From NCBI GenBank assembly GCA_002347645.1, contig DDYF01000034.1, positions 1,907 to 65,906 on the forward strand: a DNA stretch of 64,000 nucleotides, written 5' to 3'. Positions 1 through 64,000 of this stretch are shown here, in pieces. Source of the stretch: Thermoleophilia bacterium UBA2241. GTDB lineage: Bacteria; Actinomycetota; Thermoleophilia; UBA2241. The number at the start of each line of letters is the position of its first letter. Positions within the stretch are counted from its first letter, which is position 1. The translations under genes were made by a program, and so were the position numbers. The notes under the pieces are model-generated. The model worked only from the letters and a program-made list of their open reading frames with translations. It did no database searches and was not told where the DNA came from.

Positions 1-243
1 GCGAAGCTCAAACGCAGGCCCGATCACTCTGTTGCCCCGATCGAAGCCAGCGACAGGGGTGGGCTCGTCGTCGACATCGCCACGTTCGGTGGTACCATGG
101 CAATCAGGAGCGCATCTCACTCGGGGGACGTCATGAAGCACGCGCTGCCACGCCTGAATTCCGCCTGCTGCATCGCCCTCTTCTGCACGCTTGCCGCGGC
201 GCTGATGGTCGTGGGGCTCGCACTGGCCTGCTTCTGCGGGTGA
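1..243 (+). CDS. ORF open at the window edge (or a short ORF from ATG 97/133) ending in a Cys-rich hydrophobic tail; function unknown
   Basis: Frame 1 has no stop from nt 1 to TGA 241-243. The last 36 codons read MKHALPRLNSACCIALFCTLAAALMVVGLALACFCG. A strong hairpin follows. No family recognised. Confidence 0.3.
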   Translation, partial: AKLKRRPDHSVAPIEASDRGGLVVDIATFGGTMAIRSASHSGDVMKHALPRLNSACCIALFCTLAAALMVVGLALACFCG

Positions 244-271
244 CCCAGGCCTGAGCGAAGCGGGGCGAAGA

Positions 272-311
272 ACGGCCGGGCGGCGGGCCTTCAGGCCCGC
301 CGCCCGGCCGT
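272..311. terminator. GC-rich hairpin between convergent genes (putative bidirectional terminator)
   Basis: ACGGCCGGGCGGCGGGCC-TTCA-GGCCCGCCGCCCGGCCGT gives an 18-bp perfect stem with a 4-nt loop. It lies between the stop at 243 (+) and the stop at 356 (-). No clear U-tract. Confidence 0.55.
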
Positions 312-355
312 CTGCTCCCGGCGATGCGCTGGCGCGTGCGCCGGTCGCGGCTCTC

Positions 356-2800
356 TCAGTCGATCACGACGCGCTTCACCGCAGACGTCGCGGCGGCGTT
401 GAGCGTGCTGCCGGAGGTCTTCGCGCGCCAGCGGTACGTGCCGGTACCCGGCGCGGACCAGCTCGCCTTGACGACACCGGTGCCCGGGACTGCGGCCGCC
501 TTCACGGTCCGCCAGCGACCTCCCGCCCACCGCTGGACGGTCACCTTGCCGCCGGTGTCGGCCGGCCTGACCCTGGCGGTCATGGTGATCGTGCGCCCGC
601 GGACGCGTGAGCTCAGTGAGATGGCCGGCCGCACCTTCACCGCCTGGTCGGCGCTCCCGGGAAGCCAGTCGTCGAGCGCGGCCGTGCGAGCGACGAACGT
701 GGTGTTGTGGGGCGCGACGCCGACCAGCGTCTGGAAGGCGGCCATGCCTTCGGCGTACTCGGCGACGACGGTCTTGATGGGGACCTCCAGGCCGGTGGCA
801 GCGTCGACGCGCGAGATCGTCACATCGATGCTCTCGTCGACGCCCATGACGACGCCGAGCAACCGGACGCGGGTGCCGTACGCGACCTTCGCGCGCGTGC
901 TGTCGAGGATCATGGGGACGGTCGACTTCGAGAGGTAGTCGCCGAACACCCAGTCCGTCGCGAGCGTCGCCTCGACCGGGTCGTACGGCGTCTCGCCCTC
1001 ACCGTCTGCGTCCGCCTTCATGGCTGGGGCGCTGGAGTCGTCCGGCCCCCACGACCCCTCTTCGCGCGGGTAGAACGTGAGCAGCAGATCGGAGTTCTTG
1101 GGCTGGTCGTTGATCTTATCCACGATCTCCTGCAGGGTGTCGGGCGCCAGATCGTCGTCACCGTCCTCGGAGCCCCACCACGGGGAGAACCACCCGCCGG
1201 GGGTCACTTCGATGCTGCCTGCGGTAGGGGTGCCGTCGGGAAGCGTCAGCGTGCCGGACAGGGTCTGGAGGTCGCGCGAGCCGTAGCCGTAGAACGTGAC
1301 CTGGACCTCGTTGTCGCCGGTCTTGAGCCCGTCCGGCACGACGATGTCCACCGGCCGGGCGGAGATCCGTCGCGGCGAGACTGTGGCGTCGAAGCTCATC
1401 GACTCCAGGCGCGTGTCGAGGACGCCGTCGGGGTCGCTCGCCAGAGCCACCACGTAGTCGTAGATGTCCCAGATGGGCTCCCAGGTGATGTCCGAGGAGT
1501 CGAAGACGTCCTCGACGTGCACCGGGTAGGAACCCGTCTCGTCAGACACAACGGCGTCGAAGGCCGTCGTCGCGCTGCCGGGCAGGGTGGACGCGTCACA
1601 AGCGGCCCACAGCGCCTCCTCGAGGAGGTACACGGGCATGTCGGCGTAGCCGTCGGTCTGAAACGCCCACTGCACGCAGGACGACTCGGTCGCGACGTCG
1701 CGCACCGGCCCTCCCGACTCGTCCACGAAGCCGACGTGGGCGTCGACGGGTATCCAGTCGGGGTCCACGCCGACGACGCCGGCGATGCCCGCGTTGCGGT
1801 CCTGCGTGATGACGCCCTTGACGTCACGCGGCGCGATGAGCTTGTACGGCTCGTAGGTGCTCGGCCAGACCGCGCTCACCCAGCCGGCCGTCATCGCGGC
1901 GCCGCAGGAGCCGGTCCACCACGAGGGGTGGCCGAAGGCGACGACGACGTCGCCGTTGACGTAGGTGGCCGTGCCGGCGGCGCCGTACCAGACGGAGCCC
2001 AGCGTGAAGATCTGGCAGACGGACGAGCCTGCTTCGAGGGCCGGCGCGTCCGGGCCGACCCACAGGCTCGGACCGCTCGCCGGCCTGGCCGTCAGGCCCG
2101 TCTGCTTCTCGAGCTTGGCGGCGAGTTCCTTGTACGCCTTGCTCTGCGGCGGCATGCCGCCGATCTGGAGCAAGGCGAGCGGTGCCATCACACTCATGCC
2201 GGCCTTCGCGTCGATCCGCTGCGCGGCCTTCTGGCTGCGCGCGACGACGATGCTGCTGACGACGCCGGCACTCGTCTTCACGGGCGCATCGAGGTCGTAT
2301 GTCCCGGCGGCCGGCGGCACGACCGGGAAGTGGTCTTCGATCGCCGCCATGTACTCGATCGGCGTGGCCAGCGCCATGCCGTGGAGCGTGAAGATGTCGC
2401 CGTACGAGACGGCGCCGACCAGCTTGTCCACCCCGCCGTCGTCGACGTACACGGGGCTGCCGCTCATGCCGGCCGCCACGCCGCCGATCTCCTCGATGAC
2501 GGGCCCGCTGGCCTCGAGGAGGATCAGCGAGCCGGACGACCCCTCGATGAGGGCATCGACGGTGAGCGGGATCTGCTCAATCTTGTAGCCGCTCACCACG
2601 GTCTTCATGTAGCCCGTGAGCGACCCGGTCTCAAGCTTGGACTGCAGCTCCTCGAGGGTGAGCGTCGGCTCCGTCGGGGCTGCTGCTGCGGACCCTGCCG
2701 CGACCGCCAGCATGAGGACCGCCAGCGCGAGGACGAGCAGCGTCCGCACGGTCCCCCGCTGACCACGATGTCTCGTTCGCATCGACTCGTCTCCTTTCAC
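356..2800 (-). CDS. secreted multidomain protein with a peptidase S55 (SpoIVB-type) serine protease core and a beta-rich Ig-like C-terminus
   Basis: 814-aa ORF. Signal-like N-terminus RTLLVLALAVLMLAVAAGSAAAAP. GMSGSPVYV...KLVGAVSYG resembles the SpoIVB/S55 catalytic-Ser motif. The opposite-strand ORF 707..2812 is Arg/Gly-rich shadow. Confidence 0.7.
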   Translation of the reverse strand: MKGDESMRTRHRGQRGTVRTLLVLALAVLMLAVAAGSAAAAPTEPTLTLEELQSKLETGSLTGYMKTVVSGYKIEQIPLTVDALIEGSSGSLILLEASGPVIEEIGGVAAGMSGSPVYVDDGGVDKLVGAVSYGDIFTLHGMALATPIEYMAAIEDHFPVVPPAAGTYDLDAPVKTSAGVVSSIVVARSQKAAQRIDAKAGMSVMAPLALLQIGGMPPQSKAYKELAAKLEKQTGLTARPASGPSLWVGPDAPALEAGSSVCQIFTLGSVWYGAAGTATYVNGDVVVAFGHPSWWTGSCGAAMTAGWVSAVWPSTYEPYKLIAPRDVKGVITQDRNAGIAGVVGVDPDWIPVDAHVGFVDESGGPVRDVATESSCVQWAFQTDGYADMPVYLLEEALWAACDASTLPGSATTAFDAVVSDETGSYPVHVEDVFDSSDITWEPIWDIYDYVVALASDPDGVLDTRLESMSFDATVSPRRISARPVDIVVPDGLKTGDNEVQVTFYGYGSRDLQTLSGTLTLPDGTPTAGSIEVTPGGWFSPWWGSEDGDDDLAPDTLQEIVDKINDQPKNSDLLLTFYPREEGSWGPDDSSAPAMKADADGEGETPYDPVEATLATDWVFGDYLSKSTVPMILDSTRAKVAYGTRVRLLGVVMGVDESIDVTISRVDAATGLEVPIKTVVAEYAEGMAAFQTLVGVAPHNTTFVARTAALDDWLPGSADQAVKVRPAISLSSRVRGRTITMTARVRPADTGGKVTVQRWAGGRWRTVKAAAVPGTGVVKASWSAPGTGTYRWRAKTSGSTLNAAATSAVKRVVID

Positions 2801-2878
2801 ATGGCGGCCTGATGCCGCGCGACGAAGGACTTCACACTACCACCGTGGAGGACGCGCGTGTCGCGGCCCGGGTTCGGC

Positions 2879-5260
2879 CTAACGGACGCGGATCTGCCAG
2901 ACGTGATGGGCGTTCGCGCGCCGCGAGAAGTCGGCAGCCAGCGTGGCACGCGACAGGTCCTTGAGCGCGAGACCGGGAAAGGCCTGGGGATCGAGCTTGA
3001 AGCCGCGGCGATTGGACGAGAAGAGGAGCACACCGCCGGGTGCGAGGAGCCGTCGCACCGTCATGCGGATGATGTCGGGGTGGTCACGCTGCACGTCGAA
3101 GGTGACGCCGCGCATGCGCTTGGAGTTGGAGAAGCTCGGCGGGTCGAGGAAGATCAGGTCGTAGCGTTCCTCCGCCTCCGCGATCCAGCGCAGGCAGTCG
3201 GCACGGACGAGCCGGTGGGCGGCGCCCGGGCGCCGCCCACCGGCTCGTCGCTCCCCTCCAGCCTCAGACGCTTGGACAGGGCCGTGCCCGAGCTCGATGT
3301 CGACGTCGGTGACGCCGTTCTCGGCCAGATTGCGGCGCGCCCAGTCGAGGTAGGTCGCGGAGAGGTCGACCGACATCGTCGCGGGCGCCCCGCCCGCCAC
3401 GGCGCAGACGGTCGCCGCGCCCGTGTAGGCGAAGAGGTTCAGGAAGCGCCGCCCGCCCGCCAGACGCCGTATGAGGCGCCGGGTCTCACGCTGGTCGAGA
3501 AAGAGACCAGTGTCGAGGTACGTCTCGAGGTCGACGAAGTAGCTCAGGTTGTCTTCGCTGACGAGAGAGCGCGTGGCGCCGTCGGCACGGCGCTCGTACT
3601 GCTGTGCGCCGCGCATGCGGCGGCGCTGCTTGACGACGATGTCCGCCGGCCCGACGCCCGTCACGTCGGCGAGGACGGCCACGGCCTGGGTCAGGTGCGC
3701 CGTTGCCCGGTCCGGGTCGATCTCGGGGGGCGGCGCGTACTCCTGAACGTGCAGGCGGTGCTCGTACACGTCGACGGCGAGGTTGTACTCGGGCAGGTCG
3801 GCGTCGTAGAGCCGGTAGCACGTCACGCCCTGGCGCCGCATCGTGCGGCCGATGTGACGGAGGTTCCTGCGCAGACGGTTGGCGAGCTGGTCGGCGCCGC
3901 TCTCTGAGCCTTCGGCGCGGAGCGCCGCGCTCGACGACGAGCGCGCCGTCTCGCGGGCGCTGCGCGCCGTCTCGGCGCCGGCGATGTCGAAGTACGCGAG
4001 CGTGCAGTCCAGGGCGCCGTTGCGGAGCACCGTCTCACGCGCGGGCTCGAGGCCGACCGCCTTCGCCTGCCGAGGCCCGCCCGCAAGGACGGCCGCTCGC
4101 CATCCGCCGAAGACGTTGCGGAGCTTCCTCCCGAGCAGCCGGCAGACCGCTTGCGCATCCTCGGGCTCCCCGAGGCGCCGGCCGTAGGGCGTGTTGACGG
4201 CGACGAGGCCATGGGGGGCTGGAGCACGCATGGCGGAGAGGTCGGCCACGTCGAGAGCCACGATATCGGAGAGGCCCGCGCGCGCGACGCAGGCGCGCGC
4301 CACCTCGATCGCCGAGGGGTCGTGGTCGGCGGCGCCGATCACGACCCCAGGCGCCGCAGCTCGCAGCCGTTCGAGGCCCGCGGCGCGCCGTTCGAGCGCC
4401 TCATCCACCAGCCCCCTCCAGAGGTCGGCATCGTGGCCTCGCCACCGCGTGAAGCCGAACGGCCGCAGTCTCGAGGGCGTGCCCGACGCGCGGGCGCCTC
4501 GCCCTGCCGTCTCGGTGCCCGCGGACTCACGCCCCTCCTTCGCACGCCCCGCGGCCGCCCGCCCCGCCTCGCCTGCGCGCAGCAACCCGGGGGCGACGTC
4601 GGCGGCGATCCAGGCCGCCTCGATGGGCAACGTCCCGGACCCACAGAGCGGGTCGAAGAAGCTGCCTCCCGCGGCGGCCTCCTGCGGCCACGCCGCGAAC
4701 AGCAGAACGGCGGCGGCGAGGTTCTCCTTGAGTGGCGCCTCCACCTGCACCCTCGCGGTGCGGTAGCCGCGCCGGTGCAGGCTGTCGCCGCCGAGGTCGA
4801 GGGCGACCGTGACGCGCCCGCGCGCGAGGTGCGCGTTGACGCGCACGTCGGGCGCGCGGGCGTCGACAGACGGGCGTCGTCCGCCGTGGCTTGCTCGGAA
4901 CTGGTCGACGATCGCGTCCTTGACGCGTACGGCGCCGAACTGCGTGTCGCGGATCGTCGCGCTGGTCCCCGTGAAGTCGACGGCGAAGGTGTCCCCGGCG
5001 CCGAGGTGGTCGCCCCAGTCGACGCGCTGCACGGTCTCGTAGAGCGCGTCGGCGTCGCCCGCCGGCCCGGTCCGCAGCACGAGCAGGATGCGCGCGGCCA
5101 GGCGGGACCACAGGCAGACACGGTATGCGGTCTCGAGGGTCCCGGTGCACGCCGCACCCGCCCGAACTTGGCGGACGTCGTCGGCGCCGAGGCCACGGAG
5201 CTCGCCGGCGAGCATCGACTCCATGCCCAGCGGCACGGTGGCGAAGAGGGGGTAGGCCAC
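2879..5260 (-). CDS. rlmL: bifunctional 23S rRNA methyltransferase RlmKL-like (THUMP plus two SAM-dependent MTase modules)
   Basis: 793-aa ORF. The N-terminus MAYPLFATVPLGMESMLAGELRGLGA is RlmL/THUMP-like. FFDPLCGSGTL, LNLFAYTGAATV and DLIFLDPPSFSNSK are the MTase motifs. Longer than E. coli RlmL because of low-complexity Ala/Gly/Arg inserts. Confidence 0.8.
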   Translation of the reverse strand: MAYPLFATVPLGMESMLAGELRGLGADDVRQVRAGAACTGTLETAYRVCLWSRLAARILLVLRTGPAGDADALYETVQRVDWGDHLGAGDTFAVDFTGTSATIRDTQFGAVRVKDAIVDQFRASHGGRRPSVDARAPDVRVNAHLARGRVTVALDLGGDSLHRRGYRTARVQVEAPLKENLAAAVLLFAAWPQEAAAGGSFFDPLCGSGTLPIEAAWIAADVAPGLLRAGEAGRAAAGRAKEGRESAGTETAGRGARASGTPSRLRPFGFTRWRGHDADLWRGLVDEALERRAAGLERLRAAAPGVVIGAADHDPSAIEVARACVARAGLSDIVALDVADLSAMRAPAPHGLVAVNTPYGRRLGEPEDAQAVCRLLGRKLRNVFGGWRAAVLAGGPRQAKAVGLEPARETVLRNGALDCTLAYFDIAGAETARSARETARSSSSAALRAEGSESGADQLANRLRRNLRHIGRTMRRQGVTCYRLYDADLPEYNLAVDVYEHRLHVQEYAPPPEIDPDRATAHLTQAVAVLADVTGVGPADIVVKQRRRMRGAQQYERRADGATRSLVSEDNLSYFVDLETYLDTGLFLDQRETRRLIRRLAGGRRFLNLFAYTGAATVCAVAGGAPATMSVDLSATYLDWARRNLAENGVTDVDIELGHGPVQASEAGGERRAGGRRPGAAHRLVRADCLRWIAEAEERYDLIFLDPPSFSNSKRMRGVTFDVQRDHPDIIRMTVRRLLAPGGVLLFSSNRRGFKLDPQAFPGLALKDLSRATLAADFSRRANAHHVWQIRVR

Positions 5261-5668
5261 GAGGAAAGGCTATCATCGGTGTGACGCGAAGCTTCACAGG
5301 CCGTCGGCGTCAAGGCGGCCAGTCCGTGCGCGCTCCGGAGCCTCGACGACGGTGTCCACACCGTGCCGAGGCCGTCCTTGGTGCGTCACCTCCCGCGGGT
5401 CTGCGTCGGTTCGCCCTTCGGCCGGCCGATCGACACCAGGATCGTCGCGGTGCCGTCACGGGTCGGCGAGCTTCTCCTCGCGCGATGCGCCGGCACCTGG
5501 GGTGTGCTGATCGCGAGCCATATGCCTTGCAGCACACCCTCGCCCCGGTGCGGTCTTCTCAAGTACACGCACCGGCTCCGGCTTCCACACGCGGTGTACG
5601 ATTGGAGCGTCGAGTCGCGTGGCGGCGCCTCGCTCACCGCGTGCCGCACGCGAGGCCAGGAGGCATTC

Positions 5669-6388
5669 ATGGAAGCTGAGCCGGAGCGAAGCGTCACCTA
5701 CACGATGCCGAACGGGGCCCAGATCGTGCTTCGTCAGCCGACCACACCCACGGCCGCCGATGTCGCGAGACGGTACCTGGACAAGGGGTTGTGGGAGCAG
5801 GCGATCGTCGAGCTCGAGAAGGCGCGACGCTCGAGCCCGGGCGACGCCGAGGTCTTCGGACTGCTCGGCTCCATCTACCTCGCGCACGACCGCTACGCCG
5901 ACGCAGTCTCCGCCCTCCAGGCGGCGACACGACTGGCGCCGGACGACGCGTGGTGGCGCTTCAAGCTCGGCGTCTCGCACGGATGGGCGGGCGATCAGGA
6001 TCGAAGGCGCACGGAGCTGGAGGCCGCCGTGGGCCTGCGCCCCGACTTCGCCGACGGCTACGCCGAGCTCGGACAGGCATACCACGACGAAGGCAGAGCG
6101 TCCGACGCGGTCGCCGCGTGGGAGAAGGCCGTCGCTCTCGGGTCGACTGTCGCCGAGGCTAGCTACAACCTCGGCGCCACGTACTTCCAGAGCGGTCGCG
6201 CCGAGCAGGCCGTGCCGCTCCTGGAAACGGCCGCACGCACGGGCACGGAGATACTCGCCGGTCACGCGCACTTCGCACTCGCGCTGACGTTCCAGGCTCT
6301 CGGAAGGGACCCCGAAGTCGTCGTAGGCGAGCTGCGGCAAGCGGCGGCGTTGGGCGACGAGCAGGCGCGGCAGATCCTGAGCCAGTGA
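5669..6388 (+). CDS. TPR-repeat protein (239 aa)
   Basis: Internal ATG (residue 103 of ORF 5363..6388), preceded by AGGAGG about 5 nt upstream. Repeated A..Y...G.....A...a..A..l.P TPR-like units. Its stop overlaps the GTG start of the next gene (GTGA at 6385-6388). Confidence 0.7.
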   Translation: MEAEPERSVTYTMPNGAQIVLRQPTTPTAADVARRYLDKGLWEQAIVELEKARRSSPGDAEVFGLLGSIYLAHDRYADAVSALQAATRLAPDDAWWRFKLGVSHGWAGDQDRRRTELEAAVGLRPDFADGYAELGQAYHDEGRASDAVAAWEKAVALGSTVAEASYNLGATYFQSGRAEQAVPLLETAARTGTEILAGHAHFALALTFQALGRDPEVVVGELRQAAALGDEQARQILSQ

Positions 6389-8439
6389 TCGCAAGGCGCG
6401 CGGCCGCTGAGCTGCGCCAGGTCTGGGGTGCCGTCACGCTCTCGGTCCCCGTCGTCGTGCAGGACCCAGCGCAGTTGGCAGGACAGCTCGTCGGCAGGCT
6501 TCTGGGCAGCGAAGGCCGAGGCGTCGCCAGACTGCTCCGGCAGGCTGAGCAGTGGCATGGGCGGCCGTGGCTCCGGCCTCTCGCTCCCAGCTTGGCGCCG
6601 GGAGGCGGGCCGCTGCGTCAGGCTCTTGTCATTCCCCAGCACCCAGTGAACGCTGGCGAGAGCCTCCCCAAGCCGGGCTACTTCGATGGCCTCATGGCGC
6701 CGGTCTACCGGCTCGCGGTGTCTACCGACGGCACCGTTGCCGTCGCGGCCGACCTCGAGGGTCATGTCCACGCATGGGACCTGACCTCGGGTGTTCGCCT
6801 GTGGGAGTGCGACGCGAGCGGGCGGCTTGCGGACGCGGTCGCGATCTCCCCCGACGCCAAGAGGGCGAGCGCCGCCTTCGATGATGGGAGCCTGACCACG
6901 TGGGATATGGCCACCGGCACACAGGTGTCGGTGACGCCAGCGCTCGGCGAGGTGGTGGCCCTGTCGCACGACGCCGGAGAACCGTGCGCGCTCGTGGCAC
7001 GCGACGGGCAGCTCTGGCTCTCGTGCGCCCACCGGCAGCGGGCGATACCGATCGGCGCTCTCCCCGCCGGCCTCGGGCCGGCAGCGCTCGCGCCGCGGTG
7101 CGGCCGAGTGGTCGCGGCCGACGGGAGCGATCTCTGGGTCTGGGACCCCGACGCGGGCCTCGTTGCCGGTCCGCTGCCGGGACACGACGACGCCATCCTG
7201 TGCCTGACGGTCACCCCGGATGGACGCCGGGCGGTGACCGGCTCGAAGGACAAGACGCTCATCGTGTGGGACAGCGAGTCGGGGAAGATCGTCTCCACGC
7301 TCATCGGTCATTCGGGTTTCGTGCTCGCCGTCTCCACGGGCACGGGAGCTTCGGGAGGCAGGGCGGTGTCCACGTCCATGGACCGGTCCGTGATCGTCTG
7401 GGATCTGGACGCGGGCGACGCGAGAGGCGTCCTCGATAGCCCCGTGAGCTTCGCGCGAGCGGCGATCTCGGCTGACGCGGCGACCGTGGTCACGACGACC
7501 CCGGAGCGCGCCCTGCGGATATGGGACCTCGGACGGTGGGAGGAGTCCTCCGCGGGTGACGCGGCGACGGACCTCGCCAACCTGGTCGCCGCGGCGCCGT
7601 CGTGCGACCGGTGCGTGATCGTCTCGTACACGGACAAGATCCGGCGGTGGGACCTGACGCCCTATGTGCGAGGCGGCATGCAGGTCGGCCAGAGCGGGAT
7701 CTTCGGTGTCTGGGCGCTCGCCGTGACCGCGGACGGGCGACGCGCGGTGACTGCCGGCTCGGGCCGCGACGTGGAGATCTGGGACCTCGAGGAACCCTCG
7801 CTCGTGCGGAGGTTCGAGGTCCCACACGAACGGATCAAGTCCGTCGCGGTGACTGCCGACGGAACACGCGTCGTCTCGATCGCCGATGAGTCGCTCGCCG
7901 TTTCCGACTTGGGAACCGGGCAGCTCCTGTCCCATGCCAAGATCAACGGAGTCGAACGTGTGCTTCCCACTGTCGAGGCAGATCGTGTGCTCGCCCTCGG
8001 CGCGCACTCACTGAGCGCTCTCGTGCTTCCGCCCGGTGGCGAGCCGAGCCTTGAGGCCGCCCTGGAGGACGCGTCGACGATCCTGCTGAGCCGCGACGGG
8101 CGCTCTGCGGTCCTGACGGACGAGTCAGGCCGAAGGTGGTTCGTGACGTTCGAGGGTGAGAGGCGCCGGGTGCCCCTGGCCGCCGCGGACGGGTTGTGGA
8201 GTCTGGCGGTGCCGCCGGGATCCGGACGCATCGTGGGCGCGGCGAGCTCGACGGACAGCCGCTCGACGCTGGTGGTCTCGGTGTGGGATGCCGAGACGGG
8301 GTGCCGGCTCGCCACGGCCTCGTTCTCGGGCGATCTGCGACCTCTCAAGTCGGCATCCGTCTCGCTCGACGGGACGCGAGTCCTGGTCTGTGACAACGGC
8401 GGGCGGACGCACTTCCTGGAGCTGTGCGGATTCGGCTGA
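6385..8439 (+). CDS. WD40/beta-propeller repeat protein 1 with a non-repeat N-terminal leader
   Basis: 684-aa ORF. Contains units such as GHDDAILCLTVTPDGRRAVTGSKDKTLIVWD and GHSGFVLAVS. The leader contains RPWLRPL before the first blade. Translationally coupled to the upstream TPR gene. Confidence 0.8.
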   Translation: MIARRAAAELRQVWGAVTLSVPVVVQDPAQLAGQLVGRLLGSEGRGVARLLRQAEQWHGRPWLRPLAPSLAPGGGPLRQALVIPQHPVNAGESLPKPGYFDGLMAPVYRLAVSTDGTVAVAADLEGHVHAWDLTSGVRLWECDASGRLADAVAISPDAKRASAAFDDGSLTTWDMATGTQVSVTPALGEVVALSHDAGEPCALVARDGQLWLSCAHRQRAIPIGALPAGLGPAALAPRCGRVVAADGSDLWVWDPDAGLVAGPLPGHDDAILCLTVTPDGRRAVTGSKDKTLIVWDSESGKIVSTLIGHSGFVLAVSTGTGASGGRAVSTSMDRSVIVWDLDAGDARGVLDSPVSFARAAISADAATVVTTTPERALRIWDLGRWEESSAGDAATDLANLVAAAPSCDRCVIVSYTDKIRRWDLTPYVRGGMQVGQSGIFGVWALAVTADGRRAVTAGSGRDVEIWDLEEPSLVRRFEVPHERIKSVAVTADGTRVVSIADESLAVSDLGTGQLLSHAKINGVERVLPTVEADRVLALGAHSLSALVLPPGGEPSLEAALEDASTILLSRDGRSAVLTDESGRRWFVTFEGERRRVPLAAADGLWSLAVPPGSGRIVGAASSTDSRSTLVVSVWDAETGCRLATASFSGDLRPLKSASVSLDGTRVLVCDNGGRTHFLELCGFG

Positions 8440-8527
8440 TCCGCCCTCCCGCAGTCCGGGCCGGACGCCCCGACGCAGGGCGAAGGCTGCGGGCGAGTCG
8501 CAGCGAGTCGTCACGGTTCTCGCGGGC

Positions 8528-8962
8528 TCACATCTCGACGCGCTTCTTGCCGCCCCACGTCGCCTTGATCTTGTCGTCGTACTCGTTGGTGCTGTACGCG
8601 ACCAGTTGGACGGCGAGCTCCAGCTCCGCCTGGTTCAGGTAGTCCCCGAGCAGCGCGTGCTCGACGTGGACCTCCTGACGCTCGGGGTAGAGGGCGAGCT
8701 TGCCGAACAGGATCTTGCTGTTCGCCTCCGCCAGGAAGATGCCGAGGTCGCCGTCGATGCGCATGCCCTTGACGCAGAGTGCCTCGACCTTCACCACCGT
8801 ACGCCCGTCGGGGAGCTCGCGCGGCATGACGAAGACCTGGACGCCCTGTTCGAACGGCAGGACGAGGTCCTCCTGCGCGTCGGTGAGGAACGGGATCCCG
8901 CTGTTCGTCAGGTAGCGCTTGCAGGCCTCGCGCAGCGCGGCGAGGTGGCTCTGTCCGGTCAC
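8528..8962 (-). CDS. small alpha/beta protein, tentatively YbjN/T3SS-chaperone-like
   Basis: GTG start at 8962 (residue 29 of ORF 8528..9046) overlaps the stop of the upstream gene (GTGA). 144 aa, VTGQSHLAALREACKRYL...LFGKLALYPERQEV...AYSTNEYDDKI. Family assignment is tentative. Confidence 0.55.
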   Translation of the reverse strand: MTGQSHLAALREACKRYLTNSGIPFLTDAQEDLVLPFEQGVQVFVMPRELPDGRTVVKVEALCVKGMRIDGDLGIFLAEANSKILFGKLALYPERQEVHVEHALLGDYLNQAELELAVQLVAYSTNEYDDKIKATWGGKKRVEM

Positions 8963-9414
8963 GACTGATCCTCCAGATCCCATCCGCACTTCCTGCACCA
9001 CTTCGCGTCGGGCGGGTTCATCGCCCCGCACCCGGGCCGCAGGCACTTGCGCGGCGCGGGGCCGGGCCCGCCCGCGGACTTGCCTTCTGCATCGTCCGCA
9101 CGCGCCGGGCCGCTGCTGTGCCCCACGAGCATCATCTCGGTCATGCCGACGCGGACGATGTCGCCCTCGTGCAGCGGGTGGCTGCCGGTGACCTCTGCCC
9201 CGTTCAGCCAGAACGTGACCTCGCAGGTCAGCTTCACTCCCTCGTCGCCGACCTCGAGCTCCACGTCGTCGAGGTCCTTCGGGCCGAGGCCGCTACCGGG
9301 CGGGGGACCGAGGACTTCGCCCTCGAGGACGACACCCTTGTCGGTGATCGCGAAGGTGAGCCCGTCGTTCGGCCCCGCGACGATCTCGAAGCCGGCCTGC
9401 CACTCGGCGCTCAC
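8959..9414 (-). CDS. FHA-like beta-sandwich protein with a C-terminal zinc ribbon
   Basis: 151-aa ORF. NGAEVTGSHPLHEGDIVRVGMTEMML resembles the C-terminal half of FHA domains, but the SR.H motif was not seen. The tail CLRPGCGAMNPPDAKWCRKCGWDL is a CxxC...CxxC ribbon. The GTG start overlaps the Clp stop. Confidence 0.6.
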   Translation of the reverse strand: MSAEWQAGFEIVAGPNDGLTFAITDKGVVLEGEVLGPPPGSGLGPKDLDDVELEVGDEGVKLTCEVTFWLNGAEVTGSHPLHEGDIVRVGMTEMMLVGHSSGPARADDAEGKSAGGPGPAPRKCLRPGCGAMNPPDAKWCRKCGWDLEDQS

Positions 9415-11807
9415 AGGGTACCGATCCCGTCCGGCGCCCGGGGGGCCTGGCGCGGCTCCACCTCGAACGCGAGCTTCTTGCCCTTCGTGCGCAAGCGTAC
9501 GGTGTCGTTCTCGTTCACGGTCCCCTTGAGCAGCTCGTTCGACAGCGGCTCGCGGACGAGGTCGTCGATCGTCCGCCGCAGCGGCCGGGCGCCCATGGCC
9601 GGGTCGAATCCGTGCTTCACGAGCAGGCCGAGGGCGCCCGGGGTGGCTTCGACGCGCATCGGCAGCCGGCTCAGCATGACCTTGGCGATGCGGCGCAGGT
9701 CCTTCTCCCCCAGGGCGTTGAACACGAGGATCTCGTCGAAGCGGTTGCGGAACTCGGGCGCGAAGGCGTCGGCCAGGTCGGCGTAGATGGCGCGCCGAAC
9801 CTCGTCCGCCGACGGCATCTCGTCCTTGACGATGCGCAGACCGAGGAAGCGCTTGCCGGAGATGCTCCGCGACCCGACGTTCGACGTCATGACGATGATC
9901 GCGTTGCGGAAGTCAGCTTGGCGCCCGAGGCCGTCCGTCAGCCTGCCCTCGTCCATCATGCCCAGTAGCAGGCTGTGGACGGCGGGGGCGGCCTTCTCCA
10001 CCTCGTCGAAGAGGACGACCGAATAGGGGTCCTTGCGGATCGCCTCGGTCAGCATGCCGCCCCGCTCCGAATTGACGTAGCCCGGCGGAGACCCAATCAA
10101 GCGCGACACGAAGTACTCGCTCGACGACTCACTCATGTCGATGCGGATAAGGCGGTCCTCGTCGTCGAAGAGCACCGCGGCCAGCGACTTGGCGAGCTCG
10201 GTCTTGCCGACCCCCGTGGGCCCCAGGAAGAGGAAGCAGCCGATCGGCCGCATGGGATCGCCGAACTTGGTGCGCGCGGTACGGATCGACTGGGCGACGG
10301 CGACGACGGCGTGGTCCTGCCCCACGACGCGCCTTCGCAGCGCGTCCTCGAGCTCCAGCAGCCGGTCGGCCTCGCTCGCCTTCACCTTGCCGACGGGGAT
10401 GCGGCGCCAGCTCGACACGGCCAGCGCGACCTCGTCGGCGGTGACGGCGAGGTCGGCGCCGGGCGCCGGGTTGCCGGCGTGCTCGAAGAGCGTGCGCCGC
10501 TGCTCCGGCGCGAGGTCGCTCAAGTCGAGGTCGCGGAGGCCCAGCCACGCGCGCATGCGGGTCTCGGCGCAACTGCGGTCGATGAGCTCGAGGGCCTTGT
10601 CGGGAAGGCGGCGGTCGGTCACGTAGCGCATCGACAGCTCCACGGCCGCGCGCACCGCGTCGTCGGTGATGCGGACGTTGTGGAACTCCTCGTAGCGGCT
10701 GCGCAGACCGGCGAGGATCTCGAGCACCTCGTCCGACCTCGGCTCGGGCACGCGCACCATGGCGAAGCGACGCTCGAGGGCGGGGTCCTTCTCGAAGTAC
10801 CGCCGGTACTCGTCGTGCGTCGTCGCGCCGATGACGGTGATCTCGCCGCGGCTGAGCGCCGGTTTGAGGATGTTGGCCGCGTCCATCGTGTCGTGCACGC
10901 CGACCGAGCCGGCGCCGACCAGCATGTGGATCTCGTCGATGAACAGGATCAGCTTGGGATCGTCCCGCGCCTCCTTGATGAGCGCCTGGAGCTTCTCCTC
11001 GAGGGTGCCGCGCACGCCGGTGCCGGCGACGATGTTGGCCACCTCGACGGTGCGGATGCGCTTGCCCATGAGCTGCGGTGGGACGTTGCCGTGCGCGATC
11101 AGCTGCGCGAGGCCTTCGACGACGGCCGTCTTGCCGGTTCCCGGGTCGCCCACGAGCACGGGGTTGTTCTTCTCGCTCTTGCAGAGGACGGAGATGAGCT
11201 GCAGCATCTCCATCTGGCGTCCGATGACGGGACGAAGCTTGCCGGCGCGCGCCAGGGCGGTGAGGTCGCGGCCGAGCGTCTCCATGAGCTCGCTCGACGA
11301 AGCCAGCTCGGGCTGCTCGATCGTGGTGCGGCCGCGGTAGGCGCTCTCGGTCCACTCGTAGGCGGCGATGAGGTCGCGGACCGTCTGGGCGAGTGCCGCG
11401 GGATCGGAGCCCATCGCCTTGAGCGTGCGCGCCGGCAGGCCGTGCTCCTCGGCGAGGACGGCGAGCAGGACGTGCGGCGCCCACACCACCTGTTCGGCGT
11501 TGTCCTTGGGCCGCACCGCCAGGGCGAGCCTCTCGGCCTCCTGCATGACGCGCTTCGCGCGCAGCGTCAGGCCGAGATCGTCGCCGTCCGGGAAGACCTC
11601 CCCGCTCGCCTTCTCGCGCACGCGGCGGGCGGCCTCACCGATGTCGGTGCCGGTGCCGGCGAAGCGCCGGAGCAGGCTGACGTCGTCGAGCGCGACCACG
11701 CCCAAGAAGAGGTGCTCGACGCCGAGATAGCGGTGGCCAAGATCGGCTCTCGCCCGCTCGGCATGCGAGACGACGAGCTTGGCCGAGTTGCCCAGTTCGA
11801 CGCCCAT
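9411..11807 (-). CDS. ClpA/ClpC-type two-ring AAA+ unfoldase (Clp_N repeats, no long M-domain)
   Basis: 798-aa ORF. Clp_N-like N-terminus (HRYLGVEHLFLGVV, APHVLLAVL). D1 has GDPGTGKTAVVEGLA and LFIDEIHMLVGAG. D2 has GPTGVGKTELAKSLA and VVLFDEVEKA. RFLGLR sits where ClpA has its IGL ClpP-docking loop. GAGGGGGG lies ahead of the ATG. Confidence 0.9.
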   Translation of the reverse strand: MGVELGNSAKLVVSHAERARADLGHRYLGVEHLFLGVVALDDVSLLRRFAGTGTDIGEAARRVREKASGEVFPDGDDLGLTLRAKRVMQEAERLALAVRPKDNAEQVVWAPHVLLAVLAEEHGLPARTLKAMGSDPAALAQTVRDLIAAYEWTESAYRGRTTIEQPELASSSELMETLGRDLTALARAGKLRPVIGRQMEMLQLISVLCKSEKNNPVLVGDPGTGKTAVVEGLAQLIAHGNVPPQLMGKRIRTVEVANIVAGTGVRGTLEEKLQALIKEARDDPKLILFIDEIHMLVGAGSVGVHDTMDAANILKPALSRGEITVIGATTHDEYRRYFEKDPALERRFAMVRVPEPRSDEVLEILAGLRSRYEEFHNVRITDDAVRAAVELSMRYVTDRRLPDKALELIDRSCAETRMRAWLGLRDLDLSDLAPEQRRTLFEHAGNPAPGADLAVTADEVALAVSSWRRIPVGKVKASEADRLLELEDALRRRVVGQDHAVVAVAQSIRTARTKFGDPMRPIGCFLFLGPTGVGKTELAKSLAAVLFDDEDRLIRIDMSESSSEYFVSRLIGSPPGYVNSERGGMLTEAIRKDPYSVVLFDEVEKAAPAVHSLLLGMMDEGRLTDGLGRQADFRNAIIVMTSNVGSRSISGKRFLGLRIVKDEMPSADEVRRAIYADLADAFAPEFRNRFDEILVFNALGEKDLRRIAKVMLSRLPMRVEATPGALGLLVKHGFDPAMGARPLRRTIDDLVREPLSNELLKGTVNENDTVRLRTKGKKLAFEVEPRQAPRAPDGIGTL

Positions 11808-11884
11808 CGACTGCCCCCCTCGCGATCCCCAGCGGCCGGTCGGGGCCGACTATAGCACCGCCGTGGCGGACGGCATCGGGAGCC

Positions 11885-12256
11885 TTACGCCCAAGCGATG
11901 AAGCCCAGGCCGCGGTCGGCGCAGATGCGGAAGAGCTTCCGCAGTTGGCGGATCTCATCGGGGGTGGGCGTGAATCGCTCACCGAGGTCGAGCCGATCGC
12001 AGACCGTCTCGGGGTCGCAGGCGCTGAGCTTGTCGGCCATCCCGGCGAGGGTCTCGGGCGGAAGCCACTCGTGGTAGAGCGACTCGCCGGTGACCTCCAG
12101 CACGAACTCCGCATAGACCTTGCCACGGAACGAGGTGACGCCGTCGCTGAACATCCCACCGCACAGGTCGATGCCGGACTCGGTGAGAGCGCGCTCGTCC
12201 TCGGGGGTGAGCACGACCTCGTCCGGCGAGCGCGAGACGACGTTGTCCAGTCCCAT
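11885..12256 (-). CDS. small-protein family member A1 (123 aa), first gene of the Clp operon
   Basis: Internal ATG (residue 219 of ORF 11885..12910; the upstream part is shadow of the + strand gene). MGLDNVVSRSPDEVVLTPEDE...SFRGKVY...WLPPE...DEIRQLRKLFRICADRGLGF aligns with four paralogs in this window. Confidence 0.7.
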   Translation of the reverse strand: MGLDNVVSRSPDEVVLTPEDERALTESGIDLCGGMFSDGVTSFRGKVYAEFVLEVTGESLYHEWLPPETLAGMADKLSACDPETVCDRLDLGERFTPTPDEIRQLRKLFRICADRGLGFIAWA

Positions 12257-12433
12257 CACTTCCCCTTCGTGCTCCTGTGCGGCAGGCGCGCCGCGCGGCG
12301 GCGTCGCCTGTCCGCGTCCCTCTGATTGATGCCAGAGTCTACCCACCGCAGGGCACTCCTTCGGCCGCTCGGGGGTACGATAGCGCCGAGGGGGCGAGGA
12401 GCCGCTCCTTCCGGCGACGCGAGGGGGTTGACA

Positions 12434-13942
12434 ATGGTATCTGACCAGCCCGACCAGTGCTTCGTCGTGATGCCGTTCGGGACCAAGCCGCTCAACGACG
12501 GCAGCGGCCGACTCTACGATTTCGACAGGGTCTATCGCGTCATCATCCAGCGCGCGATCCGGCAGGCGGGACTCGAGCCCGCGCGCGCCGACGAGCGCAA
12601 GGTCTCCGACATCATCCACGCCGACATGTTCAAGCAGCTGCGCGACCGCGGCGTGGTGCTCGCCGACCTCTCGCTGGAGAACCCGAACGTCTTCTACGAG
12701 CTCGGCGCCCGTCACGTGATGTCGGCCAAGGGCACGGTGCTCATGTGTCGCGCGGGGTCGGAACTGCCGTTCGACGTGAAGCTGTCGCGCGTCATCTTCT
12801 ACGACTTCGACGGCAGTCACCTCGACTGGGAGGAGGTCGAGCGCGTCGTCAAGGAGCTGCAGTTCGCCCTCGAGGAGGCCAAAAGGGGCACGCCCGACAG
12901 CCCCGTGCACGCGCTTCTGGAGCGGGTGCTGCCCGAGGAGGCCGCTGCACGGGAACGCGGCACAGCGGCCGGCGTCGACGAGGGCGGCGTCGACGAGTCA
13001 CTGGCCGACTTCCAGGGCATCGTGGCCGACCACTGGGCCAGTGAGGACACGCCGACGGACGAGCTGCTCGGCGTGTGCGGATCGTCGGTCTTCGGCTGCC
13101 GGGCGCTCGGGCTGCTGACGTTGACGAGAGAGACGCCGTCCGATGAGCTCTCGGCGGTGGCCAGGCGGCTCTACGACCTCTCCCAATTCGACCTCGCGAG
13201 CCGCCTCTACGAGCGCCTGGATGCACAGGGCACGCTGGGCGTCGCCGACCTCCTGGAGTACGGTTCCACGCTGTCCGAGCTGCGCTCGGACCTCGTCGCC
13301 GCGGACCAGGGCCTCGCCCAGATGCAGCGGGCGGCCGACATCCTGACGCCGCGGCTCGAGGAGGAGTCGCCCTCGCCCGAGACACTGCGGGACGGCTTCG
13401 CCTGCTATTACAGGATCGCCGGCCTGTACCGCTGGCGCTGGCAGCTGAGCCGCGACGAGGAAGACTTGACCCTGGCCATCGAGCACTATGAGCGGGCGAT
13501 GGGGGTCGGCAAGCGCCTCGACAAGGCGGCCGAGGACTTCGAGATCGGCCGCCTCGCCGCCTGCCACTTGGCGCTTCTCCTCCTGTTGCGCCTCCGCGAC
13601 GACAACCCCGACCGCGGCGACATCGAACGCCACCGGGAGCAGATCCTCAGCCTCAAGGTCGACGGCCGGCATAGCTTGGTGGAGGAGTCGTTCACCCGCT
13701 GGTGCCAAGCGATCGCGCTGGCCGACGGCGGCGACGCCAACGGCTCGAACCACATGGCCATGCACGCCTACTCCGAGGATGCCAAGGTCATGGACCAGCC
13801 GGGCTGCGAGGCGATCGGCCGCAAGCAGTATGCGGGTCTGCGGCGCTACCTCGAGCACTACTCGGGCGTCCTGCATCACCCCAGCCTCATCGGCCACATC
13901 TCGCAGGTGCTGCAGATCGGCCACCGGACGCAGGCGTCGTGA
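12434..13942 (+). CDS. TIR/nucleoside-2-deoxyribosyltransferase-like N-domain fused to TPR-like helical repeats
   Basis: ATG at residue 37 of ORF 12326..13942, with GAGGGGG upstream. The N-domain reads CFVVMPFGTKPL...YDFDRVY...VVLADLSLENPNVFYELGARH. The C-terminal ~350 aa are helical repeats. Confidence 0.75.
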   Translation: MVSDQPDQCFVVMPFGTKPLNDGSGRLYDFDRVYRVIIQRAIRQAGLEPARADERKVSDIIHADMFKQLRDRGVVLADLSLENPNVFYELGARHVMSAKGTVLMCRAGSELPFDVKLSRVIFYDFDGSHLDWEEVERVVKELQFALEEAKRGTPDSPVHALLERVLPEEAAARERGTAAGVDEGGVDESLADFQGIVADHWASEDTPTDELLGVCGSSVFGCRALGLLTLTRETPSDELSAVARRLYDLSQFDLASRLYERLDAQGTLGVADLLEYGSTLSELRSDLVAADQGLAQMQRAADILTPRLEEESPSPETLRDGFACYYRIAGLYRWRWQLSRDEEDLTLAIEHYERAMGVGKRLDKAAEDFEIGRLAACHLALLLLLRLRDDNPDRGDIERHREQILSLKVDGRHSLVEESFTRWCQAIALADGGDANGSNHMAMHAYSEDAKVMDQPGCEAIGRKQYAGLRRYLEHYSGVLHHPSLIGHISQVLQIGHRTQAS

Positions 13943-14295
13943 GCCTCGACGTCTTCCTGTCGCGGTCGCCGGACGACGTCGTCGTGGCGCCCGAGGACGA
14001 GGCTGCCTTCGCCGGGCTCAACGTCCACGTCAACGAGTGGGTCGGCACCGGCTCGTTTGGCGGCAAGAGATACATCGAGGTGGTCGACCACGTCGGCGAC
14101 GTCGTCCTGGGGTACAAGTGGGTCCCGCCCGAGGACGTCGTACGCATGGCCGCTGCGTTTGAGGCGCGCGACCCCGAAGAGGTCGCGCGCGAGAGCGTTG
14201 AGGACGCCTTTCCCGTCACCGCCGATCAGGTGCGCGGCCTGCGCCAGCTCTTCCGGTTCTGCGCGGACCGCGGCCTCGGGCTGCTCGGGATGTAG
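13939..14295 (+). CDS. small-protein family member A2 (118 aa)
   Basis: GTG at 13939 overlaps the upstream TGA (GTGA). VSLDVFLSRSPDDVVVAPEDE...GSFGGKRY...WVPPEDVVRMAAAFEARDPEEVA...TADQVRGLRQLFRFCADRGLGLLGM. Confidence 0.75.
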   Translation: MSLDVFLSRSPDDVVVAPEDEAAFAGLNVHVNEWVGTGSFGGKRYIEVVDHVGDVVLGYKWVPPEDVVRMAAAFEARDPEEVARESVEDAFPVTADQVRGLRQLFRFCADRGLGLLGM

Positions 14296-14315
14296 GGGAA
14301 GGAACGGCGAGAGTC

Positions 14316-16514
14316 GTGCCGGATGTCCTGAGTCAGACGCCAATGCGGGAGCGCCGAGCGGTACTCGCAGCGTTCTCCCGCGCCCTGGGTCGGGAGCTGC
14401 ACAACCTGCATTCCGCCGGCCTCGAGCGCTATCCTCAGTTCGTCTTCCAGCAGCTCTACAACCGGCTGCAGTGGGAGGACGGGCCGGTGGCCCCAGTACT
14501 CGAGCCACAGGTCCGCCGGCGCGCTACGCCTGAAGCCCCCCCGTGGCTGCACCAACTCACGCGCGTTTGCGAATCGTCGGCCTATGTCCGCACCCTGGCC
14601 TTTCACGCGGACGTCTGCGCCTGCAGCGTCTCCCCCGACGGGGCGACGGTGCTCTCGGCGGGCGGCCGAAGCCTGAAGCTCTGGGACGCGGACACGGGCG
14701 AGACGCGCGCCACCCTGGAGGGTCACAAGGACCAGGTGAGAGGCTGCGCTTTCTCACCCGACGCCCGCACCGTCCTTTCGGCGAGCGACGACAAGACCCT
14801 CAAGCTCTGGGACGCGGACACGGGCGAGGAGCGCCGCACCCTCGTCGGGCACACGGGAGTCGTGGCGGCCTGCGACTTCTCGCCCGACGGACGGACGATC
14901 GTCTCGGCGAGCGGGGACCAGACCCTGAGGCTCTGGGATGCTCAGACGGGCGCTGAACGCCTCACCCTGACCGGGCACACCGGCGCTCTGAGCGCCTGCG
15001 CCTTCTCGCCTGACGGCCGGACGGTGGTCTCGGCCAGCTACGACGAGACCCTGAAGCTCTGGGACGCGCGCACGGGAGAGGAGCGCCGCACCCTTGCGGG
15101 GCACGAGGAGTTCGTGGAGGCCTGCGCCTTCTCGCCTGACGGGGAGACGGTCGTCTCGGCGAGCTACGACAGGTGTTTGAAGCTCTGGGGCGCGCACAGC
15201 GGCGAGGAGCGCGCCACCCTGGAAGGTCACAAGCATTGGGTCACAGGCTGCGCCTTCTCCCCCGACGGCGAGACGGTCGTGTCGGCGAGCAGGGACGGGA
15301 CCCTGAAGCTCTGGGACGCACGCACGGGGGAGGAGCGACGCACCCTCGTCGGGCACACTTCTGTCAGCGCCTGCGCCTTCTCCCCCGACGGCGTGACGAT
15401 CGTATCGGCGGGGGACGGGGACCTTCGGCTGTGGGACGCGCGCGCAGACCAGGAGCGCCTCTTCTCCTCCTCCGGCCACGAGGACGCCGTCACGGCCTGC
15501 GCCTTCTCGCCTGATGGGCGGACGATCGCCTCGGGAAGCCACGATGAGACCGTCAAGCTCTGGGACGCGCAGGCGGGAGCAGAGCGCCTCACCTTCCACG
15601 GGCATACCGGCCATGTCAGCGTGTGCACCTTCTCACCCGACGGGGAGACGGTCGTCTCGGCGGGTTGGGACGGTACGGTCAAGCTCTGGGACGTGAGCAC
15701 GGGCGCGGAGCGCCGCACCCTCGGCCGGCAAGGTGGCCATGTCGACGCCTGCGCCGTCTCGCCCGACGGCAAGTCGATCCTCTCAGCGGCGGCCGGAGCC
15801 CTGAGGATCTGGGACGCCGGCTCCGGCGAGCTGCGGCTCACCGTCGACGGACCCGAGACAATGGCCGGCCCGGCGAGGGTGGGCGCCTGCGCCTTCTCCG
15901 CTGACGGAAGGACGATCATCTCGGCAAGTCTCGGCATCACCCTCAACACGTGGGACGTGCAGACGGGAGAGGAGGGCCGGACCGCGAGGGGCAAGGCGGG
16001 CTATGTCGACGTCTACGCGTTCTCGCCCGACGGGACGGCGGTCGTGTCGGCGAGTCGCGGTGGCATCCTCCGGCTGTGGGACGTCGACACAGGATCGTTG
16101 CGCGTCACCATCACCGGGCACACGGACACGGTCGGGGCCTGCGCCATCTCGCCCGACGGGTCGGCGGTCGCCTCGGCGGGGCACGACAGGACCCTGAGGC
16201 TATGGGACGCGCGGACCGGCGCTGAGGTCGTGAGCTTCACTGCTCCCGGCGCCCTCGGCGCCTGCGCCCTCAGCCCGGCCGGTGACCGCGTTTGCTGCGG
16301 GGATGGCGCCGGGATCGTGTACATCCTGGAACCGATGGGAGCCCTCGGTGCGGTCTTGCCGCAGACCGGGGCCGTGAAGCCTCGGGTCACCGGAGACGGG
16401 GACGAGGCGGCTAGTTCCGACGGCGACTTCGTCTGCCGCCACTGCGGTGCCGCCGCCCAGCGCGGCGCGCTCTGGTGCCCGGCCTGCGGGCGGGACCTCG
16501 AGACGGCTCGATGA
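14316..16514 (+). CDS. WD40 repeat protein 2 (about 14 blades) with an N-terminal helical leader and a C-terminal zinc ribbon
   Basis: 732-aa ORF. Leader is AFSRALGRELHNL...YPQFVFQQLYNRLQWED...PPWLHQL. About 14 units of type LKLWDARTGEERRTL.GH...V.ACAFSPDG.TVVSAS.D.T. Tail is FVCRHCGAAAQRGALWCPACGRDL. Confidence 0.9.
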   Translation: MPDVLSQTPMRERRAVLAAFSRALGRELHNLHSAGLERYPQFVFQQLYNRLQWEDGPVAPVLEPQVRRRATPEAPPWLHQLTRVCESSAYVRTLAFHADVCACSVSPDGATVLSAGGRSLKLWDADTGETRATLEGHKDQVRGCAFSPDARTVLSASDDKTLKLWDADTGEERRTLVGHTGVVAACDFSPDGRTIVSASGDQTLRLWDAQTGAERLTLTGHTGALSACAFSPDGRTVVSASYDETLKLWDARTGEERRTLAGHEEFVEACAFSPDGETVVSASYDRCLKLWGAHSGEERATLEGHKHWVTGCAFSPDGETVVSASRDGTLKLWDARTGEERRTLVGHTSVSACAFSPDGVTIVSAGDGDLRLWDARADQERLFSSSGHEDAVTACAFSPDGRTIASGSHDETVKLWDAQAGAERLTFHGHTGHVSVCTFSPDGETVVSAGWDGTVKLWDVSTGAERRTLGRQGGHVDACAVSPDGKSILSAAAGALRIWDAGSGELRLTVDGPETMAGPARVGACAFSADGRTIISASLGITLNTWDVQTGEEGRTARGKAGYVDVYAFSPDGTAVVSASRGGILRLWDVDTGSLRVTITGHTDTVGACAISPDGSAVASAGHDRTLRLWDARTGAEVVSFTAPGALGACALSPAGDRVCCGDGAGIVYILEPMGALGAVLPQTGAVKPRVTGDGDEAASSDGDFVCRHCGAAAQRGALWCPACGRDLETAR
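14589..16331 (+). repeat. tandem ~126-nt WD40 coding units with high unit-to-unit nucleotide similarity
   Basis: Recurrent strings such as aagctctgggacgcg...gagcgccgcaccct...gcctgcgccttctcgcc(c/t)gacgg appear with a 126-nt period through the gene. Confidence 0.85.
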
Positions 16515-16606
16515 GGGCGGGATCCTGAGTCGGTGGGCCCGCGTCGTCCGTCAGCAGGGACTCACCGCGCTGACGAGACCAAGAAGCTGCTGGGAGTGTG
16601 GATCTG

Positions 16607-17002
16607 ATGAGGCCTCTGCCGTGTCTCTTCGGAATGCACCTCTGGGACCACTGCCGCTGCGCACGATGCGGGGCGCTGCGTGACCACGAGCACGACTGGC
16701 AGGGGACCTGCACGTGCGCCGTCTGCGGAGCCACCAGGAACGAACACCACCAGTGGGTCGGATGCCGATGCCGGATGTGCGGCGCGGAGTTGCATAAGTT
16801 CATCCCCGCCGGCCCCGAAGAGCACAGCTGCCGGCGGTGCGGCCTCGTCGAGCCGCATGCGCTCGTGACCGATGCGCGCTGGGAGGACTGGGGTGGGTGG
16901 GACTCGATCGGGCCGTGGCGGGCGCAGGAGAACGAGTATCTGATCTGTCGCCGGTGCGGGTGGGAGGAGTTCGTCAAGTCCACGGGGAGGATCCAGGTCT
17001 AG
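16607..17002 (+). CDS. Cys/His/Trp-rich small protein with three tandem H.W..C.C..CG units plus a terminal CxxC
   Basis: MRPLPCLFGMHLWDHCRCARCGALRDHEHDWQGTCTCAVCGATRNEHHQWVGCRCRMCGAELH...CRRCG...ICRRCGWEEF. GGGAG lies about 10 nt upstream of ATG 16607. No family recognised. Confidence 0.5.
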   Translation: MRPLPCLFGMHLWDHCRCARCGALRDHEHDWQGTCTCAVCGATRNEHHQWVGCRCRMCGAELHKFIPAGPEEHSCRRCGLVEPHALVTDARWEDWGGWDSIGPWRAQENEYLICRRCGWEEFVKSTGRIQV

Positions 17003-17148
17003 GACGTCCTGCTCCAGACGCCTGGGGTGCAGAGGCACCTGTCCGGTACGCGGAGCGCTGGACCGCTTCAGTCGTGCGTGGCACGATGGAGACGAGCTCA
17101 GCGAACGGGCAGGCCCCCTGGGGGGTCACCGGCGAGAAGGATGAGGAC

Positions 17149-17514
17149 ATGGGTCTCGACACCTATCCGTCGCGAGGTCCGGGCGAGTGCGTCCTGACGC
17201 CAGAGGATGAAGCGGCACTGGCCGAGCTCGGCCTTCCGCTCTGCGGCTTCGGCCTGCACGCGAGCTTCCGCGGCAAGGTCTACGAGGATGTCGTGAACCG
17301 CGTCACCGGTGGCGCCCGGTCCCTCTACGAGCTGTGGATGCCGCCCGAGGGCGTCGCCGAGATGGCGGCGGCGTTCGAGGCCTGCGACCCGGAAGCGGTC
17401 GCGCAGGCCTCGAAGGGCGATTACTACCCGGCCACCGCCGACGAGGTCAGAGCGCTGCGCCGCCTGTTCCGGCTCTTCGCCGACCTCGGCCTCGGCCTGT
17501 ACGCGGACGTCTGA
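17149..17514 (+). CDS. small-protein family member A3 (121 aa)
   Basis: ATG at residue 105 of ORF 16837..17514, with GAAGGATGAGGA upstream. MGLDTYPSRGPGECVLTPEDE...SFRGKVY...WMPPEGVAEMAAAFEACDPEAVAQA...TADEVRALRRLFRLFADLGLGL. Confidence 0.75.
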   Translation: MGLDTYPSRGPGECVLTPEDEAALAELGLPLCGFGLHASFRGKVYEDVVNRVTGGARSLYELWMPPEGVAEMAAAFEACDPEAVAQASKGDYYPATADEVRALRRLFRLFADLGLGLYADV

Positions 17515-17530
17515 GGCACGAGGTCGCACG

Positions 17531-17890
17531 GTGGGACTCGACACCTCCGCCTCGCGTGAGCCCGACCGCATTGTCCTGACGCCGGAGGACGAGACCGTGT
17601 TCAAAGCGCTGCGCCTCCCGCTGTGCGAGTGGATCGGCGACGGCTCGTTCCGCGGCAAGGTCTACATCGACGTGGTCGACGCCGTCGCCGGAGTCTGCCT
17701 GACCGCGGACTGGATCACGCCCGAGGAGGTCGCCGAGATGGCGGCGGCCTTCGAGGCCTGCGACCCGGAAGCGGTCGCGCAGGCCACGGCCGACGACCGC
17801 TACGACACGAGCGCCGACGAGGTGCGCGCCCTGCGACGATTGCTGCGCATCTGCGCCGATCGTGGCCTTGGGCTCGTGGGGTCGTGGTGA
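17531..17890 (+). CDS. small-protein family member A4 (119 aa), tandem to A3
   Basis: GTG at residue 75 of ORF 17309..17890. VGLDTSASREPDRIVLTPEDE...GSFRGKVY...WITPEEVAEMAAAFEACDPEAVAQA...SADEVRALRRLLRICADRGLGLVGSW. Confidence 0.75.
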   Translation: MGLDTSASREPDRIVLTPEDETVFKALRLPLCEWIGDGSFRGKVYIDVVDAVAGVCLTADWITPEEVAEMAAAFEACDPEAVAQATADDRYDTSADEVRALRRLLRICADRGLGLVGSW

Positions 17891-26157: not shown

Positions 26158-28263
26158 ATGGCTGCTCAGAAGAAGACGGTCGCCGTCGTCGGCGACGTGA
26201 CGATCGACTGGATGGTGATGAACCCCGGCGGCGCGCCGTCGATGATCGAGTACCCCGACATCTGGGGGAGCTACCTGTGCCGCGCCGCGGCGCAGCCGGG
26301 CGGAGCGGCGATGCTGGCCGCACTGCTGGAGGCGCTTGTCGCCGGCGACCCTGCGCTCGCGAAGACGTACCGCGTCACGGGTCCGGCGGTGCCGTCGCGA
26401 GCGCTCGCCTCGCCGGCCTACGACGGCCTCAACCTCACGTGGACCTCGTGGGCCCTGCACCCGCGGAGCCTGGCCGAGAAGAAGGCGTTCGCTTGGCGCA
26501 TGGTCAGCTTCTGGGGGCAGAGCGGTCCCGAGGGCGCCGGCGACCTCGGGCAGGTCTACCCGGCGGACGGGTCGGCGCCGGCGATCCTCGCCGTGGACGA
26601 TTCGCGGCTGGGCTTCCGCGACGCCGAGCAGGTCTGGTCGCGCCTCGTCGAGGCCCAGGAACCGCCGCGGGCGGTGGTGCTCAAGATGACGGCGCCGCTG
26701 ACGACCGGCCCGTTGTGGCAGCGGCTTAGCGCGAGCCACGCGGACGCGCTCACGGTGGTCGTACCGGTCAACGACCTGCGCAAGGGCAGCGTGCAGGTCG
26801 GGAATCCGTTGTCGTGGGAGCGGACGGCGCAGGAGATCGACGTCGCCGTGCGCTCGACGGGTCTGATCAAGGCCGCGCGAGTCGTCGTCAATCTCGGTCC
26901 CGCCGGAGTGATGCTGGTCGAGCGCGACGGCGGGTTCACCCTCGTGTTCGACCCGCGCGCCCAGGAGGGTGACTGGGAGAAGCAGCACCCCGGGCTGGTC
27001 CTGGGCTACGCGACCTGCGTGTCCGCCGCGCTGGTGCTCGACGCCCTGCGCGGAGGCGACGATCCGTCGCTCCTGCTCGATCAGAGCATCCAGGCCATGC
27101 GCGCACTGCACTCAGAGGGATACGACGTGGTCGACGCCGGAGGCGCGCCGATGAGCGTCGACGACGCCAAGGACGCGCGGCGCGTGCACGGGCTTCGCTT
27201 TCCGTACGGGGCGGTCGCGGCTGCCTTTGCCGGCGACCGTCCCGCCGCGTTCGCCCAGCTTCATCTGCCCGAGGCACCGAAGACCGGGTCCAGCATCCTC
27301 GTCCAGTCCTTGGGCGAGCGGGACCTCGCTGCCGTCGCCTGTCAGGCCGCCGTGGCGGGACCCGAGAGCCTGCCCTCAGGCATCCCCGTCGAGGCCGTCG
27401 GCAAGTGGTCGTCGGTCGACCGCAGCGAGATCGAGGGCATGCGCGCCGTGCGCAACATCATGGCCGGCTACATCGCGGACTTCCTGCGCGGCGCGCGCCT
27501 CGAGCGCCCGCTCTCCATCGCCGTCTTCGGCCCGCCCGGCGCCGGCAAGTCGTTCGCCGTCAAGCAGATCGCGAAGGTCCTGCTGCCCGGCAGGCTGGAG
27601 ACGGTCACCTTCAACCTGTCGCAGTCGCGCTCCGAGGACGAGCTGCCGCAGGCCTTCCACCAGGTCCGCGACATGGTGCTCAAGCAGGCGCTGCCGCTCG
27701 TGTTCTGGGACGAGTTCGATACGCCGTTGGCCGGTGAGCGCCTAGGGTGGCTCCGCTACTTCCTCGCCCCGATGCAGGACGGGGAGTTCCGCGAGGCCGG
27801 GGCGTTCCACCCGGTCGGGCCGGCGATCTTCGTCTTCGCCGGCGGCACGTGCTCCACGCTCCAGCAGTTCGCCGAGACGCGCGACGAGGAGGCCGAGAAG
27901 GCGGCCAAGAAGCCCGACTTCCTGAGCCGGCTCAAGGGCTACGTCAATGTGTTCGGTCCCAACCCCGTCGGTCCGGACGACGTGGCCTTCATGCTTCGTC
28001 GCGCGCTCCTGCTGCGCGGCATGCTCACGGGCAAGGCGCCGCAGCTGTTCCAGAGAGGCAAGCTCCAGATCGACGACGGTCTGCTGCGCGCCTTCATCGG
28101 GATCGATCGCTACCGGAACGGCGCACGGTCCATGGAGGCGATCATCGACACCAGCGCCCTCGGCGGCAGGCTGCTCTACGAGCGCTCCAGCCTGCCGCCG
28201 GAAGGTCAGCTCGCGCTGCAGGTCGACGCGCGCGCGTTCCTGGATCTCATGGAGCGCGCGTGA
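26158..28263 (+). CDS. fusion of a degenerate PfkB/ribokinase-like domain with a classical AAA+ ATPase module
   Basis: 701-aa ORF. The N-half has KTVAVVGDVTIDWMV and GGAAMLAALLEAL. The site where PfkB kinases carry DTxGAGD reads QHPGLVLGYATCVSAAL. The C-half has Walker A VFGPPGAGKSFAVKQ and Walker B PLVFWDEFD. Confidence 0.8.
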   Translation: MAAQKKTVAVVGDVTIDWMVMNPGGAPSMIEYPDIWGSYLCRAAAQPGGAAMLAALLEALVAGDPALAKTYRVTGPAVPSRALASPAYDGLNLTWTSWALHPRSLAEKKAFAWRMVSFWGQSGPEGAGDLGQVYPADGSAPAILAVDDSRLGFRDAEQVWSRLVEAQEPPRAVVLKMTAPLTTGPLWQRLSASHADALTVVVPVNDLRKGSVQVGNPLSWERTAQEIDVAVRSTGLIKAARVVVNLGPAGVMLVERDGGFTLVFDPRAQEGDWEKQHPGLVLGYATCVSAALVLDALRGGDDPSLLLDQSIQAMRALHSEGYDVVDAGGAPMSVDDAKDARRVHGLRFPYGAVAAAFAGDRPAAFAQLHLPEAPKTGSSILVQSLGERDLAAVACQAAVAGPESLPSGIPVEAVGKWSSVDRSEIEGMRAVRNIMAGYIADFLRGARLERPLSIAVFGPPGAGKSFAVKQIAKVLLPGRLETVTFNLSQSRSEDELPQAFHQVRDMVLKQALPLVFWDEFDTPLAGERLGWLRYFLAPMQDGEFREAGAFHPVGPAIFVFAGGTCSTLQQFAETRDEEAEKAAKKPDFLSRLKGYVNVFGPNPVGPDDVAFMLRRALLLRGMLTGKAPQLFQRGKLQIDDGLLRAFIGIDRYRNGARSMEAIIDTSALGGRLLYERSSLPPEGQLALQVDARAFLDLMERA

Positions 28264-28844
28264 GCGTCGCCGATCGGGCGGACAGCGCCCCGGCGCCGGT
28301 GCCGGCGGACGGGAAACCGGCGCCGGGCGACGCGCGGGTCATCCGCGTCGGCGTGACCGGCCACCGGACGTTCGACGACCCCTGTGGGGCGGCGCGTCGC
28401 GTGCGCGAGGGCCTGCGCCGCGTGCTCGCCCTGGCCGGCGACGAGGGCGACGGCGCCCGTGCACGGCTCGAGATGATCTCGGCGCTCGCCGAGGGTGCCG
28501 ACCGGCTCGTCGCCCGCGAGGCGCTGGCGCTGCCGGGCACGACCCTGTCCGTCGTGCTGCCGTTCACGGCGGACGACTACGCGCGCGACTTCGAGACAGA
28601 GGAGTCGAAGCGGGAGTTCGCCGAGCTCCTCGCAAGGGCGCAGGACGTCGAGGTGATGCCTGCCACGCCCACGCGTGAGGCCGGCTACGAGATGCAGGGG
28701 CGCCGCATCGCCGACCGAAGCGACGTTCTCGTCGCCGTGTGGGACGGCGAGGGTTCTCGCGGGCAGGGCGGCACGGCGGAGATCGTCGCCTACGCCGCCG
28801 AGAATGGCGCCCTGCTGATGTGGGTCAGGGTGCAGCGGCCCTGA
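28260..28844 (+). CDS. SLOG-superfamily (LOG/DprA/YpsA-like Rossmannoid) protein
   Basis: GTG at 28260 overlaps the upstream TGA. IRVGVTGHR...ISALAEGADRLVAREAL...LSVVLPFTADDY..DF...SDVLVAVWDGEGSRGQGGTAEIVAYA follows the YpsA/SLOG motif order as I remember it. Confidence 0.65.
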   Translation: MSVADRADSAPAPVPADGKPAPGDARVIRVGVTGHRTFDDPCGAARRVREGLRRVLALAGDEGDGARARLEMISALAEGADRLVAREALALPGTTLSVVLPFTADDYARDFETEESKREFAELLARAQDVEVMPATPTREAGYEMQGRRIADRSDVLVAVWDGEGSRGQGGTAEIVAYAAENGALLMWVRVQRP

Positions 28845-28870
28845 GAACGGTGGGCGACGACGAGGCACAG

Positions 28871-30730
28871 ATGACGAGCGCCGCGACGTCGGGGGCGGCG
28901 CGCGGCCCCGGGGCGGAGGGCGAAATCGCGCCGCGTCGCGCGGCACGGCCCCGGCGCCTGCGCGACGTCGTGCGCCGGACGCAGTGGCCGGCGGTCGTGG
29001 CGGCCGCCGCCGTCGCGCTCGTGCTCGGCTACGCCGGCTTCGTACGCTACATCGAGGCGGCTGGCGAGTCGCCCACCTTCTGGGACATCCTCTATCGTGA
29101 CCTGCAGCTTTTCACGATGGAGTCCGGCTCGGTGAGCGGCTGGGTGCCGTGGGAGCTGCAGGTCGCGCGCTTCCTCGCCCCTGCCGTGACCATGGTGACC
29201 GCGGTCGCCGCGATCGCGGCGCTCCTCAGCGAGCGTCTGAGCCTCGCCCGCCTGCGCTTCGTGAGCGACCACACCGTGATCTGCGGGTTGGGGCGCAAGG
29301 GACTGCGCGTCGCCGAGGCGCTTGCCGACCGGTCCGAGCGGGTCGTCGTTATCGAGAACGACGAGCTCAACGACCACGTCGAGCGGCTGCGCGAGCGCGG
29401 GATCACCGTCCTCCTGGGCGACGCCGCCGACCCGCAGCTCCTGCGCCGGGCCCGCGCCGGCCGCGCGAAGCGCGTGCTCGCGGTCTGTGGCGACGACGCC
29501 GTCAACGCCGAGGTGGCGCTGCGCTGCCGGGAGCTGAGCCGCGAGAGCAGCGGGTCGGCGCTGGACTGCCACGTGCACATCGTCGACGGCGACCTCTGCC
29601 GCCTGCTGAAGGAGCAGGAACTGCGCGGCTCCGGCGAGGACCTCATGCGCCTCGAGTTCTTCAACGTCTTCGAGAGCGGCGCCCGCATCCTCGTCCGCCA
29701 GTACCCGCCGTTCGCACGTGAGGACGCGACGGCCGTCGGCCCGACGCCGCACGTGCTCGTCGTTGGGTGCGGGAACATGGGCAGCAACGTCGTGGCGCGC
29801 TGCGCCCGGGATTGGTGGCGCGCGGGTGCCGGGAGCGAGCGTCGCCTGACGGTCACGGTGGTCGACCGGGAGGCGCGTGCGAGGTGCGCGGCCATGGAGA
29901 CGCGATGGCCGCGTCTCGTCGAGTCGTGCGAGCTGGTCCGCGCCCCGATGGACGTGACCTCGGCGGCGTTCGAGCGCGGCGAGTTCCTTGAGGGCAACGC
30001 CGAGGGCCGTCCGCCGGTGAGCATTGCCTACGTCTGCCTCGACGACGAGTCGCGCGCGCTCAGCGCGGCACTCGTCCTGCATCGCCGCACGCGGCACCGC
30101 CCGCTGCCCGTCGTCGTGCGCATGGCGTTCGACACCGGGCTGGCCAGCCTCGCCGCCGGCGCTGGCGGCTTCCCCGGGTTGTCCGGTTTCGCCGTCATCA
30201 GTTGGGTCTGCGAGCCCGACCGCCTCTTCGCGGGGACGCACGAGACGATCGCCCGCGCGATGCACCGGAGTTACTCGGCCGAGCAGCTCTCACTCGGGGA
30301 GACGGAGAGCACCAACCCGGCGATGGTGTCCTGGGAGCGCCTGTCGGAGGAGTACCGCGAGTCGAACCGCCGCCAGGCCGACCAAGCGGTCGTCAGGCTC
30401 GGCGCCGTGGGTTGCGACATCGCGCCCTTGTCCGACTGGGAGGCAGAGCGGTTCACGTTCACCGAGCGCGAGATCGACGACATGGCGCGTATCGAGCACG
30501 AGCGCTGGCGCGAGGAGCGCCGCGCGGCGAAGTGGACGTACGCCCCAGGTCCCAAGGACGGCGCGCGCAAGACCAATCCGCTCCTGGTCAGCTGGGACGA
30601 CCTCCCCAAGAAGGTCAAGGAGGAGAACCGCGTCATCGTACGCGAGCTACCACACTACCTCGCGGACGTGGGACTGCAGGTCGTCCGGCTCGCTGCGCCG
30701 GACGCCGCCTCGGCGGACACGACCCGCTGA
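28871..30730 (+). CDS. membrane protein: 2 TM helices, RCK/TrkA_N NAD-binding domain, and two C-terminal RyR-type repeats
   Basis: ATG at residue 45 of ORF 28739..30730. Hydrophobic WPAVVAAAAVALVLGYAGF and APAVTMVTAVAAIAALL. HTVICGLGRKGLRVAEALADRSERVVVIEND is a GxGxxG Rossmann motif. IARAMHRSY...NPAMVSWERLSEEYRESNR and MARIEHERWREER...NPLLVSWDDLPKKVKEENR are the RyR-type repeats. Confidence 0.8.
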   Translation: MTSAATSGAARGPGAEGEIAPRRAARPRRLRDVVRRTQWPAVVAAAAVALVLGYAGFVRYIEAAGESPTFWDILYRDLQLFTMESGSVSGWVPWELQVARFLAPAVTMVTAVAAIAALLSERLSLARLRFVSDHTVICGLGRKGLRVAEALADRSERVVVIENDELNDHVERLRERGITVLLGDAADPQLLRRARAGRAKRVLAVCGDDAVNAEVALRCRELSRESSGSALDCHVHIVDGDLCRLLKEQELRGSGEDLMRLEFFNVFESGARILVRQYPPFAREDATAVGPTPHVLVVGCGNMGSNVVARCARDWWRAGAGSERRLTVTVVDREARARCAAMETRWPRLVESCELVRAPMDVTSAAFERGEFLEGNAEGRPPVSIAYVCLDDESRALSAALVLHRRTRHRPLPVVVRMAFDTGLASLAAGAGGFPGLSGFAVISWVCEPDRLFAGTHETIARAMHRSYSAEQLSLGETESTNPAMVSWERLSEEYRESNRRQADQAVVRLGAVGCDIAPLSDWEAERFTFTEREIDDMARIEHERWREERRAAKWTYAPGPKDGARKTNPLLVSWDDLPKKVKEENRVIVRELPHYLADVGLQVVRLAAPDAASADTTR

Positions 30731-30776
30731 CGCCCGTGCGCGGCCGCAGTCGATCGAGCTCCGAGACGGCGGCGGC

Positions 30777-33290
30777 GTGAGCTCGAATCGAGGTCTCGTC
30801 ACCCTGATCTCCCTCGTGCTGTTGGGCCTTGGGTCGGGGTTCGGCGCCCTGGCCGGCAGTGTCGTCGTCGGCCTGCTCGTGGGCGCCGGGTTCATCCTCG
30901 TGTGGTTGGGCTGCGGTGCCGTGGAGATACGCGCCTACGGCCGCGCCTGGTTCGCGATCGGCGCCGGCGTGGTCTCGACGGTCGACGCCATGTGGCTCGG
31001 CGACATGGCCGGCCGCTGGCTGTGGCTGCCGGCCCTGCTCGTGATGGGCGTGGCGATCGCCGTCGCCGGCAGCAGCGCGTGGAACGACAGCCGCCGCCAC
31101 GGCGAGGCGCTGGTCGCCCTCGGCATCCTCGTCATGGTCTTCGCCGTCCTGGCGCCGATCGTCGTCTATCCGTCCCTCGCGGGACCGACGGAGGCGGCCG
31201 GGGGTGGGTCGGGCGCGTTCAGCGCCGCCGACGGCCTGTCGGCCGTCGGCGGCGCCCTCCGCGAGGCGGCCACCTCGCTCTGGGGGTGGATCGACCTTGC
31301 CGCCCTTGTGCTGATCGGCCTCGCTTCTTGGCGCCGCGCCGGCGCCGAGCTCGCCCCAGCGCTGGCCGTGGCCGCCGTCTTCATTGCCGGGGGGGTCTCC
31401 GCCGGCGCCGGGGAGACCGTCGCCGCTGCGGCCGGGGCCAGCCCGGCGTCGTGGCTCAAGGATCTGCTGCTCGCCTCGGACGAGCACTTGGGCTCGGCAG
31501 GATGGGGGGTCCTCGCCCTGAGCGCCGGTGTCGTGCTCGCGTCGCTGCCGGTCCTGCGCAAGCTCGTGGTCATGAACCAGGTCGCCGTCGCCGCGAGTCG
31601 CGCCGAGGGGAGCGACGCCGTTGCGGTTGCCCGCTTCGTGACGCTCGAGGGATACGGCACCGGTTGGTCGTCCGTCATCGTCCTGGCCTACGAGATCCTG
31701 TACATCGGCACGGCGGCGATGCTCTGGGTGGGCCTCCGGTGGGCCGCCGGCGACGCGAGCGCGCTGCCCTTCGACGTCATCCGCATCCCCGACCTGGCGG
31801 TGCCCAGCTTCCGTCCGGTGTGGGAGGTCTCGTACTTCTCGCTGGCCGTCATCCTGGGCGCCTCCGCCGTGCTCACCGGGCGCGTCTTCGCCCGCATCTC
31901 GGTGTCGAAGCGCGTGCCCGTCTTCACGAGCCCCGTGTGGCAGATGGGCATCGCCATCTTGGCGGCCTTCGTGGCGCCGGCAGGGGTCCTGCTTTACGGC
32001 ATCGGCATCACGTGGCTGCAGACTGGGGCGGTGCTGTCTCCGGGCAAGCCCGCGCGTCTGCTGCACGACGAGAGGTACGCCACGGGCGTGTCCGGCACGC
32101 TGGGCACGAACGTCATCATGCCATCGAGCGGCAGCGAGCCGTCCGCAAAGACGACCGGCGCAGGTGCGGGGACGGCCACGGGCGACTCCGCCGCGACGGC
32201 GGCGGGCGGCGGAAGCCCTGCCTCAGGGTCTCCGGGCGCGGAGGGCGAAGGGAGCGGAGCGATGGGCGGAGGGTTCGACGACAAGCCGATCTGGGAGCGG
32301 AACGACGCGGACGAGCGCCCGATCTGGGCGGAGGCGGATGCGCCCGGCGGGGACACCGGCGACGGCGGCGCGGCAGGCGGCGCGGCCGCCGCGGGCGAGC
32401 CGTCACCACCTGCCGTCACGCCGCTGTTCGACGCCGGACCGCTCGTCGACATCGCACGCATCGGCGAGGACGACTACGTGGTCCTGAGTGAGGAGGGCGA
32501 CATCACCCTCTTCCGCCGCGGATCGGCCGTCTGCGACAAGCGCGTGGCCGTTGTGAGGCCCCTCGGGCTGGGCCCGATCCCCCAGTGCCGCGCTGCGTTC
32601 GTCGACGGTGGCGGCCGGGTCCTCGACCTGTCCTTCAGTGACGAGACCGACGACGACGACCGAGGGATCGCTGCCGTCAGGGTGCAGCATTCGGGTGTGA
32701 TCGAGGAGGCGACGTGCTTCGCCGTGAGCCCGTCGGGCGCGCTGGTCGTGACCGGCGGCGGAGAGAAGGCGCAGGTGACGGGGTTCTTCCTCACGAGTGA
32801 GATCGCCCGTGTCCTGTTCAAGGGCGTCGAGCCGGCGACGGCGCTCGGCTTCTCGCCGGACGGCCGCGTACTGGCCGTCGGATCGGCGAGCGGCGACGTC
32901 CACTTGGTGGACGTCGGCGGTCAAGGTGTCGTGGCCGTCCTCAGTGCCGGCCGGGCGTCGGGTCGCGGGGTCGTGGCGGTCACTGGTGCTCCGGACGACA
33001 GCTGGCTCGTCGCCAGCGACGACGAGCGAGTCGCGGTGTGGCGTGGAGGCGAGCCGCTGCGCAGTGTCGACGCTGGAGGAGAGATCACCGCCCTGACGGC
33101 CGACGGCGATGCAGGCACCGTGGCCGTCGGGACGGCGTTCGGACTCGTCCGGGTCCTGGGCGCCGACCTCGGGACCCAGCTTGCCCAGGAGCGGCCGTTC
33201 GCCGCCGAGGTCCGCCGCATCGTGTGGGTCGACGACGCCGTAGTGTGCGCGGCGGTGGATGGCCGCATCCGGCGCATCAGATTGAAGTGA
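30777..33290 (+). CDS. polytopic membrane protein (about 10 or more TM helices) with a Gly/Ala/Ser-rich linker and a C-terminal WD-like beta-propeller
   Basis: GTG at residue 252 of ORF 30024..33290, just after the upstream stop at 30730. The N-terminal ~420 aa is a run of hydrophobic helices. The linker contains DDKPIWERNDADERPIWAE. The C-terminus has blades such as LGFSPDGRVLAVGSASGDVHLVDV and VDGRIRRIRL. Confidence 0.7.
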   Translation: MSSNRGLVTLISLVLLGLGSGFGALAGSVVVGLLVGAGFILVWLGCGAVEIRAYGRAWFAIGAGVVSTVDAMWLGDMAGRWLWLPALLVMGVAIAVAGSSAWNDSRRHGEALVALGILVMVFAVLAPIVVYPSLAGPTEAAGGGSGAFSAADGLSAVGGALREAATSLWGWIDLAALVLIGLASWRRAGAELAPALAVAAVFIAGGVSAGAGETVAAAAGASPASWLKDLLLASDEHLGSAGWGVLALSAGVVLASLPVLRKLVVMNQVAVAASRAEGSDAVAVARFVTLEGYGTGWSSVIVLAYEILYIGTAAMLWVGLRWAAGDASALPFDVIRIPDLAVPSFRPVWEVSYFSLAVILGASAVLTGRVFARISVSKRVPVFTSPVWQMGIAILAAFVAPAGVLLYGIGITWLQTGAVLSPGKPARLLHDERYATGVSGTLGTNVIMPSSGSEPSAKTTGAGAGTATGDSAATAAGGGSPASGSPGAEGEGSGAMGGGFDDKPIWERNDADERPIWAEADAPGGDTGDGGAAGGAAAAGEPSPPAVTPLFDAGPLVDIARIGEDDYVVLSEEGDITLFRRGSAVCDKRVAVVRPLGLGPIPQCRAAFVDGGGRVLDLSFSDETDDDDRGIAAVRVQHSGVIEEATCFAVSPSGALVVTGGGEKAQVTGFFLTSEIARVLFKGVEPATALGFSPDGRVLAVGSASGDVHLVDVGGQGVVAVLSAGRASGRGVVAVTGAPDDSWLVASDDERVAVWRGGEPLRSVDAGGEITALTADGDAGTVAVGTAFGLVRVLGADLGTQLAQERPFAAEVRRIVWVDDAVVCAAVDGRIRRIRLK

Positions 33291-33322
33291 CGGGGGGCGG
33301 GCCGTGAGGCCCGCCCCCCGTC
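33289..33322. terminator. perfect 15-bp GC hairpin after the membrane-propeller gene (convergent with cooS)
   Basis: GACGGGGGGCGGGCC-GTGA-GGCCCGCCCCCCGTC starts inside the TGA stop at 33288-90. Confidence 0.6.
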
Positions 33323-33388
33323 GCAGGTACTGTGCGACCGGCGCCGTGCGGCGCGGTCGCCGTGCGAGGCGTCGGCGTGGTGTGCGGG

Positions 33389-33422
33389 TCAGATCCCGAG
33401 CGCCTCCCGCTTGCTCGCGATG
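33389..33422 (-). repeat. 34-nt duplicate of the cooS 3' end (32/34 identical to 33480-33513)
   Basis: tcagatcccgagcgcctcccgcttgctcgcgatg versus tcagatgcccagcgcctcccgcttgctcgcgatg. The copy would encode ..FIASKREALGI* against the cooS tail ..HIASKREALGI*. Confidence 0.7.
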
Positions 33423-33479
33423 AAGGGAGCGCCCCTCGCGGAGCGCCCCCAGCATCGTCCGGCGGCGTCTGCGCTGGGC

Positions 33480-35357
33480 TCAGATGCCCAGCGCCTCCCG
33501 CTTGCTCGCGATGTGCGCCAGCATCGCGGCCACGGCCTCGCCGGCGTCCGTCTCGACGGCCAGCTTGCCGCCGGTGACGCCGGGCAGGTCCTGGGTCACG
33601 AGCTTGACGAGATTCGGCGCGCCGGTCACGAACGGCATCGGGTTGACGTGCACGTAGAGACCGAAGGCCAGCGCCGCCATGGCGTCGATGGTCGCCTTCT
33701 GCTCCATGTACTCGGGGGCCGTTGCCACTACAGGCAACGCCGGTACGTCCACACCGAGCGCGTCGGCGATGGCGCCGACGAGCAGCATGATTCGGCCCGT
33801 GTCGGTGCAGGTGCCGAAGCTGAGAACGGGCGGGATGCCGAGCAGTTCGCAGACGGCCTTGAGGCCGTGGCCGGCCATCTCCTTGGCCTCGGCCGCCTCG
33901 AGGCCGGCGACCTGCAGGGCGGCGTTGCCGCAACCCAACGCCAGGACGAGCACGTCGTTCTTGATGAGCTCCTTGGCCACGGCCACGGTGAAGCTGTCCT
34001 GGTCGCTGTCGCGCAGCGTGGTGCAGCTCACGAGGCCGCAGACGCCCTTGAGGGTCCCGTTCTTGATGACGTCGAGGAGCGGGTCGAGGCTGCCGCCGAG
34101 GGTGCCGAGGAGCGACTCGGTGCTGAACCCGGCGACGGCATCGCCCTTGCGCAGCGGGGGCGTGGTCTGGCCGAGGGCGTTCCTCTTGGGGAAGTTCGCC
34201 ACGGCCAGGTCGATGAGCTGCTGCGCCTGCTCGGCGGCCTTCGACGCCTCGAACACGATCGGCTTCTCGGCGCCGTCGATGCCGACGAGGTCGCTGACGG
34301 GGACGAGCAGCGTGCCGTGGGCGGCGCAGGTCGCGCCGAGGGTCGGCACGGTGCAGTTCATGTCGGCGGCGAACATGTCCAGGCCACCGGTGGCGACGGC
34401 AAGTTCCTCGTTCAACCAGTTGCCGGTGAGGCCCACGAACACGTCATCCACCTCGAAGCGCTGGACGAGCTCCTGGCCGGTCTCGATGGAGCCGACGATG
34501 CGCAGGCCTTTGGCGCCGGCGACCTTCGCCTTCTCCTGGGCCGCCGGCTCGTGGGCGGCGGCGATCAGGGCGGCGCCGATCATCGGTTCGTGTCCGTTGA
34601 CAAGGATGTTCACGTACTCGGGGTCGATGATGCCCAGGTCGACCTTGATCGGATGCGGGGCAGGCGTGCCCCAAAGGGCGTCCTGCGCGAGCTCGAGGGG
34701 GACCTGCGCGCCGTAGGCGGTCGCGACGCCCAGGCGCAGGGCCTTGAGCGCGAGGCTGACGTAGTCGCCGTCGACGTTGGTGAAGCAGCTCGAAGTGGCG
34801 AACATACTCTCGTGGAAGATGCCGCCCGGCATGATCCCGAGCTTCTTCCACGTCTCGACGCGCGCCGCCGGCGCCAACTTCTCGACGAACGGCGAAGGGC
34901 TCTGGTGGTCGCGGTTGAACTCGGTGAGGATCGCGTCGGCGAGGCGCTTCGGCAGCGTGTCCTTGGGCTCGACGGGCTCGCCGACGACGGCGGCGAGCGT
35001 CTCGAGCTTGCTCCAGTCCTTGATCTCGTACGTCCCGCCCGGCTTCGCCTCGCGGAGGGTCTTCATGACTTCGGTGGCGTGATACGTGTAGGTCGCGGTC
35101 CCCATGGTGTTCTGCAGGAGCAGGTTGCGCATCGCCATGCCGTCGGCGTCGATGCCGCAGACGCCGCGCGGCGTCCTCTCGGTGATACGGCAGGGGCCCT
35201 GCGAGCAGAGCGAGCAGCGGATGCCGCCCTCGCAGAACTTGCAGCGCTTGGTGCCGAGGTCGCCCTGCGCCTCCATACGGTCGAAGACGGTGTCCTCGGC
35301 GGCCGCGCGGGTCTTCTCCAGCATGGTGTGGACCGAGGCGTGTGAGCTATCCGCCAT
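33480..35357 (-). CDS. cooS: anaerobic Ni-Fe carbon monoxide dehydrogenase catalytic subunit
   Basis: 625-aa ORF. CKFCEGGIRCSLCSQGPCRI...GVCGIDADGMAMRNLL matches the CooS N-terminal cluster-binding signature. The length is typical. Confidence 0.88.
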   Translation of the reverse strand: MADSSHASVHTMLEKTRAAAEDTVFDRMEAQGDLGTKRCKFCEGGIRCSLCSQGPCRITERTPRGVCGIDADGMAMRNLLLQNTMGTATYTYHATEVMKTLREAKPGGTYEIKDWSKLETLAAVVGEPVEPKDTLPKRLADAILTEFNRDHQSPSPFVEKLAPAARVETWKKLGIMPGGIFHESMFATSSCFTNVDGDYVSLALKALRLGVATAYGAQVPLELAQDALWGTPAPHPIKVDLGIIDPEYVNILVNGHEPMIGAALIAAAHEPAAQEKAKVAGAKGLRIVGSIETGQELVQRFEVDDVFVGLTGNWLNEELAVATGGLDMFAADMNCTVPTLGATCAAHGTLLVPVSDLVGIDGAEKPIVFEASKAAEQAQQLIDLAVANFPKRNALGQTTPPLRKGDAVAGFSTESLLGTLGGSLDPLLDVIKNGTLKGVCGLVSCTTLRDSDQDSFTVAVAKELIKNDVLVLALGCGNAALQVAGLEAAEAKEMAGHGLKAVCELLGIPPVLSFGTCTDTGRIMLLVGAIADALGVDVPALPVVATAPEYMEQKATIDAMAALAFGLYVHVNPMPFVTGAPNLVKLVTQDLPGVTGGKLAVETDAGEAVAAMLAHIASKREALGI

Positions 35358-35408
35358 GGACTCCTCCCGGGCGGCGGTGATGGAAAGGCCGGGCGCGCGC
35401 GGCGCTGG

Positions 35409-35792
35409 TCAACCGTGGATGAGTTCGGGCAGGCACTTGACGCAGACCCAGGTGCTCTCGCCCGACTTGCGGCACGGGAAGAGGACGGCGTCCATCTCGC
35501 TGCGCCCGCAGTTGAAGCAGCGCTGCTGGATCGCGACGGCCGCGGCCAGCTTCTCGGCCACGCGCTCCGCGGCGGCTTCTTCGTCGAACGCCGCCGCGTC
35601 GCGCTGTTCGATCGTGAGCGCGCCGGTAGGGCAGACGGCGAGGCAGAAGCCGGCGCCGTCGCACAGCTCATCTTTGACGACCTTCGCCTTCCCGTCGACC
35701 AGCTCGATCGCGCCTTCGGCGCACGGGGTCACGCAGAGCCCACACCCGTTGCAGAGCTCCTCGTCGATCTTCACGATGCTGCGGACTGCCAT
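35409..35792 (-). CDS. 2x[4Fe-4S] ferredoxin-domain protein with a C-terminal Cys4 ribbon, upstream of cooS
   Basis: ATG at residue 17 of ORF 35409..35840, with AAAGGGG about 9 nt upstream. [12 protein letters not shown]-type and [12 protein letters not shown] motifs, then CFNCG...CVKC. Confidence 0.75.
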
Positions 35793-35954
35793 GAGTATGT
35801 GACCCCTTTCCGGTTTCGCGGCCGCCGACCCCATCGGCACCGTGGTGTCGGTGGAGCCAGGGGAACGGCCGTCTTGGCCCGCCGCCGTCTATGGCGACGG
35901 GGTAAACACTATCGTCGTGATGGTTACCGTAGCGGCTCTTCGGCTGCCGGTACA

Positions 35955-35986
35955 TTGACCTCTGTCAACGCATTGACCAGCGTCAA
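35955..35986. promoter_or_regulatory. two tandem FNR/CRP-type palindromes TTGAC-N4-GTCAA in the divergent ferredoxin-cooS / oxidoreductase intergenic region
   Basis: TTGACCTCTGTCAA (35955-35968) and TTGACCAGCGTCAA (35973-35986), centres 18 bp apart, each preceded by CA. A CRP/FNR regulator with an E--SR recognition helix lies at 38661-39359. Confidence 0.55.
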
Positions 35987-36068
35987 CCCTCAGGCCGACG
36001 TTCGGGAGGCGCGGGAGCGGGTACAACCCCGGCCGACCACCTGGACGCGACCCCGACCCGGAGGGCTC

Positions 36069-37769
36069 TTGGACTCGTTCTCCGTCCTGATCGGCGGCAA
36101 GGCCGGCGACGGGATCACCGAAGCCGGCGGCATGATCGCCCACCTGCTCAACGAGCTTGGGTACCGGCTCTACCGGCACACCGACTCCCCCTCCTTGATC
36201 CGCGGTGGTCACAACTTCGCGATCGTGCGCGCGCACCGCGGCCGCATCGGCGCGCATCGTGACCACGTCAACGTCCTCATCGCGCTGAACAAGGAGACGC
36301 TTGCGACGCACGCGTGGCGGCTCAAACAGCGCCCGGTCACGGTCTACGACAACGAGACGATCACGGCGGAAGACCTGCCGTCGATGGCGCACCCGTTCCG
36401 CACCGGCATCCCCGTGGCGACCATCCTCGAGCAGGAGGAGGCCCCGTCGGTGATGCGCAACACCGCGATCCTGGGAGCCTTCTGCAAGGCGATCTCGATC
36501 CCATGGATGGTGCTCGAGGACGTCATCAAGCGGTACCAGCCGAAGAAGACCGAGCTGAACCTCAAGGTCGCGCGCCGGGGCTACGACGCCGCGACCGAGA
36601 AGCTGCTCGTCGACCTTCCGGGCGGTGGACCCGTGCCCGTGGTCGGCGGGCTCGAGGCCACCGGGCTGGGGCTCATCCGCGGCGGCCTGAAGGCGTACGC
36701 GGGGTATCCGATGACGCCGGCCAGCGGGCTGCTGCACTTCCTCGCCCGGCAGGCGCCGCGTTTCGAGCTCAAGGTCGTGCAGCCCGAGGGCGAGATCGCC
36801 GCGGTCGTCATGGCGCTGGGGCACGCTTATGCGGGCGAACGCGCCGCCGTCGGCACGTCGGGCGGCGGGTTCGCCCTCATGGTCGAGGCCCTCAGCATGG
36901 CCGGGCAGGCTGAGCTGCCGATCGTCGTCGTGCTCGGCCAGCGGCCCGGCCCCAGCACGGGCCTGCCGACCTACACCGCCCAGGGCGACCTCGAGTTCGC
37001 CCTGACGGCGGGGCACGGCGAGTTCCCGCGGGCGGTCGTCGCCCCGGGCGACGTCGAGCAGGCCTACGCGTGGAGCACGCTGGCGATGGACCTGGCGTGG
37101 AAGTACCAGGCGCCGGTCATCGTCCTCGGCGACCGGACGCTCAACGACAACGCGCAGAGCTTCGTCGCCGGCGACGTGCCGTCGCTGCCGCGTCTTGAGC
37201 AGAAGGACTGGGACGGCGCTTCCATGGACGCCTCCCCCGACCTCGCCTACAAGCGCTACCTCATCACCGACGACGGCGTCTCACCCCTCGCGTTCCCCGG
37301 CCGCGAGGGTGCGGTCGTCAAGGTGAACAGCTACACCCACGACGAGTACGGGTTCACGACGGAGGACCCGGCGACGACCGTCGCCATGCAGGACAAGTGG
37401 CTACGCAAAGGGCGGGCCATGGCCGAGGAGTTGGACGGGCTGCCCACCGTCAACGTGTTCGGCGATCCCCGGGCGTCCCGCACCGTCGTCACGTGGGGCT
37501 CTCCGGTGGGCGCGCTGCGCGAGATCGCTGGCCTCGCGGGCCTGCGCGTCGTACAACCCGTGGTGCTGTGGCCGTTCCCGCGGCGCCGTCTGCAGGAGGC
37601 ACTGGCCGGCAGCGACCAGGTCGTCGCCGTCGAGATGAACGCGACCGGTCAGCTGGCCGGCCTGTTGCGTCGCCACGGCTTCGCCGTGCACGGGACCCTG
37701 CTCCGCTACGACGGTCGGCCGTGGGGTGTGGGCGAGTTGCGGCAGCGCGTCGAGGAGGAGCTGGCATGA
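36069..37769 (+). CDS. 2-oxoacid:ferredoxin oxidoreductase, fused gamma-alpha subunit
   Basis: Real gene within ORF 35415..37769. FSVLIGGKAGDGITEAGGMIAHLL (gamma-type N-terminus), then GYPMTPASGLLHFLA and MAGQAELPIVVVLGQRPGPSTGLPT (alpha). The start is uncertain: TTG 36069 lies only 3-4 nt after GGAGGG. Confidence 0.75.
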   Translation: MDSFSVLIGGKAGDGITEAGGMIAHLLNELGYRLYRHTDSPSLIRGGHNFAIVRAHRGRIGAHRDHVNVLIALNKETLATHAWRLKQRPVTVYDNETITAEDLPSMAHPFRTGIPVATILEQEEAPSVMRNTAILGAFCKAISIPWMVLEDVIKRYQPKKTELNLKVARRGYDAATEKLLVDLPGGGPVPVVGGLEATGLGLIRGGLKAYAGYPMTPASGLLHFLARQAPRFELKVVQPEGEIAAVVMALGHAYAGERAAVGTSGGGFALMVEALSMAGQAELPIVVVLGQRPGPSTGLPTYTAQGDLEFALTAGHGEFPRAVVAPGDVEQAYAWSTLAMDLAWKYQAPVIVLGDRTLNDNAQSFVAGDVPSLPRLEQKDWDGASMDASPDLAYKRYLITDDGVSPLAFPGREGAVVKVNSYTHDEYGFTTEDPATTVAMQDKWLRKGRAMAEELDGLPTVNVFGDPRASRTVVTWGSPVGALREIAGLAGLRVVQPVVLWPFPRRRLQEALAGSDQVVAVEMNATGQLAGLLRRHGFAVHGTLLRYDGRPWGVGELRQRVEEELA

Positions 37770-38617
37770 GCGCCGTCAAGCTTGGGACGACGGCCAGGAA
37801 CACGTGGTGTCCGGGGTGCGGTAACTTCGCCGTGCTGAACGCGTCCACGGCCGTTCTCACCGACCTGATCGCGAGTGGGACGCGGCGCGAGGACATCGTC
37901 GTCGTGGCCGACATCGGCTGCAGCAGCAAGATCATCGACTACATGGGGGTCAACAGCTTCGACTCACTGCACGGCCGCGCGATCGCGACGGCCGTCGGCG
38001 TCAAGCTGGCCAACCCGGATCTCACCGTGGTGGTCCACGCGGGCGACGGCGGCGCCTACGCCGAGGGGCTCGAGCACCTGCTCTTCGCCGCCAAGCGCAA
38101 CGTGGACATCACCGTCATCGTCCACGACAACGGCGTGTACGGTCTGACCATCGGGCAGGCGGGCCCGATGACACCGCCGGGCTACAAGGGACGCTCGACG
38201 CCCTACGGCAGCGAGGGTGCGCCCTTCAATCCGCTGGAGCTGCTCCACGTCGCGGGGGCGACGTGGCTCGGCCGCGGGTACACCCACGGCATACCGCTGT
38301 TGAAGAAGCTCTACCGCGAAGCCATCGGCCACCGCGGGTTCAGCCTCGTCGACACGCTGCAGGTCTGCGTGACCTTCCGCAACATGTACGACGTCTACAA
38401 CGAGCGTGTCTACGAGCTTGAGGATCACGACCCGTGCGACGAAGCGCGCGCGCTCGAGAAGATCCGCGAGTGGGACTACGCCTCCGACGGGCCCATAGCG
38501 CTGGGCACGCTCAGCGTGCGCGACCGGCCCGTCTTCGGCGAGCGCTTTCTCAGCTACGGCGGGGCGCCCGTCGACGTCGAGGCCGGCGTGGCGGAGGTAC
38601 TGCGCGGCCGGGCGTGA
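37766..38617 (+). CDS. 2-oxoacid:ferredoxin oxidoreductase beta (TPP-binding) subunit
   Basis: ATG at residue 124 of ORF 37397..38617, ATGA overlap with the alpha stop. NTWCPGCGNFAVL, DIGCSSK, VVHAGDGGAYAEGLEHL, VIVHDNGVYGLTIGQ. Confidence 0.88.
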   Translation: MSAVKLGTTARNTWCPGCGNFAVLNASTAVLTDLIASGTRREDIVVVADIGCSSKIIDYMGVNSFDSLHGRAIATAVGVKLANPDLTVVVHAGDGGAYAEGLEHLLFAAKRNVDITVIVHDNGVYGLTIGQAGPMTPPGYKGRSTPYGSEGAPFNPLELLHVAGATWLGRGYTHGIPLLKKLYREAIGHRGFSLVDTLQVCVTFRNMYDVYNERVYELEDHDPCDEARALEKIREWDYASDGPIALGTLSVRDRPVFGERFLSYGGAPVDVEAGVAEVLRGRA

Positions 38618-38660
38618 GCTGGGCCGCGCGAAGCCGCCGCGCGCTCCCTTTGCCTGCAGG

Positions 38661-39359
38661 CTACTCCTGCGCCATGCGGTGCAGGGCGGCGAAGTCGAGG
38701 ATCTCGATCAACTCGCCGCCGCCGCTCATCCGCACGACGTCGGCGCGCTTGTAGCGGTCAAACGTCCGGCTCAGCGTCTCCGGGACGGTGCCGAGGCGGG
38801 CGGCGAGCTCGCGCTTGCTCGTCGGCAGCCTCACGATGCGGGGCGCTATCAAAGGCGCGCTGAGCTGCTCCTCCGCGAGCTCGAGCAGGTAGCGCGCAAG
38901 GCGTGCCGGCACCGGGAGGAGCAGTTCCTCGACACGGCGGTTGAGCATGATCATCAGCCGTGCCATGGCGGCGAGCACGCCGAGCGCGATCTCCGGGTGC
39001 TCGAGCATGAGGGCACGAAACTCGCCCGTCTCGAACCGATACAGGCGGCAGTCCTCCATCGTCTCTGTGCTCGACGGGTACACGTCGTGGAAGAGCACCG
39101 ATTCGCCGAAGGTCTCGCCCGGACCCACGTGGCGGATCGTCGCCATGCGCCCGTCGCGGAAGAGCTTGAAGACCTTGACCTTGCCCTCCGCGAGGAGGAA
39201 GAACGCCTTCGCGGGGTCACCCTGGCTGAAGACGGTGCGCGCGGGCGGCAGCGAGACCGGACAGGCGATGCCCGTGAGCCGGTCGAGTTGTCCGTCGTCG
39301 AGGCCCTGGAACAGTGTCGAGCGGCGCAGGTCGGCGAGCGTGCGCGGTACGGCGTCCAT
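38661..39359 (-). CDS. CRP/FNR-family transcriptional regulator (cNMP-binding-like domain plus HTH)
   Basis: 232-aa ORF. LFQGLDDGQLDRL...FSQGDPAKAFFLLAEGKVKVF...GETFGE. The HTH is SKRELAARLGTVPETLSRTFDRY with an E--SR motif. No N-terminal Cys cluster. Confidence 0.88.
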   Translation of the reverse strand: MDAVPRTLADLRRSTLFQGLDDGQLDRLTGIACPVSLPPARTVFSQGDPAKAFFLLAEGKVKVFKLFRDGRMATIRHVGPGETFGESVLFHDVYPSSTETMEDCRLYRFETGEFRALMLEHPEIALGVLAAMARLMIMLNRRVEELLLPVPARLARYLLELAEEQLSAPLIAPRIVRLPTSKRELAARLGTVPETLSRTFDRYKRADVVRMSGGGELIEILDFAALHRMAQE

Positions 39360-39455
39360 GGCCCGCAGTATACCTGTGGGCCGCGCGTCGCCGGCCGCGC
39401 GTGGCCGGCCGCGACCCTGCGGTGCGGCGGCCGCTCGACCTGGCCGTCGCCGCCC

Positions 39456-41156
39456 TCACCCTGTGGCGCCGTCCGGACGGGCGACGCCCGGCGCGACACG
39501 CTCCACGACGATTGCCGACACGCCTGCGACAGGGCACTTGAACTCGCAGATCCCGCAGCCGATGCAGCGCTCGGTCACGACGCTGGGCCGCGCGACCCAG
39601 TTCTCGCCGCCGCTCGGCGACGGAACGTAGCGGCCCTCGTCGAGCTCGATCGCCTTCTCCGGTGTCGGGCACATCTCCTGGCAGACGATGCAGGGCGTGT
39701 CCTGGGCCCAAGGGAGGCAACGATCGCGGTCGATCACGGCGACTCCGAGCACCTGCGACCGCTTCTCCGCCAGCGTCAACCCTGGAATCGCGCCCGACGG
39801 ACAGGTCTGGCCGCAGGCGTTGCAGCCGTAGTCGCAGGCGCCGAGGCGTGGGACGAGGACGGGCGTCCACAGGGCTTGCAGTCCGCCCTCGAGGAGGGCC
39901 GGCTGCAGGCCCGACGTTGGGCATACCTTCATGCACTCGGTGCAGCGCAGGCAGAGCGAGAGAAAGCGGTCTTCGTCCTGCGAGCCCGGCGGGCGAAGGA
40001 CTGCCGGGCTCGGACGCCCGCCGGCGACGCCCGCCGTCACCAGCAGGTACGCGCCTGCTCCGGCGGCCGCCGAACCGATGAAGGCGCGGCGCCCCGGGTC
40101 GTACGATCGCCACGGCCCCGCCGCGGGTGTGCGCCCGAAACGCAGGGCGTCCGGTTTGGGACAGGCGACGAGGCAGTCGAGACACATCGTGCATTCCGAG
40201 CTCACGACGACTGCCCGATTGGCGCGAGGCTCGCCCGCGACGTCCTTCTCGTCATCTGCCCCCGAGTGGGCCGGCATCGATGTACCTCCCGCTCCCGGCA
40301 GCTCGATCGCCCCCAGGCCGCATGCCGCCGCGCACCGCCCGCAGCGATCGCAGGCCGTCCCGACGACCGGGCGCAGGACCGCGACCTTGGCCAGGAGGCC
40401 GAGCAGGGCTCCAAGAGGGCAGAGGTAGCGGCACCAGAAGCGACCCGCCAGCAGGCCGAGGGCGATCACCGCGGCGAACACGAGGGCGAGGGCGATGGTC
40501 TGCGCGAATCTTGGCTCCACCACCGGAAGCACGGTGCCGCGGAGCCTGTCGTCTATCCAAGAGATCGTGGGCTCGAGCGCCGGCCACCGCAGGAGAAAGC
40601 GCTCGACGCTGGTCGCGCCGTGGGCGAGTGCGGGGATCACCGTGGTGGTCGCCGTCCGCGTCAGGAGCGAGAGGGGATCGAGCACCATGAGCGTCAGACT
40701 GCCGAACGCCGCCATGGTCAGGATCACCGTCAGCAGGACGTGCTTCGCGCGGCGGAGGCCCTGCGGCAGCCGCCGCGCCCTTCTCTCAGCGCCGTTGAAC
40801 GAGCACCACTCCAGCAGCGTGCCGAGCGGGCAGACCCAGCCGCACCACACGCGTCCGAGGGTGACCGTGGCGGCGACGGTCGCAAAGGCCAGGGCGAGCG
40901 TCCCGATCCACTGGCGTCCGGCGAGCATCGTCGCCGCCGCGGCGAGCGGGTCGAAGCGGAAGAAGCCGTCGGCGAGGGTCAACGGCCGATAGCGCTGAAG
41001 TGCGGCGAAGAGAAGGTAGACGAACAGCGCGAAGAAGACGGCTTGCGAGGCGCGCCGGACTCGGCGCGCCTCGCTCCACCCGCTTCTCTCGCGCCCCCTC
41101 ACGGCCGGGCGTCCCTCCACGGGACCCGGCCGGGCCGTCCCGTGACCGCACGTCAT
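39456..41156 (-). CDS. membrane-bound polyferredoxin (NapH/NosR-like 4Fe-4S binding protein)
   Basis: 566-aa ORF. TM helices with WCGWVCPLGTLLEW and FWCRYLCPLGALLGL. Several CxxCxxCxxxCP clusters (CDRCGRCAAAC, CTMCLDCLVACP, CLRCTECMKVCP, CNACGQTCP, CIGCGICEFKCP). The exact start is uncertain. Confidence 0.7.
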   Translation of the reverse strand: MTCGHGTARPGPVEGRPAVRGRERSGWSEARRVRRASQAVFFALFVYLLFAALQRYRPLTLADGFFRFDPLAAAATMLAGRQWIGTLALAFATVAATVTLGRVWCGWVCPLGTLLEWCSFNGAERRARRLPQGLRRAKHVLLTVILTMAAFGSLTLMVLDPLSLLTRTATTTVIPALAHGATSVERFLLRWPALEPTISWIDDRLRGTVLPVVEPRFAQTIALALVFAAVIALGLLAGRFWCRYLCPLGALLGLLAKVAVLRPVVGTACDRCGRCAAACGLGAIELPGAGGTSMPAHSGADDEKDVAGEPRANRAVVVSSECTMCLDCLVACPKPDALRFGRTPAAGPWRSYDPGRRAFIGSAAAGAGAYLLVTAGVAGGRPSPAVLRPPGSQDEDRFLSLCLRCTECMKVCPTSGLQPALLEGGLQALWTPVLVPRLGACDYGCNACGQTCPSGAIPGLTLAEKRSQVLGVAVIDRDRCLPWAQDTPCIVCQEMCPTPEKAIELDEGRYVPSPSGGENWVARPSVVTERCIGCGICEFKCPVAGVSAIVVERVAPGVARPDGATG

Positions 41157-41229
41157 GTGCTCAACGCCTTGGCCTGCGTGCCTCGACGATCCCGTCGCGG
41201 CCCGAGCGGTCGGTCACCCCGCCGTCGCC

Positions 41230-41679
41230 TCAGCCGAGCATCGCGCGCAGCTCGGCGGCTGCCGAACGCGCCTGCTGGGCCGCCTTGGCGAACAGCCGGG
41301 CGTCGTCGGCGAGGGCGTCCGCCGCGCGCGCGGCGAAGGCCTCGTGGTACGCGGCGATAGCATCCTCGACCTCGGCCATCTGCACGGCCGCGGCCGGCCA
41401 GGTAGCGGCGGGCTCACCCTCGAGCACGTGCGCGGGTCCGGTGCCGTCGATGTCGCTCCAGTCGGCGGCCGCGGCGGCGTCGACGCCGCTCTGGTGGGCG
41501 CGCAGCTTCTGCAGGCGGTCGTCGTGGGCGCAGGTGAGCACTTCGAACTTCTCGCGCCACGGCTCGCCGGGGGCGACCACCTCGGCGGCCGCCGCGAAGT
41601 CGGCGCCGGCGAGCTCGGCCTCCAGCGCGAAGCGAAAGGCGGATGCAGCGTCGGCGACAATGGGGAACTGGCGTGCCAC
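41230..41679 (-). CDS. hypothetical Ala-rich protein (149 aa)
   Basis: GTG start with GAAGGAGG 5 nt upstream. The alternative overlapping frame (41214..41660) is Pro/Arg/Ser-rich and less protein-like. No family recognised. Confidence 0.55.
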   Translation of the reverse strand: MARQFPIVADAASAFRFALEAELAGADFAAAAEVVAPGEPWREKFEVLTCAHDDRLQKLRAHQSGVDAAAAADWSDIDGTGPAHVLEGEPAATWPAAAVQMAEVEDAIAAYHEAFAARAADALADDARLFAKAAQQARSAAAELRAMLG

Positions 41680-41733
41680 GAAGGCCTCCTTCTCGCGAGC
41701 CTCGGTCGTCTTTCGCGCAGCCTACCCAGAAAC

Positions 41734-41773
41734 GACGGGGGCGCTCACCTCCGGAGAGGTGAGCGCCCCCGTC
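41734..41773 (-). terminator. perfect 18-bp hairpin downstream of mmsA
   Basis: GACGGGGGCGCTCACCTC-CGGA-GAGGTGAGCGCCCCCGTC, 25 nt after the mmsA stop (41798-41800, minus strand). Confidence 0.65.
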
Positions 41774-41797
41774 ACGAACGAGCGGTCCAGCTTGGTC

Positions 41798-43330
41798 TCA
41801 CCACTGCTTGTTGACGGTACCCTCCCAGGTGCCGACCTTCTTCTCCTTCTTCTCCGCCTCGGTGAACCAGCGCGAGGTGACGCACTTGGTCTCGGTGAAG
41901 AATCGGATGCCGTCGAGCCCGAACACGTGGCTCTCGCCGAAGAACGACTGCTTGTGCCCGGCGAACGGGAAGAAGCTCACGGGCACCGGGATGCCCACGT
42001 TGACGCCGACCATGCCGGCGTGCGTGCGGCGGGCGAACTCGCGCGAGTAGTAGCCGCTCTCGGTGAAGATGCAGGAGCCGTTCGCGAAACGGCTGTTGTT
42101 CATGAGGGTGATGCCCTCTTCGAAGTCCTCGACGCGCTTGATGCAGAGCACCGGGCCGAAGATCTCCTCGCGACCGACCGACATGTCCTCGGTGACGTTG
42201 TCGAAGATCGTGGGGCCGACGAAGAAGCCGTTCTCGTAGCCCGGCACGACGAGGTCGCGGCCGTCGAGGATGAGGTCGGCGCCCTCTTCGACGCCCTTGT
42301 CGATCCAGCCCTTGACGAAGGCCTGATGCTCGGCACTGACGACCGGGCCGAGTTCGGTCTTGGGATCGTACGAACAGCCCACGACGCGCCGCTGGGCGAA
42401 CTTCTTCATGTAGCCGATGAACTCGTCGGCGACCTTGTTCTCGACGACGCAGACGGGCAGCGCCATGCAGCGCATGCCGGCGCAACCGAAGGTGGAGTTG
42501 ATGATGCCTGCCGCGGCGCGCTCGAGCGAGGCATCGGCCAAGACGAGGCCGTGGTTCTTGGCTTCGGTCTGAGCCTGGACACGCTTGCCGTGGGCGGCGG
42601 CCAGCGAGTAGACGTGGAGGCCGACCTTGGTCGAGCCGACGAAGGTCACGCCGCGCACCAGCGGGTGGGTCATCATGATCTCGGCCTCGTTGCGCGAGCA
42701 GGTCACGAGATTGACGACGCCGTTGGGCAGGCCGGCCTCGTAGAGGAGCTCGAGCAGGCGCATGCCGGAGGTCGGCACCATGCTGGCGGCCTTGAGGACG
42801 AAGGCATTGCCGGTGACGATGCACAGCGGCAGCATCCAGCCGAAGGGGATCATGGCCGGGAAGTTGAAGGGGGCGATGCCGGCGAACACGCCGAGCGGCT
42901 CGCGGTAGCTCACGGTGTCGTGTCCGGTGGACACGTTCATGAGCGACTCGCCCTTCATGGTCATGGGAGCCGAGACGGCGACCTCGCAGCCCTCGATGAT
43001 CTTGATGATCTCTCCGCGCGCCTCGTCGAGGTTCTTGCCGAGCTCGCGCGAGACCATGTGCGTGAGCTCCTCGGCGTTCTCCTCGAGCAGCCTCTTCCAG
43101 CGGAAGATCACCTGGGTGCGCTTCTGGATCGGCAGGCGCGACCAGCTCTCGAACGCCCAGTGCGCGTTCTCGATCGCCTCTTCGACCTCGTCCGCAGTGC
43201 AGCACGGCGTCTCAGCGAACACCTCGCCCGTGCTCGAGTCGGTCACCGGCATGTACTTGTCGGTCTTCGACTTGACCCACTCACCGTTGACGCAGTATTT
43301 GAGAGTCTTGACTTCGGTGACTGTCGCCAT
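41798..43330 (-). CDS. mmsA: CoA-acylating methylmalonate-semialdehyde dehydrogenase (aldehyde dehydrogenase family)
   Basis: 510-aa ORF. YCVNGEWVKSKTDKYMPVTDSSTGEVFAE, GVFAGIAPFNFPAMIPFGWMLPLCIVTGNAFVLKAAS, FGCAGMRCMALPV and the absence of the usual ALDH EL.GK glutamate context are MmsA-like. Confidence 0.82.
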   Translation of the reverse strand: MATVTEVKTLKYCVNGEWVKSKTDKYMPVTDSSTGEVFAETPCCTADEVEEAIENAHWAFESWSRLPIQKRTQVIFRWKRLLEENAEELTHMVSRELGKNLDEARGEIIKIIEGCEVAVSAPMTMKGESLMNVSTGHDTVSYREPLGVFAGIAPFNFPAMIPFGWMLPLCIVTGNAFVLKAASMVPTSGMRLLELLYEAGLPNGVVNLVTCSRNEAEIMMTHPLVRGVTFVGSTKVGLHVYSLAAAHGKRVQAQTEAKNHGLVLADASLERAAAGIINSTFGCAGMRCMALPVCVVENKVADEFIGYMKKFAQRRVVGCSYDPKTELGPVVSAEHQAFVKGWIDKGVEEGADLILDGRDLVVPGYENGFFVGPTIFDNVTEDMSVGREEIFGPVLCIKRVEDFEEGITLMNNSRFANGSCIFTESGYYSREFARRTHAGMVGVNVGIPVPVSFFPFAGHKQSFFGESHVFGLDGIRFFTETKCVTSRWFTEAEKKEKKVGTWEGTVNKQW

Positions 43331-43378
43331 CTCGTTCCTCTCGCTCAGTCGGGGTTGATTCGGTCGGCTCGTTGGAGT

Positions 43379-43398
43379 CTAATCAATCGACTGATTAG
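43379..43398. promoter_or_regulatory. AT-rich perfect inverted repeat CTAATCA-N6-TGATTAG in the divergent mmsA / tetR intergenic region (candidate TetR operator)
   Basis: CTAATCAATCGACTGATTAG. The 7-bp arms are perfectly complementary, conspicuous in GC-rich DNA, and lie 49 nt upstream of the mmsA start. Confidence 0.5.
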
Positions 43399-43566
43399 CC
43401 GCAACTCCTTTGGGCACGGCCGACCGGCGGCGGACGGGAGACAGACCGTATGGCAGACGGGGCGATACAGCGTGACGGGAAGGGCGAGGCTGCGCTTGCG
43501 GCGGGCCGCCGGGCGCGTCCGGGCAAGCCCCCGCCCCCGGGCACCCGTCCCGACCCCCGCCGGGAC

Positions 43567-44169
43567 ATGCCGCCCACTGCAGCGAAGATCCTGGCGGCCG
43601 CACAGCGCATCCTCGTGGCGAAGGGGTTCGCCGGCTTGACGCTGCGCGCCATCGCGCAGGAATCGGGCGAGAACTCGGCGATGGTGCAGTACTACTTCGG
43701 CAACAAGGCCGGGCTCGTCAGGGCGATGATCGACTGCAGCTTCCGCGACGAGCAGCAGGAGGTCGCCGCGGCCATGAGCACGGTGACGAACGACGAGCTG
43801 CTCCCCCGGTTCGTCGAAGGGCTGAGGACCGTGAGCTCGTCGCGCTCGTTCCGCGTGTTCTTCGACGTCCTCCCTCAGGCCTTGCGGCACGAGAGTTGGC
43901 GCGCCCAGATGGCGAGCGCGATGGACTGGTACCGCGAGATCAAGCTGGAGTGGCTGCGCGCCAAGAACGAAGGACCGCCCGCCGAGCAGGAGGCCCTGCT
44001 CGGCCTTGCCGATCTCATGACGGCCGTCGTCGACGGGCTGGCCATCCAGGAGGCCGTCGACGACGACTTCGACATGCGTCGCGCATACGCCGTGCTGGAG
44101 TTCATGCTCCAGCGCTCACTGCCCGAGTTGCTCGAGTCGGGCGTCCCCGCGGCCGCGACCCGGGAGTAG
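43567..44169 (+). CDS. TetR-family transcriptional regulator
   Basis: AAKILAAAQRILVAKGFAGLTLRAIAQESGENSAMVQYYFGNKAGLV is a TetR HTH. ATG 43567 is preferred; ORF start 43450 is the alternative. Confidence 0.8.
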   Translation: MPPTAAKILAAAQRILVAKGFAGLTLRAIAQESGENSAMVQYYFGNKAGLVRAMIDCSFRDEQQEVAAAMSTVTNDELLPRFVEGLRTVSSSRSFRVFFDVLPQALRHESWRAQMASAMDWYREIKLEWLRAKNEGPPAEQEALLGLADLMTAVVDGLAIQEAVDDDFDMRRAYAVLEFMLQRSLPELLESGVPAAATRE

Positions 44170-44195
44170 GCCGCCCGGCGCGACCCGTCCGGCAC

Positions 44196-45125
44196 TCAGC
44201 TGTACTTCACGCGTGGGTCGAGCCAGGTGTAGGCGATGTCGACGACCAGGTTGCTGACCGTCACCAGCACGGCGGCGAACAGCACCGTGCCCATGATCAT
44301 CGGCATGTCCTGCGTCTGGATCGCGTTCCACGCCTGCCAGCCGATGCCGGGGACACCGAACACGACCTCGATCACCAGCACGCCGCCGAGGTACCAGCCG
44401 AAGTCGAGCCCGAGGAGGGTGATGATCGGGCTCCACGAGTTGCGCATGATGTGCCGCCAGACGACGGTGCGCTCGGGCAAGCCCTTGGCCCGGGCCGCGC
44501 GCACGTAGTCGGCGTTGAGGATGTCGAGCATGCTCGAGCGGAGCATGCGCGAGTACCAGGCGGCGCCGCCGACACCCAACGTCAGGCCGGGCAGCACGCC
44601 GTAGAGCGGCTCGGCCCAGCCCTCGTAGCCGCCCAGCGGAAAGATCTGCAGCTGGTACGCGAACACGTAGAGGAAGAGCATGCCCAGCCAGAACCCGGGG
44701 GCGGCGATGCCGAGCAGGCTGAGGACGGTGAACAGCCGGTCGCGGAAGCTGTACTGCTTGAGCGCGCTCACCATGCCCACGGGGATACCGATGACCAGCT
44801 CGAAGAGGATGCCGAAGAGCGCGATCATGACCGTCGCCGGGAAGCGTTCGATGATCGACTGGGCGACCGGGCGTTGGGTGTCGTACGAGAAGCCCATGTC
44901 GCCCTGCAGCAGGTTCGTGATGTAGATCCAGTACTGCTCGTAGACGGGCTTGTTCAGGCCGAGCTCGTCGCGGATGCGTTCGAGCACCTCGGGCGTTGCG
45001 TGCACGCCGGCGATGCTCTTGGCGGGGTCGCCGGGCACGGCGTAGGCGAGCAGGAAGGTGATGACGCTCACGAAGAAGAGCACCACCACGACCCAGAGCA
45101 GGCGGCGCACGAGGTACTTACCCAT
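44196..45125 (-). CDS. peptide/nickel ABC transporter permease (DppB/OppB-like)
   Basis: 309-aa ORF. MGKYLVRRLLWVVVVLFFVSVITFLL..VPGDPA, plus the EAA-like loop YVRAARAKGLPERTVVWRHIMRN. Confidence 0.9.
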   Translation of the reverse strand: MGKYLVRRLLWVVVVLFFVSVITFLLAYAVPGDPAKSIAGVHATPEVLERIRDELGLNKPVYEQYWIYITNLLQGDMGFSYDTQRPVAQSIIERFPATVMIALFGILFELVIGIPVGMVSALKQYSFRDRLFTVLSLLGIAAPGFWLGMLFLYVFAYQLQIFPLGGYEGWAEPLYGVLPGLTLGVGGAAWYSRMLRSSMLDILNADYVRAARAKGLPERTVVWRHIMRNSWSPIITLLGLDFGWYLGGVLVIEVVFGVPGIGWQAWNAIQTQDMPMIMGTVLFAAVLVTVSNLVVDIAYTWLDPRVKYS

Positions 45126-45202
45126 CGCGCCGCCCCCTGCCCACTTCTCGCCGTGCCCGACTCATCCGTCCTGCTCCTCAGTCTTCCAGATCAGTCACGT
45201 CG

Positions 45203-46876
45203 TCACTTGCCGTCCAGCTTCCAGTAGTCCTGGAAGTTGAGGTTCCAGACGGGGTGGTAGTAGTAGCCCCCGACGTTCTCGCCGAACATCCCGTTCCACA
45301 CCGGCTGGTAGAGGGGCGCCGTCGGCGCCTCTTCCATGATGATGTCCTGCATCTCCTCGTACATGGTGATGCGTGCTTCGGGATCGAGCTCGTTCACCGC
45401 CTGGTCGTAGAGATCCTCGACGCGCTGGTCCCACCAGAAGCTCGAGTTGGCCCCGCCGTCGATGGCGCTCGCCTTGATGAACAGCGGACCGATCCAGTCG
45501 CTCGGGTCGGGGAAGTCCTGATACCAGTCCGAGAGCCCTATGCCGGCGCGCGAGCCCTTCAGGCTGATGAAGTCCCAGTAGGTCGCCTTGTCCATCAGCT
45601 CGATGTCAACGTCGATCCCTACCGCCTTCAGGTCGGCCTGGATCGCCTGGGCCAGCTTGGGGAACGGGTCCACGTTGTGGCCGTAGAACGTGGTCTTGAA
45701 GCCGTCCGGGTAGCCGGCATCGGCCAGCATCTCCTTGGCTACTTCGGGGTCGTACTCGTAGTAGACCTTGTCGCGCTGGTGGCCGGGCATGCCGTCCGGA
45801 TAGACCTGGTTGAGGGCCTGCGCCTGGCCGGCGAGGAGCTTCTGGATCTTCGCCGTGTCGATGGCGTGGTTGACCGCCTGCCGCACGAGCTTGTCGTCGA
45901 ACGGCTTCTCGAGCGCGTTCAGGAACACGTAGTACCAGGCGATCTCCGGCGCGTCGTAGGTGAACTCGCTCCACTTCGGGTCTTGTTTGACGCGCTGGTA
46001 GTCGGCCGACGGGACGCCGTCACCGAGGATGTCGACCTCACCGTTCTGCAGTTGCAGCAGCGCGGTGCTCGGGTTGGTCGTCAGGTCGAAGCGGATCTCG
46101 TCGAGGTACGGCTTGCCCTCGTCCCAGTAGTTCGGGTTGCGCTTGGCGACGATCTCCTGACCGGGCGTCCACGACTCGATCACGAACGGACCGGTCCCCA
46201 GGGGCTTGCGTTTGATCTGCTTGCCCACCTCGTCGGCCCACTCCTTGGGCATCACCGAGGTGAAGGGCATGGTCATGGCCATCAGGAAGGACGAGTCGGG
46301 CGCGTCCAGCGTGATCTCGACGGTCGAGTCGTCGACGGCCTTGTAGCCGGCGACCTCGTCGGCCTTGCCGTCCATGAAGTCCTGCGCGCCCAGGATGCCG
46401 GTGTAGAAGAAGGTGGCGGGGGCGAGCGGTTCCTTCATCATGCGCTCGAAGCTCCACTTGAAGTCCTCGGCCGTGACCTCGCGGTCCACGGGCGGGGCGA
46501 ACTTGACGCCCTCCTTCAGGTGGAACGTGTACACCTTTCCGTCTTCGCTGATGCCGCCGTTCTCCGCCGAGGGGACCTCGGTGGCCAGCGCCGGGACAAG
46601 CTCCGTCCCAGGCTCGCCCGGCTCGCTCGCGTAGGTGAGGAAGGTCTCGTAGGTCAGGCGCTGGATCGACCACGACGTGATCTCCCAGGCGATCGCCGGG
46701 TCAAGCTCGGTCGGCTCGCCCTGGAAGGTCACGTTCAGCGTGCCGCCCGTGACAGGCTCGCCGCCCCCCGCGGCGCCCTCGTCGCTCTGCTCCTCGCCGC
46801 ACGCCGCAAGAGCGAGCGGCAGGGCGGCGACCAAGACGATCGCCAGGAACACCATCCAGGTCCGTCTCGTCTTCAT
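45203..46876 (-). CDS. ABC transporter substrate-binding lipoprotein, family 5 (peptide/nickel), copy 1
   Basis: 557-aa ORF. The lipobox is LALAACGEE. AAAGGAG lies ahead of the ATG. Family-5 SBP length and motifs (GTGPFV.ESWTPGQ). Confidence 0.9.
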   Translation of the reverse strand: MKTRRTWMVFLAIVLVAALPLALAACGEEQSDEGAAGGGEPVTGGTLNVTFQGEPTELDPAIAWEITSWSIQRLTYETFLTYASEPGEPGTELVPALATEVPSAENGGISEDGKVYTFHLKEGVKFAPPVDREVTAEDFKWSFERMMKEPLAPATFFYTGILGAQDFMDGKADEVAGYKAVDDSTVEITLDAPDSSFLMAMTMPFTSVMPKEWADEVGKQIKRKPLGTGPFVIESWTPGQEIVAKRNPNYWDEGKPYLDEIRFDLTTNPSTALLQLQNGEVDILGDGVPSADYQRVKQDPKWSEFTYDAPEIAWYYVFLNALEKPFDDKLVRQAVNHAIDTAKIQKLLAGQAQALNQVYPDGMPGHQRDKVYYEYDPEVAKEMLADAGYPDGFKTTFYGHNVDPFPKLAQAIQADLKAVGIDVDIELMDKATYWDFISLKGSRAGIGLSDWYQDFPDPSDWIGPLFIKASAIDGGANSSFWWDQRVEDLYDQAVNELDPEARITMYEEMQDIIMEEAPTAPLYQPVWNGMFGENVGGYYYHPVWNLNFQDYWKLDGK

Positions 46877-46928
46877 GTGTGGCTCCTTTCCCTGCCTCGC
46901 GGCGCGGGCGTCTCCGCCCTGGCTTCGG

Positions 46929-46960
46929 GCGGGCGGCGGCGCGGAAGCGCCGCCGCCCGC
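46929..46960 (-). terminator. perfect 14-bp GC hairpin between the two SBP genes (intra-operon attenuator or mRNA stabiliser candidate)
   Basis: GCGGGCGGCGGCGC-GGAA-GCGCCGCCGCCCGC, immediately downstream of the SBP copy-2 stop (46968-70). Confidence 0.5.
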
Positions 46961-46967
46961 AGCCCTC

Positions 46968-48644
46968 CTAGAGCCTCCAGTAGTTGCTCGGATTGAACTG
47001 GTAGACGGGATGCAGATAGAACCCGCCCACGTTCTGCGAGCACATCGTGGTCTGGATCAAGGAATAGAGAGGCGCGTACGCGGTGTCGGCGGCGATGATG
47101 TCCTGCATCGCCGAGAAGGCCTCGATGCGCGCCTCGGGGTCGGTCATGTTCTGGGCCGCGGCGTAGGCGTCTTCCAGCTCCATGCTCCACCAGAAGCTCG
47201 AGTTCATGCCGCCGGGCACGGCGCTCGCCTTGCTGAACAGCGGGAGGATCCAGTCGCTCGGGTCCGGGAAGTCCATCCACCAGCCGAAGCTCCCCATGGT
47301 CAGCGTCTCGGGCGTGGATTGCTGGTTGTAGTAGGCGTTGTTGCCCATCGTCTTGAGCTCGGCTTCGATGCCGATCACCTTCAGGTCGGCTTGCACCGAC
47401 TGCATGAGCTTCGGGTTCGGGTCGACGTTGTCGGTGTACAGCATCGTCTTGAAGCCGTCGGGATAGCCCGCTTCGGCGAGGAGCTGCTTCGCCTGTTCCG
47501 GGTCGTAGCCGTAGTACTCCTTGCCCTCCACGTGGCCCGGCATCCCGGGCGGGTAGAACTGGTACAGCGCCTGGGCCTGGCCGCCCTGCAGCTTCACCAG
47601 GTTGTCGCGGTCGACCGCCCAGGCGATCGCCTCGCGCACCTTTGGGTTGTCGAACGGTGGCATGGCGTCGTTCAGGAAGAGGTAGCTGATGGCGATGAGT
47701 GGCTGAGAGTGGACGTAGTCCTTCCACTCGGGGTCGTTCTGCAGGCGCGCGATGTCGGACGGCGGCAAGCCGTCGCCGAGAATGTCGACCTCAGCCTGCT
47801 GGAGTTTCAGTAGCGCGGTGGACGGGTTGAACGAGAGCACGAAGCGGAGCTCGTCCAAGTACGGCTTGCCCTCCTCCCAGTAGTTGGGGTTCTTCGTGAG
47901 GACGATCTCCTGGCCCGGCGTCCAGTGGTCGAACACGTACCGACCGGTGCCCAGCGGGTGGCGGTTGATCTCCTTGCCCCACTTCTCCACCCACTCCTCG
48001 GGGATCACCGAGCAGAACTCCATGGTAAGGGCGTGGAGGAACGAGAGGTCTGGCGCCTCGAGTGTGATCTCGACCGTGTAGTCGTCGACGACCTTGTAGC
48101 CGGTGATCTCGTCCGCCTCGCCCGCCATGAACTCCTCGGCGCCCACGACGCCCATGTAGAAGGAGGTCCCCGGCGCGCGCGGCTCGCCCATCATGCGCTC
48201 GAAGCTGTACTTGAAGTCCGCCGCGGTCACTTCGCGGTCGACCGGCGGCTGGAACTTGATGCCTTCCTTGAGGTGGAACGTGTAGACGAGGCCGTCCTCG
48301 CTGATGCCGCCGTTCTCGACGGACGGCACCTCGGCCGCCAGGGCCGGGATGAGGGTGGTGCCCTCGACGCCCGGCTTCGGCGCGTACCGCAGGAAGCTGT
48401 CGAAGACCTCGTACTCGATCTGCCAGTCGATGACGTTGTAGGCGATCGCCGGGTCGAGGCTCGACGGCTCGGTCAGGTACGCGAGGTTCAGCGAGCCGCC
48501 CTGCTTGGGCGTGTCACCGCCGGTCGTCGCCCCGTCGCCCTCGTCCCCTTCGCCGCCGCAGGCGACCAAGGCGAGGGCCATGGCGGCCACGACCAGCAGG
48601 GCGAGCACGGCGAGCGGCCGGCGCACGATCGAAGTCCTCTTCAT
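46968..48644 (-). CDS. ABC transporter substrate-binding lipoprotein, family 5 (peptide/nickel), copy 2
   Basis: ATG at residue 8 of ORF 46968..48665, after AAGGAGGAAGGG. The lipobox is LALVACGGEG. Clear paralog of copy 1 (GTGRYVFDHWTPGQ). Confidence 0.9.
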   Translation of the reverse strand: MKRTSIVRRPLAVLALLVVAAMALALVACGGEGDEGDGATTGGDTPKQGGSLNLAYLTEPSSLDPAIAYNVIDWQIEYEVFDSFLRYAPKPGVEGTTLIPALAAEVPSVENGGISEDGLVYTFHLKEGIKFQPPVDREVTAADFKYSFERMMGEPRAPGTSFYMGVVGAEEFMAGEADEITGYKVVDDYTVEITLEAPDLSFLHALTMEFCSVIPEEWVEKWGKEINRHPLGTGRYVFDHWTPGQEIVLTKNPNYWEEGKPYLDELRFVLSFNPSTALLKLQQAEVDILGDGLPPSDIARLQNDPEWKDYVHSQPLIAISYLFLNDAMPPFDNPKVREAIAWAVDRDNLVKLQGGQAQALYQFYPPGMPGHVEGKEYYGYDPEQAKQLLAEAGYPDGFKTMLYTDNVDPNPKLMQSVQADLKVIGIEAELKTMGNNAYYNQQSTPETLTMGSFGWWMDFPDPSDWILPLFSKASAVPGGMNSSFWWSMELEDAYAAAQNMTDPEARIEAFSAMQDIIAADTAYAPLYSLIQTTMCSQNVGGFYLHPVYQFNPSNYWRL

Positions 48645-48701
48645 CCCTTCCTCCTTGTTGTGCATGTCGTCCCCCGGTCGTTCTCTCGTGTGGCCCGCGA
48701 C

Positions 48702-49703
48702 TCAGCGGCGACGCTGCTGCGGGTCGAATGCGTCCCGCAGGCCGTCGCCGACCAGGTTGAAGGCCAGCACGGTGATCATGATCATCAGGCCAGGGTAGAT
48801 GACGAGGTGCGGCGCCGACAGGTAGTACGGCTGCCCCTCGGAGATCATCTGCCCCCAGGATGGCGTCGGCGGCTGTACGCCGAGGCCGATGTAGCTGAGC
48901 GTCGACTCGAAGAGGATCGTCGTCGCGATCCCCAGACTGATGTAGACGATGACCGGCGCCACGAGGTGCGGCAGGATGTGGCGGTAGAGCAGCCGCGCGT
49001 TCGTGCACCCCGTGAGGCGCGCGGCGTCGACGAACTCCTTCTCGCGGATCGAGAGCACCTCGCCGTGGATCACGCGCGTCATCGGCGTCCAGTAGACGAT
49101 GCCGATCACCAGCACGAGGATCCAGAGGCTGGGCTTCAGGACGCTGACCAGCGCGATCGCGAACAGGTAGATGGGGAAGGCCATCATCACGTCGGTCATG
49201 CGCATGAGCAGCGTCTCGATCCACCCGCGGAAGTAGCCGGCCGTGAGGCCGAAGATCACGCCCAGGACGAGGGCGAACCCGTTGGCGAGCACGCCGATGA
49301 CGAGCGAGACACGCGCGCCGTAGATGAGGCGGCTGAGCAGGTCGCGCCCGAGCGTGTCGGTGCCGAGCCAGAACTGCGACGAGGAGCCTACAGGCATGCC
49401 CTGCATGGTCAGGCCCTCGTCGTACTGCACCGTCGGGTCGTGCGGCGCCAGCCACGGCGCGAAGATCGCCATGAGGATGAGCAGGATGACGACCACGAGC
49501 CCACCGACGGCGAACTTGTCGCGACGGAAGCGGATCCACACTTCCTTCCACGTCGAGCGGTGCTCGATGAGGAGGGCGTCGGGCGACCAGTCGACGCCGA
49601 CAGGGGCCGTCGAGCCTCCGCCCAAGGCGACGTCGGTGGCCTTCGCCGGCGACGCGACCTCGCCGGCGGCGTACGGGTCGTGAGGTGGAAGGACGCCGCT
49701 CAC
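48702..49703 (-). CDS. peptide/nickel ABC transporter permease (DppC/OppC-like)
   Basis: 333-aa ORF. The GTG start overlaps the upstream ATPase stop (GTGA). Typical TM pattern and the [23 protein letters not shown] loop. Confidence 0.9.
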
Positions 49704-50848
49704 TCAGAGCTCCCCATCTCGAGCTCCTCGCTCGCGACGTCGCTGACGGCTGCCACTGCGCCGCCTTCGGCCGGGCTGCCGGCGACGACCGCGAGATCGT
49801 TCTCCCCGGCCCTGATGCGGGGGTAGTCTCCGGCATTGATGAGGTGGCAGGCGGCGAAGTGCCCGGGCCGGACCTCTTTCAGGGCCGGGCTCTCGAGATC
49901 ACAGTGGCCTTCCTGCATCGCCGGGCAGCGGGTATGGAAGTGGCAGCCCGGCGGCGGGTCGGCCGGCGAGGGCACGTCGCCCTGCAGCACGACTGCGCGC
50001 CGGTGCTCCTCTGCCTCGGGGTCGGGGATCGGCACGGCACTGAGCAAAGCCTGCGTGTAGGGATGCATGGGCTCGCCGTAGAGCACGGCGTTCTCGGCGA
50101 GCTCGACGATCCTCCCCAGGTACATGACGGCGACGCGGTCGGAGATGTGGCGCACGACGGAGAGGTCGTGGGCGATGAAGAGGTAGGTGAGGCCGAAGTC
50201 GCGCTGCAGTTCCTGCAGGAGGTTGATGATCTGTGCGCGGATGCTGACGTCGAGCGCGCTGATGGGCTCGTCGCAGACGATGAAGTTCGGCTCGACGGCC
50301 AGGGCGCGCGCGATGCCGATGCGCTGGCGCTGCCCGCCCGAGAACTCGTGCGGGTAGCGGTTCAGGGTGTTCGGGTTGATGCCCACCGTCTGCAGCAGTT
50401 CGCGCACCCGGTCACGGCGCCCGGAGCGATCGAGCATCCTGTGGACGAGCAGCGGTTCGCCGACGATGTCGGCCACGGTCATGCGGCTGTTCAGCGACGC
50501 GTAAGGGTCCTGGAAGATCATCTGCATGCGGCGGCGCTGGCGACGCAGCGCGCCGCCGCGCAGGTGCGCCAGGTCGGCGCCTTCGTAGAGGACCCTTCCC
50601 GTCGTCGGGCGGATGAGCTGCAGGATCGCCCTGCCGGTGGTCGACTTGCCACAGCCAGATTCGCCGACCAGGCCGAGGGTCTCACCCCTCTTGACCGTGA
50701 AGGAGAGCCCGTCGACGGCGCGCACGGCGCCGATCTTGTGGCGAAAGACGATGCCGCTGGTGATGGGGAAGTGGACCGCGAGGTCGTCGACCGTCACCAG
50801 CGTGTCGCCGCGCCCGTCGGCCGGGCGCACGGCGTCGACGGCGTTCAC
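49700..50848 (-). CDS. peptide ABC transporter ATP-binding protein (OppF/DppF-like)
   Basis: GTG at residue 113 of ORF 49700..51184, overlapping the stop of the upstream ATPase. [38 protein letters not shown], and a C-terminal oligopeptide-transporter Cys motif. Confidence 0.9.
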
Positions 50849-51894
50849 GCCGTCACCTCCGCGGCCGCAAGATCGATCAGCTTGTCGCGGTGGAAGCAGG
50901 CGCTGCGCCGGCCGTCGCCGGTGACGAACAGCTTCGGCGGGGTCTGCCAGCACTCGTCGGTCGCCAGCCAGCAGCGCGGTGCGAACGAGCAGCCGGGCGG
51001 CAGGTGGCTGAGGTCGGGCGGCAGGCCCTCGATCGACTCGAGCTCGTCGGAGCGCGGCCGGTCGAGGCGCGGCACGCTCTTCAGCAGCCCGACGGTATAC
51101 GGATGGTGCGGGTGATGGAAGAGCGGCTTGGCCGGTCCCTCCTCGACGATGCGGCCCGCGTACATGACGAGGATCCGCCGGCACATCCCGGCGACCACGC
51201 CCAGGTCGTGGGTGATGACGATCACAGCGGCGTCGTACTCGCGGCTGAGCTGCTTCATGAGGCGCAGTATCTGCGCCTGGATGGTCACGTCAAGCGCGGT
51301 CGTGGGCTCGTCGGCCAGCAGCAGCTTGGGGTTGCAGGAGAGGGCGATCGCGATCATGACGCGCTGGCGCATGCCGCCGGAGAACTGGTGCGGGTAGTCC
51401 TTGATGCGCTCGGCCGCCTTTGGGATGCCGACCTTCTGCAGCATGTCGATAGCGCGCGCGACGGCATCTTCGTGCGACAGGCCCAAGTGCAGTTCTATGC
51501 CCTCGGTCATGAGGCGCTCGATCGAGAGCACGGGGTTCAGGCTGGTCACGGGGTCCTGGAAGATCATCGCGATCTCCTTGCCCCGCACCTTGCGCACCTC
51601 GCTCTCGGGGAGGGCGAGCAGATCGCGGTCCTGGAAGTCGATGCGTCCGGACACGGTCGCGTTGGCGAGCATGCGCGTGAGCCCCAGGATGGCCGTGGCC
51701 GTGACGCTCTTGCCGCACCCAGACTCGCCGACCAGGCCGACGAGCTCGCCGGGCGCCACGGCGAAGCTCACGTGGTCGACGGCGTGCACAGTCCCCTCCA
51801 TCGAGGCAAACTCAACGGAGAGGTCCGTGATGTCGAGGAGTCGGGAAGTCGTCACCCCCATCGCAGGCGGAGTGTAAACCCCGGCGAGCATCAT
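50845..51894 (-). CDS. peptide ABC transporter ATP-binding protein (OppD/DppD-like)
   Basis: ATG at residue 261 of ORF 50845..52674, with GGAG 5 nt upstream (alternative ATG 51861). [38 protein letters not shown]. Confidence 0.85.
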
Positions 51895-51948
51895 TTCGAC
51901 TCCGAACGGGCTTTGACGGCGCGTCGCCGGGGCTGGTATGCATCGCGC

Positions 51949-53304
51949 ATGCGTCGCGACCCTCTGCCACCGACCCGGGTGATCGAGGCCCTCGAGCGTT
52001 TCGGGCCCCAAGCGCGACCGTACAACTTCGACGACATGTTCGACTGCTGGGGCCTGGTGCGCCGCGTCGTCGACTGGCTCGATCACGGCGACGAACTCAA
52101 CCACGAGCTCGGGACCGGTCCGGCGGCGGCAGAGGCGGAGAACTGGGCGCCGATCGACGGGCGCGACCAGCTCCTGCCGGGTGACATCCTCGCCTCGCAT
52201 CCACACGCCGCGCGCGACTTCCACGTCGTCGTCCACTGCGGCCGGGTCGGCGGCACCGATCTCGTCTACGACTCGTCGCCGCGCGGCGACGTCCCCCTGT
52301 TCGACGGCGCGGGTCGAATGACGCGCTGCCGGCCGCTCTTCACGCGCTACATGCGCGCCACCGAGACGACCGACCGAATGCGTCACGATGGCGGTGGCTG
52401 GCTCCGCCTGTACGACGAGCGTATGCGCTTCATGCACAGGGGGTGGCACGAGCGGCTGAGCGCCGCGAACCCGGGTCGCGAGCGTGAGCTGGTCGAGAGC
52501 AGACGGGCGGCCGGCCTCTCGGACCTGCCGTTCTACTGCACCGGCGCGCTCGAGCGTGACGCGCGCGGGCGTGAGGTCTACGACAATCGCGACACACGGC
52601 ACCTCGACTACTACACCCCGGACGGCGGGAAGCCAGGCCAGCTCGCCGCGCCGAGGATCGTCGGCGTCCCGCACCGCATCCTGCGCGAAGGCGAGTGGGT
52701 CGTGCGGTGGGACCCCGGCCCGGGGCAGGCGGTCGACGCATGGCGCGTCGAACTGTGGGAGGAGACGGTCGACCTATGGAAGCACCGTCTCCTCCGCGCC
52801 GACCTCGACACCGGGCAGCGTGCCTGGGCAGTGCCGCCCAATCTGCTGCGCGAGGACGCGCGGTTCGCCGTCGTCCTGTGGGCACGCGGACGGGGAGGAT
52901 TCTCCGGCAACGCGCTGGCGACGGTGCTCTGGCGTCCTCGCCCCGGCAACGGCCTGCTGCTCTACAACGCCGACCGGCCGCAGGATCTGTGGCCGGACGG
53001 GCTCGCCGTCGTCCAGCCGGAGGCGAGCGGCTTCGAGCTCACATGGTCGATCGCCGACCCGGCGTTCACGCAACTTGCAGCGCGTGTCCGCGTGTTCGAG
53101 GGCGCGTGCCTCGCCGACGACGCCGAGCCCGTCTTCGAGGCGTTCCTCGAAGGCGAGGCCGCGTCGCGCTGTCGGACCACCGTGACCGCAGGCGCGTTGC
53201 GCCCCGGGCGCACCTACGCCTGGTACGTCGAGGTGCGCGACGCCCTCGGCCGGTGGTGTTACGCTCCCTCGGAAGGCCTCTTCCTACTGGAGGACCACGA
53301 GTGA
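51949..53304 (+). CDS. hypothetical protein with an N-terminal NlpC/P60-like Cys-His peptidase signature
   Basis: ATG at residue 354 of ORF 50890..53304. FDCWGLVRRVV ... PGDILASHP...FHVVVHCG resembles the NlpC/P60 catalytic Cys and His context. The C-terminal ~300 aa is unassigned and beta-rich. Confidence 0.6.
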   Translation: MRRDPLPPTRVIEALERFGPQARPYNFDDMFDCWGLVRRVVDWLDHGDELNHELGTGPAAAEAENWAPIDGRDQLLPGDILASHPHAARDFHVVVHCGRVGGTDLVYDSSPRGDVPLFDGAGRMTRCRPLFTRYMRATETTDRMRHDGGGWLRLYDERMRFMHRGWHERLSAANPGRERELVESRRAAGLSDLPFYCTGALERDARGREVYDNRDTRHLDYYTPDGGKPGQLAAPRIVGVPHRILREGEWVVRWDPGPGQAVDAWRVELWEETVDLWKHRLLRADLDTGQRAWAVPPNLLREDARFAVVLWARGRGGFSGNALATVLWRPRPGNGLLLYNADRPQDLWPDGLAVVQPEASGFELTWSIADPAFTQLAARVRVFEGACLADDAEPVFEAFLEGEAASRCRTTVTAGALRPGRTYAWYVEVRDALGRWCYAPSEGLFLLEDHE

Positions 53305-54416
53305 CCCTTCTACTGTCGGCGCGCACGATGGACCTGGAGACGGCGGTGCCCTTTGGCATCGCGCGCTGGACGCACTCGACGTTCGAGAACTACGTGGTGA
53401 CGCTGACGGCCCCCGACGGCGCCTGCGGGTCGGGTGAGGCCGCACCGAACCGGCGCTATGGGGAGGCACGGGCCGAAGGGCTGGCGCTCCTCGAGCGCCT
53501 GGCGCCGGGCATCGCGGACCTCGACGCGCCGGCGGCAGTCGAGGGCTTCTGCGACGAGCTCGCGTTCGATGCCGAGGCGGCCGCGTTCAGTCGCGGCGAG
53601 CCGCCGGCCGCCTTCGGTGCCGGCGCCCCGCCGTGGCCGGGCCTTCGCGCCGCCCTCAGCGCCGCCGCCTGGGACCTGGCCGGCAAGCAGGCGGGCGAGC
53701 CCGTCTGGCGCATGCTCGGGTTCCAGCGACCGTCGGTGCGCACGTCGTTCACGATCGCCATCGGAGCGCCGGACGAGATGGTGGCGCAGGCGCGCGCCGC
53801 GGAAGGCTTCGGCACACTCAAGGTCAAGCTCGGCTTCGACGGAGACCTCGAGGTGGCGCGGTCGCTGGCGCGCGCCCTGCCCGGAAAGACCCTGCGTTTC
53901 GACGCCAACGAAGGCTGGGACCGCGAGCGCGCGGCCCGCGCCGTCGAGACGCTGGCGGGCATGGGCGCGGAACTCGTCGAGCAGCCGCTCCCGGCCGCGG
54001 CCGCAGACGATCAACTTTGGCTTCGCGAGCGTTCGCCGCTCCCCCTGTTCGCCGACGAGGCCGTCCTCACGCTGGCCGACCTCGAGTCAATCGCCGAGCT
54101 CTACGACGGCGTCGTGGTGAAGCTCGCGAAGGCAGGTGGTATCGCGCACGCCTTCGCGCTCACGTCGGCCTGCCACGGGCGGGGCCTGCAGGTCCTGCTC
54201 GGGTGCATGGTGGAGTCGAGCCTCGGCATCGCCGCGGCCCTGCAGATCGCCGGGCTCGCGGACCACGTGGACCTGGACGGCGCCCTGCTGCTGGCCGCGG
54301 ACCCGTACGAAGGCATCACCGTCGACGGCGACCAGCTGACCGCTTCGGACGAGCCCGGCCTGGGCGTGCGGCCGCGGGGGGAGGGGGCGCGGGACACCGG
54401 CGGAGTGGCACGGTGA
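53301..54416 (+). CDS. dipeptide (L-Ala-D/L-Glu) epimerase, enolase superfamily
   Basis: GTG at residue 203 of ORF 52695..54416 overlaps the upstream stop (alternative ATG 53328). FGTLKVKLG, LRFDANEGW, ELVEQPLP, LFADEAV, VVVKLAKAGGI, GCMVESSLG follow the MLE-subgroup metal and acid-base residue order. Confidence 0.8.
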   Translation: MTLLLSARTMDLETAVPFGIARWTHSTFENYVVTLTAPDGACGSGEAAPNRRYGEARAEGLALLERLAPGIADLDAPAAVEGFCDELAFDAEAAAFSRGEPPAAFGAGAPPWPGLRAALSAAAWDLAGKQAGEPVWRMLGFQRPSVRTSFTIAIGAPDEMVAQARAAEGFGTLKVKLGFDGDLEVARSLARALPGKTLRFDANEGWDRERAARAVETLAGMGAELVEQPLPAAAADDQLWLRERSPLPLFADEAVLTLADLESIAELYDGVVVKLAKAGGIAHAFALTSACHGRGLQVLLGCMVESSLGIAAALQIAGLADHVDLDGALLLAADPYEGITVDGDQLTASDEPGLGVRPRGEGARDTGGVAR

Positions 54417-54458
54417 GACACGGTCTGGTGCGGGGTGCGGCGCTGTGCGCCGCAGCCG

Positions 54459-55205
54459 TCAGCCCGCCGACGCGCCGCCTGCCCCGGTGAGCTCGGCGAC
54501 GAGCGCCGCGCCCAGCCGCGAGACCGCCTCATACCCCTCGCCCTCGTTGGTGAGCACCGCAAGCACGATGGTGGCGTCGCCGCGGCGCACGAGGCAGCAG
54601 TCGTGGGTGTAACGGCCCTCCGGGGCGTCGTCGCCCAGCTTGCCGGCGTACAGTGCGTCGTCCGGCAGGTAGCGGGCGATGCCGCCGAGGTGCTCGGTCT
54701 TCTCCAGCGACGCGACGACGGGCTCGCGTACGGCCACGCTGAGACGCGGTCCTTGCGCGAGCTCTGCCAGCAGCGTCGCCATGTCGCGCGCGCTCGTGGT
54801 GTTCTCGCGACCCGCCTCGCGCGCCGCGCCGTCCATCATGGCGCGGCGCAGGCGGGTGGCTGGCAGGCCGAGCTCGGCCGCGAGGGCGTTCGACTTCTCG
54901 AAGCCGACGAAGCCGAGCACGATATTGGTCGCGTCGTTGTCGCTGACGGCGAGCGAGAGGTGCACGAGGTCGGCGAGGGTGACCTTCGCCGCGTGGCGGA
55001 AGCCGTGCAGCACGCCGGAGCCGCCGACGGCCTGCCAGGGCTGGAAGGCGTACGGCTCGGCCTCGCGCAGGTCACCGCTCTCGACGGCGCGCCAGAACGC
55101 AGCGGCGAGCAGCAGCTTGATGGTGCTCCACGACGGCATGACCACGTCGGCGCCGGCGGCGAGTTCGCGACCCGAGGCGAGGTCGCGCGCGCAGTACGCG
55201 ATCAC
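54459..55205 (-). CDS. class A beta-lactamase-like serine hydrolase, no signal peptide
   Basis: 248-aa ORF. SWSTIK (SxxK), SDN in LAVSDNDATN, and a later GKLGD (KTG-like). The N-terminus is short and lacks a leader. Confidence 0.65.
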   Translation of the reverse strand: MIAYCARDLASGRELAAGADVVMPSWSTIKLLLAAAFWRAVESGDLREAEPYAFQPWQAVGGSGVLHGFRHAAKVTLADLVHLSLAVSDNDATNIVLGFVGFEKSNALAAELGLPATRLRRAMMDGAAREAGRENTTSARDMATLLAELAQGPRLSVAVREPVVASLEKTEHLGGIARYLPDDALYAGKLGDDAPEGRYTHDCCLVRRGDATIVLAVLTNEGEGYEAVSRLGAALVAELTGAGGASAG

Positions 55206-55263
55206 CGGTCGCCGTCTCGTCTTCCGCCGGCGATGACGCCGCCGGCTCTCGCGGGCCGCACGG

Positions 55264-56037
55264 TCACGTCACCGCGTGCGCACCGGCATCGACGTGCACG
55301 ACCTCTCCCGTGATCGCCCGCGACAGGTCGCTCAGCAGGAAGACGGCGGCGTCGGCGACCTCGCCGGCCGTGACGTTGCGGCGCAGCGGCGTGTGGCTCT
55401 CGAGCAGGTCGAGCATGCCGCTGAAGTCCTTGATGGTGCGTGCCGCGACCGTGGCGATCGGGCCGGCCGAGACCGCGTTCACGCGGACGCCGGCCGGCCC
55501 CAGGTCGGCGGCCAGGTAGCGCACGGAGCTCTCGAGGCTCGCCTTGGCCGGACCCATGACGTTGTAGTTCGGGATCACGCGCCACGATCCGGCGTAGGTC
55601 ATCGTCACGATGGAGCCGCCCTCGGTCATGAGCCGCTGCGCCTCGCGGGCGAGGGCGATGAGGGAGTACGAGCTGATGTCGTTCGCGGCCGCGAAGCCGG
55701 CGCGCGTGGTCTGGACGAACTTGCCCTGGAGGTCCTCGGCGGGTGCCCAGGCGATGCTGTGGACGACGCCGTGCAGGACGGGCATGTGCGCGGCCAGATC
55801 ATCGACCGCCGCGCTGACCGCCGCGTCGCTGGCGACGTCCAGTTCGATCATGGCCGCGCCTCCGAGCTCGACGGCGAGTCGCTCCACGCGACCACGAAGC
55901 CGTTCGGCCTGGTACGTGAGCGCGACGGCTCCGCCCTCGCGGTGGACCGCCTCGGCGACCGACCAGGCGATGGACCGCTGGTTGGCGGCGCCGGTGACGA
56001 GCACGTTCTTGCCGCTCAGCAACCCAGCCACGCGCAC
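55264..56037 (-). CDS. fabI: enoyl-[acyl-carrier-protein] reductase (NADH)
   Basis: 257-aa ORF. GKNVLVTGAANQRSIAW, SIAWAP, YNVMGPAKASLE (Y-x6-K), VNAVSAGPI. Confidence 0.9.
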   Translation of the reverse strand: MRVAGLLSGKNVLVTGAANQRSIAWSVAEAVHREGGAVALTYQAERLRGRVERLAVELGGAAMIELDVASDAAVSAAVDDLAAHMPVLHGVVHSIAWAPAEDLQGKFVQTTRAGFAAANDISSYSLIALAREAQRLMTEGGSIVTMTYAGSWRVIPNYNVMGPAKASLESSVRYLAADLGPAGVRVNAVSAGPIATVAARTIKDFSGMLDLLESHTPLRRNVTAGEVADAAVFLLSDLSRAITGEVVHVDAGAHAVT

Positions 56038-56143
56038 ATCGCCTCCCTTGCAGTCCGGCCTCGTCCTCTGCGTGCGAGAGAGTCTACCCGAGGTACCGAC
56101 GGCGAACGACGCCCCCGCGCCGTTCGCCGTCGGCCCAGGCCGC

Positions 56144-57022
56144 TCACTCCACGGTGACGTCCGTCGGGTCGATGTCCTTCGACAGCGGCTCCGCCAGCGC
56201 GGGCGCGCCCCGGTAGGTGAAGTGCAGCAGACCGGTCGCGTCTTTGCCGGCCCCCGCGAGCGGGCTTGGCGCGTCGTCTCCCGCGCCTTCGACCGGGAGG
56301 AGGAAGAGGAGGTGCAGGAGGTCCGGCAACGCCGGCTGCAGCACGACCGACAGCGTGATCGTCTCGGGCGCGCTCCCCTTGAGGACGCGTTCCACGGCGA
56401 ACTCCTGGCGTCCGGAGGCGGGCGTCAGGGCGCGCGCGACGACGATTGTCTGGAAGCCCTTCGGGTCGGGGAGGGTCCGTTCGCGAGACGGGGCCACGCC
56501 GTCGACGACCGGCCCGCCGGCGCTCTCGGCTGCGCCGAACGACCCCTGCTCGCCTTCGTTCGCCTTCTCCGCGACTCCGGTCGTGAGGGCCTCGTCGGCC
56601 GTGCGCTCGACGCCGAGCTGCTGCACGCCGACGATGCCCGCGACCAGCACGAGGGCGATCGCCACGGCCGGGGCGAGGACGCGCAGCCAGCGGGGGCGCC
56701 GACGCGCCGCGACCCTCGGCGCCTGCGCGACGAGCTCACGAAGCTCGCCCCACCGGGGGTCGTCCAGGTCGCTGTAGTGATCCGGAGGTGGCGGGACGAC
56801 CCGTTCCAGACCCGCGGCGACCCCAGTCATCTCCTCGCGCATCGCCGAGAGTCGTCGCCGCAGCTCGGGGTCTCGCTGCGCCGCCGCCTCGAGCTCAGGG
56901 TCGGTCCCAAGCCCGAGGACCAAGTGGAGGAGGCGGTCGTCATCGAACGGGCGGCCACGGTCCAACGACCCGCCGTTGCCGGCGGGGCGCCCGCCGGAAT
57001 GGATGTCGTCGCGTTCGGTCAT
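56144..57022 (-). CDS. putative anti-sigma factor (single TM helix)
   Basis: 292-aa ORF directly downstream of the ECF sigma gene. The central helix is WLRVLAPAVAIALVLVAGIVGV. No conserved enzymatic motif. Confidence 0.6.
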   Translation of the reverse strand: MTERDDIHSGGRPAGNGGSLDRGRPFDDDRLLHLVLGLGTDPELEAAAQRDPELRRRLSAMREEMTGVAAGLERVVPPPPDHYSDLDDPRWGELRELVAQAPRVAARRRPRWLRVLAPAVAIALVLVAGIVGVQQLGVERTADEALTTGVAEKANEGEQGSFGAAESAGGPVVDGVAPSRERTLPDPKGFQTIVVARALTPASGRQEFAVERVLKGSAPETITLSVVLQPALPDLLHLLFLLPVEGAGDDAPSPLAGAGKDATGLLHFTYRGAPALAEPLSKDIDPTDVTVE

Positions 57023-57080
57023 CGTGTCGCACCCTCGGCTGTGGCCGGGCGGTTCCTCTCGGACTGCCGATCACGCACGG

Positions 57081-57635
57081 TCATATCTCACGGTCGTACC
57101 CGGCTTCGGTCAGCACCTGTCGCAGCCGGGCCAGAGCGGTGTGCAGTCGGGACTTGACGGTGCCCAACGGCACGTCCTGCGCCGCGGCGATGCTCTCCAG
57201 CGAGAGGTCGGCGAAGAAGCGGAGCGCGACCGTCTCGCGGAAGTCCGGCGTGAGCTGGTCCAGGGCGGCGCGCAGCGCCGGGTCGGCGGCCGTCGCGTGC
57301 TGCGCGGGATCCATTGACGGTGAGGCTGTGCCCGCCGACCGTTCCGCCGCCAGCTGCTCGAGCCGCTCGACCAGCCCGCGTCGCGTCTTGCGCCGCCGGC
57401 CTTGATCGCGCCCCGTGTTCAGGATGAGGCGGTAGAACCACGCCAGGAATCGCTCCTCGGCCGGGAGGTCCGCCCGGAACACCTTGATGAAGACCTCTTG
57501 CACGGCGTCGTCCACCTCGTCGCAGAGTCCCTGGAGGAAGAGGATGCGGCGCACCTGCGGCGCGTACCTGCGAAAGAACTCGGCACGCGCCTCCGGTTGC
57601 GCCCGGCCCATGCGGGCCGCGAGGCCGCCCGGCAA
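57081..57635 (-). CDS. ECF-type RNA polymerase sigma-70 factor
   Basis: 184-aa ORF. Region 2 is DDAVQEVFIKVF...FLAWFYRLILNTGRD. Region 4 is FRETVALRFFADLSLESIAAAQDVPLGTVKSRLHTALARLR. Confidence 0.85.
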   Translation of the reverse strand: MPGGLAARMGRAQPEARAEFFRRYAPQVRRILFLQGLCDEVDDAVQEVFIKVFRADLPAEERFLAWFYRLILNTGRDQGRRRKTRRGLVERLEQLAAERSAGTASPSMDPAQHATAADPALRAALDQLTPDFRETVALRFFADLSLESIAAAQDVPLGTVKSRLHTALARLRQVLTEAGYDREI

Positions 57636-57731
57636 CTCGTCGATTCTCTGCCTCCAGAGGGAGTGACGCCTGGCTCGCAGACGGGGTTCGCCGCGACGGG
57701 CAGAGTATAGCCGCGTCGCGGCTCCGGGTCG

Positions 57732-58751
57732 TCAGGGCGGGGAGAGCAGAGCCGGGGAGCCGTCCGGGGGGTCCTGCCCCCTGCCGAGGCGACGGACCTC
57801 CTCCTCCAGCTCGTACCCGCTATGCTCGCGCACGCGACGCTTGACCTCGGCGGCCAAGGCGAGGATGTCGGCGGCCGTCGCGCCGTCGAGCGCCACGAGG
57901 AAGTTCGCGTGCTTCTCGCTCACGCGGGCGCGCCCCACGGTGAGGCCCTTCAACCCGGCCCCCTCGATGAGACGCGCCGCCGGCAGCTCGCGTGACGGGT
58001 TCTTGAAGTAGCTGCCACACGACGAGTACTCGAGGGGATGCTTGCTCCGGCGCAGGCCGGCGTCCTGGGCGATCTCCGCGCGCAGCGCCTCGGGGTCGCC
58101 CCGGTCCAGGCGGAACATCGCGGAGAGGGCGACAAGGTCCGGCCGGGTCTTGAACGCGCTGGCGCGGTACTCGAAGGCGAGCTCCGCCGGAGTGGCGCGA
58201 CGCTCGCGACTACCCTCCAGGACCTGCACTTCGACGAGCACGTCGCTCATCGCGCGTCCGTAGGCGCCCGCGTTGCCGACGATCGCGCCGCCGACCGAGC
58301 CCGGTATGTTGCCGGCGAACTCGAGACCGGCGAGACCTTGTGCGGCCAGGTCGGCGACGAGGCCGGGCAGCTCCGCGCCGGCCTCGACGCGGAGCAGGCC
58401 GGCGTCGATCTCGTAGCGCTCGTTGCGCGCCAGCACGACGAGGCCCGGCAGGCCTGCGTCACCGACGAGCACGTTGGTCCCCCGTCCGAGCACCGTCAGG
58501 GGGATCCCGAGGTCGAGCGCCAGGCGGACGGCATACGCGAGTGCGTTCGTGTCACGCGCCGCGAAGAGGAACTCGGCGGGTCCGCCGACGCCGTAGGCGC
58601 AGAGGGGCGCGAGGGGCACGGCCTCCTCGAGGCCGGGCAGCTCGCGCCTCAGGATGTCCCGCAGGTCGTCCACACGAGCATCGTAGCATCGCAGGGCTCC
58701 CGGCGGCCGCGCACGGGTCACGGCGCCGACGGGGTCGTGGTCATGCCGCAT
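57732..58751 (-). CDS. murB: UDP-N-acetylenolpyruvoylglucosamine reductase
   Basis: 339-aa ORF. YGVGGPAEFLF, LTVLGRGTNVLV, IPGSVGGAIVGNAGAYG, SCGSYFKNP, HANFLV. The start is uncertain (ATG 58751 or GTG 58673). Confidence 0.85.
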   Translation of the reverse strand: MRHDHDPVGAVTRARPPGALRCYDARVDDLRDILRRELPGLEEAVPLAPLCAYGVGGPAEFLFAARDTNALAYAVRLALDLGIPLTVLGRGTNVLVGDAGLPGLVVLARNERYEIDAGLLRVEAGAELPGLVADLAAQGLAGLEFAGNIPGSVGGAIVGNAGAYGRAMSDVLVEVQVLEGSRERRATPAELAFEYRASAFKTRPDLVALSAMFRLDRGDPEALRAEIAQDAGLRRSKHPLEYSSCGSYFKNPSRELPAARLIEGAGLKGLTVGRARVSEKHANFLVALDGATAADILALAAEVKRRVREHSGYELEEEVRRLGRGQDPPDGSPALLSPP

Positions 58752-58798
58752 CGCGTGTCCGGGGGTATGCTTCGCGGGTCACGTCCACAGGAGCAGCC

Positions 58799-60103
58799 AT
58801 GACCGAACAGGACACCGCGCCGCCCGCGCCCTTGGGCTTCGAGACCCTGGCGTTGCACGCGGGGCAGGAGCCCGACCCGGCGACCGGGGCGCGCGCCTTG
58901 CCGATCTACCAGACCACCGCGTACGTGTTCGAGAGCGCCGAGCACGCCGCGCGGCTCTTCGACCTGCAGGAGCCGGGCAACATCTACACGCGCATCATGA
59001 ACCCGACGACGGACGTGCTCGAGAGGCGCGTCGCCGCCCTCGAGGGCGGCGTCGCCGCCGTCGCGTTCGCGTCCGGGCAGTCGGCGATCGCGTTCGCCAT
59101 CCTGAACATCGCCGCTGCCGGCGACCACGTGGTCTCCTCGTCCAGCCTCTACGGGGGGACGCACACGTTGTTCACGCACACCCTGGCGAAGATGGGCATC
59201 ACGGTCACCTTCGTCGAGCAGGGCGACCTTGATGCAGTCCGCGCTGCCGTGCGCTCCGAGACGAAGCTCCTGTACGTCGAGAGCGTGGGGAACCCGCGCC
59301 TCGACACCGCGGACCTCGAAGGGCTGGCCGGGATCGCGCACGAGGCCGGCGTGCCGCTGGTGGTCGACAACACCATGCCGACACCGTACCTGGTGCGCCC
59401 GCTCGATCACGGCGCCGACCTCGTCGTCCACTCGCTGACCAAGTTCCTCGGGGGCCACGGCACGTCCATGGGCGGTGTCGTCGTCGACGGCGGCCGCTTC
59501 GACTGGGCGGCGAGCGGCCGCTTTCCCGGCCTCGTCGAGCCCGACGCGAGCTACCACGGGCTCAGATATGTGGAGGCGTTCGGCGACGCCGCGTATGCCG
59601 TCAAGTTGCGCGTGACGATGCTCCGCGACGTCGGCGCGGCGCTCTCGCCCTTCAACGCCTTTCTCATCACCCAGGGTGTCGAGACGCTGCCGTTGCGCAT
59701 GGAGCGGCACAGCGAGAACGCCCAGGCTGTGGCCGAGTTTCTCGAAGCGCACGAGAAGGTCGGCTGGGTGACCTACCCCGGTCTGCGTTCGTGCCCGTGC
59801 CACGATCTCGCGGTCGAGTACCACTACCGGGGGCTGTATGGGGCGATGATCGGCTTCGGGATCGCGGGTGGCCGTGAGGCCGGGCGTCGGTTCGTCGAGG
59901 GGACGAGGCTCCTGTCGCACCTGGCCAACATCGGCGACGCGAAGTCCCTGTGCATCCACCCGGCCACGACGACGCACGCGCAACTCACGCCCGACGAACA
60001 GGGCGCCGCCGGGGTCACCGACGATTTCGTGCGCCTGTCGATCGGTCTCGAGACCGTCGGGGACATCCTGGGCGACGTCGCCCAGGCGCTGGACGCGGCC
60101 TGA
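58799..60103 (+). CDS. metY: O-acetylhomoserine sulfhydrylase (PLP-dependent)
   Basis: ATG at residue 154 of ORF 58340..60103, with AGGAG 5 nt upstream. GFETLALHAGQ, PIYQTTAYVF, YTRIMNPT, HSLTKFLGGHGT (PLP Lys). Confidence 0.85.
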   Translation: MTEQDTAPPAPLGFETLALHAGQEPDPATGARALPIYQTTAYVFESAEHAARLFDLQEPGNIYTRIMNPTTDVLERRVAALEGGVAAVAFASGQSAIAFAILNIAAAGDHVVSSSSLYGGTHTLFTHTLAKMGITVTFVEQGDLDAVRAAVRSETKLLYVESVGNPRLDTADLEGLAGIAHEAGVPLVVDNTMPTPYLVRPLDHGADLVVHSLTKFLGGHGTSMGGVVVDGGRFDWAASGRFPGLVEPDASYHGLRYVEAFGDAAYAVKLRVTMLRDVGAALSPFNAFLITQGVETLPLRMERHSENAQAVAEFLEAHEKVGWVTYPGLRSCPCHDLAVEYHYRGLYGAMIGFGIAGGREAGRRFVEGTRLLSHLANIGDAKSLCIHPATTTHAQLTPDEQGAAGVTDDFVRLSIGLETVGDILGDVAQALDAA

Positions 60104-60159
60104 CGGCCGGTGAGCGTGACGGCACCGGCGGGCCTCCTGCTCCGCTACAATCGCGAGCC

Positions 60160-61362
60160 ATGAGTGACGTCAGAAGGACATCGTCCTTGGAGATCGGCGA
60201 CGTGCCGGCGGGCTTCGGCGACGACGTCGGCTCGGCTGGCATCGTGCGCACGAAGCACGTCACGTTCGACCAGCCGGGCCGGACGCTCAGCCTCGAGGGC
60301 GGCGGCGAACTCTGGCCGGTGACCATCGCCTACGAGACGTACGGCACGCTGAGCAAGACGCGCGACAACGCCATCATGGTGTTCCATGCGCTGTCCGGGG
60401 ACGCCCACGCCGCGGGGCGTCGCAGCACCAATGACAAGCGGGCCGGCTGGTGGGACATCGTCATCGGGCCGGGTAAGGCGCTGGACACCGACCGGTACTT
60501 CGTGATCAGCGCCAACGTCATCGGCGGCTGCAGTGGCTCGACCGGCCCGTCCTCGATCGATCCCGCAACGGGCAAGCCGTACGGCACGCGCTTCCCCATC
60601 ATCACCATCGCCGACATGGTCGAGGCCCATCTGCTGCTGCTCGACCACCTCGGCATCGACAAGCTGCTCGCCGCCGTGGGCGGGTCGATGGGCGGCATGC
60701 AGGTCCTCGAGATGGCCGTGTCGCATCCCGACCGGCTGCACCTGGTGGTCGCCCTGGCGACCGCTGCCCGGCAGCCCACCCAGGCGATCGCCTTCAACGA
60801 GGTCGGGCGCCAGGCGATCATGGCCGACCCGGACTGGCGCGACGGCCACTACTACGGCGGCAAGCCGCCGTCCAAGGGCCTTGCCGTCGCGCGCATGGTC
60901 GGCCACATCACGTACCTCTCGGACGAAGCCATGCAGGAGAAGTTCGGCCGTCGCCTGCAGGACATCCAGCAGTACACGTTCACGTTCGACGCCGATTTCG
61001 AGGTCGAGAGCTACCTGCGCCATCAGGGGCTGGCGTTCACCAACCGCTTCGACGCCAATACGTATCTGTACATCACGCGGGCGCTCGACTACTTCGACCT
61101 CTCGCGCCGTCACGGCAGCCTCGTCTCGGCGTTCCGCGAAGTGAAGTCACGCTTCCTCGTGCTGTCGTTCTCGAGCGACTGGCTCCACCCGCCGTACCAG
61201 CTCAAGGAGATCGTCAGCGCTCTGCGCGCGACGCACAAGCACGTGAGCTACTACGAGGTGTCGAGCCGCTACGGCCACGACGCCTTCCTGCTCGAGCGCG
61301 AGAAGATGGAAGGCGTGATCGGCGCCTTCCTCGCCAGCGGCGCACGGTCCTTCGCCCCGTAA
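60160..61362 (+). CDS. metX: homoserine O-acetyltransferase
   Basis: ATG at residue 71 of ORF 59950..61362. NAIMVFHALSGDAHAAG, VGGSMGGMQVLE (nucleophile elbow), SDWLHPP, GHDAFLLE. Confidence 0.9.
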   Translation: MSDVRRTSSLEIGDVPAGFGDDVGSAGIVRTKHVTFDQPGRTLSLEGGGELWPVTIAYETYGTLSKTRDNAIMVFHALSGDAHAAGRRSTNDKRAGWWDIVIGPGKALDTDRYFVISANVIGGCSGSTGPSSIDPATGKPYGTRFPIITIADMVEAHLLLLDHLGIDKLLAAVGGSMGGMQVLEMAVSHPDRLHLVVALATAARQPTQAIAFNEVGRQAIMADPDWRDGHYYGGKPPSKGLAVARMVGHITYLSDEAMQEKFGRRLQDIQQYTFTFDADFEVESYLRHQGLAFTNRFDANTYLYITRALDYFDLSRRHGSLVSAFREVKSRFLVLSFSSDWLHPPYQLKEIVSALRATHKHVSYYEVSSRYGHDAFLLEREKMEGVIGAFLASGARSFAP

Positions 61363-61371
61363 GAGAGCCCC

Positions 61372-61968
61372 GTGCCGCGCATCGACTACAAGCTCATCGA
61401 GGACCTCGTCCCGGAAGGAGCGACGGTGCTGGACCTCGCCTGCGGGGACGGCCAGCTTCTCGCCGAGCTGGTCCGCGAGAAGCACGTCCGCGGCAGCGGC
61501 GTCGAGATCTCGCAGGCGGCGGTCGAGGCCTGCGTCAGCAAGGGACTGTCGGTCTTCCACGGCGACCTGGACGAAGGGCTCGCCGACTTCCAGGACGGCT
61601 CTCACGACGTCGTTGTCCTGAGCCTCAGCCTGCAGCAGCTTCGACGCCCGCGGATGATCGTCAGCGAGATGACCCGAGTCGGCCGTCTGGCGATCGTCAG
61701 CTTCCCCAACTTCGCCCACTGGGCGGTCCGCGCGCAGCTCTTCTTCCTCGGCCGCATGCCGGTCTCGAAGGAGATCCCGTATCAGTGGTGGGACACGCCG
61801 AACATCCACCTCTGCGCGATCCGCGACTTCCGCAAGCTGTGTCGCGAGGAGGGCCTGTGCATTGAGCATGAGGTCTACCTGCGATCGCTCGACGCGCCGC
61901 CACCCCGGCGCCAGATCGCGCCCGACCTCATGGCGCGCATCGCGATCTTCGCCGTGACGCGCTGCTGA
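61372..61968 (+). CDS. metW: methionine biosynthesis protein MetW
   Basis: 198-aa ORF directly after metX. VLDLACGDGQLL, SLQQLRRP, SFPNFAHW, WYDTPNIH-like WWDTPNIHLCAIRDF. Confidence 0.85.
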   Translation: MPRIDYKLIEDLVPEGATVLDLACGDGQLLAELVREKHVRGSGVEISQAAVEACVSKGLSVFHGDLDEGLADFQDGSHDVVVLSLSLQQLRRPRMIVSEMTRVGRLAIVSFPNFAHWAVRAQLFFLGRMPVSKEIPYQWWDTPNIHLCAIRDFRKLCREEGLCIEHEVYLRSLDAPPPRRQIAPDLMARIAIFAVTRC

Positions 61969-62110
61969 AGGCGTCCGGCTTGTCGCCGACGGCGCCCGGG
62001 TCGCGCCGGAGGGGGCCGGCGGGTATAACCCTTCATACAACACAAGGGGAGCGCGCCCCGTGGCCCGAGCGCCGCTGAGGACTCGCTTCACAGAACAGCA
62101 GGAGGAAGCA

Positions 62111-62449
62111 GTGCCTCAAGGCAAGGTCAAATGGTTCTCGACCGAGAAGGCCTACGGGTTCATCGCGCAGGAGGACGACAACGATATCTTCGTGCACGTC
62201 ACCGGACTCGCCCCCGGCGTGACGTCACTCGAGACCGACCAGCTCGTGGAGTTCGAGGTCACGCAGGGCCGCAAGGGTAACCAGGCCGCCAACGTGCGGC
62301 CGGCCACGGCCGCGGCGCCCGAGGCGACAGAGCCGGAGGCCGCGGCGCCCGAGGCGACAGAGCCGGAGGCAGAGCCGGAGATCGCGGCGACGGAGGACGA
62401 AGGCGCCGAGGAACCGGCTGACGACGACCTTCCGGACAGCGCCGAGTAA
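62111..62449 (+). CDS. cold-shock domain protein with an acidic Ala/Glu/Pro-rich C-terminal extension
   Basis: GTG at residue 18 of ORF 62060..62449, with GGAGGA upstream. GKVKWFSTEKAYGFI (RNP1-like) and DIFVHV (RNP2-like), followed by a 45-aa acidic tail. Confidence 0.85.
   Translation: MPQGKVKWFSTEKAYGFIAQEDDNDIFVHVTGLAPGVTSLETDQLVEFEVTQGRKGNQAANVRPATAAAPEATEPEAAAPEATEPEAEPEIAATEDEGAEEPADDDLPDSAE
62311..62370 (+). repeat. perfect 30-nt tandem duplication inside the csp tail (encodes AAPEATEPEA x2)
   Basis: cgcggcgcccgaggcgacagagccggaggc occurs at 62311-62340 and again at 62341-62370, followed by a partial agagccggag. Confidence 0.95.
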
Positions 62450-62474
62450 GCGCCACGCACACCTGACGACCGGC

Positions 62475-62520
62475 GGGGGTGGCCGCGGGACCGGGCTCGG
62501 CCGGTCCGGCGGCCACCCCC
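62475..62520 (+). terminator. long GC hairpin downstream of csp
   Basis: GGGGGTGGCCGC...GCGGCCACCCCC (12-bp outer stem) encloses GGACCGG-GCTCGG-CCGGTCC (7-bp inner stem). It begins 25 nt after the TAA. Confidence 0.65.
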
Positions 62521-62581
62521 CTGTCTGCCCGGGGACTCCATCGGGTACGATGCTCGTGGCACGCCTGTGAAGGAGGGGCAC

Positions 62582-63220
62582 ATGCTCGAGCGCGTCCACT
62601 GGCTCGGTCACGATTCGTTCCGTCTCGACGGCAGCAGCGTCGTCTACATCGACCCGTGGAAGCTGCCGCTGGGGCAGCCCACGGCGCACGTCGTCCTGGT
62701 CACGCACGACCACTACGACCACTACAGCGCCGACGACATCGCTCGCGTCGCCGGTCCCGACACGGTGGTCGTGGGCCCGTCCGCGGTGACGGCGAAGGTC
62801 CGGGGCCAGGCGACGCGCACGATCCGCCCGGGTGAGACGCTTGAAGTCAACACCGCGACCGTAACGGCGGTGCCGGCCTACAACGTCGACAAGTTCAAGC
62901 AGCCCGGGGTCGTGTACCACTCCCGGGACGCCGGTCACGTCGGGTACATCGTCGCGATGGACGGGATGCGCATCTACCACGCCGGCGACACCGACGCGAT
63001 CCCCGAGATGGAGGCCGTCGACGTGGACGTCGCGTTGCTGCCGGTCGGCGGGACGTACACCATGACGGCCGAGGAGGCGGCGCGCGCCTGCACGATGCTC
63101 CGGACGGCAGTCGCGGTGCCCATGCACTTCGGGGACATCGTGGGCTCAAGGGATGACGCCCGGGTCTTCGAGCGTCTGTGCACAGTGCCCGTGACCATCC
63201 TCGACCCCGAGAGAGACTGA
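62582..63220 (+). CDS. MBL-fold metallo-hydrolase (UPF0173-like)
   Basis: ATG at residue 6 of ORF 62567..63220, after GAAGGAGGGG. VLVTHDHYDHY (HxHxDH-like), YHAGDT, and the PVGGTYTM...PMHFG pattern. Confidence 0.8.
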   Translation: MLERVHWLGHDSFRLDGSSVVYIDPWKLPLGQPTAHVVLVTHDHYDHYSADDIARVAGPDTVVVGPSAVTAKVRGQATRTIRPGETLEVNTATVTAVPAYNVDKFKQPGVVYHSRDAGHVGYIVAMDGMRIYHAGDTDAIPEMEAVDVDVALLPVGGTYTMTAEEAARACTMLRTAVAVPMHFGDIVGSRDDARVFERLCTVPVTILDPERD

Positions 63221-63257
63221 AGCGAATCGCCGGCGGCAGCCTGACGAGGAGGATGCG

Positions 63258-63605
63258 ATGGACGTCGTTCACGCCGTGCCCACCGAGAGCCTGTCGGAGA
63301 AGCTGAGCGTCCAGCGTCTCAGCGACGTGCTGGAGCTCTCGCAGATGCGCGCCAACGTCTACACGCTTGCCGAGGGCTCCATGTTGCGGCACCTCCACCG
63401 CGAGCAGGAGGAGTTCTACCTCGTCCTCGACGGAACGGCCATGATCGACGTCGACGAGGCGCGGTACAAGGTCGGCGAGCGCGACGCGCTCGCCGTTCCG
63501 GCCCGCGCCTGGCACAGGGTGTCCAACGTCGGCGTTGGTCCGCTCACCTTCCTCGTCGTGGCCGCTCCGCCGACGGCCGACGACGCCGAGATCGCGACCG
63601 GCTGA
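63258..63605 (+). CDS. cupin-domain protein
   Basis: 115-aa ORF. HLHREQEEFYLVLDG and AWHRVSNVG resemble cupin motifs 1 and 2. Confidence 0.7.
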   Translation: MDVVHAVPTESLSEKLSVQRLSDVLELSQMRANVYTLAEGSMLRHLHREQEEFYLVLDGTAMIDVDEARYKVGERDALAVPARAWHRVSNVGVGPLTFLVVAAPPTADDAEIATG

Positions 63606-63630
63606 GGGGTCCCGCGGGCGCGGCCGGGTC

Positions 63631-64000
63631 ATGGTCGGCATCGACGAAGACGCTCCCTCGGTCGTGCTGGTCGCGCACGACGGGCAGGTCTTCGACCTCG
63701 GGGCTCCCGGACAGCACCTCGTCGTCTTCTTCATCGAGGACGCGAGCGGTGCGCGCAGTATCGGCCAGGCCGTGGACTTCAACGACCACCTCGCGGGGTT
63801 CAGACAGCTCGGTGTGCAGGCCGTGGGGGTCGGTATCGACCGCCCCGGACTGATCGCCGGCCTGGCGTCGGCGCACGATCTGGGCTGTCCGCTGGTCAGT
63901 GACGCGGAGCGCACTGTCTGTCGTGCCTTCGGCGTAGTCGGCACCCGCCGTGGCCGCCCACGCGCGGCCACCTTCATGATCGACAGGTCGGGGCTCGTGA
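63631..64000 (+). CDS. redoxin/BCP-like protein lacking the peroxidatic Cys (partial, runs off the window)
   Basis: ATG 63631, open to the window end. HLVVFFIEDASGARSIGQAVDF...LGVQAVGVGID...LGCPLVSDAERTVCRAFGV...AATFMIDRSGLV follows the BCP/AhpC layout, but the TPGC position reads SGAR. Confidence 0.55.
   Translation, partial: MVGIDEDAPSVVLVAHDGQVFDLGAPGQHLVVFFIEDASGARSIGQAVDFNDHLAGFRQLGVQAVGVGIDRPGLIAGLASAHDLGCPLVSDAERTVCRAFGVVGTRRGRPRAATFMIDRSGLV

Follow-up and report, generated by a model that had tools for sequence, protein, structure and literature searches.

Several described systems resemble parts of the locus reported here. In Thoeris, the TIR signal synthase ThsB operates with ThsA, a SLOG-/Macro-containing effector, in a logic that runs from signal to receptor to abortive effector; the SLOG domains of ThsA are reported to sense cADPR isomers. 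Bacterial NACHT/NLR-like proteins and the Avs STAND proteins combine a NACHT or STAND NTPase with an N-terminal enzymatic effector and a repeat sensor. DUF4062, the "NIR" domain of Swarozyc and Evangelion, is a TIR-like NADase with ADPR and nicotinamide as products, according to a 2026 preprint (bioRxiv 10.64898/2026.05.01.722283), and human TEP1, NWD1, NWD2 and NPHP3 have a DUF4062-NACHT-helical-WD40 architecture (10.64898/2026.05.01.722283; 10.64898/2026.06.25.731849). For phage proteins with a RyR domain, a 2026 preprint (PMC13232231) reports that 2'cADPR and 3'cADPR are bound or cleaved via an H..W pocket, the RyDEP group comprising RyR/R12-domain glycosidases and sponges for both molecules. 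In the "ternary" conflict systems of multicellular bacteria, which are NTP-dependent (Kaur et al. 2020, PMC7159879; 2021, PMC8195603), STAND NTPases come with hyper-modular sensors of WD40/TPR type, nucleotide domains of TIR/SLOG fold, a chaperone-type component that sets the threshold and a domain common to several components.

The window analysed here is a stretch of 64,000 nucleotides of contig DDYF01000034.1 from a soil actinobacterium (Thermoleophilia), and all coordinates are positions in it. GC3-based gene calling, with domains assigned by Pfam, PADLOC and NCBIfam searches, placed 21 genes (G2–G22; about 22 in a preliminary description) in an island of ~27 kb between two housekeeping genes outside the system. 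The left flank is G1 (2879..5260, minus strand), an RlmL-type rRNA methyltransferase (Pfam RlmL_1st, THUMP, UPF0020, Methyltrans_SAM) conserved beside the interval in the related loci L001, L004, L008 and L009; the right flank is G23 (33480..35357, minus), a CooS of the Prismane/CO dehydrogenase family (PF03063, 4.8e-137), and the ferredoxin, PFOR and Crp genes downstream of it are syntenic with L004. The rlmL-cooS interval varies among Thermoleophilia: in L004 and L008 it is ~6 kb long and nearly empty, its few genes including just one for a 120-aa protein, and different versions of the island occupy it in L001 and L009, the close relative L001 lacking G2 and G3. Six junctions of the block are 4-nt overlaps, and strand changes at G3|G4, G7|G8, G13|G14 and G15|G16 mean that it cannot be one transcript. 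The G+C content is uniform at ~70%, without compositional anomaly, and neither tRNA genes in the block nor integrase or transposase domains in its ORFs were found. No block gene matched a housekeeping family above curated cut-offs, the PADLOC models of known systems gave no match to the block, and the arrangement corresponds to no named system in PADLOC or the literature searched. The preliminary description had likewise recognised no named system, integrase or transposase, and had noted the start-stop overlaps. Our searches bore out its protein inventory, weakly so for the FHA-like and SLOG-like calls treated below: five beta-propeller proteins (G3, G10, G15, G17, G22), three TPR-type proteins (G2, G14 and, weakly, G8), three P-loop machines (G18, G6, G19), two TIR-like N-domains (G18, G8), a 2TM-RCK-RyR protein (G21), several zinc ribbons (G5, G11 and the C-termini of G10 and G17) and five copies of a 120-aa protein.

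G18 (23511..26120, plus; start possibly 23541) comprises DUF4062 (1.9e-10; 41 bits against a cut-off of 24.7), a NACHT NTPase (1.3e-10) and a helical domain. The motifs RVFxSSTF, DLRWG, CLxE and LLGxRYGW are conserved across 33 DUF4062 sequences, and the putative catalytic Glu of CLxE is kept in at least 80% of these; G18 resembles Swarozyc, Evangelion and the human proteins in having a DUF4062 domain, in which it keeps the conserved motifs with this Glu. The neighbouring G17 (20947..23391, plus) carries WD40 repeats (9e-136, 12 stretches) and a C-terminal zinc ribbon. NACHT and WD40 lie in one ORF in Humibacillus xanthopallidus (L016; 1820 aa) and in L094 (~1970 aa), and G17 is, as judged from sequence, the split-off repeat arm of G18. 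The combined domain order of G18 and G17 is that of TEP1 and NWD1. G18 is like the NACHT/NLR-like and Avs proteins in its NTPase, N-terminal enzymatic effector, repeat sensor and expected oligomerisation; it differs in that its sensor arm is a separate gene, though fused in those two relatives, and in belonging to a conserved module of several genes, G19, G20 and G21 among them. The sole PADLOC STAND match in the block was marginal (Avs1b, 3.7e-4). Unlike G18, Swarozyc and Evangelion are each encoded by one gene, have a stalk or AUX region and lack NACHT, and bacterial TEP1-like proteins (10.64898/2026.06.25.731849) carry TROVE, which is absent from the block; none of these is described with G19, SLOG or RyR partners.

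Further WD40 and TPR proteins are encoded to the left of this pair. G10 (14316..16514, plus; WD40 1.2e-129, 11 stretches) is a paralogue of G17, 42% identical over its full length, and consists of an N-terminal helical linker of the kind that follows NACHT modules, ~11 WD40 repeats and a C-terminal zinc ribbon; its DNA repeats with a 126-bp period (8.7 copies, 69% matches). By alignment, the same linker opens the WD40 sensor arm G15 (18413..20587, minus; WD40 8e-41; start possibly 20431), which is followed, with a 4-nt overlap, by the small TPR protein G14 (17973..18416, minus; TPR_12 6e-6), conserved in L001 and L002. G2 (5363..6388, plus) is a TPR protein (TPR_11 3.9e-21 and other TPR models) of uncertain start, an ATG at 5669 being possible, and overlaps by 4 nt the WD40 beta-propeller protein G3 (6385..8439, plus; WD40 and beta-propeller models). 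G8 (12326..13942, plus), with orthologues in L007 and L009, joins a TIR/NDT-like N-domain (residues 95–153; PADLOC TIR effector model, 5.4e-8) to a TPR-S-like helical sensor (weak Pfam match, 4.5e-4).

The 20.6–33.3 kb operon is a recurrent module of NAD/ADP-ribose-linked domains: DUF4062 NADase, SLOG, RyR, ribokinase fold and RCK. In the AlphaFold2 model of G19 (26158..28263, plus; pLDDT 87.8), the N-terminal half matches HldA, ribokinase and ketohexokinase and the C-terminal half ClpB-NBD2/Skd3, each at Foldseek probability 1.0, so that the protein unites a ribokinase/PfkB-fold domain with an AAA+ ATPase; the ribokinase catalytic motif is partly kept (EGDW instead of GAGD). Its homologues number at least 766, many of them ending in a RyR domain, and at least 491 metagenome relatives were found. 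G20 (28260..28844, plus), which overlaps G19 by 4 nt and has at least 1825 homologues, was called SLOG-like in the preliminary description. It gave no Pfam match itself, and weak matches among 29 homologues (YpsA in 10, YAcAr in 7, cpYpsA in 5, Nuc_deoxyrib_tr in 5) tentatively suggest a SLOG domain. G21 (28850..30730, plus) has TM segments at 46–68 and 105–133, a pore-helix-like segment with a degenerate K+ selectivity filter ("FTMESG"), two Rossmann/RCK domains with GxGxxG motifs (TrkA_N 8e-23) and two RyR repeats (3.8e-13 and 3.8e-3). It shares Pfam PF02026 with RyDEP, whose HxxW motif is kept in its second repeat and widely in G19-fused RyR domains; an Asn at the position that appears to correspond to the catalytic Asp suggests binding rather than cleavage. 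Unlike RyDEP, these RyR domains are host-encoded and fused to a channel/RCK protein (G21) or, in relatives, to the G19 ATPase. G22 (30777..33290, plus) is a polytopic membrane protein with ~9–10 TM segments by hydropathy profile, then a low-complexity linker and a C-terminal beta-propeller (WD40-type matches, residues 640–831); in L003 a 44%-identical orthologue adjoins the G21 orthologue.

Compared with Thoeris, the block likewise co-encodes a predicted TIR-fold NAD+ enzyme with a SLOG-type protein and ADPR-ligand domains, and the same signalling logic would be expected of it. However, the ThsA/ThsB models of PADLOC found no match in the block. In the block, the TIR-like part is a DUF4062 domain joined to a NACHT STAND NTPase that has a WD40 arm, the SLOG protein is standalone, the putative receptors include RyR, ribokinase-fold and RCK domains, and the putative effector is a 2-TM channel; furthermore, characterised DUF4062 enzymes yield linear ADPR, not cADPR isomers (10.64898/2026.05.01.722283). 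Compared with the "ternary" systems, the block has all five of the features listed above, the shared domain being the zinc ribbon, whereas the vWA-MoxR pair and the iSTAND/VMAP, Death-like and EAD domains were undetected in it, and the full texts of PMC7159879 and PMC8195603 make no mention of RyR, ribokinase/PfkB, DUF4062 or YbjN/TY-Chap.

The chaperone-type genes lie on the minus strand. G6 (9411..11807) is a divergent Clp/Hsp100 double AAA+ ATPase (AAA_2 1.5e-57, AAA_lid_9, ClpB_D2-small, Clp_N) that has an N domain and two Walker A motifs, lacks an M domain and scores below the NCBIfam cut-offs for ClpA, ClpB and ClpV; its "FLGLRIV" segment holds an LGL motif at the ClpP-docking-loop position and may be a ClpP loop. 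G4 (8528..8962, minus; start at 8962 supported by a 144-aa orthologue in L001) is a YbjN/TY-Chap1-type peptide-binding chaperone (PF22551, 2.2e-10), and such a gene adjoins the Clp-like gene in L003, L009, L010, L013, L014 and L017. G5 (8959..9414, minus) ends in the zinc ribbon common to G5, G10 and G17 (Zn_Ribbon_1, DZR, ~2e-3); its N-domain is weakly FHA-like (Yop-YscD_cpl match at 0.08). The Cys-rich G11 (16634..17002, plus), with orthologues in L001 and L007, appears to hold multiple zinc ribbons (repeated CxxC pairs; weak zinc-ribbon Pfam matches).

The five 120-aa copies are 34–63% identical to one another. G7 (11885..12259, minus; MGLD...SFRGKVY...), the first gene of the Clp operon, is 44–53% identical to G9, G12 and G13 by BLASTP, which also identified G9 (13939..14295, plus), overlapping the stop of G8 by 4 nt and lying 20 nt upstream of G10. 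G12 (17086..17514, plus) has its conserved part from 17149, and G13 (17531..17890, plus) served as the reference sequence for the family. G16 (20614..20934, plus; BLASTP) is degenerate, with an in-frame deletion of ~15 codons and a frameshift near its 3' end, the C-terminal "LRQLLLLCATRGLGLLGM" lying in another frame; its orthologue in L001 is intact. The small genes are paired with WD40/STAND genes at G9–G10 and G16–G17 and also in L016 and L094, and Clp-like ATPase, YbjN-type chaperone and 120-aa protein form a linked trio in Actinomycetota and Chloroflexota.

From this gene content and the homologies, folds, fusions and co-occurrences, we infer activities and interactions that, with somewhat better than even confidence, add up to a STAND-controlled, Thoeris-like NAD-derived signalling defence. 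The WD40 arms G17, G10, G15 and G3 and the TPR proteins G2, G8 and G14 would act as sensors. Ligand recognition with G17 as the sensor arm would let the NACHT of G18 oligomerise and gather its N-terminal DUF4062 domains, which would then cleave NAD+, and the TIR-like G8 may work in parallel. An ADP-ribose-type product, a fall in NAD+ or both would be read by G20, by G19 and, in G21, by the RyR repeats and the Rossmann RCK domains, all of which appear to be of kinds that bind ribose or ADP-ribose nucleotides elsewhere. The G21 channel, perhaps with G22, would be the likely executioner, dissipating the membrane potential. The Clp-like unfoldase G6, the chaperone G4, the FHA-like/zinc-ribbon G5 and the 120-aa proteins would set the threshold or reset the system; in our preferred version the 120-aa protein is labile, partners or inhibits the WD40-STAND proteins and is handled by the Clp machine, in which case its phage homologues would be mimics.

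Instead of one pathway, the block could be a defence island of several independent systems sharing an integration hot spot, which we consider possible but on the unlikely side. G17–G18 would then be a self-contained NLR-type NAD+-depleting abortive-infection protein, G19–G20–G21(–G22) a separate system with its own trigger, and the Clp/YbjN/small-gene module and extra WD40/TPR genes further units. The strand changes are in keeping with such a division, and the modules do separate elsewhere: in L003, G20–G21–G22 and the Clp modules are present and NACHT is missing from the surrounding 10 kb, in L022 G19 stands by itself, Chloroflexota loci have Clp and a small gene without NACHT or G19, and in L011, L012, L019 and L020 no partner of the small family was detected. 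The DUF4062 proteins characterised so far deplete NAD+ unaided and so need no relay downstream, and the single-gene systems Swarozyc and Evangelion protect alone (10.64898/2026.05.01.722283; 10.64898/2026.06.25.731849). Counts among 80 sampled metagenome G19 loci cut both ways. RyR is fused to the G19 homologue in 53, with four loci showing G19+RyR+SLOG triple fusions, and a SLOG-like gene adjoins it in 34 of the 65 with enough flank; where at least 4 kb of flank was available, DUF4062-NACHT and/or a G21-like 2TM-RCK-RyR channel lay nearby in 19 of 36 loci and neither in the other 17, and the small family appeared in just 2 of the 80. Against independence, G19/SLOG genes stand repeatedly beside DUF4062-NACHT in distant lineages (L016, L018, L021, L040, L043, L045, L052, L075, L091–L094, L102). 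L094 repeats the full gene set, small gene included; in L016 a small gene comes after the NACHT+WD40 fusion, and the other strand carries SLOG and a G19+RyR fusion; and L021 has G19-RyR, a SLOG-like gene and DUF4062-NACHT-TPR. That the same families occur together in varied orders and fusions across Actinomycetota, Chloroflexota and metagenomes argues for clustering beyond chance. The zinc ribbon and the small genes are shared across modules, and SLOG, RyR, ribokinase fold and RCK, with NUDIX in relatives (in L013 it adjoins a RelA_SpoT-TPR-LSDAT(SLOG)-RyR gene), all point towards the ADPR chemistry of the DUF4062 product, which makes a reading as unrelated neighbours unlikely.

A second alternative concerns the 120-aa proteins, which might be small-molecule binders (sponge, buffer or enzyme) for the nucleotide signal; host copies would set the activation threshold and phage copies would be anti-defence sponges. 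G13 has 367 homologues and no Pfam family was found for it; nearly all of the best 150 of 479 cluster representatives are standalone proteins of ~120 aa that match from residue 1. A compact fold predicted with confidence (AlphaFold2 pLDDT 94.8) and invariant polar and aromatic residues (D4, SFRGKVY, W61, C-terminal WW) would suit a binder. Homologues are unmistakable in 25 IMG/VR viral contigs, adjoining phage RNA polymerase, thymidylate synthase and RNR genes, that is, among early and nucleotide-metabolism genes, a frequent site of anti-defence genes; phage sponges of similar size are known, and sponges are discussed in the RyDEP paper (PMC13232231). However, no known sponge or enzyme matches in fold or sequence: the predicted fold found no match in the PDB and two matches elsewhere, both uncharacterised viral proteins. 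We regard this role as doubtful, and the tight linkage to a Clp unfoldase and a peptide-binding chaperone, together with the pairing with WD40 genes, makes a protein-protein role the better fit.

A third alternative is that the block serves stress or developmental signalling in a filamentous or complex actinobacterium; G21, for instance, would provide ion homeostasis gated by NAD(H) or nucleotides, G6 and G4 would provide proteostasis, and the STAND/WD40 proteins would regulate physiology. In its favour, WD40, TPR and STAND proteins frequently serve as regulators in Actinomycetota, the usual task of RCK/TrkA_N domains is to gate K+ transport, Clp and YbjN proteins are related to housekeeping ones, and the block shows no mobility genes, G+C anomaly or PADLOC system match. 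Such a non-immune role is nonetheless improbable, given the presence-absence variation of the genes at this site among close relatives, the degenerate K+ filter of G21, the scores of G6 below all Clp equivalog cut-offs, the reports of DUF4062 and RyR families in phage defence or evasion (10.64898/2026.05.01.722283; 10.64898/2026.06.25.731849; PMC13232231), the phage homologues of the small family and the toxin-like alternative effectors of related loci, where L013 and L017 encode an 830-aa RelA_SpoT-TPR-LSDAT(SLOG)-RyR protein indicative of effector swapping.

The reading of the block as an NLR-like conflict system, put forward in the preliminary description, is supported by these results, which sharpen it to a recurrent NAD/ADP-ribose-linked module in the right-hand operon and add the phage homologues of the 120-aa family, the link of that family to a Clp-like ATPase and a YbjN-type chaperone, and the WD40 proteins as split-off STAND sensor arms. 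The block is a mosaic of modules, not demonstrably one machine. Taken together, the evidence leans towards a genomic island of immunity type, variable in content and sited at a conserved position of the chromosome, that encodes a modular NLR-like NAD+-derived nucleotide system, in which the conserved module of Clp-like ATPase, YbjN-type chaperone and 120-aa protein probably regulates the defence.

The G+C content is ~70% throughout the window, which made raw ORF lists noisy, and genes were called by third-position G+C bias. This calling placed 21 genes (G2-G22) between an RlmL-type methyltransferase (G1, 2879-5260, minus strand) and CooS (G23, 33480-35357, minus strand). When the block was scanned with Pfam, PADLOC and NCBIfam, the domain inventory of the preliminary description, which had read it as a candidate NLR-like conflict or signalling system, was borne out. 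The five beta-propeller proteins are G3, G10, G15, G17 and G22, and the three TPR-type proteins are G2, G14 and G8, the last by a weak TPR-S match. The reported NACHT is a DUF4062-NACHT protein (G18), the Clp-type AAA+ is a divergent Clp/Hsp100 double AAA+ protein (G6), and the 2TM-RCK-RyR protein (G21) combines two transmembrane (TM) segments with TrkA_N and RyR domains. The five 120-aa proteins are paralogues (G7, G9, G12, G13 and G16; here, the small family) without a Pfam family, and the zinc ribbons belong to a Cys-rich protein, G11, and to G5, G10 and G17. G5 had also been called FHA-like; it is a zinc-ribbon protein, and its likeness to FHA proved weak. Overlaps of 4 nt occur at six gene junctions, and no integrase or transposase domain was found in the block, both as described. 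In addition, Pfam identified G4 as a YbjN/TY-Chap1 chaperone, and G8 matched a generic TIR 'Effector' model of PADLOC (5.4e-8). The NCBIfam scan of the block returned nothing above cut-offs, G6 scoring below the curated values for ClpA, ClpB and ClpV, and the PADLOC run on the block proteins, a check proposed with the inventory, gave no system-level match. There is no tRNA in the window, promoter and terminator scans of the window were uninformative at 70% G+C, and exact-sequence look-ups of G18, G13 and two homologues of the SLOG-like protein G20 found none on record. The rest of the window encodes ordinary metabolism and transport, including ferredoxin, PFOR, a Crp/CooA-like regulator, aldehyde dehydrogenase and an Opp-type ABC transporter. 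The right flank (33480-41213) is a CO-metabolism region (CooS, ferredoxin, PFOR-like alpha/beta, Crp/CooA-like regulator, polyferredoxin) that is syntenic with the related locus L004, and an Opp/Dpp-type ABC transporter lies at 42-48 kb, where G+C is lower (~66%).

Related genomes were reached through the small-family protein, the nearest being uncultured Thermoleophilia MAGs. In loci L004 (on a 1.57-Mb contig) and L008, rlmL and cooS are only a few genes apart, a single small-family gene among these, and their rlmL-cooS interval contains no STAND, WD40, Clp or RyR gene. In L001/L005 the island adjoins rlmL and is without G2, G3 and G8, with PCC and RecQ genes instead, and L009 carries a different version of the island with a second Clp/YbjN/NACHT set. 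Content thus varies in all of these loci; the preliminary description had named a block syntenic and invariant in relatives as the pattern that would speak against it. The interval is hypervariable while its place on the chromosome is conserved, a pattern known from defence islands; no mobility genes are visible in it. A mobile-element reading was ruled out on the grounds that there is no integrase, transposase, tRNA or G+C shift. G6 (9411-11807) and G17 and G18 (20947-26120) are 85-91% identical to their counterparts in L001, the closest relative, and the part of RlmL present in L001 (N-terminal residues 5-207) has only ~64% identity to the window RlmL (2879-5260). This gap could reflect a recent exchange of island segments or just a poorly conserved RlmL N-terminus.

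G18 contains a NACHT module (PF05729, 1.3e-10, 41.8 bits against a cut-off of 26.7, residues 387-553), the P-loop 'GGSGSGKST' and a DUF4062 domain (PF13271, 41.2 bits against a cut-off of 24.7, residues 19-105). The motifs RVFxSSTFxD, DLRWG, CLxE and LLGxRYGW are each kept in at least 80% of 33 aligned DUF4062 segments, and G18 retains the core motifs; we infer that the Glu of CLxE is the published catalytic Glu of DUF4062 NADases. DUF4062 is reported to be a TIR-like NADase that yields ADP-ribose and nicotinamide, the effector of the single-gene antiphage systems Swarozyc and Evangelion, and the N-terminal domain of human TEP1, NWD1, NWD2 and NPHP3, whose architecture is DUF4062-NACHT-helical-WD40 (10.64898/2026.05.01.722283, 10.64898/2026.06.25.731849; see also 10.64898/2026.09.04.749371). 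The island has this TEP1/NWD-type order split over two genes, with the DUF4062 effector domain at the N terminus of G18 and the repeats, behind an N-terminal linker, in the separate upstream gene G17; the same architecture is contiguous, as one ORF, in L016 (1820 aa) and L094 (~1970 aa). G18 resembles bacterial NACHT (NLR-like) antiphage proteins in its NACHT and P-loop, the sensor repeats being encoded separately in the window and in the same protein in L016 and L094. The TROVE domain of TEP1-like bacterial proteins was not found. Near their N termini, G10, G15 and G17 have a helical segment in common (AFSRAL.RELHN...QQLHNRL...PWL), which we take to be the linker found after the NACHT module of NACHT-WD40 proteins. 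Hyper-homogenised WD40 repeats in the style of fungal NLRs were not seen, the DNA repeat identity being only 69-80%. A short C-terminal zinc ribbon, C..CG....WC..CG.DL, is common to G10 (16400-16514), G17 (23280-23391) and G5 (8959-9040) and may be a docking tag shared between the WD40 arms and the Clp operon.

G19 (701 aa) gave a weak AAA match in domain scans and was modelled from a 32-sequence alignment (pLDDT 87.8). In Foldseek, the N-terminal half of the model has a ribokinase/PfkB fold (probability 1.0 to HldA 4e8z, ribokinase 6ilr and ketohexokinase 2hlz, with target-normalised TM-scores of 0.5-0.6; adenosine kinase was also matched), and the C-terminal half forms an AAA+ module of the ClpB-NBD2 or Skd3 type. 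Because of these matches for both halves, the earlier guess of a PfkB-like-AAA+ fusion is correct at the level of the fold. G19 has no Pfam PfkB match, and the catalytic GAGD anion-hole motif is partly kept: in the family consensus 'FDPxxQEGDWE' the Gly-Asp pair is retained and the remainder altered. For G20, which has at least 1825 homologues, the SLOG likeness is weak and comes through these homologues. G20 itself has no Pfam match at E up to 10 and no PADLOC match; among 29 homologues, weak matches (E 0.002-0.02) were to YpsA (10/29), YAcAr (7/29), cpYpsA (5/29) and Nuc_deoxyrib_tr (5/29). A G20 profile search against the PDB found no match, and sequence searches of PDB chains with G20, G19 and the small-family profile gave only noise. 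In Thoeris, the SLOG domains of ThsA are the reported cADPR receptors.

The two TM segments of G21 flank a pore-helix-like stretch, and the protein also contains Rossmann/RCK domains with GxGxxG motifs and RyR repeats, two of each (RyR: PF02026, 49.9 bits against a cut-off of 27.4; the second repeat is weaker). The inter-TM loop (29080-29250; residues ~76-133) looks like the pore helix of a K+ channel, with 'FTMESG' in place of TVGYG; this degenerate selectivity filter suggests a non-selective pore. The His/Trp pocket of phage RyR-domain proteins, which reportedly bind or cleave 2'cADPR and 3'cADPR, is conserved in animal RyRs as well (PMC13232231). Repeat 2 of G21 keeps HxxW ('EHERW'), its His being conserved in at least 70% of 119 segments. 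RyDEP, the phage RyR/R12-domain glycosidases and sponges for 2'cADPR and 3'cADPR, have a second His and a catalytic Asp; when mapped by motif, the corresponding positions of G21 are Asn ('KTNP', 'ENR'), which hints that the RyR domain of G21 binds its ligand rather than cleaving it. G22 combines ~9-10 TM segments with a low-complexity linker and a propeller at its C terminus.

Subsets of these genes recur elsewhere. An Actinomycetes MAG (L003/L006) has the same families arranged differently from the window: a TIR_2 protein, WD40, a small-family gene, G20, G21, G22, a second small-family gene, YbjN, a G5-like gene and Clp, with identities to the window proteins of 64% for G20, 56% for G21 and 44% for G22. 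Upstream of the system in L003 (1-3100) lie a ThiF (E1-like) gene and several unassigned small genes; together they may be a ubiquitin-like conflict module of their own. In the cultured Humibacillus xanthopallidus DSM 21776 (L016), the NACHT+WD40 ORF is followed directly by a small-family gene, and a SLOG-like gene and a 915-aa G19+RyR fusion are encoded on the opposite strand. The G19 alignment, used as query against JGI metagenomes, found at least 491 relatives; 80 G19 loci were fetched and their neighbours counted by profile searches. Of the 80 loci, 53 encode a G19 homologue joined to RyR, and four a G19+RyR+SLOG triple fusion. Where at least 1.2 kb of flank was available (65 loci), a SLOG-like gene adjoins the G19 homologue 34 times; where the flank reached at least 4 kb (36 loci), 19 loci have a DUF4062(-NACHT) and/or G21-like 2TM-RCK-RyR gene. 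One locus, L094, holds the full set of the window (G19-RyR, SLOG, G21-like, the DUF4062-NACHT protein and then a small-family gene), and L021 holds G19-RyR, SLOG and DUF4062-NACHT-TPR. In the Chloroflexota loci L010, L013, L014 and L015, a Clp-like gene, YbjN/TY-Chap1 and a small-family gene are kept together. As judged from gene neighbourhoods, the repeated fusions and co-occurrences make it clear that the members of two sets are linked in function: G17-G21, and the small protein with Clp and YbjN.

The strongest rival to a joint system is that the island is a collection of independent systems sharing one hot spot. Modules of the block are found apart elsewhere, DUF4062 proteins are able to act alone and the block contains several strand changes, all of which fit such a collection; yet every partner domain points to one ADPR chemistry, and G19/SLOG genes stand repeatedly beside DUF4062-NACHT genes in distant lineages. 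Non-immune signalling fits poorly with the presence/absence pattern among relatives, the phage homologues of the small family and the toxin-type alternative effectors in related loci. The related loci L013 (3393-5900, minus strand) and L017 (12207-14699, plus strand) encode an 830-aa RelA_SpoT-TPR(-S)-LSDAT(SLOG, prokaryotic)-RyR protein, adjoined in L013 by a NUDIX hydrolase gene (5904-6347, minus strand). This protein keeps to the SLOG/RyR receptor theme and is a candidate for another type of effector.

The second linked set centres on G6 and the small family. An LGL motif of G6 stands at what is probably the position of the ClpP-docking loop of ClpC and ClpA. The small family gave 367 matches at 90% clustering and 479 clusters at 50%; its members are small and standalone, nearly all of the best 150 of the 479 clusters matching from residue 1. 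The fold is predicted with confidence (pLDDT 94.8). A Foldseek search against the PDB found nothing significant (best YfbM, E = 0.35), and the only two structural matches are both uncharacterised viral proteins. Clear homologues occur in 25 IMG/VR viral contigs (L103-L127; G+C 22-55%), where SFRGKVY is invariant, the N-terminal MGLD nearly so, and most proteins end in WW or WY. The neighbours of the viral genes include phage single-subunit RNA polymerase, thymidylate synthase and ribonucleotide reductase, and the contigs are for that reason regarded as real phage genomes. The phage link rests on these contigs, since PHROGs has no such family and tblastn of 50,697 GenBank phage genomes found no member.

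The small-family copies in the window lie at 11885-12259, 13939-14295, 17149-17514, 17531-17890 and 20614-20934. The last, G16, is decayed: it has lost ~15 codons in frame, and a frameshift near its end leaves the conserved C-terminus LRQLLLLCATRGLGLLGM in another frame; its orthologue in L001 is intact. In the Chloroflexia MAGs L011 (8074-9171, 9247-9840) and L012 (10789-12852), the small gene stands beside long HEAT/PBS-lyase-type repeat proteins and, in L011, also beside a small P-loop protein, these partners replacing the WD40, Clp and NACHT genes. In L019 (an Actinobacteria MAG, UBA2279) and L020 (a Coriobacteriia MAG), it stands beside a protein with a CxxxCxxC motif that by its look is presumably a radical-SAM/HemN-type enzyme. 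We favour a reading in which the host small protein would be a labile partner or inhibitor of WD40-STAND proteins, handled by the Clp machine and mimicked by phages; the main alternative is a nucleotide sponge or buffer.

Among described systems, Thoeris has ThsB and ThsA as its membership features, and the island differs in both: G8 and G18 gave no PADLOC match to the ThsB model, there is no SIR2 or Macro domain, as in the ThsA effector, in the block, and G20 shows no closer likeness to SLOG than that seen through its homologues. The vWA and MoxR AAA+ pair of ternary vWA-MoxR conflict systems was not found either, the block having no vWA domain and only a marginal bpMoxR match inside the Clp D1 of G6. 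A T6SS-like reading (ClpV, FHA and chaperone) was ruled out, as G6 scores 603 bits against a TssH cut-off of 885 and the core T6SS genes are absent, with no TssB/C, Hcp or VgrG domain in the block. Two comparative-genomics papers on NTP-dependent conflict systems (PMC7159879, PMC8195603) make no mention of RyR, PfkB, DUF4062 or YbjN/TY-Chap, and in the full-text literature we found no paper joining RyR, SLOG, ribokinase-AAA+ and DUF4062-NACHT in one system.

We lean, with modest confidence, towards an island that functions as a cross between an NLR/STAND system and Thoeris-type NAD+ signalling, and hold the specific relay less firmly. In this relay, the repeat arms would sense a trigger, and G18 with its split arm G17 would oligomerise through NACHT and so activate the DUF4062 NADase. 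Three proteins would read the ADPR-type product, the loss of NAD+, or both: the SLOG protein G20, G19 with its ribokinase fold and AAA+ module, and G21 by means of its RyR and RCK domains. G21 would open as a non-selective channel, possibly with G22 as a membrane partner. The outcome would be growth arrest or abortive infection. G8 (TIR-like with TPR-S), together with G9 and G10, could provide a second input, and the Clp-like G6 with G4, G5 and the small proteins would regulate the threshold. The full claim is that a host RyR and SLOG receptor set, including a two-TM RCK channel and a ribokinase-fold AAA+ ATPase, reads an NAD+-derived nucleotide from a DUF4062-NACHT-WD40 protein, while a small protein turned over by a dedicated Clp/YbjN machine restrains the system and is copied by phages to disarm it; as a joint statement we regard it as tentative and rather unlikely to hold in every part. 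Since the parts are small and can be separated, every step lends itself to a direct test in vitro.

If this reading is true, the island would represent an unnamed immune module that is fairly widespread among bacteria of soil, sediment and peat (JGI metagenomes contain at least 491 G19-type loci), and would extend TIR/NAD+ signalling beyond Thoeris. The 120-aa MGLD/SFRGKVY proteins would be a new phage-host family and a candidate anti-defence factor, and bacterial RyR domains would gain a first cellular role, as receptors of ADPR-type signals and not as phage evasion tools. The system would also be a bacterial counterpart of TEP1/NWD1 with identifiable downstream partners, which may help to show what human DUF4062-NACHT proteins signal to. 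Such a prokaryotic pathway would join TEP1/NWD-type NLR NADases with ADPR-/cADPR-modulated RyR and TRPM-type channels, which have so far been separate in eukaryotes.

Follow-up and report, generated by a model that had tools for sequence, protein, structure and literature searches.

Four codons are under positive selection in HET-E/D of Podospora, a pair in the d-a loop and a pair in the b-c turn of the WD40 repeat (PMC1805685). In bacteria, WD40 proteins of the HR/MR class combine conserved repeats with diverse hotspot sites (Hu et al. 2017). The class thresholds used here are an identity of at least 0.7 for HR (Hu 2017) and of 80-100% for fungal HIC. Apaf1-like WD40 propellers have been described in bacterial STANDs linked to defence, where they serve as sensors (PMC13581612), and DUF4062 is a TIR-like NADase acting in anti-phage defence and in TEP1 (10.64898/2026.05.01.722283). 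Here we analyze W2, a WD40 gene in a 64,000-nucleotide stretch of DNA (the window) from Thermoleophilia bacterium UBA2241. Its repeat pattern is a bacterial instance of what has been described before in fungal NLRs and "highly repetitive" prokaryotic WD40 proteins, and we place W2 in a known repeat class, as a new member whose split, multi-sensor setting is unusual.

Architecture of W2 and its gene neighbourhood

The features of W2 and of the neighbouring genes are the following:

14316..16514, + strand: W2 gene, encoding a 732-aa stand-alone WD40 protein (open reading frame and translation)
14316..14546, + strand: N-terminal helical domain and lead-in strand, with four helices at aa 2-69 (DSSP of the AF2 model)
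14547..16319, + strand: 14 WD40 units (blades) in two predicted 7-bladed propellers (unit table and AF2 strand pattern)
14673..15677, + strand: units 2-9, the regular core (identity matrices; TRF array 14672-15770)
15678..16319, + strand: units 10-14, degenerate blades with RQ, GP, GK or AP in place of GH
16434..16487, + strand: CxxC...CxxC zinc ribbon, C707-C724 (Zn_Ribbon_1 E=2.3e-4 and DZR E=5.6e-4, both under the Pfam gathering score)
13936..14295, + strand: small-protein gene (119 aa) ending 20 nt upstream of W2, from a 5-copy family in the window
23541..26120, + strand: DUF4062-NACHT STAND NTPase gene without repeat domain (NACHT E=1.2e-10, DUF4062 E=1.8e-10)
20935..23391, + strand: W4, the closest W2 paralog (coordinates of the stop-to-stop frame)
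18413..20587, - strand: W3, a WD40 paralog that lacks an NTPase and is more diverged, with an N-terminal region of the same type
6385..8439, + strand: W1, a divergent WD40 paralog that lacks an NTPase and has the lead-in ...PWLRPL...

W2 starts with GTG, about 10 nt downstream of a Shine-Dalgarno sequence (GGAAGGA), with an alternative ATG at 14343. The protein begins with a helical N-domain of 70 aa, continues with 14 WD40 blades that make up two propellers, and ends in a zinc ribbon, which follows a disordered linker (aa 686-703, pLDDT <50) and is common to W4 and gene C of locus L001. The AF2 model (pLDDT 90.7, pTM 0.85) is confident across both propellers and shows four strands in each of the 14 blades. 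Its closest PDB fold is 2YMU, a "highly repetitive propeller" with 43% identity, followed by Apaf-1, which Foldseek aligned with a TMq of 0.65 over ~700 columns, helical lead-in included. Pfam searches of W2 matched WD40 (PF00400, E=1e-129) in 11 stretches and gave no NTPase family, and the N-terminal 77 aa are helical without a P-loop in the AF2 model. The preliminary description had likened the W2 repeat pattern to the WD repeats of NWD-type NLRs; with no NTPase domain in the polypeptide, W2 itself is not an NLR. An assembly artefact is an unlikely source of this NTPase-less state, because it is seen in five independent contigs. In sludge RNA runs we found short contigs identical to W2, at low depth and with DNA carry-over possible, and an RNA-run contig (14223-14373) bridges the junction between the small gene and W2. 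These contigs give a hint of transcription.

The small 119-aa protein has 14 homologs, none of them named. Its AF2 model has a pLDDT of 93, and no PDB fold was identified for it, the best match being YfbM at E=0.11. A degraded copy of its gene lies upstream of W4. Besides W2, the window holds three NTPase-less WD40 genes. W4 has the same N-terminal helical domain, WD40 array and C-terminal zinc ribbon as W2 and is located immediately upstream of the NACHT gene. The latter is 7 kb downstream of W2, and W3 (on the opposite strand) and W4 stand between the two, so that the NACHT gene may have W4 as its sole genuine partner. The island also has genes for a TIR-like effector-type protein and a ClpB-like ATPase, and its putative sensors form a multigene family with copy-number turnover. 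Neither PADLOC nor NCBIfam identified a known defence system in the window; PADLOC gave a marginal Avs1b match for the NACHT gene (E=3.6e-4).

Repeat units and their variable positions

W2 contains 14 tandem WD40 units (aa 78-668, nt 14547-16319), in agreement with the preliminary description. Ten of the 14 are 42 aa long and the others 40, 41, 43 or 47 aa. The short unit described earlier is real and corresponds to unit 7 (40 aa), while unit 11 carries a 5-aa insertion in the d-a loop. TRF detected a 126-nt period (14672-15770, score 681), and a DNA profile of the unit gave 13 matches within the W2 open reading frame, with E down to 4e-32. All residue strings listed previously after GH, before the Cys and in the SAS.D.. 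turn were found, and the two recurring DNA motifs are present in 11 and 10 copies with 0-3 mismatches. The characterization of the units as highly regular holds for units 2-9 (52-78% protein and 61-79% DNA identity), but not for the degenerate units 1 and 10-14. The similarity at the DNA level is likewise present, but stems mostly from conserved amino acids and biased codon choice: at conserved residues, 0.651 of pairs share a codon, where codon usage by itself predicts 0.528. A residual position-specific codon sharing is seen, for example TCG in 11/12 and ACC in 11/12. For the best six of eight contiguous units the minimum pairwise identity is 62%, and the internal identity of ~0.62 assigns W2 to the "Moderately-Repetitive" class of Hu 2017. 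W2 does not qualify as an HIC or HR array, its identity (52-78% protein, ~0.62 internal) being under both thresholds.

Variation among the units is non-uniform, as described earlier (index of dispersion 1.94, chi2 p=3e-4). The scaffold is 63% identical among the units and the top-face residues of the 14 blades 13%; six top-face columns carry 28% of all differences, against 14% expected. Top and bottom faces were assigned from the DSSP strand topology of the AF2 model and established WD40 geometry, not from coordinates. On the predicted propeller, the three places to which the differences had been ascribed, that is, the d-a loop, the start of strand a and the b-c turn, are indeed enriched, but further columns vary too, several of them in bottom-face loops or strand d: WDA-x (c-d loop), ER-x and TL-x-GH (strand d) and SPDG-x (a-b loop). 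The most diagnostic columns are the residues flanking the conserved V after GH and those flanking the conserved D of S-x-D-x; in the AF2 model they are located in the d-a loop, at the start of strand a and in the b-c turn. Columns 29, 31, 47 and 49 rank 1, 5, 3 and 4 of 42 in variability, and all four would fall among the top five by chance with a probability of 4.5e-5. In this concentration of hypervariable residues W2 agrees with HIC/HR arrays, with the partial caveat that columns 9, 15, 19 and 40 of the unit vary too. The proposed likeness to the fungal proteins is confirmed at this level, these four columns of W2 being homologous to the positively selected codons of HET-E/D (PMC1805685).

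Stability of the array

The dS between W2 units is ~0.6 and near saturation, synonymous sites having covered some three quarters of the distance to randomness. W2 has no exact repeat longer than 27 nt, compared with a longest repeat of at least 58 nt in HIC relatives. Genuine HIC arrays, in which dN greatly exceeds dS at the corresponding sites, were identified in a syntenic Thermoleophilia MAG and in a Gemmatimonadota MAG. The array L001-A has a dS of 0.16 and a dN of 0.58 at hypervariable sites versus 0.05 elsewhere; L001-E, L002-G1 and L002-G3 resemble it, and dN/dS at hypervariable codons is ~2-3.6 in these four arrays. Between the units of the HIC relatives, dS is 0.16-0.24. Sensor genes turn over faster than their flanks between the window and L001: the flanks are 81-84% identical, W2's best match there is 69%, and the number of WD40 genes differs. 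Within the W2 array the units are 68% identical, versus 56-65% to any other array. No exchange with paralogs was seen, the nearest neighbour of every W2 unit being within W2 and never in W4 or other arrays.

A scan of genome contigs gave no orthologs of W2 above about 56% protein identity, and metagenome contigs from eight runs were therefore used for the allele comparison. These alleles are 99-100% identical, and two of them (X6 and X7) share the same SNPs; the populations sampled are nearly clonal, so that the comparison of polymorphism spans a short time. On orthologous contigs from the eight runs we observed no indels, joints or change in repeat number. The population SNPs comprise nine synonymous and five non-synonymous changes (rough pN/pS ~0.2), none of them at hypervariable sites in the eight runs. 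"Joints" in the first contig comparison were considered as repeat-number variants and rejected, since they came from paralogous contigs and were gone at a 95% likeness cut-off; one such contig (X1 record 2) aligns at 82-90% in short pieces. Repeat shuffling and concerted evolution, which the preliminary description had suggested for W2 by comparison with the fungal repeats, are not borne out, as neither repeat-number nor repeat-content polymorphism was found among the nearly clonal metagenome alleles, an outcome that the description itself had named as one that would speak against it. The W2 array is old and slowly evolving, without detectable repeat shuffling, and shows the state of an array once homogenisation has stopped. 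The best explanation is that it arose by intragenic duplication of units, with a pattern inherited from the bacterial/fungal class of highly repetitive WD40 proteins, and that purifying selection holds the scaffold, the top-face residues being fully diversified.

Split arrangement, proposed role and comparison with known systems

The 1604-aa fused protein P0210 matches the NACHT protein of the window end to end in its N-terminal part (residues 1-843 to residues 12-856, 38% identity, E=9e-145) and W2 in its C-terminal part (residues 927-1584 to residues 3-666, 51% identity). The N-domain is internal in P0210 (aa 927-1014), following the NACHT helical region, and P0156 has the same junction, its N-domain coming behind the C-terminal region of NACHT. 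Solo WD40 genes adjoin a repeat-less DUF4062-NACHT gene in four further, unrelated loci (L001, L081, L083 and L084), with three such WD40 genes in L081. At the level of gene sequence, W2 and the NACHT gene are split relative to the fused homolog, and their neighbourhood is conserved. The N-domain is carried by 418 cluster representatives, and of the 150 best among these 418 nearly all have it at the extreme N-terminus; with an N-terminal position in hundreds of proteins, the split form is therefore the norm. That the N-domain is the usual NACHT-to-WD linker of fused top matches was rejected, as it was found only at N-termini among the 120 best WD40 matches. Pfam searches with the N-domain, the small protein and the C-terminus of the NACHT protein gave nothing, or marginal APAF1_C and HTH_NWD1 matches (E~0.1). 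We propose that the N-domain is a docking or linker module.

W2 is probably the sensor subunit, with a gene of its own, of an NLR-like immune system that is split between genes and belongs to the NWD1/TEP1/Apaf-1 type, an immune role that we infer from these comparisons. The double seven-bladed propeller would bind a ligand via its top face, the likeliest candidate being a protein from an invading element, and the helical N-domain may couple W2 in trans to the repeat-less DUF4062-NACHT protein. Binding of the ligand would then permit NACHT oligomerisation and, as presumed output, activation of the TIR-like NADase, with the four sensor genes W1-W4 sharing the single NTPase/effector gene. More tentatively, the window as a whole may be an NLR locus of "one executioner, many sensors", with one DUF4062-NACHT gene and a family of WD40 sensors acting in trans, although this broader reading is rather doubtful. 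It would comprise three to five WD40 sensor proteins, each with a dedicated N-terminal docking domain, whose genes would turn over by gain, loss and replacement at a higher rate than the remainder of the island and would shift from active HIC diversification, seen in the arrays of the relatives, to a frozen condition like that of W2. No description of such an arrangement was found in the literature searched.

W2 could instead be an actively diversifying HIC sensor, in which unequal recombination shuffles and homogenises the repeats and diversifying selection acts on the top face. The relatives are clearly in such a regime, all W2 units have their nearest neighbours within the array (68% vs 56-65%), and the residual codon sharing points the same way, as does a nominal dN of 1.35 at the six top-face sites against the dS of 0.6, both values being near saturation and the sites partly post hoc. 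However, with synonymous sites this close to randomness W2 dN/dS is unreliable, and under the strong codon bias it was not used as evidence. With identities of 52-78% (protein) and 61-79% (DNA) under the HR and HIC thresholds, a longest exact repeat of 27 nt, and eight metagenome runs with mostly synonymous SNPs and no polymorphism in repeat number or at hypervariable sites, active diversification of W2 is unlikely. An ordinary, non-immune scaffold WD40 protein, whose variability merely reflects different surface residues in each blade, would explain why the same x-positions are variable in a consensus over 63 homologs from many phyla, why these positions correspond to generic WD40 interaction hotspots (Hu 2017), and why PADLOC gave no matching defence model. 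We consider this improbable too, in view of the DUF4062-NACHT region of the fused homolog, the recurrence of DUF4062-NACHT adjacency in five loci, and the other contents of the island (the TIR-like effector-type gene, the ClpB-like ATPase and the sensor family of changing copy number); moreover, most close homologs of W2 carry a fused NB-ARC, NACHT, caspase or TIR domain.

The lack of an NTPase, the degenerate C-terminal blades and the degraded small-gene copy upstream of W4 would also fit a decaying, non-functional remnant of a broken NLR gene. Yet the 732-aa open reading frame is intact with a GC3 of 0.85, the AF2 model is confident across both propellers, synonymous SNPs outnumber non-synonymous ones (9 vs 5), the N-domain is kept at the N-terminus of hundreds of proteins, and RNA-run contigs match W2, all of which makes a remnant very improbable. 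Returning to W2 as a putative sensor subunit, the main interest is a sensor half encoded apart from the NACHT/TIR-like NADase half, in several paralogs, and recurring in unrelated bacteria. If the parts work in trans, this would be a modular way to broaden the recognition repertoire, and also a tractable system for WD40 gating of NACHT oligomerisation, because sensors could be swapped as whole genes.

Among known systems, HET-E/HET-D/HNWD of Podospora anserina share with W2 the 42-aa units with the consensus GH-xxx-V-x-x-AFSPDG...S-x-D-x-T-hK-hWD, the most variable residues at homologous d-a loop and b-c turn pairs, and a predicted double propeller serving as sensor of a NACHT-type system, a role proposed for W2. 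The fungal repeats are 80-100% identical by concerted evolution and polymorphic in number among strains, whereas those of W2 are 52-78% identical with dS near saturation and no polymorphism found; HET, NACHT and WD40 are joined in one fungal polypeptide, while W2 is without NTPase. The bacterial HR/MR WD40 proteins (Hu et al. 2017), including 2YMU from Nostoc, the best structural match, have 14 blades like W2. Unlike the HR class (at least 0.7), W2 is MR (about 0.62) and has its own N-terminal helical domain and zinc ribbon. In NWD1, NWD2, TEP1 and Apaf-1 the order is DUF4062 or CARD, NACHT or NB-ARC, helical domain and WD40. The NACHT gene and W2 together rebuild the NWD1/TEP1/Apaf-1 domain order, which is fused in P0210; in contrast to those proteins, NOD and putative sensor are here separate genes, with four such sensor genes per NOD gene. 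The characterised Avs/bNACHT-type STANDs are single polypeptides, unlike the split W2 and NACHT genes.

The W2 gene and its repeat array

W2 is encoded by the + strand reading frame 14316-16514 (732 aa, GC3 0.85), the sole frame with coding-type GC3 across 14202-16514 in a window of ~70% GC. The GTG start lies ~10 nt downstream of a GGAAGGA motif and 20 nt from the stop codon of the small upstream gene. The protein is built as follows:

N-terminal region, 77 aa
14547-16319, + strand (aa 78-668): WD40 array of 14 tandem units
C-terminal tail, 64 aa, with a CxxC...CxxC zinc ribbon

The 14-unit WD40 array proposed in the preliminary description was borne out by TRF (126-nt period, 14672-15770), by Pfam WD40 (E=1e-129) and by a unit DNA profile matching 13 copies inside W2, while no NTPase domain was found in the Pfam search. 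The residue strings and recurring DNA motifs it quoted were all found in W2, as was the short unit (unit 7, 40 aa). Ten of the 14 units are 42 aa long, the other four being 40, 43, 41, and 47 aa. Units 2-9 share 52-78% protein identity and 61-79% DNA identity; units 1 and 10-14 are clearly degenerate. Each unit has its nearest neighbours in W2 itself (68% inside the array vs 56-65% to any other), and no unit exchange between W2 and its paralogs was seen in this comparison across arrays. Judged from the unit sequences, the array arose within the gene.

Differences are unevenly distributed over the 42 unit columns (index of dispersion 1.94, chi2 p=3e-4), with the ten most variable columns accounting for 46% of them vs 24% expected. 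Identity is 0.63 over the 35 scaffold positions and 0.13 at six positions (GH+1..3, V+1, and S-x-D-x). In a confident AF2 model (pLDDT 90.7, pTM 0.85), these six fall in the d-a loop, the second residue of strand a and the b-c turn. The d-a loop, the start of strand a and the b-c turn form the top, ligand-binding face of WD40 propellers, and in the modeled double propeller the most diversified residues sit in such top-face elements. All three places in which variation had been said to cluster are indeed variable; that list was incomplete, as WDA-x (c-d loop), SPDG-x (a-b loop) and two positions in strand d vary as well. In variability, the residues on either side of the conserved V and of the conserved D take ranks 1, 5, 3, and 4 of 42, and the chance of all four being in the top five is 4.5e-5.

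Repeat evolution in W2 and in related loci

The preliminary description compared W2 to fungal repeats in which shuffling and concerted evolution accompany diversifying selection. W2 itself is not an array of high internal conservation (HIC) under concerted evolution. Its internal identity of ~0.62 falls well short of the 80-100% seen in fungal HIC repeats (PMC12222747) and, under the classification of Hu et al. 2017 (PMC5587647), makes it "moderately repetitive", the cut-off of 0.7 for their Highly-Repetitive class not being reached. dS between units is ~0.6, and the longest exact repeat within the gene is 27 nt. Conserved residues use the same codon in 65% of pairs vs 53% expected from genome codon usage alone, and the synonymous signal of shared ancestry has shrunk to about a quarter. 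The DNA similarity of the units is thus present, but stems mostly from protein conservation and codon bias. Nominal dN at the six sites is 1.35 vs a dS of 0.6, with synonymous sites so near saturation that the ratio is unreliable.

W2 is present in many metagenomes (sludge, wastewater, hydrocarbon, wetland, soil, biofilm, digester). Contigs of eight runs, two of which (X6 and X7) carry identical SNPs and may not be independent, were aligned to W2. One contig was identical to the window and the rest were 99-100% identical, with no indels and, at a 95% likeness cut-off, no joints. Nine of the 14 SNPs are synonymous and five non-synonymous, and none falls at a hypervariable position; purifying selection acts on the present allele. 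Polymorphism in repeat number or content, whose lack the preliminary description had named as refuting its own claim, is absent from the eight runs, which sample almost clonal populations over a short time. The near-identical allele (99-100%) occurs in public metagenome runs X1-X19 that differ widely in source and year (hydrocarbon 2014, sludge, wastewater, wetland, soil, biofilm and digester 2022-2025), which suggests that the host organism is widespread and nearly clonal. Sludge RNA runs yielded short contigs identical to W2, one of them spanning the junction with the small upstream gene; as DNA carry-over is possible, these are a weak sign of transcription.

The best related locus, L001, lies in the MAG of an uncultured member of the Thermoleophilia and shows synteny to the window, containing a TIR-like/TPR-S gene, small genes, five WD40 arrays, and DUF4062-NACHT, AAA and TrkA_N/RyR genes. 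True HIC WD40 arrays with 80-90% DNA identity between units were found in L001 and in L002, from a Gemmatimonadota MAG:

L001, 408-1898 and 14363-15970
L002, 441-2063 and 8260-8715

Substitution in HIC arrays of related loci
Array; mean DNA identity between units; dS; dN at six sites; dN elsewhere
L001-A; 90%; 0.16; 0.58; 0.05
L001-E; 83%; 0.24; 0.86; 0.10
L002-G1; about 80%; 0.47; 0.88; 0.10
L002-G3; 87%; 0.23; 0.69; 0.05

Variation in these arrays is almost confined to the same six positions as in W2, and dN at the top-face codons is 2-3.6 times dS. Because the six sites were set from W2 and WD40 topology, the relatives' data had no part in choosing them and provide an independent test. Arrays A and E contain exact repeats of at least 58 nt. 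Many frameshifts, probably due to errors in long reads, interrupt the L001 arrays; those of L002, assembled from short reads, lead to the same result. The flanks of the window share 81-84% DNA identity with L001, whereas the best L001 match of W2 reaches 69% and the number of WD40 genes differs; turnover is thus faster in the sensor genes than in the island as a whole. The proposed diversifying regime holds for the WD40 family, as seen in the relatives' arrays, but not for W2, which is an aged, stabilised member.

Neighbouring genes

8528-11807, - strand: apparent three-gene operon for a ClpB-like double AAA+ ATPase of 798 aa, a protein of 151 aa whose end carries a zinc ribbon resembling that of the W2 C-terminus, and a chaperone-like protein of the TY-Chap1/YbjN type
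11888-12256, - strand: small protein (~118 aa)
12326-13942, + strand: protein that is TIR-like in its N-terminal region (E=4.9e-8 to the TIR effector model of PADLOC) and matches TPR-S weakly
13936-14295, + strand: small protein, directly upstream of W2
16598-17002, + strand: Cys/His-rich ORF (134 aa), just downstream of W2
17149-17514, + strand: small protein
17531-17890, + strand: small protein
~20614-20930, + strand: small protein, degraded copy upstream of W4
23541-30730: conserved block of a repeat-less DUF4062-NACHT gene, a 701-aa protein with an AAA/nSTAND5-like P-loop at its C-terminal end, and a protein with TrkA_N and RyR domains

All five genes of the ~118-aa family adjoin WD40 genes; four are intact and one is degraded by an internal deletion and a frameshift. 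Only 14 homologs, all unnamed, were found among 5.8 billion proteins. The protein is modeled as alpha+beta (pLDDT 93), with no significant fold match in the PDB (best YfbM, E=0.11). In a 1161-nt contig of run X2, continuous with W2, 11 of 12 differences are packed into a stretch of about 55 nt inside the small gene (13987-14041), which looks like gene conversion from a paralogous copy, cross-assembly of paralogs being the alternative. The TIR-like gene, which immediately precedes the small gene and W2, shares 81% DNA identity with L001, and the three-gene block 83.5%. The 134-aa ORF had no match in family searches and is probably a real gene, because it is conserved in L001 (7460-7868) at 81% DNA identity. 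On other contigs, TrkA_N and RyR genes (L084) and a Clp_N gene (L083) also adjoin the NACHT gene.

W2 as part of a proposed split receptor

The window encodes three further NTPase-less WD40 proteins beside the NACHT protein:

6385-8439: W1
18413-20587, - strand: W3
20935-23391: W4, directly before the NACHT gene
23541-26120: DUF4062-NACHT gene without repeats

A query with the 95-aa N-terminal domain of W2 gave 418 matches among 1.84 billion representative proteins, and in nearly all of the best 150 of these the domain stands at the very N-terminus of a protein of 700-1100 aa. Among the exceptions is the fused homolog P0210 (1604 aa), in which residues 1-843 match the window NACHT protein end to end (38% identity, E=9e-145) and residues 927-1584 align to W2 residues 3-666 (51% identity); a second fused homolog, P0156, has the same junction. 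Solo W2-type WD40 genes adjoin repeat-less DUF4062-NACHT genes on the unrelated metagenome contigs L081 (three WD40 genes), L083, and L084. Foldseek ranked first the Nostoc "highly repetitive propeller" 2YMU (43% identity), followed by Apaf-1 (TMq 0.65, about 700 columns including the helical lead-in). DUF4062 is described in recent preprints as a TIR-like NADase in anti-phage defence (Swarozyc, Evangelion) and in TEP1, and NWD1, NWD2, TEP1, and NPHP3 share the order DUF4062, NACHT, helical domain, WD40.

Sequence comparison thus shows a gene split relative to the fused homolog, in a conserved neighbourhood. Based on the fused homologs, this neighbourhood, the fold matches and the DUF4062 reports, W2 is rather likely the sensor half of an NLR of the NWD1/TEP1/Apaf-1 type that is split between genes. 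Its N-domain would attach the sensor in trans to the NACHT protein, binding of a ligand to the propeller could then license NACHT oligomerisation and NADase activation, and the four sensors (W1-W4) may broaden what a single effector module can recognise. The NACHT and WD40 halves are joined by a linker of ~80 aa in P0210 (aa 843-927) and P0156 (aa ~330-380), located at the position of the gene split in the window; in P0156 it contains a CxxC...CxxxxC zinc-ribbon-like insert.

An actively diversifying HIC array in W2 itself is disfavoured by the low unit identity, the near-saturated dS and the uniform population alleles. A non-immune scaffold role is likewise disfavoured, by the fused DUF4062-NACHT homologs, the repeated adjacency to DUF4062-NACHT genes and the Apaf-1-like fold. 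The solo form might instead point to a decaying remnant, but it is the norm for this N-domain family; the intact reading frame, the confident fold model and the SNP spectrum (9 synonymous, 5 non-synonymous) likewise speak against decay.

In the literature searched, we found no description of a split multi-sensor layout around a repeat-less DUF4062-NACHT. The repeat pattern itself is of an already known kind, as prokaryotic WD40 proteins with conserved repeats and diverse hotspot sites have been described (Hu et al. 2017; PMC5587647) and bacterial NLR repeats were suggested to diversify like fungal ones (Dyrka et al. 2020); in W2 it is attenuated. In Podospora HET-E/D, two codon pairs are under strong positive selection (PMC1805685), and the four V/D-flanking residues of W2 are their homologues.

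Follow-up and report, generated by a model that had tools for sequence, protein, structure and literature searches.

We report a widespread and previously undescribed protein family, represented in the window (the whole stretch of 64,000 nucleotides that was analysed) by a protein that joins a degenerate ribokinase/PfkB-like domain to an AAA+ ATPase module. We propose, with about even confidence, that its N-terminal domain is a ligand-sensing pseudokinase which would drive the AAA+ ATPase in a defence-like system centred on NAD and ADP-ribose; both the ligand and the substrate of the AAA+ module are ones that we infer. The gene and the parts of its product are:

26158..28263 (including the stop codon), plus strand: target gene encoding the PfkB-like pseudokinase-AAA+ fusion, 701 aa (translation, full-length homologs)
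26158..27237, plus strand: ribokinase/PfkB-fold domain, approximately aa 1-360 (AlphaFold2 model, Foldseek matches)
27238..27387, plus strand: small helical linker that joins the PfkB-like domain to the AAA+ module, approximately aa 361-410 (AlphaFold2 secondary structure, moderate conservation)
27388..28263, plus strand: AAA+ ATPase module, approximately aa 411-701 (Pfam PF00004, Foldseek)

The frame translates without stops, and since its codon statistics (GC3 0.92, GC2 0.49) match those of a genome of 70% GC, we take it to be a real gene; a G-rich Shine-Dalgarno-like stretch lies 5' of its ATG. The motifs quoted in the first-pass annotation are all present in the translation, namely VAVVGDVTIDW (aa 8-18), GGAAMLAAL (aa 48-56) and QHPGLVLGYATC (aa 276-287) in the N-terminal half, and GPPGAGKS (aa 458-465) and FWDEFD (aa 516-521) in the AAA+ half.

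The full-length architecture recurs in at least 766 protein clusters, and at least 494 species-representative genomes, spread patchily over distant phyla of both bacteria and archaea, encode a member; the fusion is therefore neither a chance event nor a one-off. A domain-architecture census with the N-terminal domain yielded 1086 clusters at 50% identity, and in all of the top 150 matches that were inspected the PfkB-like domain lies upstream of this same AAA+ module and is never free-standing. The source annotations read only "ATP-binding protein", "AAA family ATPase" or "hypothetical protein", and we found no prior description of the family in Pfam, NCBIfam, PADLOC, the PDB sequences or a full-text literature search, in agreement with the earlier remark that the fusion is not a characterised family.

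A confident AlphaFold2 model (pLDDT 90.6, pTM 0.90) supports the assignment of the N-terminal half to the ribokinase/PfkB alpha/beta fold with a beta-sheet lid, here predicted as a beta-hairpin at aa 92-122, and further displays a lineage-variable insert at about aa 326-344. Foldseek searches of the PDB recovered for this half PfkB-family kinases as the best matches (E 4e-9 to 1e-6, probability 1.0, TM normalised to the target 0.45-0.60), led by 4e8w (4.1e-9), 6ilr, 2pkk, 2ajr and 1rka/1rk2, with HldA, ribokinase, adenosine kinase and ketohexokinase as the top kinds. The PfkB family accounts for 10 of the first 13 PDB matches (E 4e-9 to 2e-7), and for 12 of the 13 when the related nucleoside/carbohydrate kinases 2c4e and 1vm7 are counted in. 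The earlier claim that the N-terminal half is PfkB-like is thus borne out by predicted structure but not by profile search, which had been set beforehand as its test: Pfam PF00294 matched neither the whole target at E<=0.1 nor the N-terminal half alone at E<=1, and none of 49 family members at E<=10; hmmsearch of the PDB at E<=10 yielded no chain of the PfkB family; and local hhalign of this half against PfkB was weak, at approximately 18-20% probability. Because profile searches miss PfkB, the fold assignment rests on the predicted structure and on a collinear mapping of motifs, and the residue equivalences to ribokinase likewise rest on a weak alignment and the predicted structure.

Residues were mapped onto E. 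coli ribokinase RbsK by global hhalign, and conservation was scored over an alignment of 209 family members, giving the following key positions in the N-terminal domain:

26206..26208, plus strand: D17, counterpart of E. coli ribokinase D16, which binds ribose (hhalign; D in 96% of 209)
26299..26304, plus strand: G48-G49, the PfkB GG hinge dipeptide (PROSITE PS00583 region; kept in 93% and 94%)
26779..26781, plus strand: R208, at the site of the Mg/phosphate-binding NxxE Glu, E190 (hhalign; R in 99%)
27013..27015, plus strand: T286, at the site of the PfkB catalytic base, D255 in the GAGD of RbsK (hhalign)

In common with the PF00294 kinases (RbsK, HldA/HldE, adenosine kinase), with which it shares the predicted fold and its beta-sheet lid, the domain keeps the G-x-x-x-x-D strand motif, here G12-D13-x-T-x-D17-W18, and the GG hinge, which follows beta-strand 42-49 and precedes helix 50-63 as in ribokinase (AlphaFold2 model, hhalign), together with the LGxxG loop and the G-x-G helix N-cap at the former anion hole/nucleotide site. 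It departs from these kinases in showing no equivalents of ribokinase K43 and N46 (hhalign alignment and sequence inspection), in carrying Arg for the NxxE Glu and Thr or Ser for the catalytic Asp, and in a conserved extra insert, QEGDWE, ahead of the former GAGD motif. The NxxE motif, which binds Mg2+/phosphate, is not preserved: N205 and R208 align with N187 and E190 in hhalign, and over the 209 members position 205 is Asn in only 28% and position 208 Arg in 99%. The DTxGAGD motif with its catalytic Asp and anion hole (PS00584) is likewise absent, with only its Gly scaffold left (G283, 92%), and position 286 is occupied by T (41%), S (25%), L (7%) and A (4%), Asp lying outside these four commonest residues. 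Judged from these alignments, the N-terminal domain is without the residues for phosphoryl transfer, the catalytic Asp being gone and the NxxE Glu replaced by a near-invariant Arg; the loss of kinase chemistry noted earlier hence holds family-wide, and realignment did not reveal a full set of kinase catalytic residues that might have been overlooked. By analogy, plant FLN1 and FLN2 are PfkB-family pseudokinases that set a precedent for loss of kinase activity and a non-catalytic role.

Near-invariant polar residues that are candidates for lining a pocket comprise D13, D17, W18, R114 (99%), D148 (100%), R154, R208, S219-W220-E221 (W220 100%) and D265. Such conservation of charged residues suits unrecognised catalysis as well as it suits ligand sensing. 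We weighed the alternative that the domain is still an enzyme of a non-canonical kind, either a kinase with C287 or D265/E270 as its base or a hydrolase/glycosidase acting on an NAD-derived nucleotide; the signal would then be produced, altered or degraded by the protein instead of being sensed. We regard this as unlikely. It gains from the unusual number of near-invariant charged residues (E270 in addition to D13, D17, D148, R114, R154, R208, E221 and D265), from C287, conserved in 79% directly after T286 and hence beside the former catalytic position, from the glycine scaffolds (LGxxG, GxG) that the nucleotide site still keeps and from the presence of enzymes in each of the partner families SLOG/LOG, RyR/RyDEP and DUF4062; ThiM, which belongs to the ribokinase superfamily and has Cys at the Asp position, also counts toward it. 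However, both hallmark phosphotransfer residues are gone throughout the family, the exchange of the Mg-ligand Glu for Arg is contrary to Mg-ATP chemistry, and variation at position 286 among T, S, L and A is atypical of a catalytic residue. Our preferred reading remains that of a sensor rather than an enzyme, whose signal the AAA+ module may convert into mechanical work.

The C-terminal module consists of a conserved N-terminal hairpin and helix (WSSVDRxEIE), a P-loop core, a pre-sensor-1 insert and a helical lid. Its principal motifs are:

27529..27552, plus strand: Walker A, GPPGAGKS, aa 458-465 (G458, G461, G463 and K464 100% conserved)
27697..27720, plus strand: Walker B, LVFWDEFD, aa 514-521 (D518, E519, F520 and D521 100% conserved)
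27928..27930, plus strand: R591 in DFLSRL, putative SRH-like arginine finger (100% conserved; before strand beta5 in the model)

Pfam PF00004 recognises the target above its cutoff (24.1 bits against 21.2, E 5.5e-5) as well as 49 of 49 family members (best E 2.2e-7), and Foldseek matches this half to ClpB-NBD2, Skd3, ClpC, p97 and NSF. With these and the proteasomal Rpt ATPases, as classical/HCLR-type AAA+ proteins, it shares Walker A of the form GPPGxGK(S/T), Walker B of the form hhhhDE, a sensor-1 Thr (T564, 89% of the 209 members), an SRH-like Arg and a sensor-2 Arg in the helical lid (R657, 100%); the roles ascribed to R591, T564 and R657 are those that their position in the model and motif context suggest. 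The module is accordingly predicted from its motifs to be a catalytically competent AAA+ ATPase, and the description of the C-terminal half as an intact AAA+ was accurate, given a score above the Pfam AAA gathering threshold and invariant Walker A, Walker B, R591 and R657. Unlike the classical/HCLR-type proteins, it is a single module with a near-invariant, family-specific insert, LGWLRxFLAPMQDGxF, behind Walker B; the N-terminal pseudokinase is unique to this family, and a C-terminal RyR or SLOG domain is frequent. An aromatic-hydrophobic-Gly pore loop 1 was not found in the loop after beta2, which instead carries a conserved FNLSQ[F/S] (S490 in the target), so that the module gives no clear sign of doing mechanical work on polypeptides.

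The lack of a canonical pore loop also bears on a distinctly less probable explanation, in which the protein would act as an oligomerising switch of the STAND/NLR kind, akin to "nSTAND5", and not as a working AAA+ motor; its nucleotide-dependent assembly would simply hold partner domains together, with the PfkB-like domain as effector or adaptor. Sub-threshold matches to nSTAND_NTPase5 in 45 of 49 members (best E 4e-8) and the co-encoded NACHT NLR-like proteins would be in keeping with such a switch; yet every one of these matches falls below the curated cutoff of PF25199 (21.7 bits for the target against 34), whereas the target exceeds the threshold of PF00004. Moreover, the conserved SRH-like R591 and sensor-2 R657 are typical of AAA+ proteins, the best structural matches are to Clp/Skd3/p97/NSF and not to APAF-1 or NLR proteins, and the NTPase is not followed by a winged-helix or repeat sensor arm. 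An AAA+ ATPase under the control of a sensor domain is the arrangement seen in NtrC-type enhancer-binding proteins, in which an N-terminal signal domain gates AAA+ assembly and ATPase activity by a logic like that proposed for the target; unlike them, the target has neither the sigma-54 interaction (GAFTGA) loop nor a DNA-binding domain.

The genomic neighborhood of the target gene contains the following:

20947..23391, plus strand: 814-aa WD40 beta-propeller protein, encoded 5' of the NACHT gene (Pfam WD40, TEP1-propeller models)
23511..26120, plus strand: DUF4062 (TIR-like NADase domain) plus NACHT NTPase, 869 aa, upstream partner (Pfam; NACHT 1.3e-10, DUF4062 1.9e-10)
28260..28844, plus strand: SLOG-superfamily protein (YpsA/DprA-like), 194 aa, downstream partner (frame plot, AlphaFold2, Foldseek)
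28871..30730, start uncertain (28850 GTG or 28871 ATG), plus strand: membrane protein with TrkA_N (RCK) and RyR domains (Pfam; TrkA_N 8.7e-23, RyR 4.4e-13)
30777..33290, start uncertain (30759 or 30777), plus strand: polytopic membrane protein that ends in a WD40-like beta-propeller (frame plot, translation, Pfam WD40)

The target thus lies, as had been observed at the outset, between a NACHT NTPase and a SLOG-like protein. The GTG start of the SLOG gene overlaps the TGA stop of the target (GTGA), and the intergenic gaps in the rest of the set are short. The model of the SLOG protein (pLDDT 90.6) matches YpsA (2nx2, E 2.4e-9), ShosA, DprA, the ThsA-SLOG domain with 3'cADPR and LOG in Foldseek; its translation and Pfam searches revealed none of the effector domains SIR2, TM and Macro. 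The last gene of the list is syntenic in one homologous locus (L008). We also observed that the upstream WD40 protein and the NACHT gene together resemble a split NWD1/TEP1-like NLR.

Contextual information from the 80 best-matching homologous loci, with partners sought within 10 kb, indicates that these associations recur. An RyR domain is fused to the C-terminus of the family protein in 46 of the 80, a SLOG gene occurs within 10 kb in 42 and adjoins in 37, and full-length relatives of the membrane TrkA_N-RyR gene are present in 17, while DUF4062(-NACHT) genes occur in 19 and WD40 genes beside NACHT genes in 17. Covalent fusions link the core to SLOG (P0010), to RyR (e.g. P0097) or to both (P0111); most relatives carry RyR on the core protein itself, and in the window it resides on the membrane TrkA_N/RCK protein. 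The target is one member of a conserved gene set, co-directional and coupled in translation, together with a SLOG protein, RyR domains and a DUF4062-NACHT-WD40 sensor. A NAD-cleaving producer domain (DUF4062) is thus co-encoded with nucleotide-sensor domains (SLOG, RyR), a combination that recurs across the 80 loci. DUF4062 has been shown to be a TIR-like NADase that converts NAD+ to ADPR and acts in antiphage defence (bioRxiv 10.64898/2026.05.01.722283), and RyR-domain (PF02026) proteins bind 2'/3'cADPR with nanomolar affinity or cleave it to ADPR (10.64898/2026.05.28.727677). As the usual neighbours of the family all handle NAD-derived (ADP-ribose-type) signals, we regard it as a probable member of a new immune-signalling pathway of bacteria and archaea.

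A quite different and very unlikely account would have the target as a housekeeping or stress-related AAA+ chaperone-like protein whose PfkB-like domain senses a metabolic ribose or nucleoside pool, its linkage to NACHT, SLOG and RyR being secondary or lineage-specific and non-immune. In its favour, 14 of the 80 loci, mostly from Thermoleophilia, are solitary, with no SLOG, RyR or NACHT partner within 10 kb, and therefore the protein may work without NAD-linked partners; the genes flanking the cluster in the window are ordinary chromosomal and metabolic ones with no recognisable defence island, and the target has no match among the PADLOC models (best E 0.014). The cluster likewise matched no PADLOC system in a scan that took in seven of its proteins and left out the small SLOG gene, the significant matches being to single neighbours only (Avs1b, 3.7e-4, for the NACHT protein; HEAT-ARM_XIII, 2.6e-41, for the WD40 protein). 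Against it, one or more partners of the RyR, SLOG or Trk-RyR kind occur in 65 of the 80 loci, and the family protein is often fused covalently to RyR and SLOG; conflict systems that move horizontally typically show such a patchy spread over archaea and distant phyla, and the partner domains have been tied experimentally to immune NAD signalling.

A close parallel to such a defence-like system is Thoeris, which couples a TIR protein as producer (ThsB) to a SLOG-containing protein (ThsA). The target cluster likewise combines a TIR-like NAD-cleaving domain (DUF4062) with SLOG and nucleotide sensors, and its SLOG protein resembles in predicted structure the ThsA-SLOG domain with 3'cADPR; Thoeris signals are, moreover, recognised by RyR domains (10.64898/2026.05.28.727677). 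In contrast to Thoeris, which the above PADLOC scan of seven cluster proteins without the SLOG gene did not match, the cluster encodes neither a canonical ThsB TIR nor a ThsA effector, whether SIR2 or another, its NADase sits within a NACHT NLR-like protein, and the PfkB-like-AAA+ and RCK-RyR membrane components are extra. With the DUF4062 systems (Swarozyc/NIR/Evangelion) and eukaryotic NWD1/TEP1 the cluster shares DUF4062 and NACHT with WD40 alongside, an architecture that has been discussed for TEP1 and NWD1. Swarozyc differs in being a single-gene combination of DUF4062 and AUX. The target itself has no DUF4062 domain, and the accessible parts of three preprints on DUF4062 make no mention of AAA+, RyR, SLOG or ribokinase-like partners.

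Taken as a sensor, the PfkB-like pseudokinase would bind a small molecule bearing ribose and phosphate. We purely infer that the likeliest ligand would be ADP-ribose or a signal derived from it, which the neighbouring TIR-like NADase could produce from NAD+; because ADPR is ADP joined to ribose through O5', it could fill the nucleotide and sugar sites at once. R208 may then clamp the diphosphate where Mg2+ would be, and closure of the lid on the ligand would control oligomerisation or ATP hydrolysis of the AAA+ module. The latter would in turn remodel a partner, for which the SLOG protein, the oligomer of the NACHT protein and the RCK-RyR membrane protein are candidates, and the likely outcome would be a response of the abortive-infection type that involves the membrane or ion flux. 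A bolder version, to which we assign only a small probability, would make the target the core transducer of an undescribed NAD-derived second-messenger pathway that runs from the DUF4062-NACHT signal through the dead ribokinase and the AAA+ motor to an RCK-RyR channel: the NACHT NLR with its DUF4062 NADase would make an ADP-ribose or cADPR-type signal, the dead ribokinase domain would read it as a bisubstrate mimic, whose ADP occupies the nucleotide site and whose ribose occupies the sugar site, and switch on the AAA+ module, and the AAA+ motor would gate the RCK-RyR membrane channel together with the SLOG and RyR-domain modules. If true, this would constitute a prokaryotic antecedent of ADPR/cADPR-gated TRPM2, of ryanodine-receptor signalling and of NWD1/TEP1-type NLRs.

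The present analysis defines a large unannotated family, whose pseudo-ribokinase would represent a new sensor fold beside the CARF, SAVED, SLOG, Macro and RyR receptors of nucleotide signals, and would clearly exemplify how a metabolic kinase fold can turn into a pseudoenzyme controlling a molecular machine. The demonstrations that DUF4062 is an NADase and that RyR domains act as cADPR binders or glycosidases both date from 2026, and the gene order and fusions reported here join both to SLOG, RCK and AAA+. The system may serve as a test bed for the prokaryotic role of cellular RyR-domain proteins, for the signalling downstream of NLR-linked NADases and for the possible prokaryotic roots of the RyR/TRPM-style gating of ion flux by ADPR.

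The 64,000-nt window has a GC content of about 70% and therefore carries many long spurious ORFs, from which we told real genes by third-position GC in a GC3 frame plot. The target ORF shows GC1/2/3 values of 0.72/0.49/0.92 and a Shine-Dalgarno-like G-rich stretch 5' of its ATG, and its 701-aa translation contains all the motifs quoted in the first-pass annotation. It belongs to a gene cluster (20947..33290) in which all listed genes lie on the forward strand.

Genes of the cluster and its flanks
9411..11807, reverse strand: ClpC/ClpB-type double-AAA chaperone (flanking)
20947..23391, forward strand: WD40 protein
23511..26120, forward strand: DUF4062 + NACHT protein (Pfam, 1.9e-10 and 1.3e-10 respectively)
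26158..28263, forward strand: target
28260..28844, forward strand: 194-aa SLOG-superfamily protein, its GTG start overlapping the target's TGA (GTGA)
About 28871..30730, forward strand: membrane protein with TrkA_N (8.7e-23) and RyR (4.4e-13) (Pfam)
About 30777..33290, forward strand: multi-pass membrane protein with a WD40-like propeller at its C-terminal end
33480..35357, reverse strand: prismane/CO-dehydrogenase family protein (flanking)
35415..37769, forward strand: pyruvate:ferredoxin oxidoreductase-like protein (flanking)

The target and the SLOG gene are translationally coupled. ORF 30902..32491 was rejected as lying in the wrong frame. The large product of the last cluster gene, which is syntenic in the closest relative (locus L008), has a Gly/Ala/Ser-rich linker, and its coding region a strongly negative AT skew (-0.21). 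Two further ORFs, 356..2800 (reverse, 814 aa) and 12326..13942 (forward, 538 aa), have strong coding statistics and no Pfam match.

The N-terminal half had been described as PfkB-like, a claim that holds for the predicted structure, whereas sequence-profile searches gave nothing significant. Pfam scans recovered no PfkB match at E<=0.1 for the whole target, at E<=1 for the N-half or at E<=10 for 49 individually scanned relatives; likewise, no significant PfkB match came from NCBIfam and PADLOC scans of the whole target, or from PDB sequences by phmmer with the whole target or hmmsearch with the family profile. Local hhalign comparison of the family N-half with 3- and 9-sequence E. coli PfkB alignments was collinear at 13-20% probability. 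A search for homologues of E. coli ribokinase (RbsK), aimed at a diverse PfkB profile, returned only ribokinases 80-97% identical to the query, and the fetched homologous loci held no additional PfkB kinases. The AlphaFold2 model of the target (pLDDT 90.6, pTM 0.90; 49 homologs) has B. cenocepacia HldA as its top PDB match in Foldseek (4.1e-9), the best matches also including Arabidopsis and E. coli ribokinase, M. tuberculosis adenosine kinase, TM0828 1-phosphofructokinase and ketohexokinase; each of these matches has probability 1.0 and a target-normalised TM of 0.45-0.60. We are highly confident of the PfkB-like fold and of its fusion to an AAA+ domain.

Residue equivalences of target and RbsK, all by weak hhalign mapping
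G12-D13-x-T-x-D17 with G11-S-I-N-A-D16: sugar-binding Asp
G48-G49 with GG: hinge
N205 and R208 with N187 and E190: NxxE motif
G283-Y-A-T286 with A252-A-G-D255: anion hole and catalytic base

Conservation counted over 209 full-length family members upheld the suggested loss of the catalytic motif, as far as this weak mapping places it: position 286 is T in 41%, S in 25%, L in 7% and A in 4%, with Asp outside these four commonest residues, and position 208 is Arg in 99%. D17 is conserved in 96% and the two glycines of GG in 93% and 94%; D13, W18, W113, R114, G120, D148, G152, R154, W160, S219-W220-E221, G250, D265, G279, R315 and G321 each reach at least 93%, and E270 90%. Core-only members, with just the PfkB-like and AAA+ parts, and C-terminally extended forms conserve the key N-domain residues equally well. 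The family has therefore kept the ribokinase scaffold and a putative cleft of tightly conserved residues while both hallmark phosphotransfer residues are gone. From established PfkB enzymology, Arg in place of the metal-binding Glu argues specifically against Mg-ATP chemistry. By the sequence features that define the PfkB kinase family (HMM, NxxE and the GAGD Asp), the target falls outside it. We consider the N-domain to be probably a sensor rather than an enzyme; a non-canonical enzyme, with which the conserved residues would be compatible and against which the two missing residues weigh, appears unlikely.

The C-terminal half is, as first supposed, an intact AAA+ domain, which places the target in the AAA+ class. 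Its Pfam AAA match scores 24.1 bits against a gathering threshold of 21.2, 49 of 49 relatives match, and its Foldseek matches are ClpB-NBD2, Skd3, ClpC, p97 and NSF. Across the 209 members Walker A, Walker B, the SRH-like R591 (DFLSRL) and the lid R657 are 100% conserved, and the sensor-1 Thr 89%. The pore-loop-1 position bears a conserved FNLSQ(F) (S490 in the target) without an aromatic-hydrophobic-Gly motif, and a family-specific, almost invariant insert, LGWLRxFLAPMQDGxF, follows Walker B. Judged by these motifs the ATPase is intact, and polypeptide threading is unsupported. A STAND-like scaffold would draw on the nSTAND_NTPase5 matches of the target and its relatives, all of which fall under the curated Pfam cutoff, and we regard it as still less likely than an unorthodox enzyme.

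Homologue searches with the target recovered at least 766 clusters, nearly all full-length, named in databases, where at all, only as "ATP-binding protein", "AAA family ATPase" or "hypothetical protein". The fusion is no gene-calling artefact, because hundreds of genomes encode this architecture at full length. In an exhaustive phmmer search against 1.84 billion representatives, the N-half was found in 1086 clusters; in all of the best 150 of these it occupies the extreme N-terminus, and in none is it a canonical 300-aa kinase. These 150 are about 680-720, 860-950 or about 1090-1100 aa long, or fragments, the longer forms carrying a C-terminal RyR (e.g. protein P0097), SLOG (P0010) or both (P0111). 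The family is encoded in at least 494 species-representative genomes, from Thermoleophilia, Chloroflexota, Acidobacteriota, Chlorobiaceae, Gemmatimonadota, Clostridia, Ignavibacteriota, Syntrophaceae and archaea (Methanomicrobia and another Euryarchaeota genome); the closest relatives are Thermoleophilia at 80% identity, with identical gene order in L008. The archaeal versions (L033 and L069) are core+RyR genes, and that of L033 adjoins genes for DUF4062-NACHT and WD40 proteins, an arrangement suggesting that the whole system has moved horizontally between domains of life. A viral origin was dismissed: the viral collections hold essentially no family members, BFVD giving generic AAA+ matches only and IMG/VR a single divergent relative. 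The latter (L092, 6180..9134 of UViG_3300048597_000653; about 960 aa) is 41% identical in its AAA+ part, keeps "IIGDAGYDIY" and "LSWEQTAEDL" in an N-part with long insertions, and could stem from a provirus or a mis-binned contig, or be carried by a phage.

We then counted gene contexts in the 80 best-matching loci, with flanks of up to 10 kb. RyR is fused in frame to the core in 46, a SLOG gene lies within 10 kb in 42 and immediately adjacent in 37, and a full TM-TrkA_N-RyR gene occurs in 17; DUF4062 is found in 19, NACHT in 17 and WD40 in 17. RyR, SLOG and DUF4062-NACHT are thus recurrently fused to or adjacent to the core. Adjacent SLOG genes are either downstream and co-directional or upstream and divergent. 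In Thermomicrobiales and Chloroflexia a divergent SLOG gene immediately precedes a core-only homologue, the two sharing some 150-200 bp of promoter region (L018-L020, L024, L025, L030, L031, L035, L043, L053, L058, L064), a minimal two-gene form without RyR and NACHT genes. The target's own cluster is flanked by ordinary genes of metabolism or housekeeping, so that the cluster lies outside any obvious defence island in this genome. A housekeeping metabolic sensor would accord with such surroundings and with the 14 solitary loci; at least one partner among RyR, SLOG and Trk-RyR accompanies the core in 65 of the 80, and we deem this reading improbable.

The first-pass annotation had also placed the target beside a SLOG-like protein. 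Such a neighbour exists: the frame plot pointed to 28260..28844 instead of the TrkA_N-RyR gene, which was dismissed for this role. Its 194-aa product has no Pfam match; its AlphaFold2 model (pLDDT 90.6; 32-sequence alignment) best matches YpsA (2nx2, E 2.4e-9, TM 0.63-0.68), followed by ShosA, DprA, the ThsA SLOG domain with 3'cADPR, LOG and Moco-carrier proteins, which makes it a genuine member of the SLOG superfamily. The ThsA SLOG domain binds cADPR isomers (PDB 7uxs, also among these matches). In the TM-TrkA_N(RCK)-RyR protein, two hydrophobic helices near the N-terminus flank the segment PTFWDILYRDLQLFTMESGSVSG, which to the eye resembles the pore helix and selectivity filter of a K+ channel in degenerate form; were this resemblance true, the protein might be an RCK/RyR-domain-gated ion channel. 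Pfam Ion_trans_2 was not found in it. Its RyR repeats keep H-x-x-W (HERW), with Asn for the "HP" histidine of animal RyR. Phage RyR-domain (PF02026) proteins cleave 2'/3'cADPR to ADPR (RyDEP) or sequester it with nanomolar affinity, using residues common to animal RyR Repeat12 domains (10.64898/2026.05.28.727677); RyDEP was not retrieved when phage genomes were searched by tblastn with RyR domains.

DUF4062 is a TIR-like NADase domain that converts NAD+ to ADPR; it is active in the antiphage system Swarozyc as well as in human TEP1, the NWD1/TEP1 architecture being DUF4062-NACHT-WD40 (10.64898/2026.05.01.722283), and a second preprint describes "Evangelion" as a DUF4062 defence family. Three WD40 beta-propeller genes lie upstream in the window (14316..16514, forward; 18413..20587, reverse; 20947..23391, forward), two of them with matches to TEP1-propeller models as well. 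Combined with the DUF4062-NACHT gene, the three are reminiscent of an NWD1/TEP1-type NLR split over several genes. Among the DUF4062 and RyR preprints and the other papers covered by full-text search, a set that excludes the 2015 paper defining SLOG, none mentions a ribokinase-like or AAA+ partner.

In light of these associations, we posit that the N-domain would sense a small ribose- and phosphate-containing ligand, most economically ADP-ribose or a derivative supplied by a neighbouring NADase. Since ADP-ribose consists of ADP esterified to the O5' of ribose, a single molecule could fill both the nucleotide site and the sugar site of a ribokinase. Here the ribose would be held by the retained D17 and D148, with R208 replacing Mg2+ at the diphosphate; lid closure may then control AAA+ assembly or ATPase activity, as in sensor-gated AAA+ proteins, and the output would act on a partner, perhaps the membrane protein with RCK and RyR domains. 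We offer the ADPR class of ligand tentatively, as a guess that may well be wrong; the overall reading, a ligand-sensing pseudokinase driving an AAA+ in NAD/ADP-ribose-type signalling, stands at about an even chance.

The target is comparable to a sensor-gated AAA+ that operates in a conflict system based on nucleotide signalling, and it is distinct from Thoeris and Swarozyc. The folds and general logic of its cluster are already known; the novelty lies in the sensor family, in the fusion and in a system of several genes that connects cellular RyR and SLOG modules to DUF4062-NLRs. With its function inferred wholly in silico, this is a large, unannotated family that the findings of 2026 have made newly interpretable.
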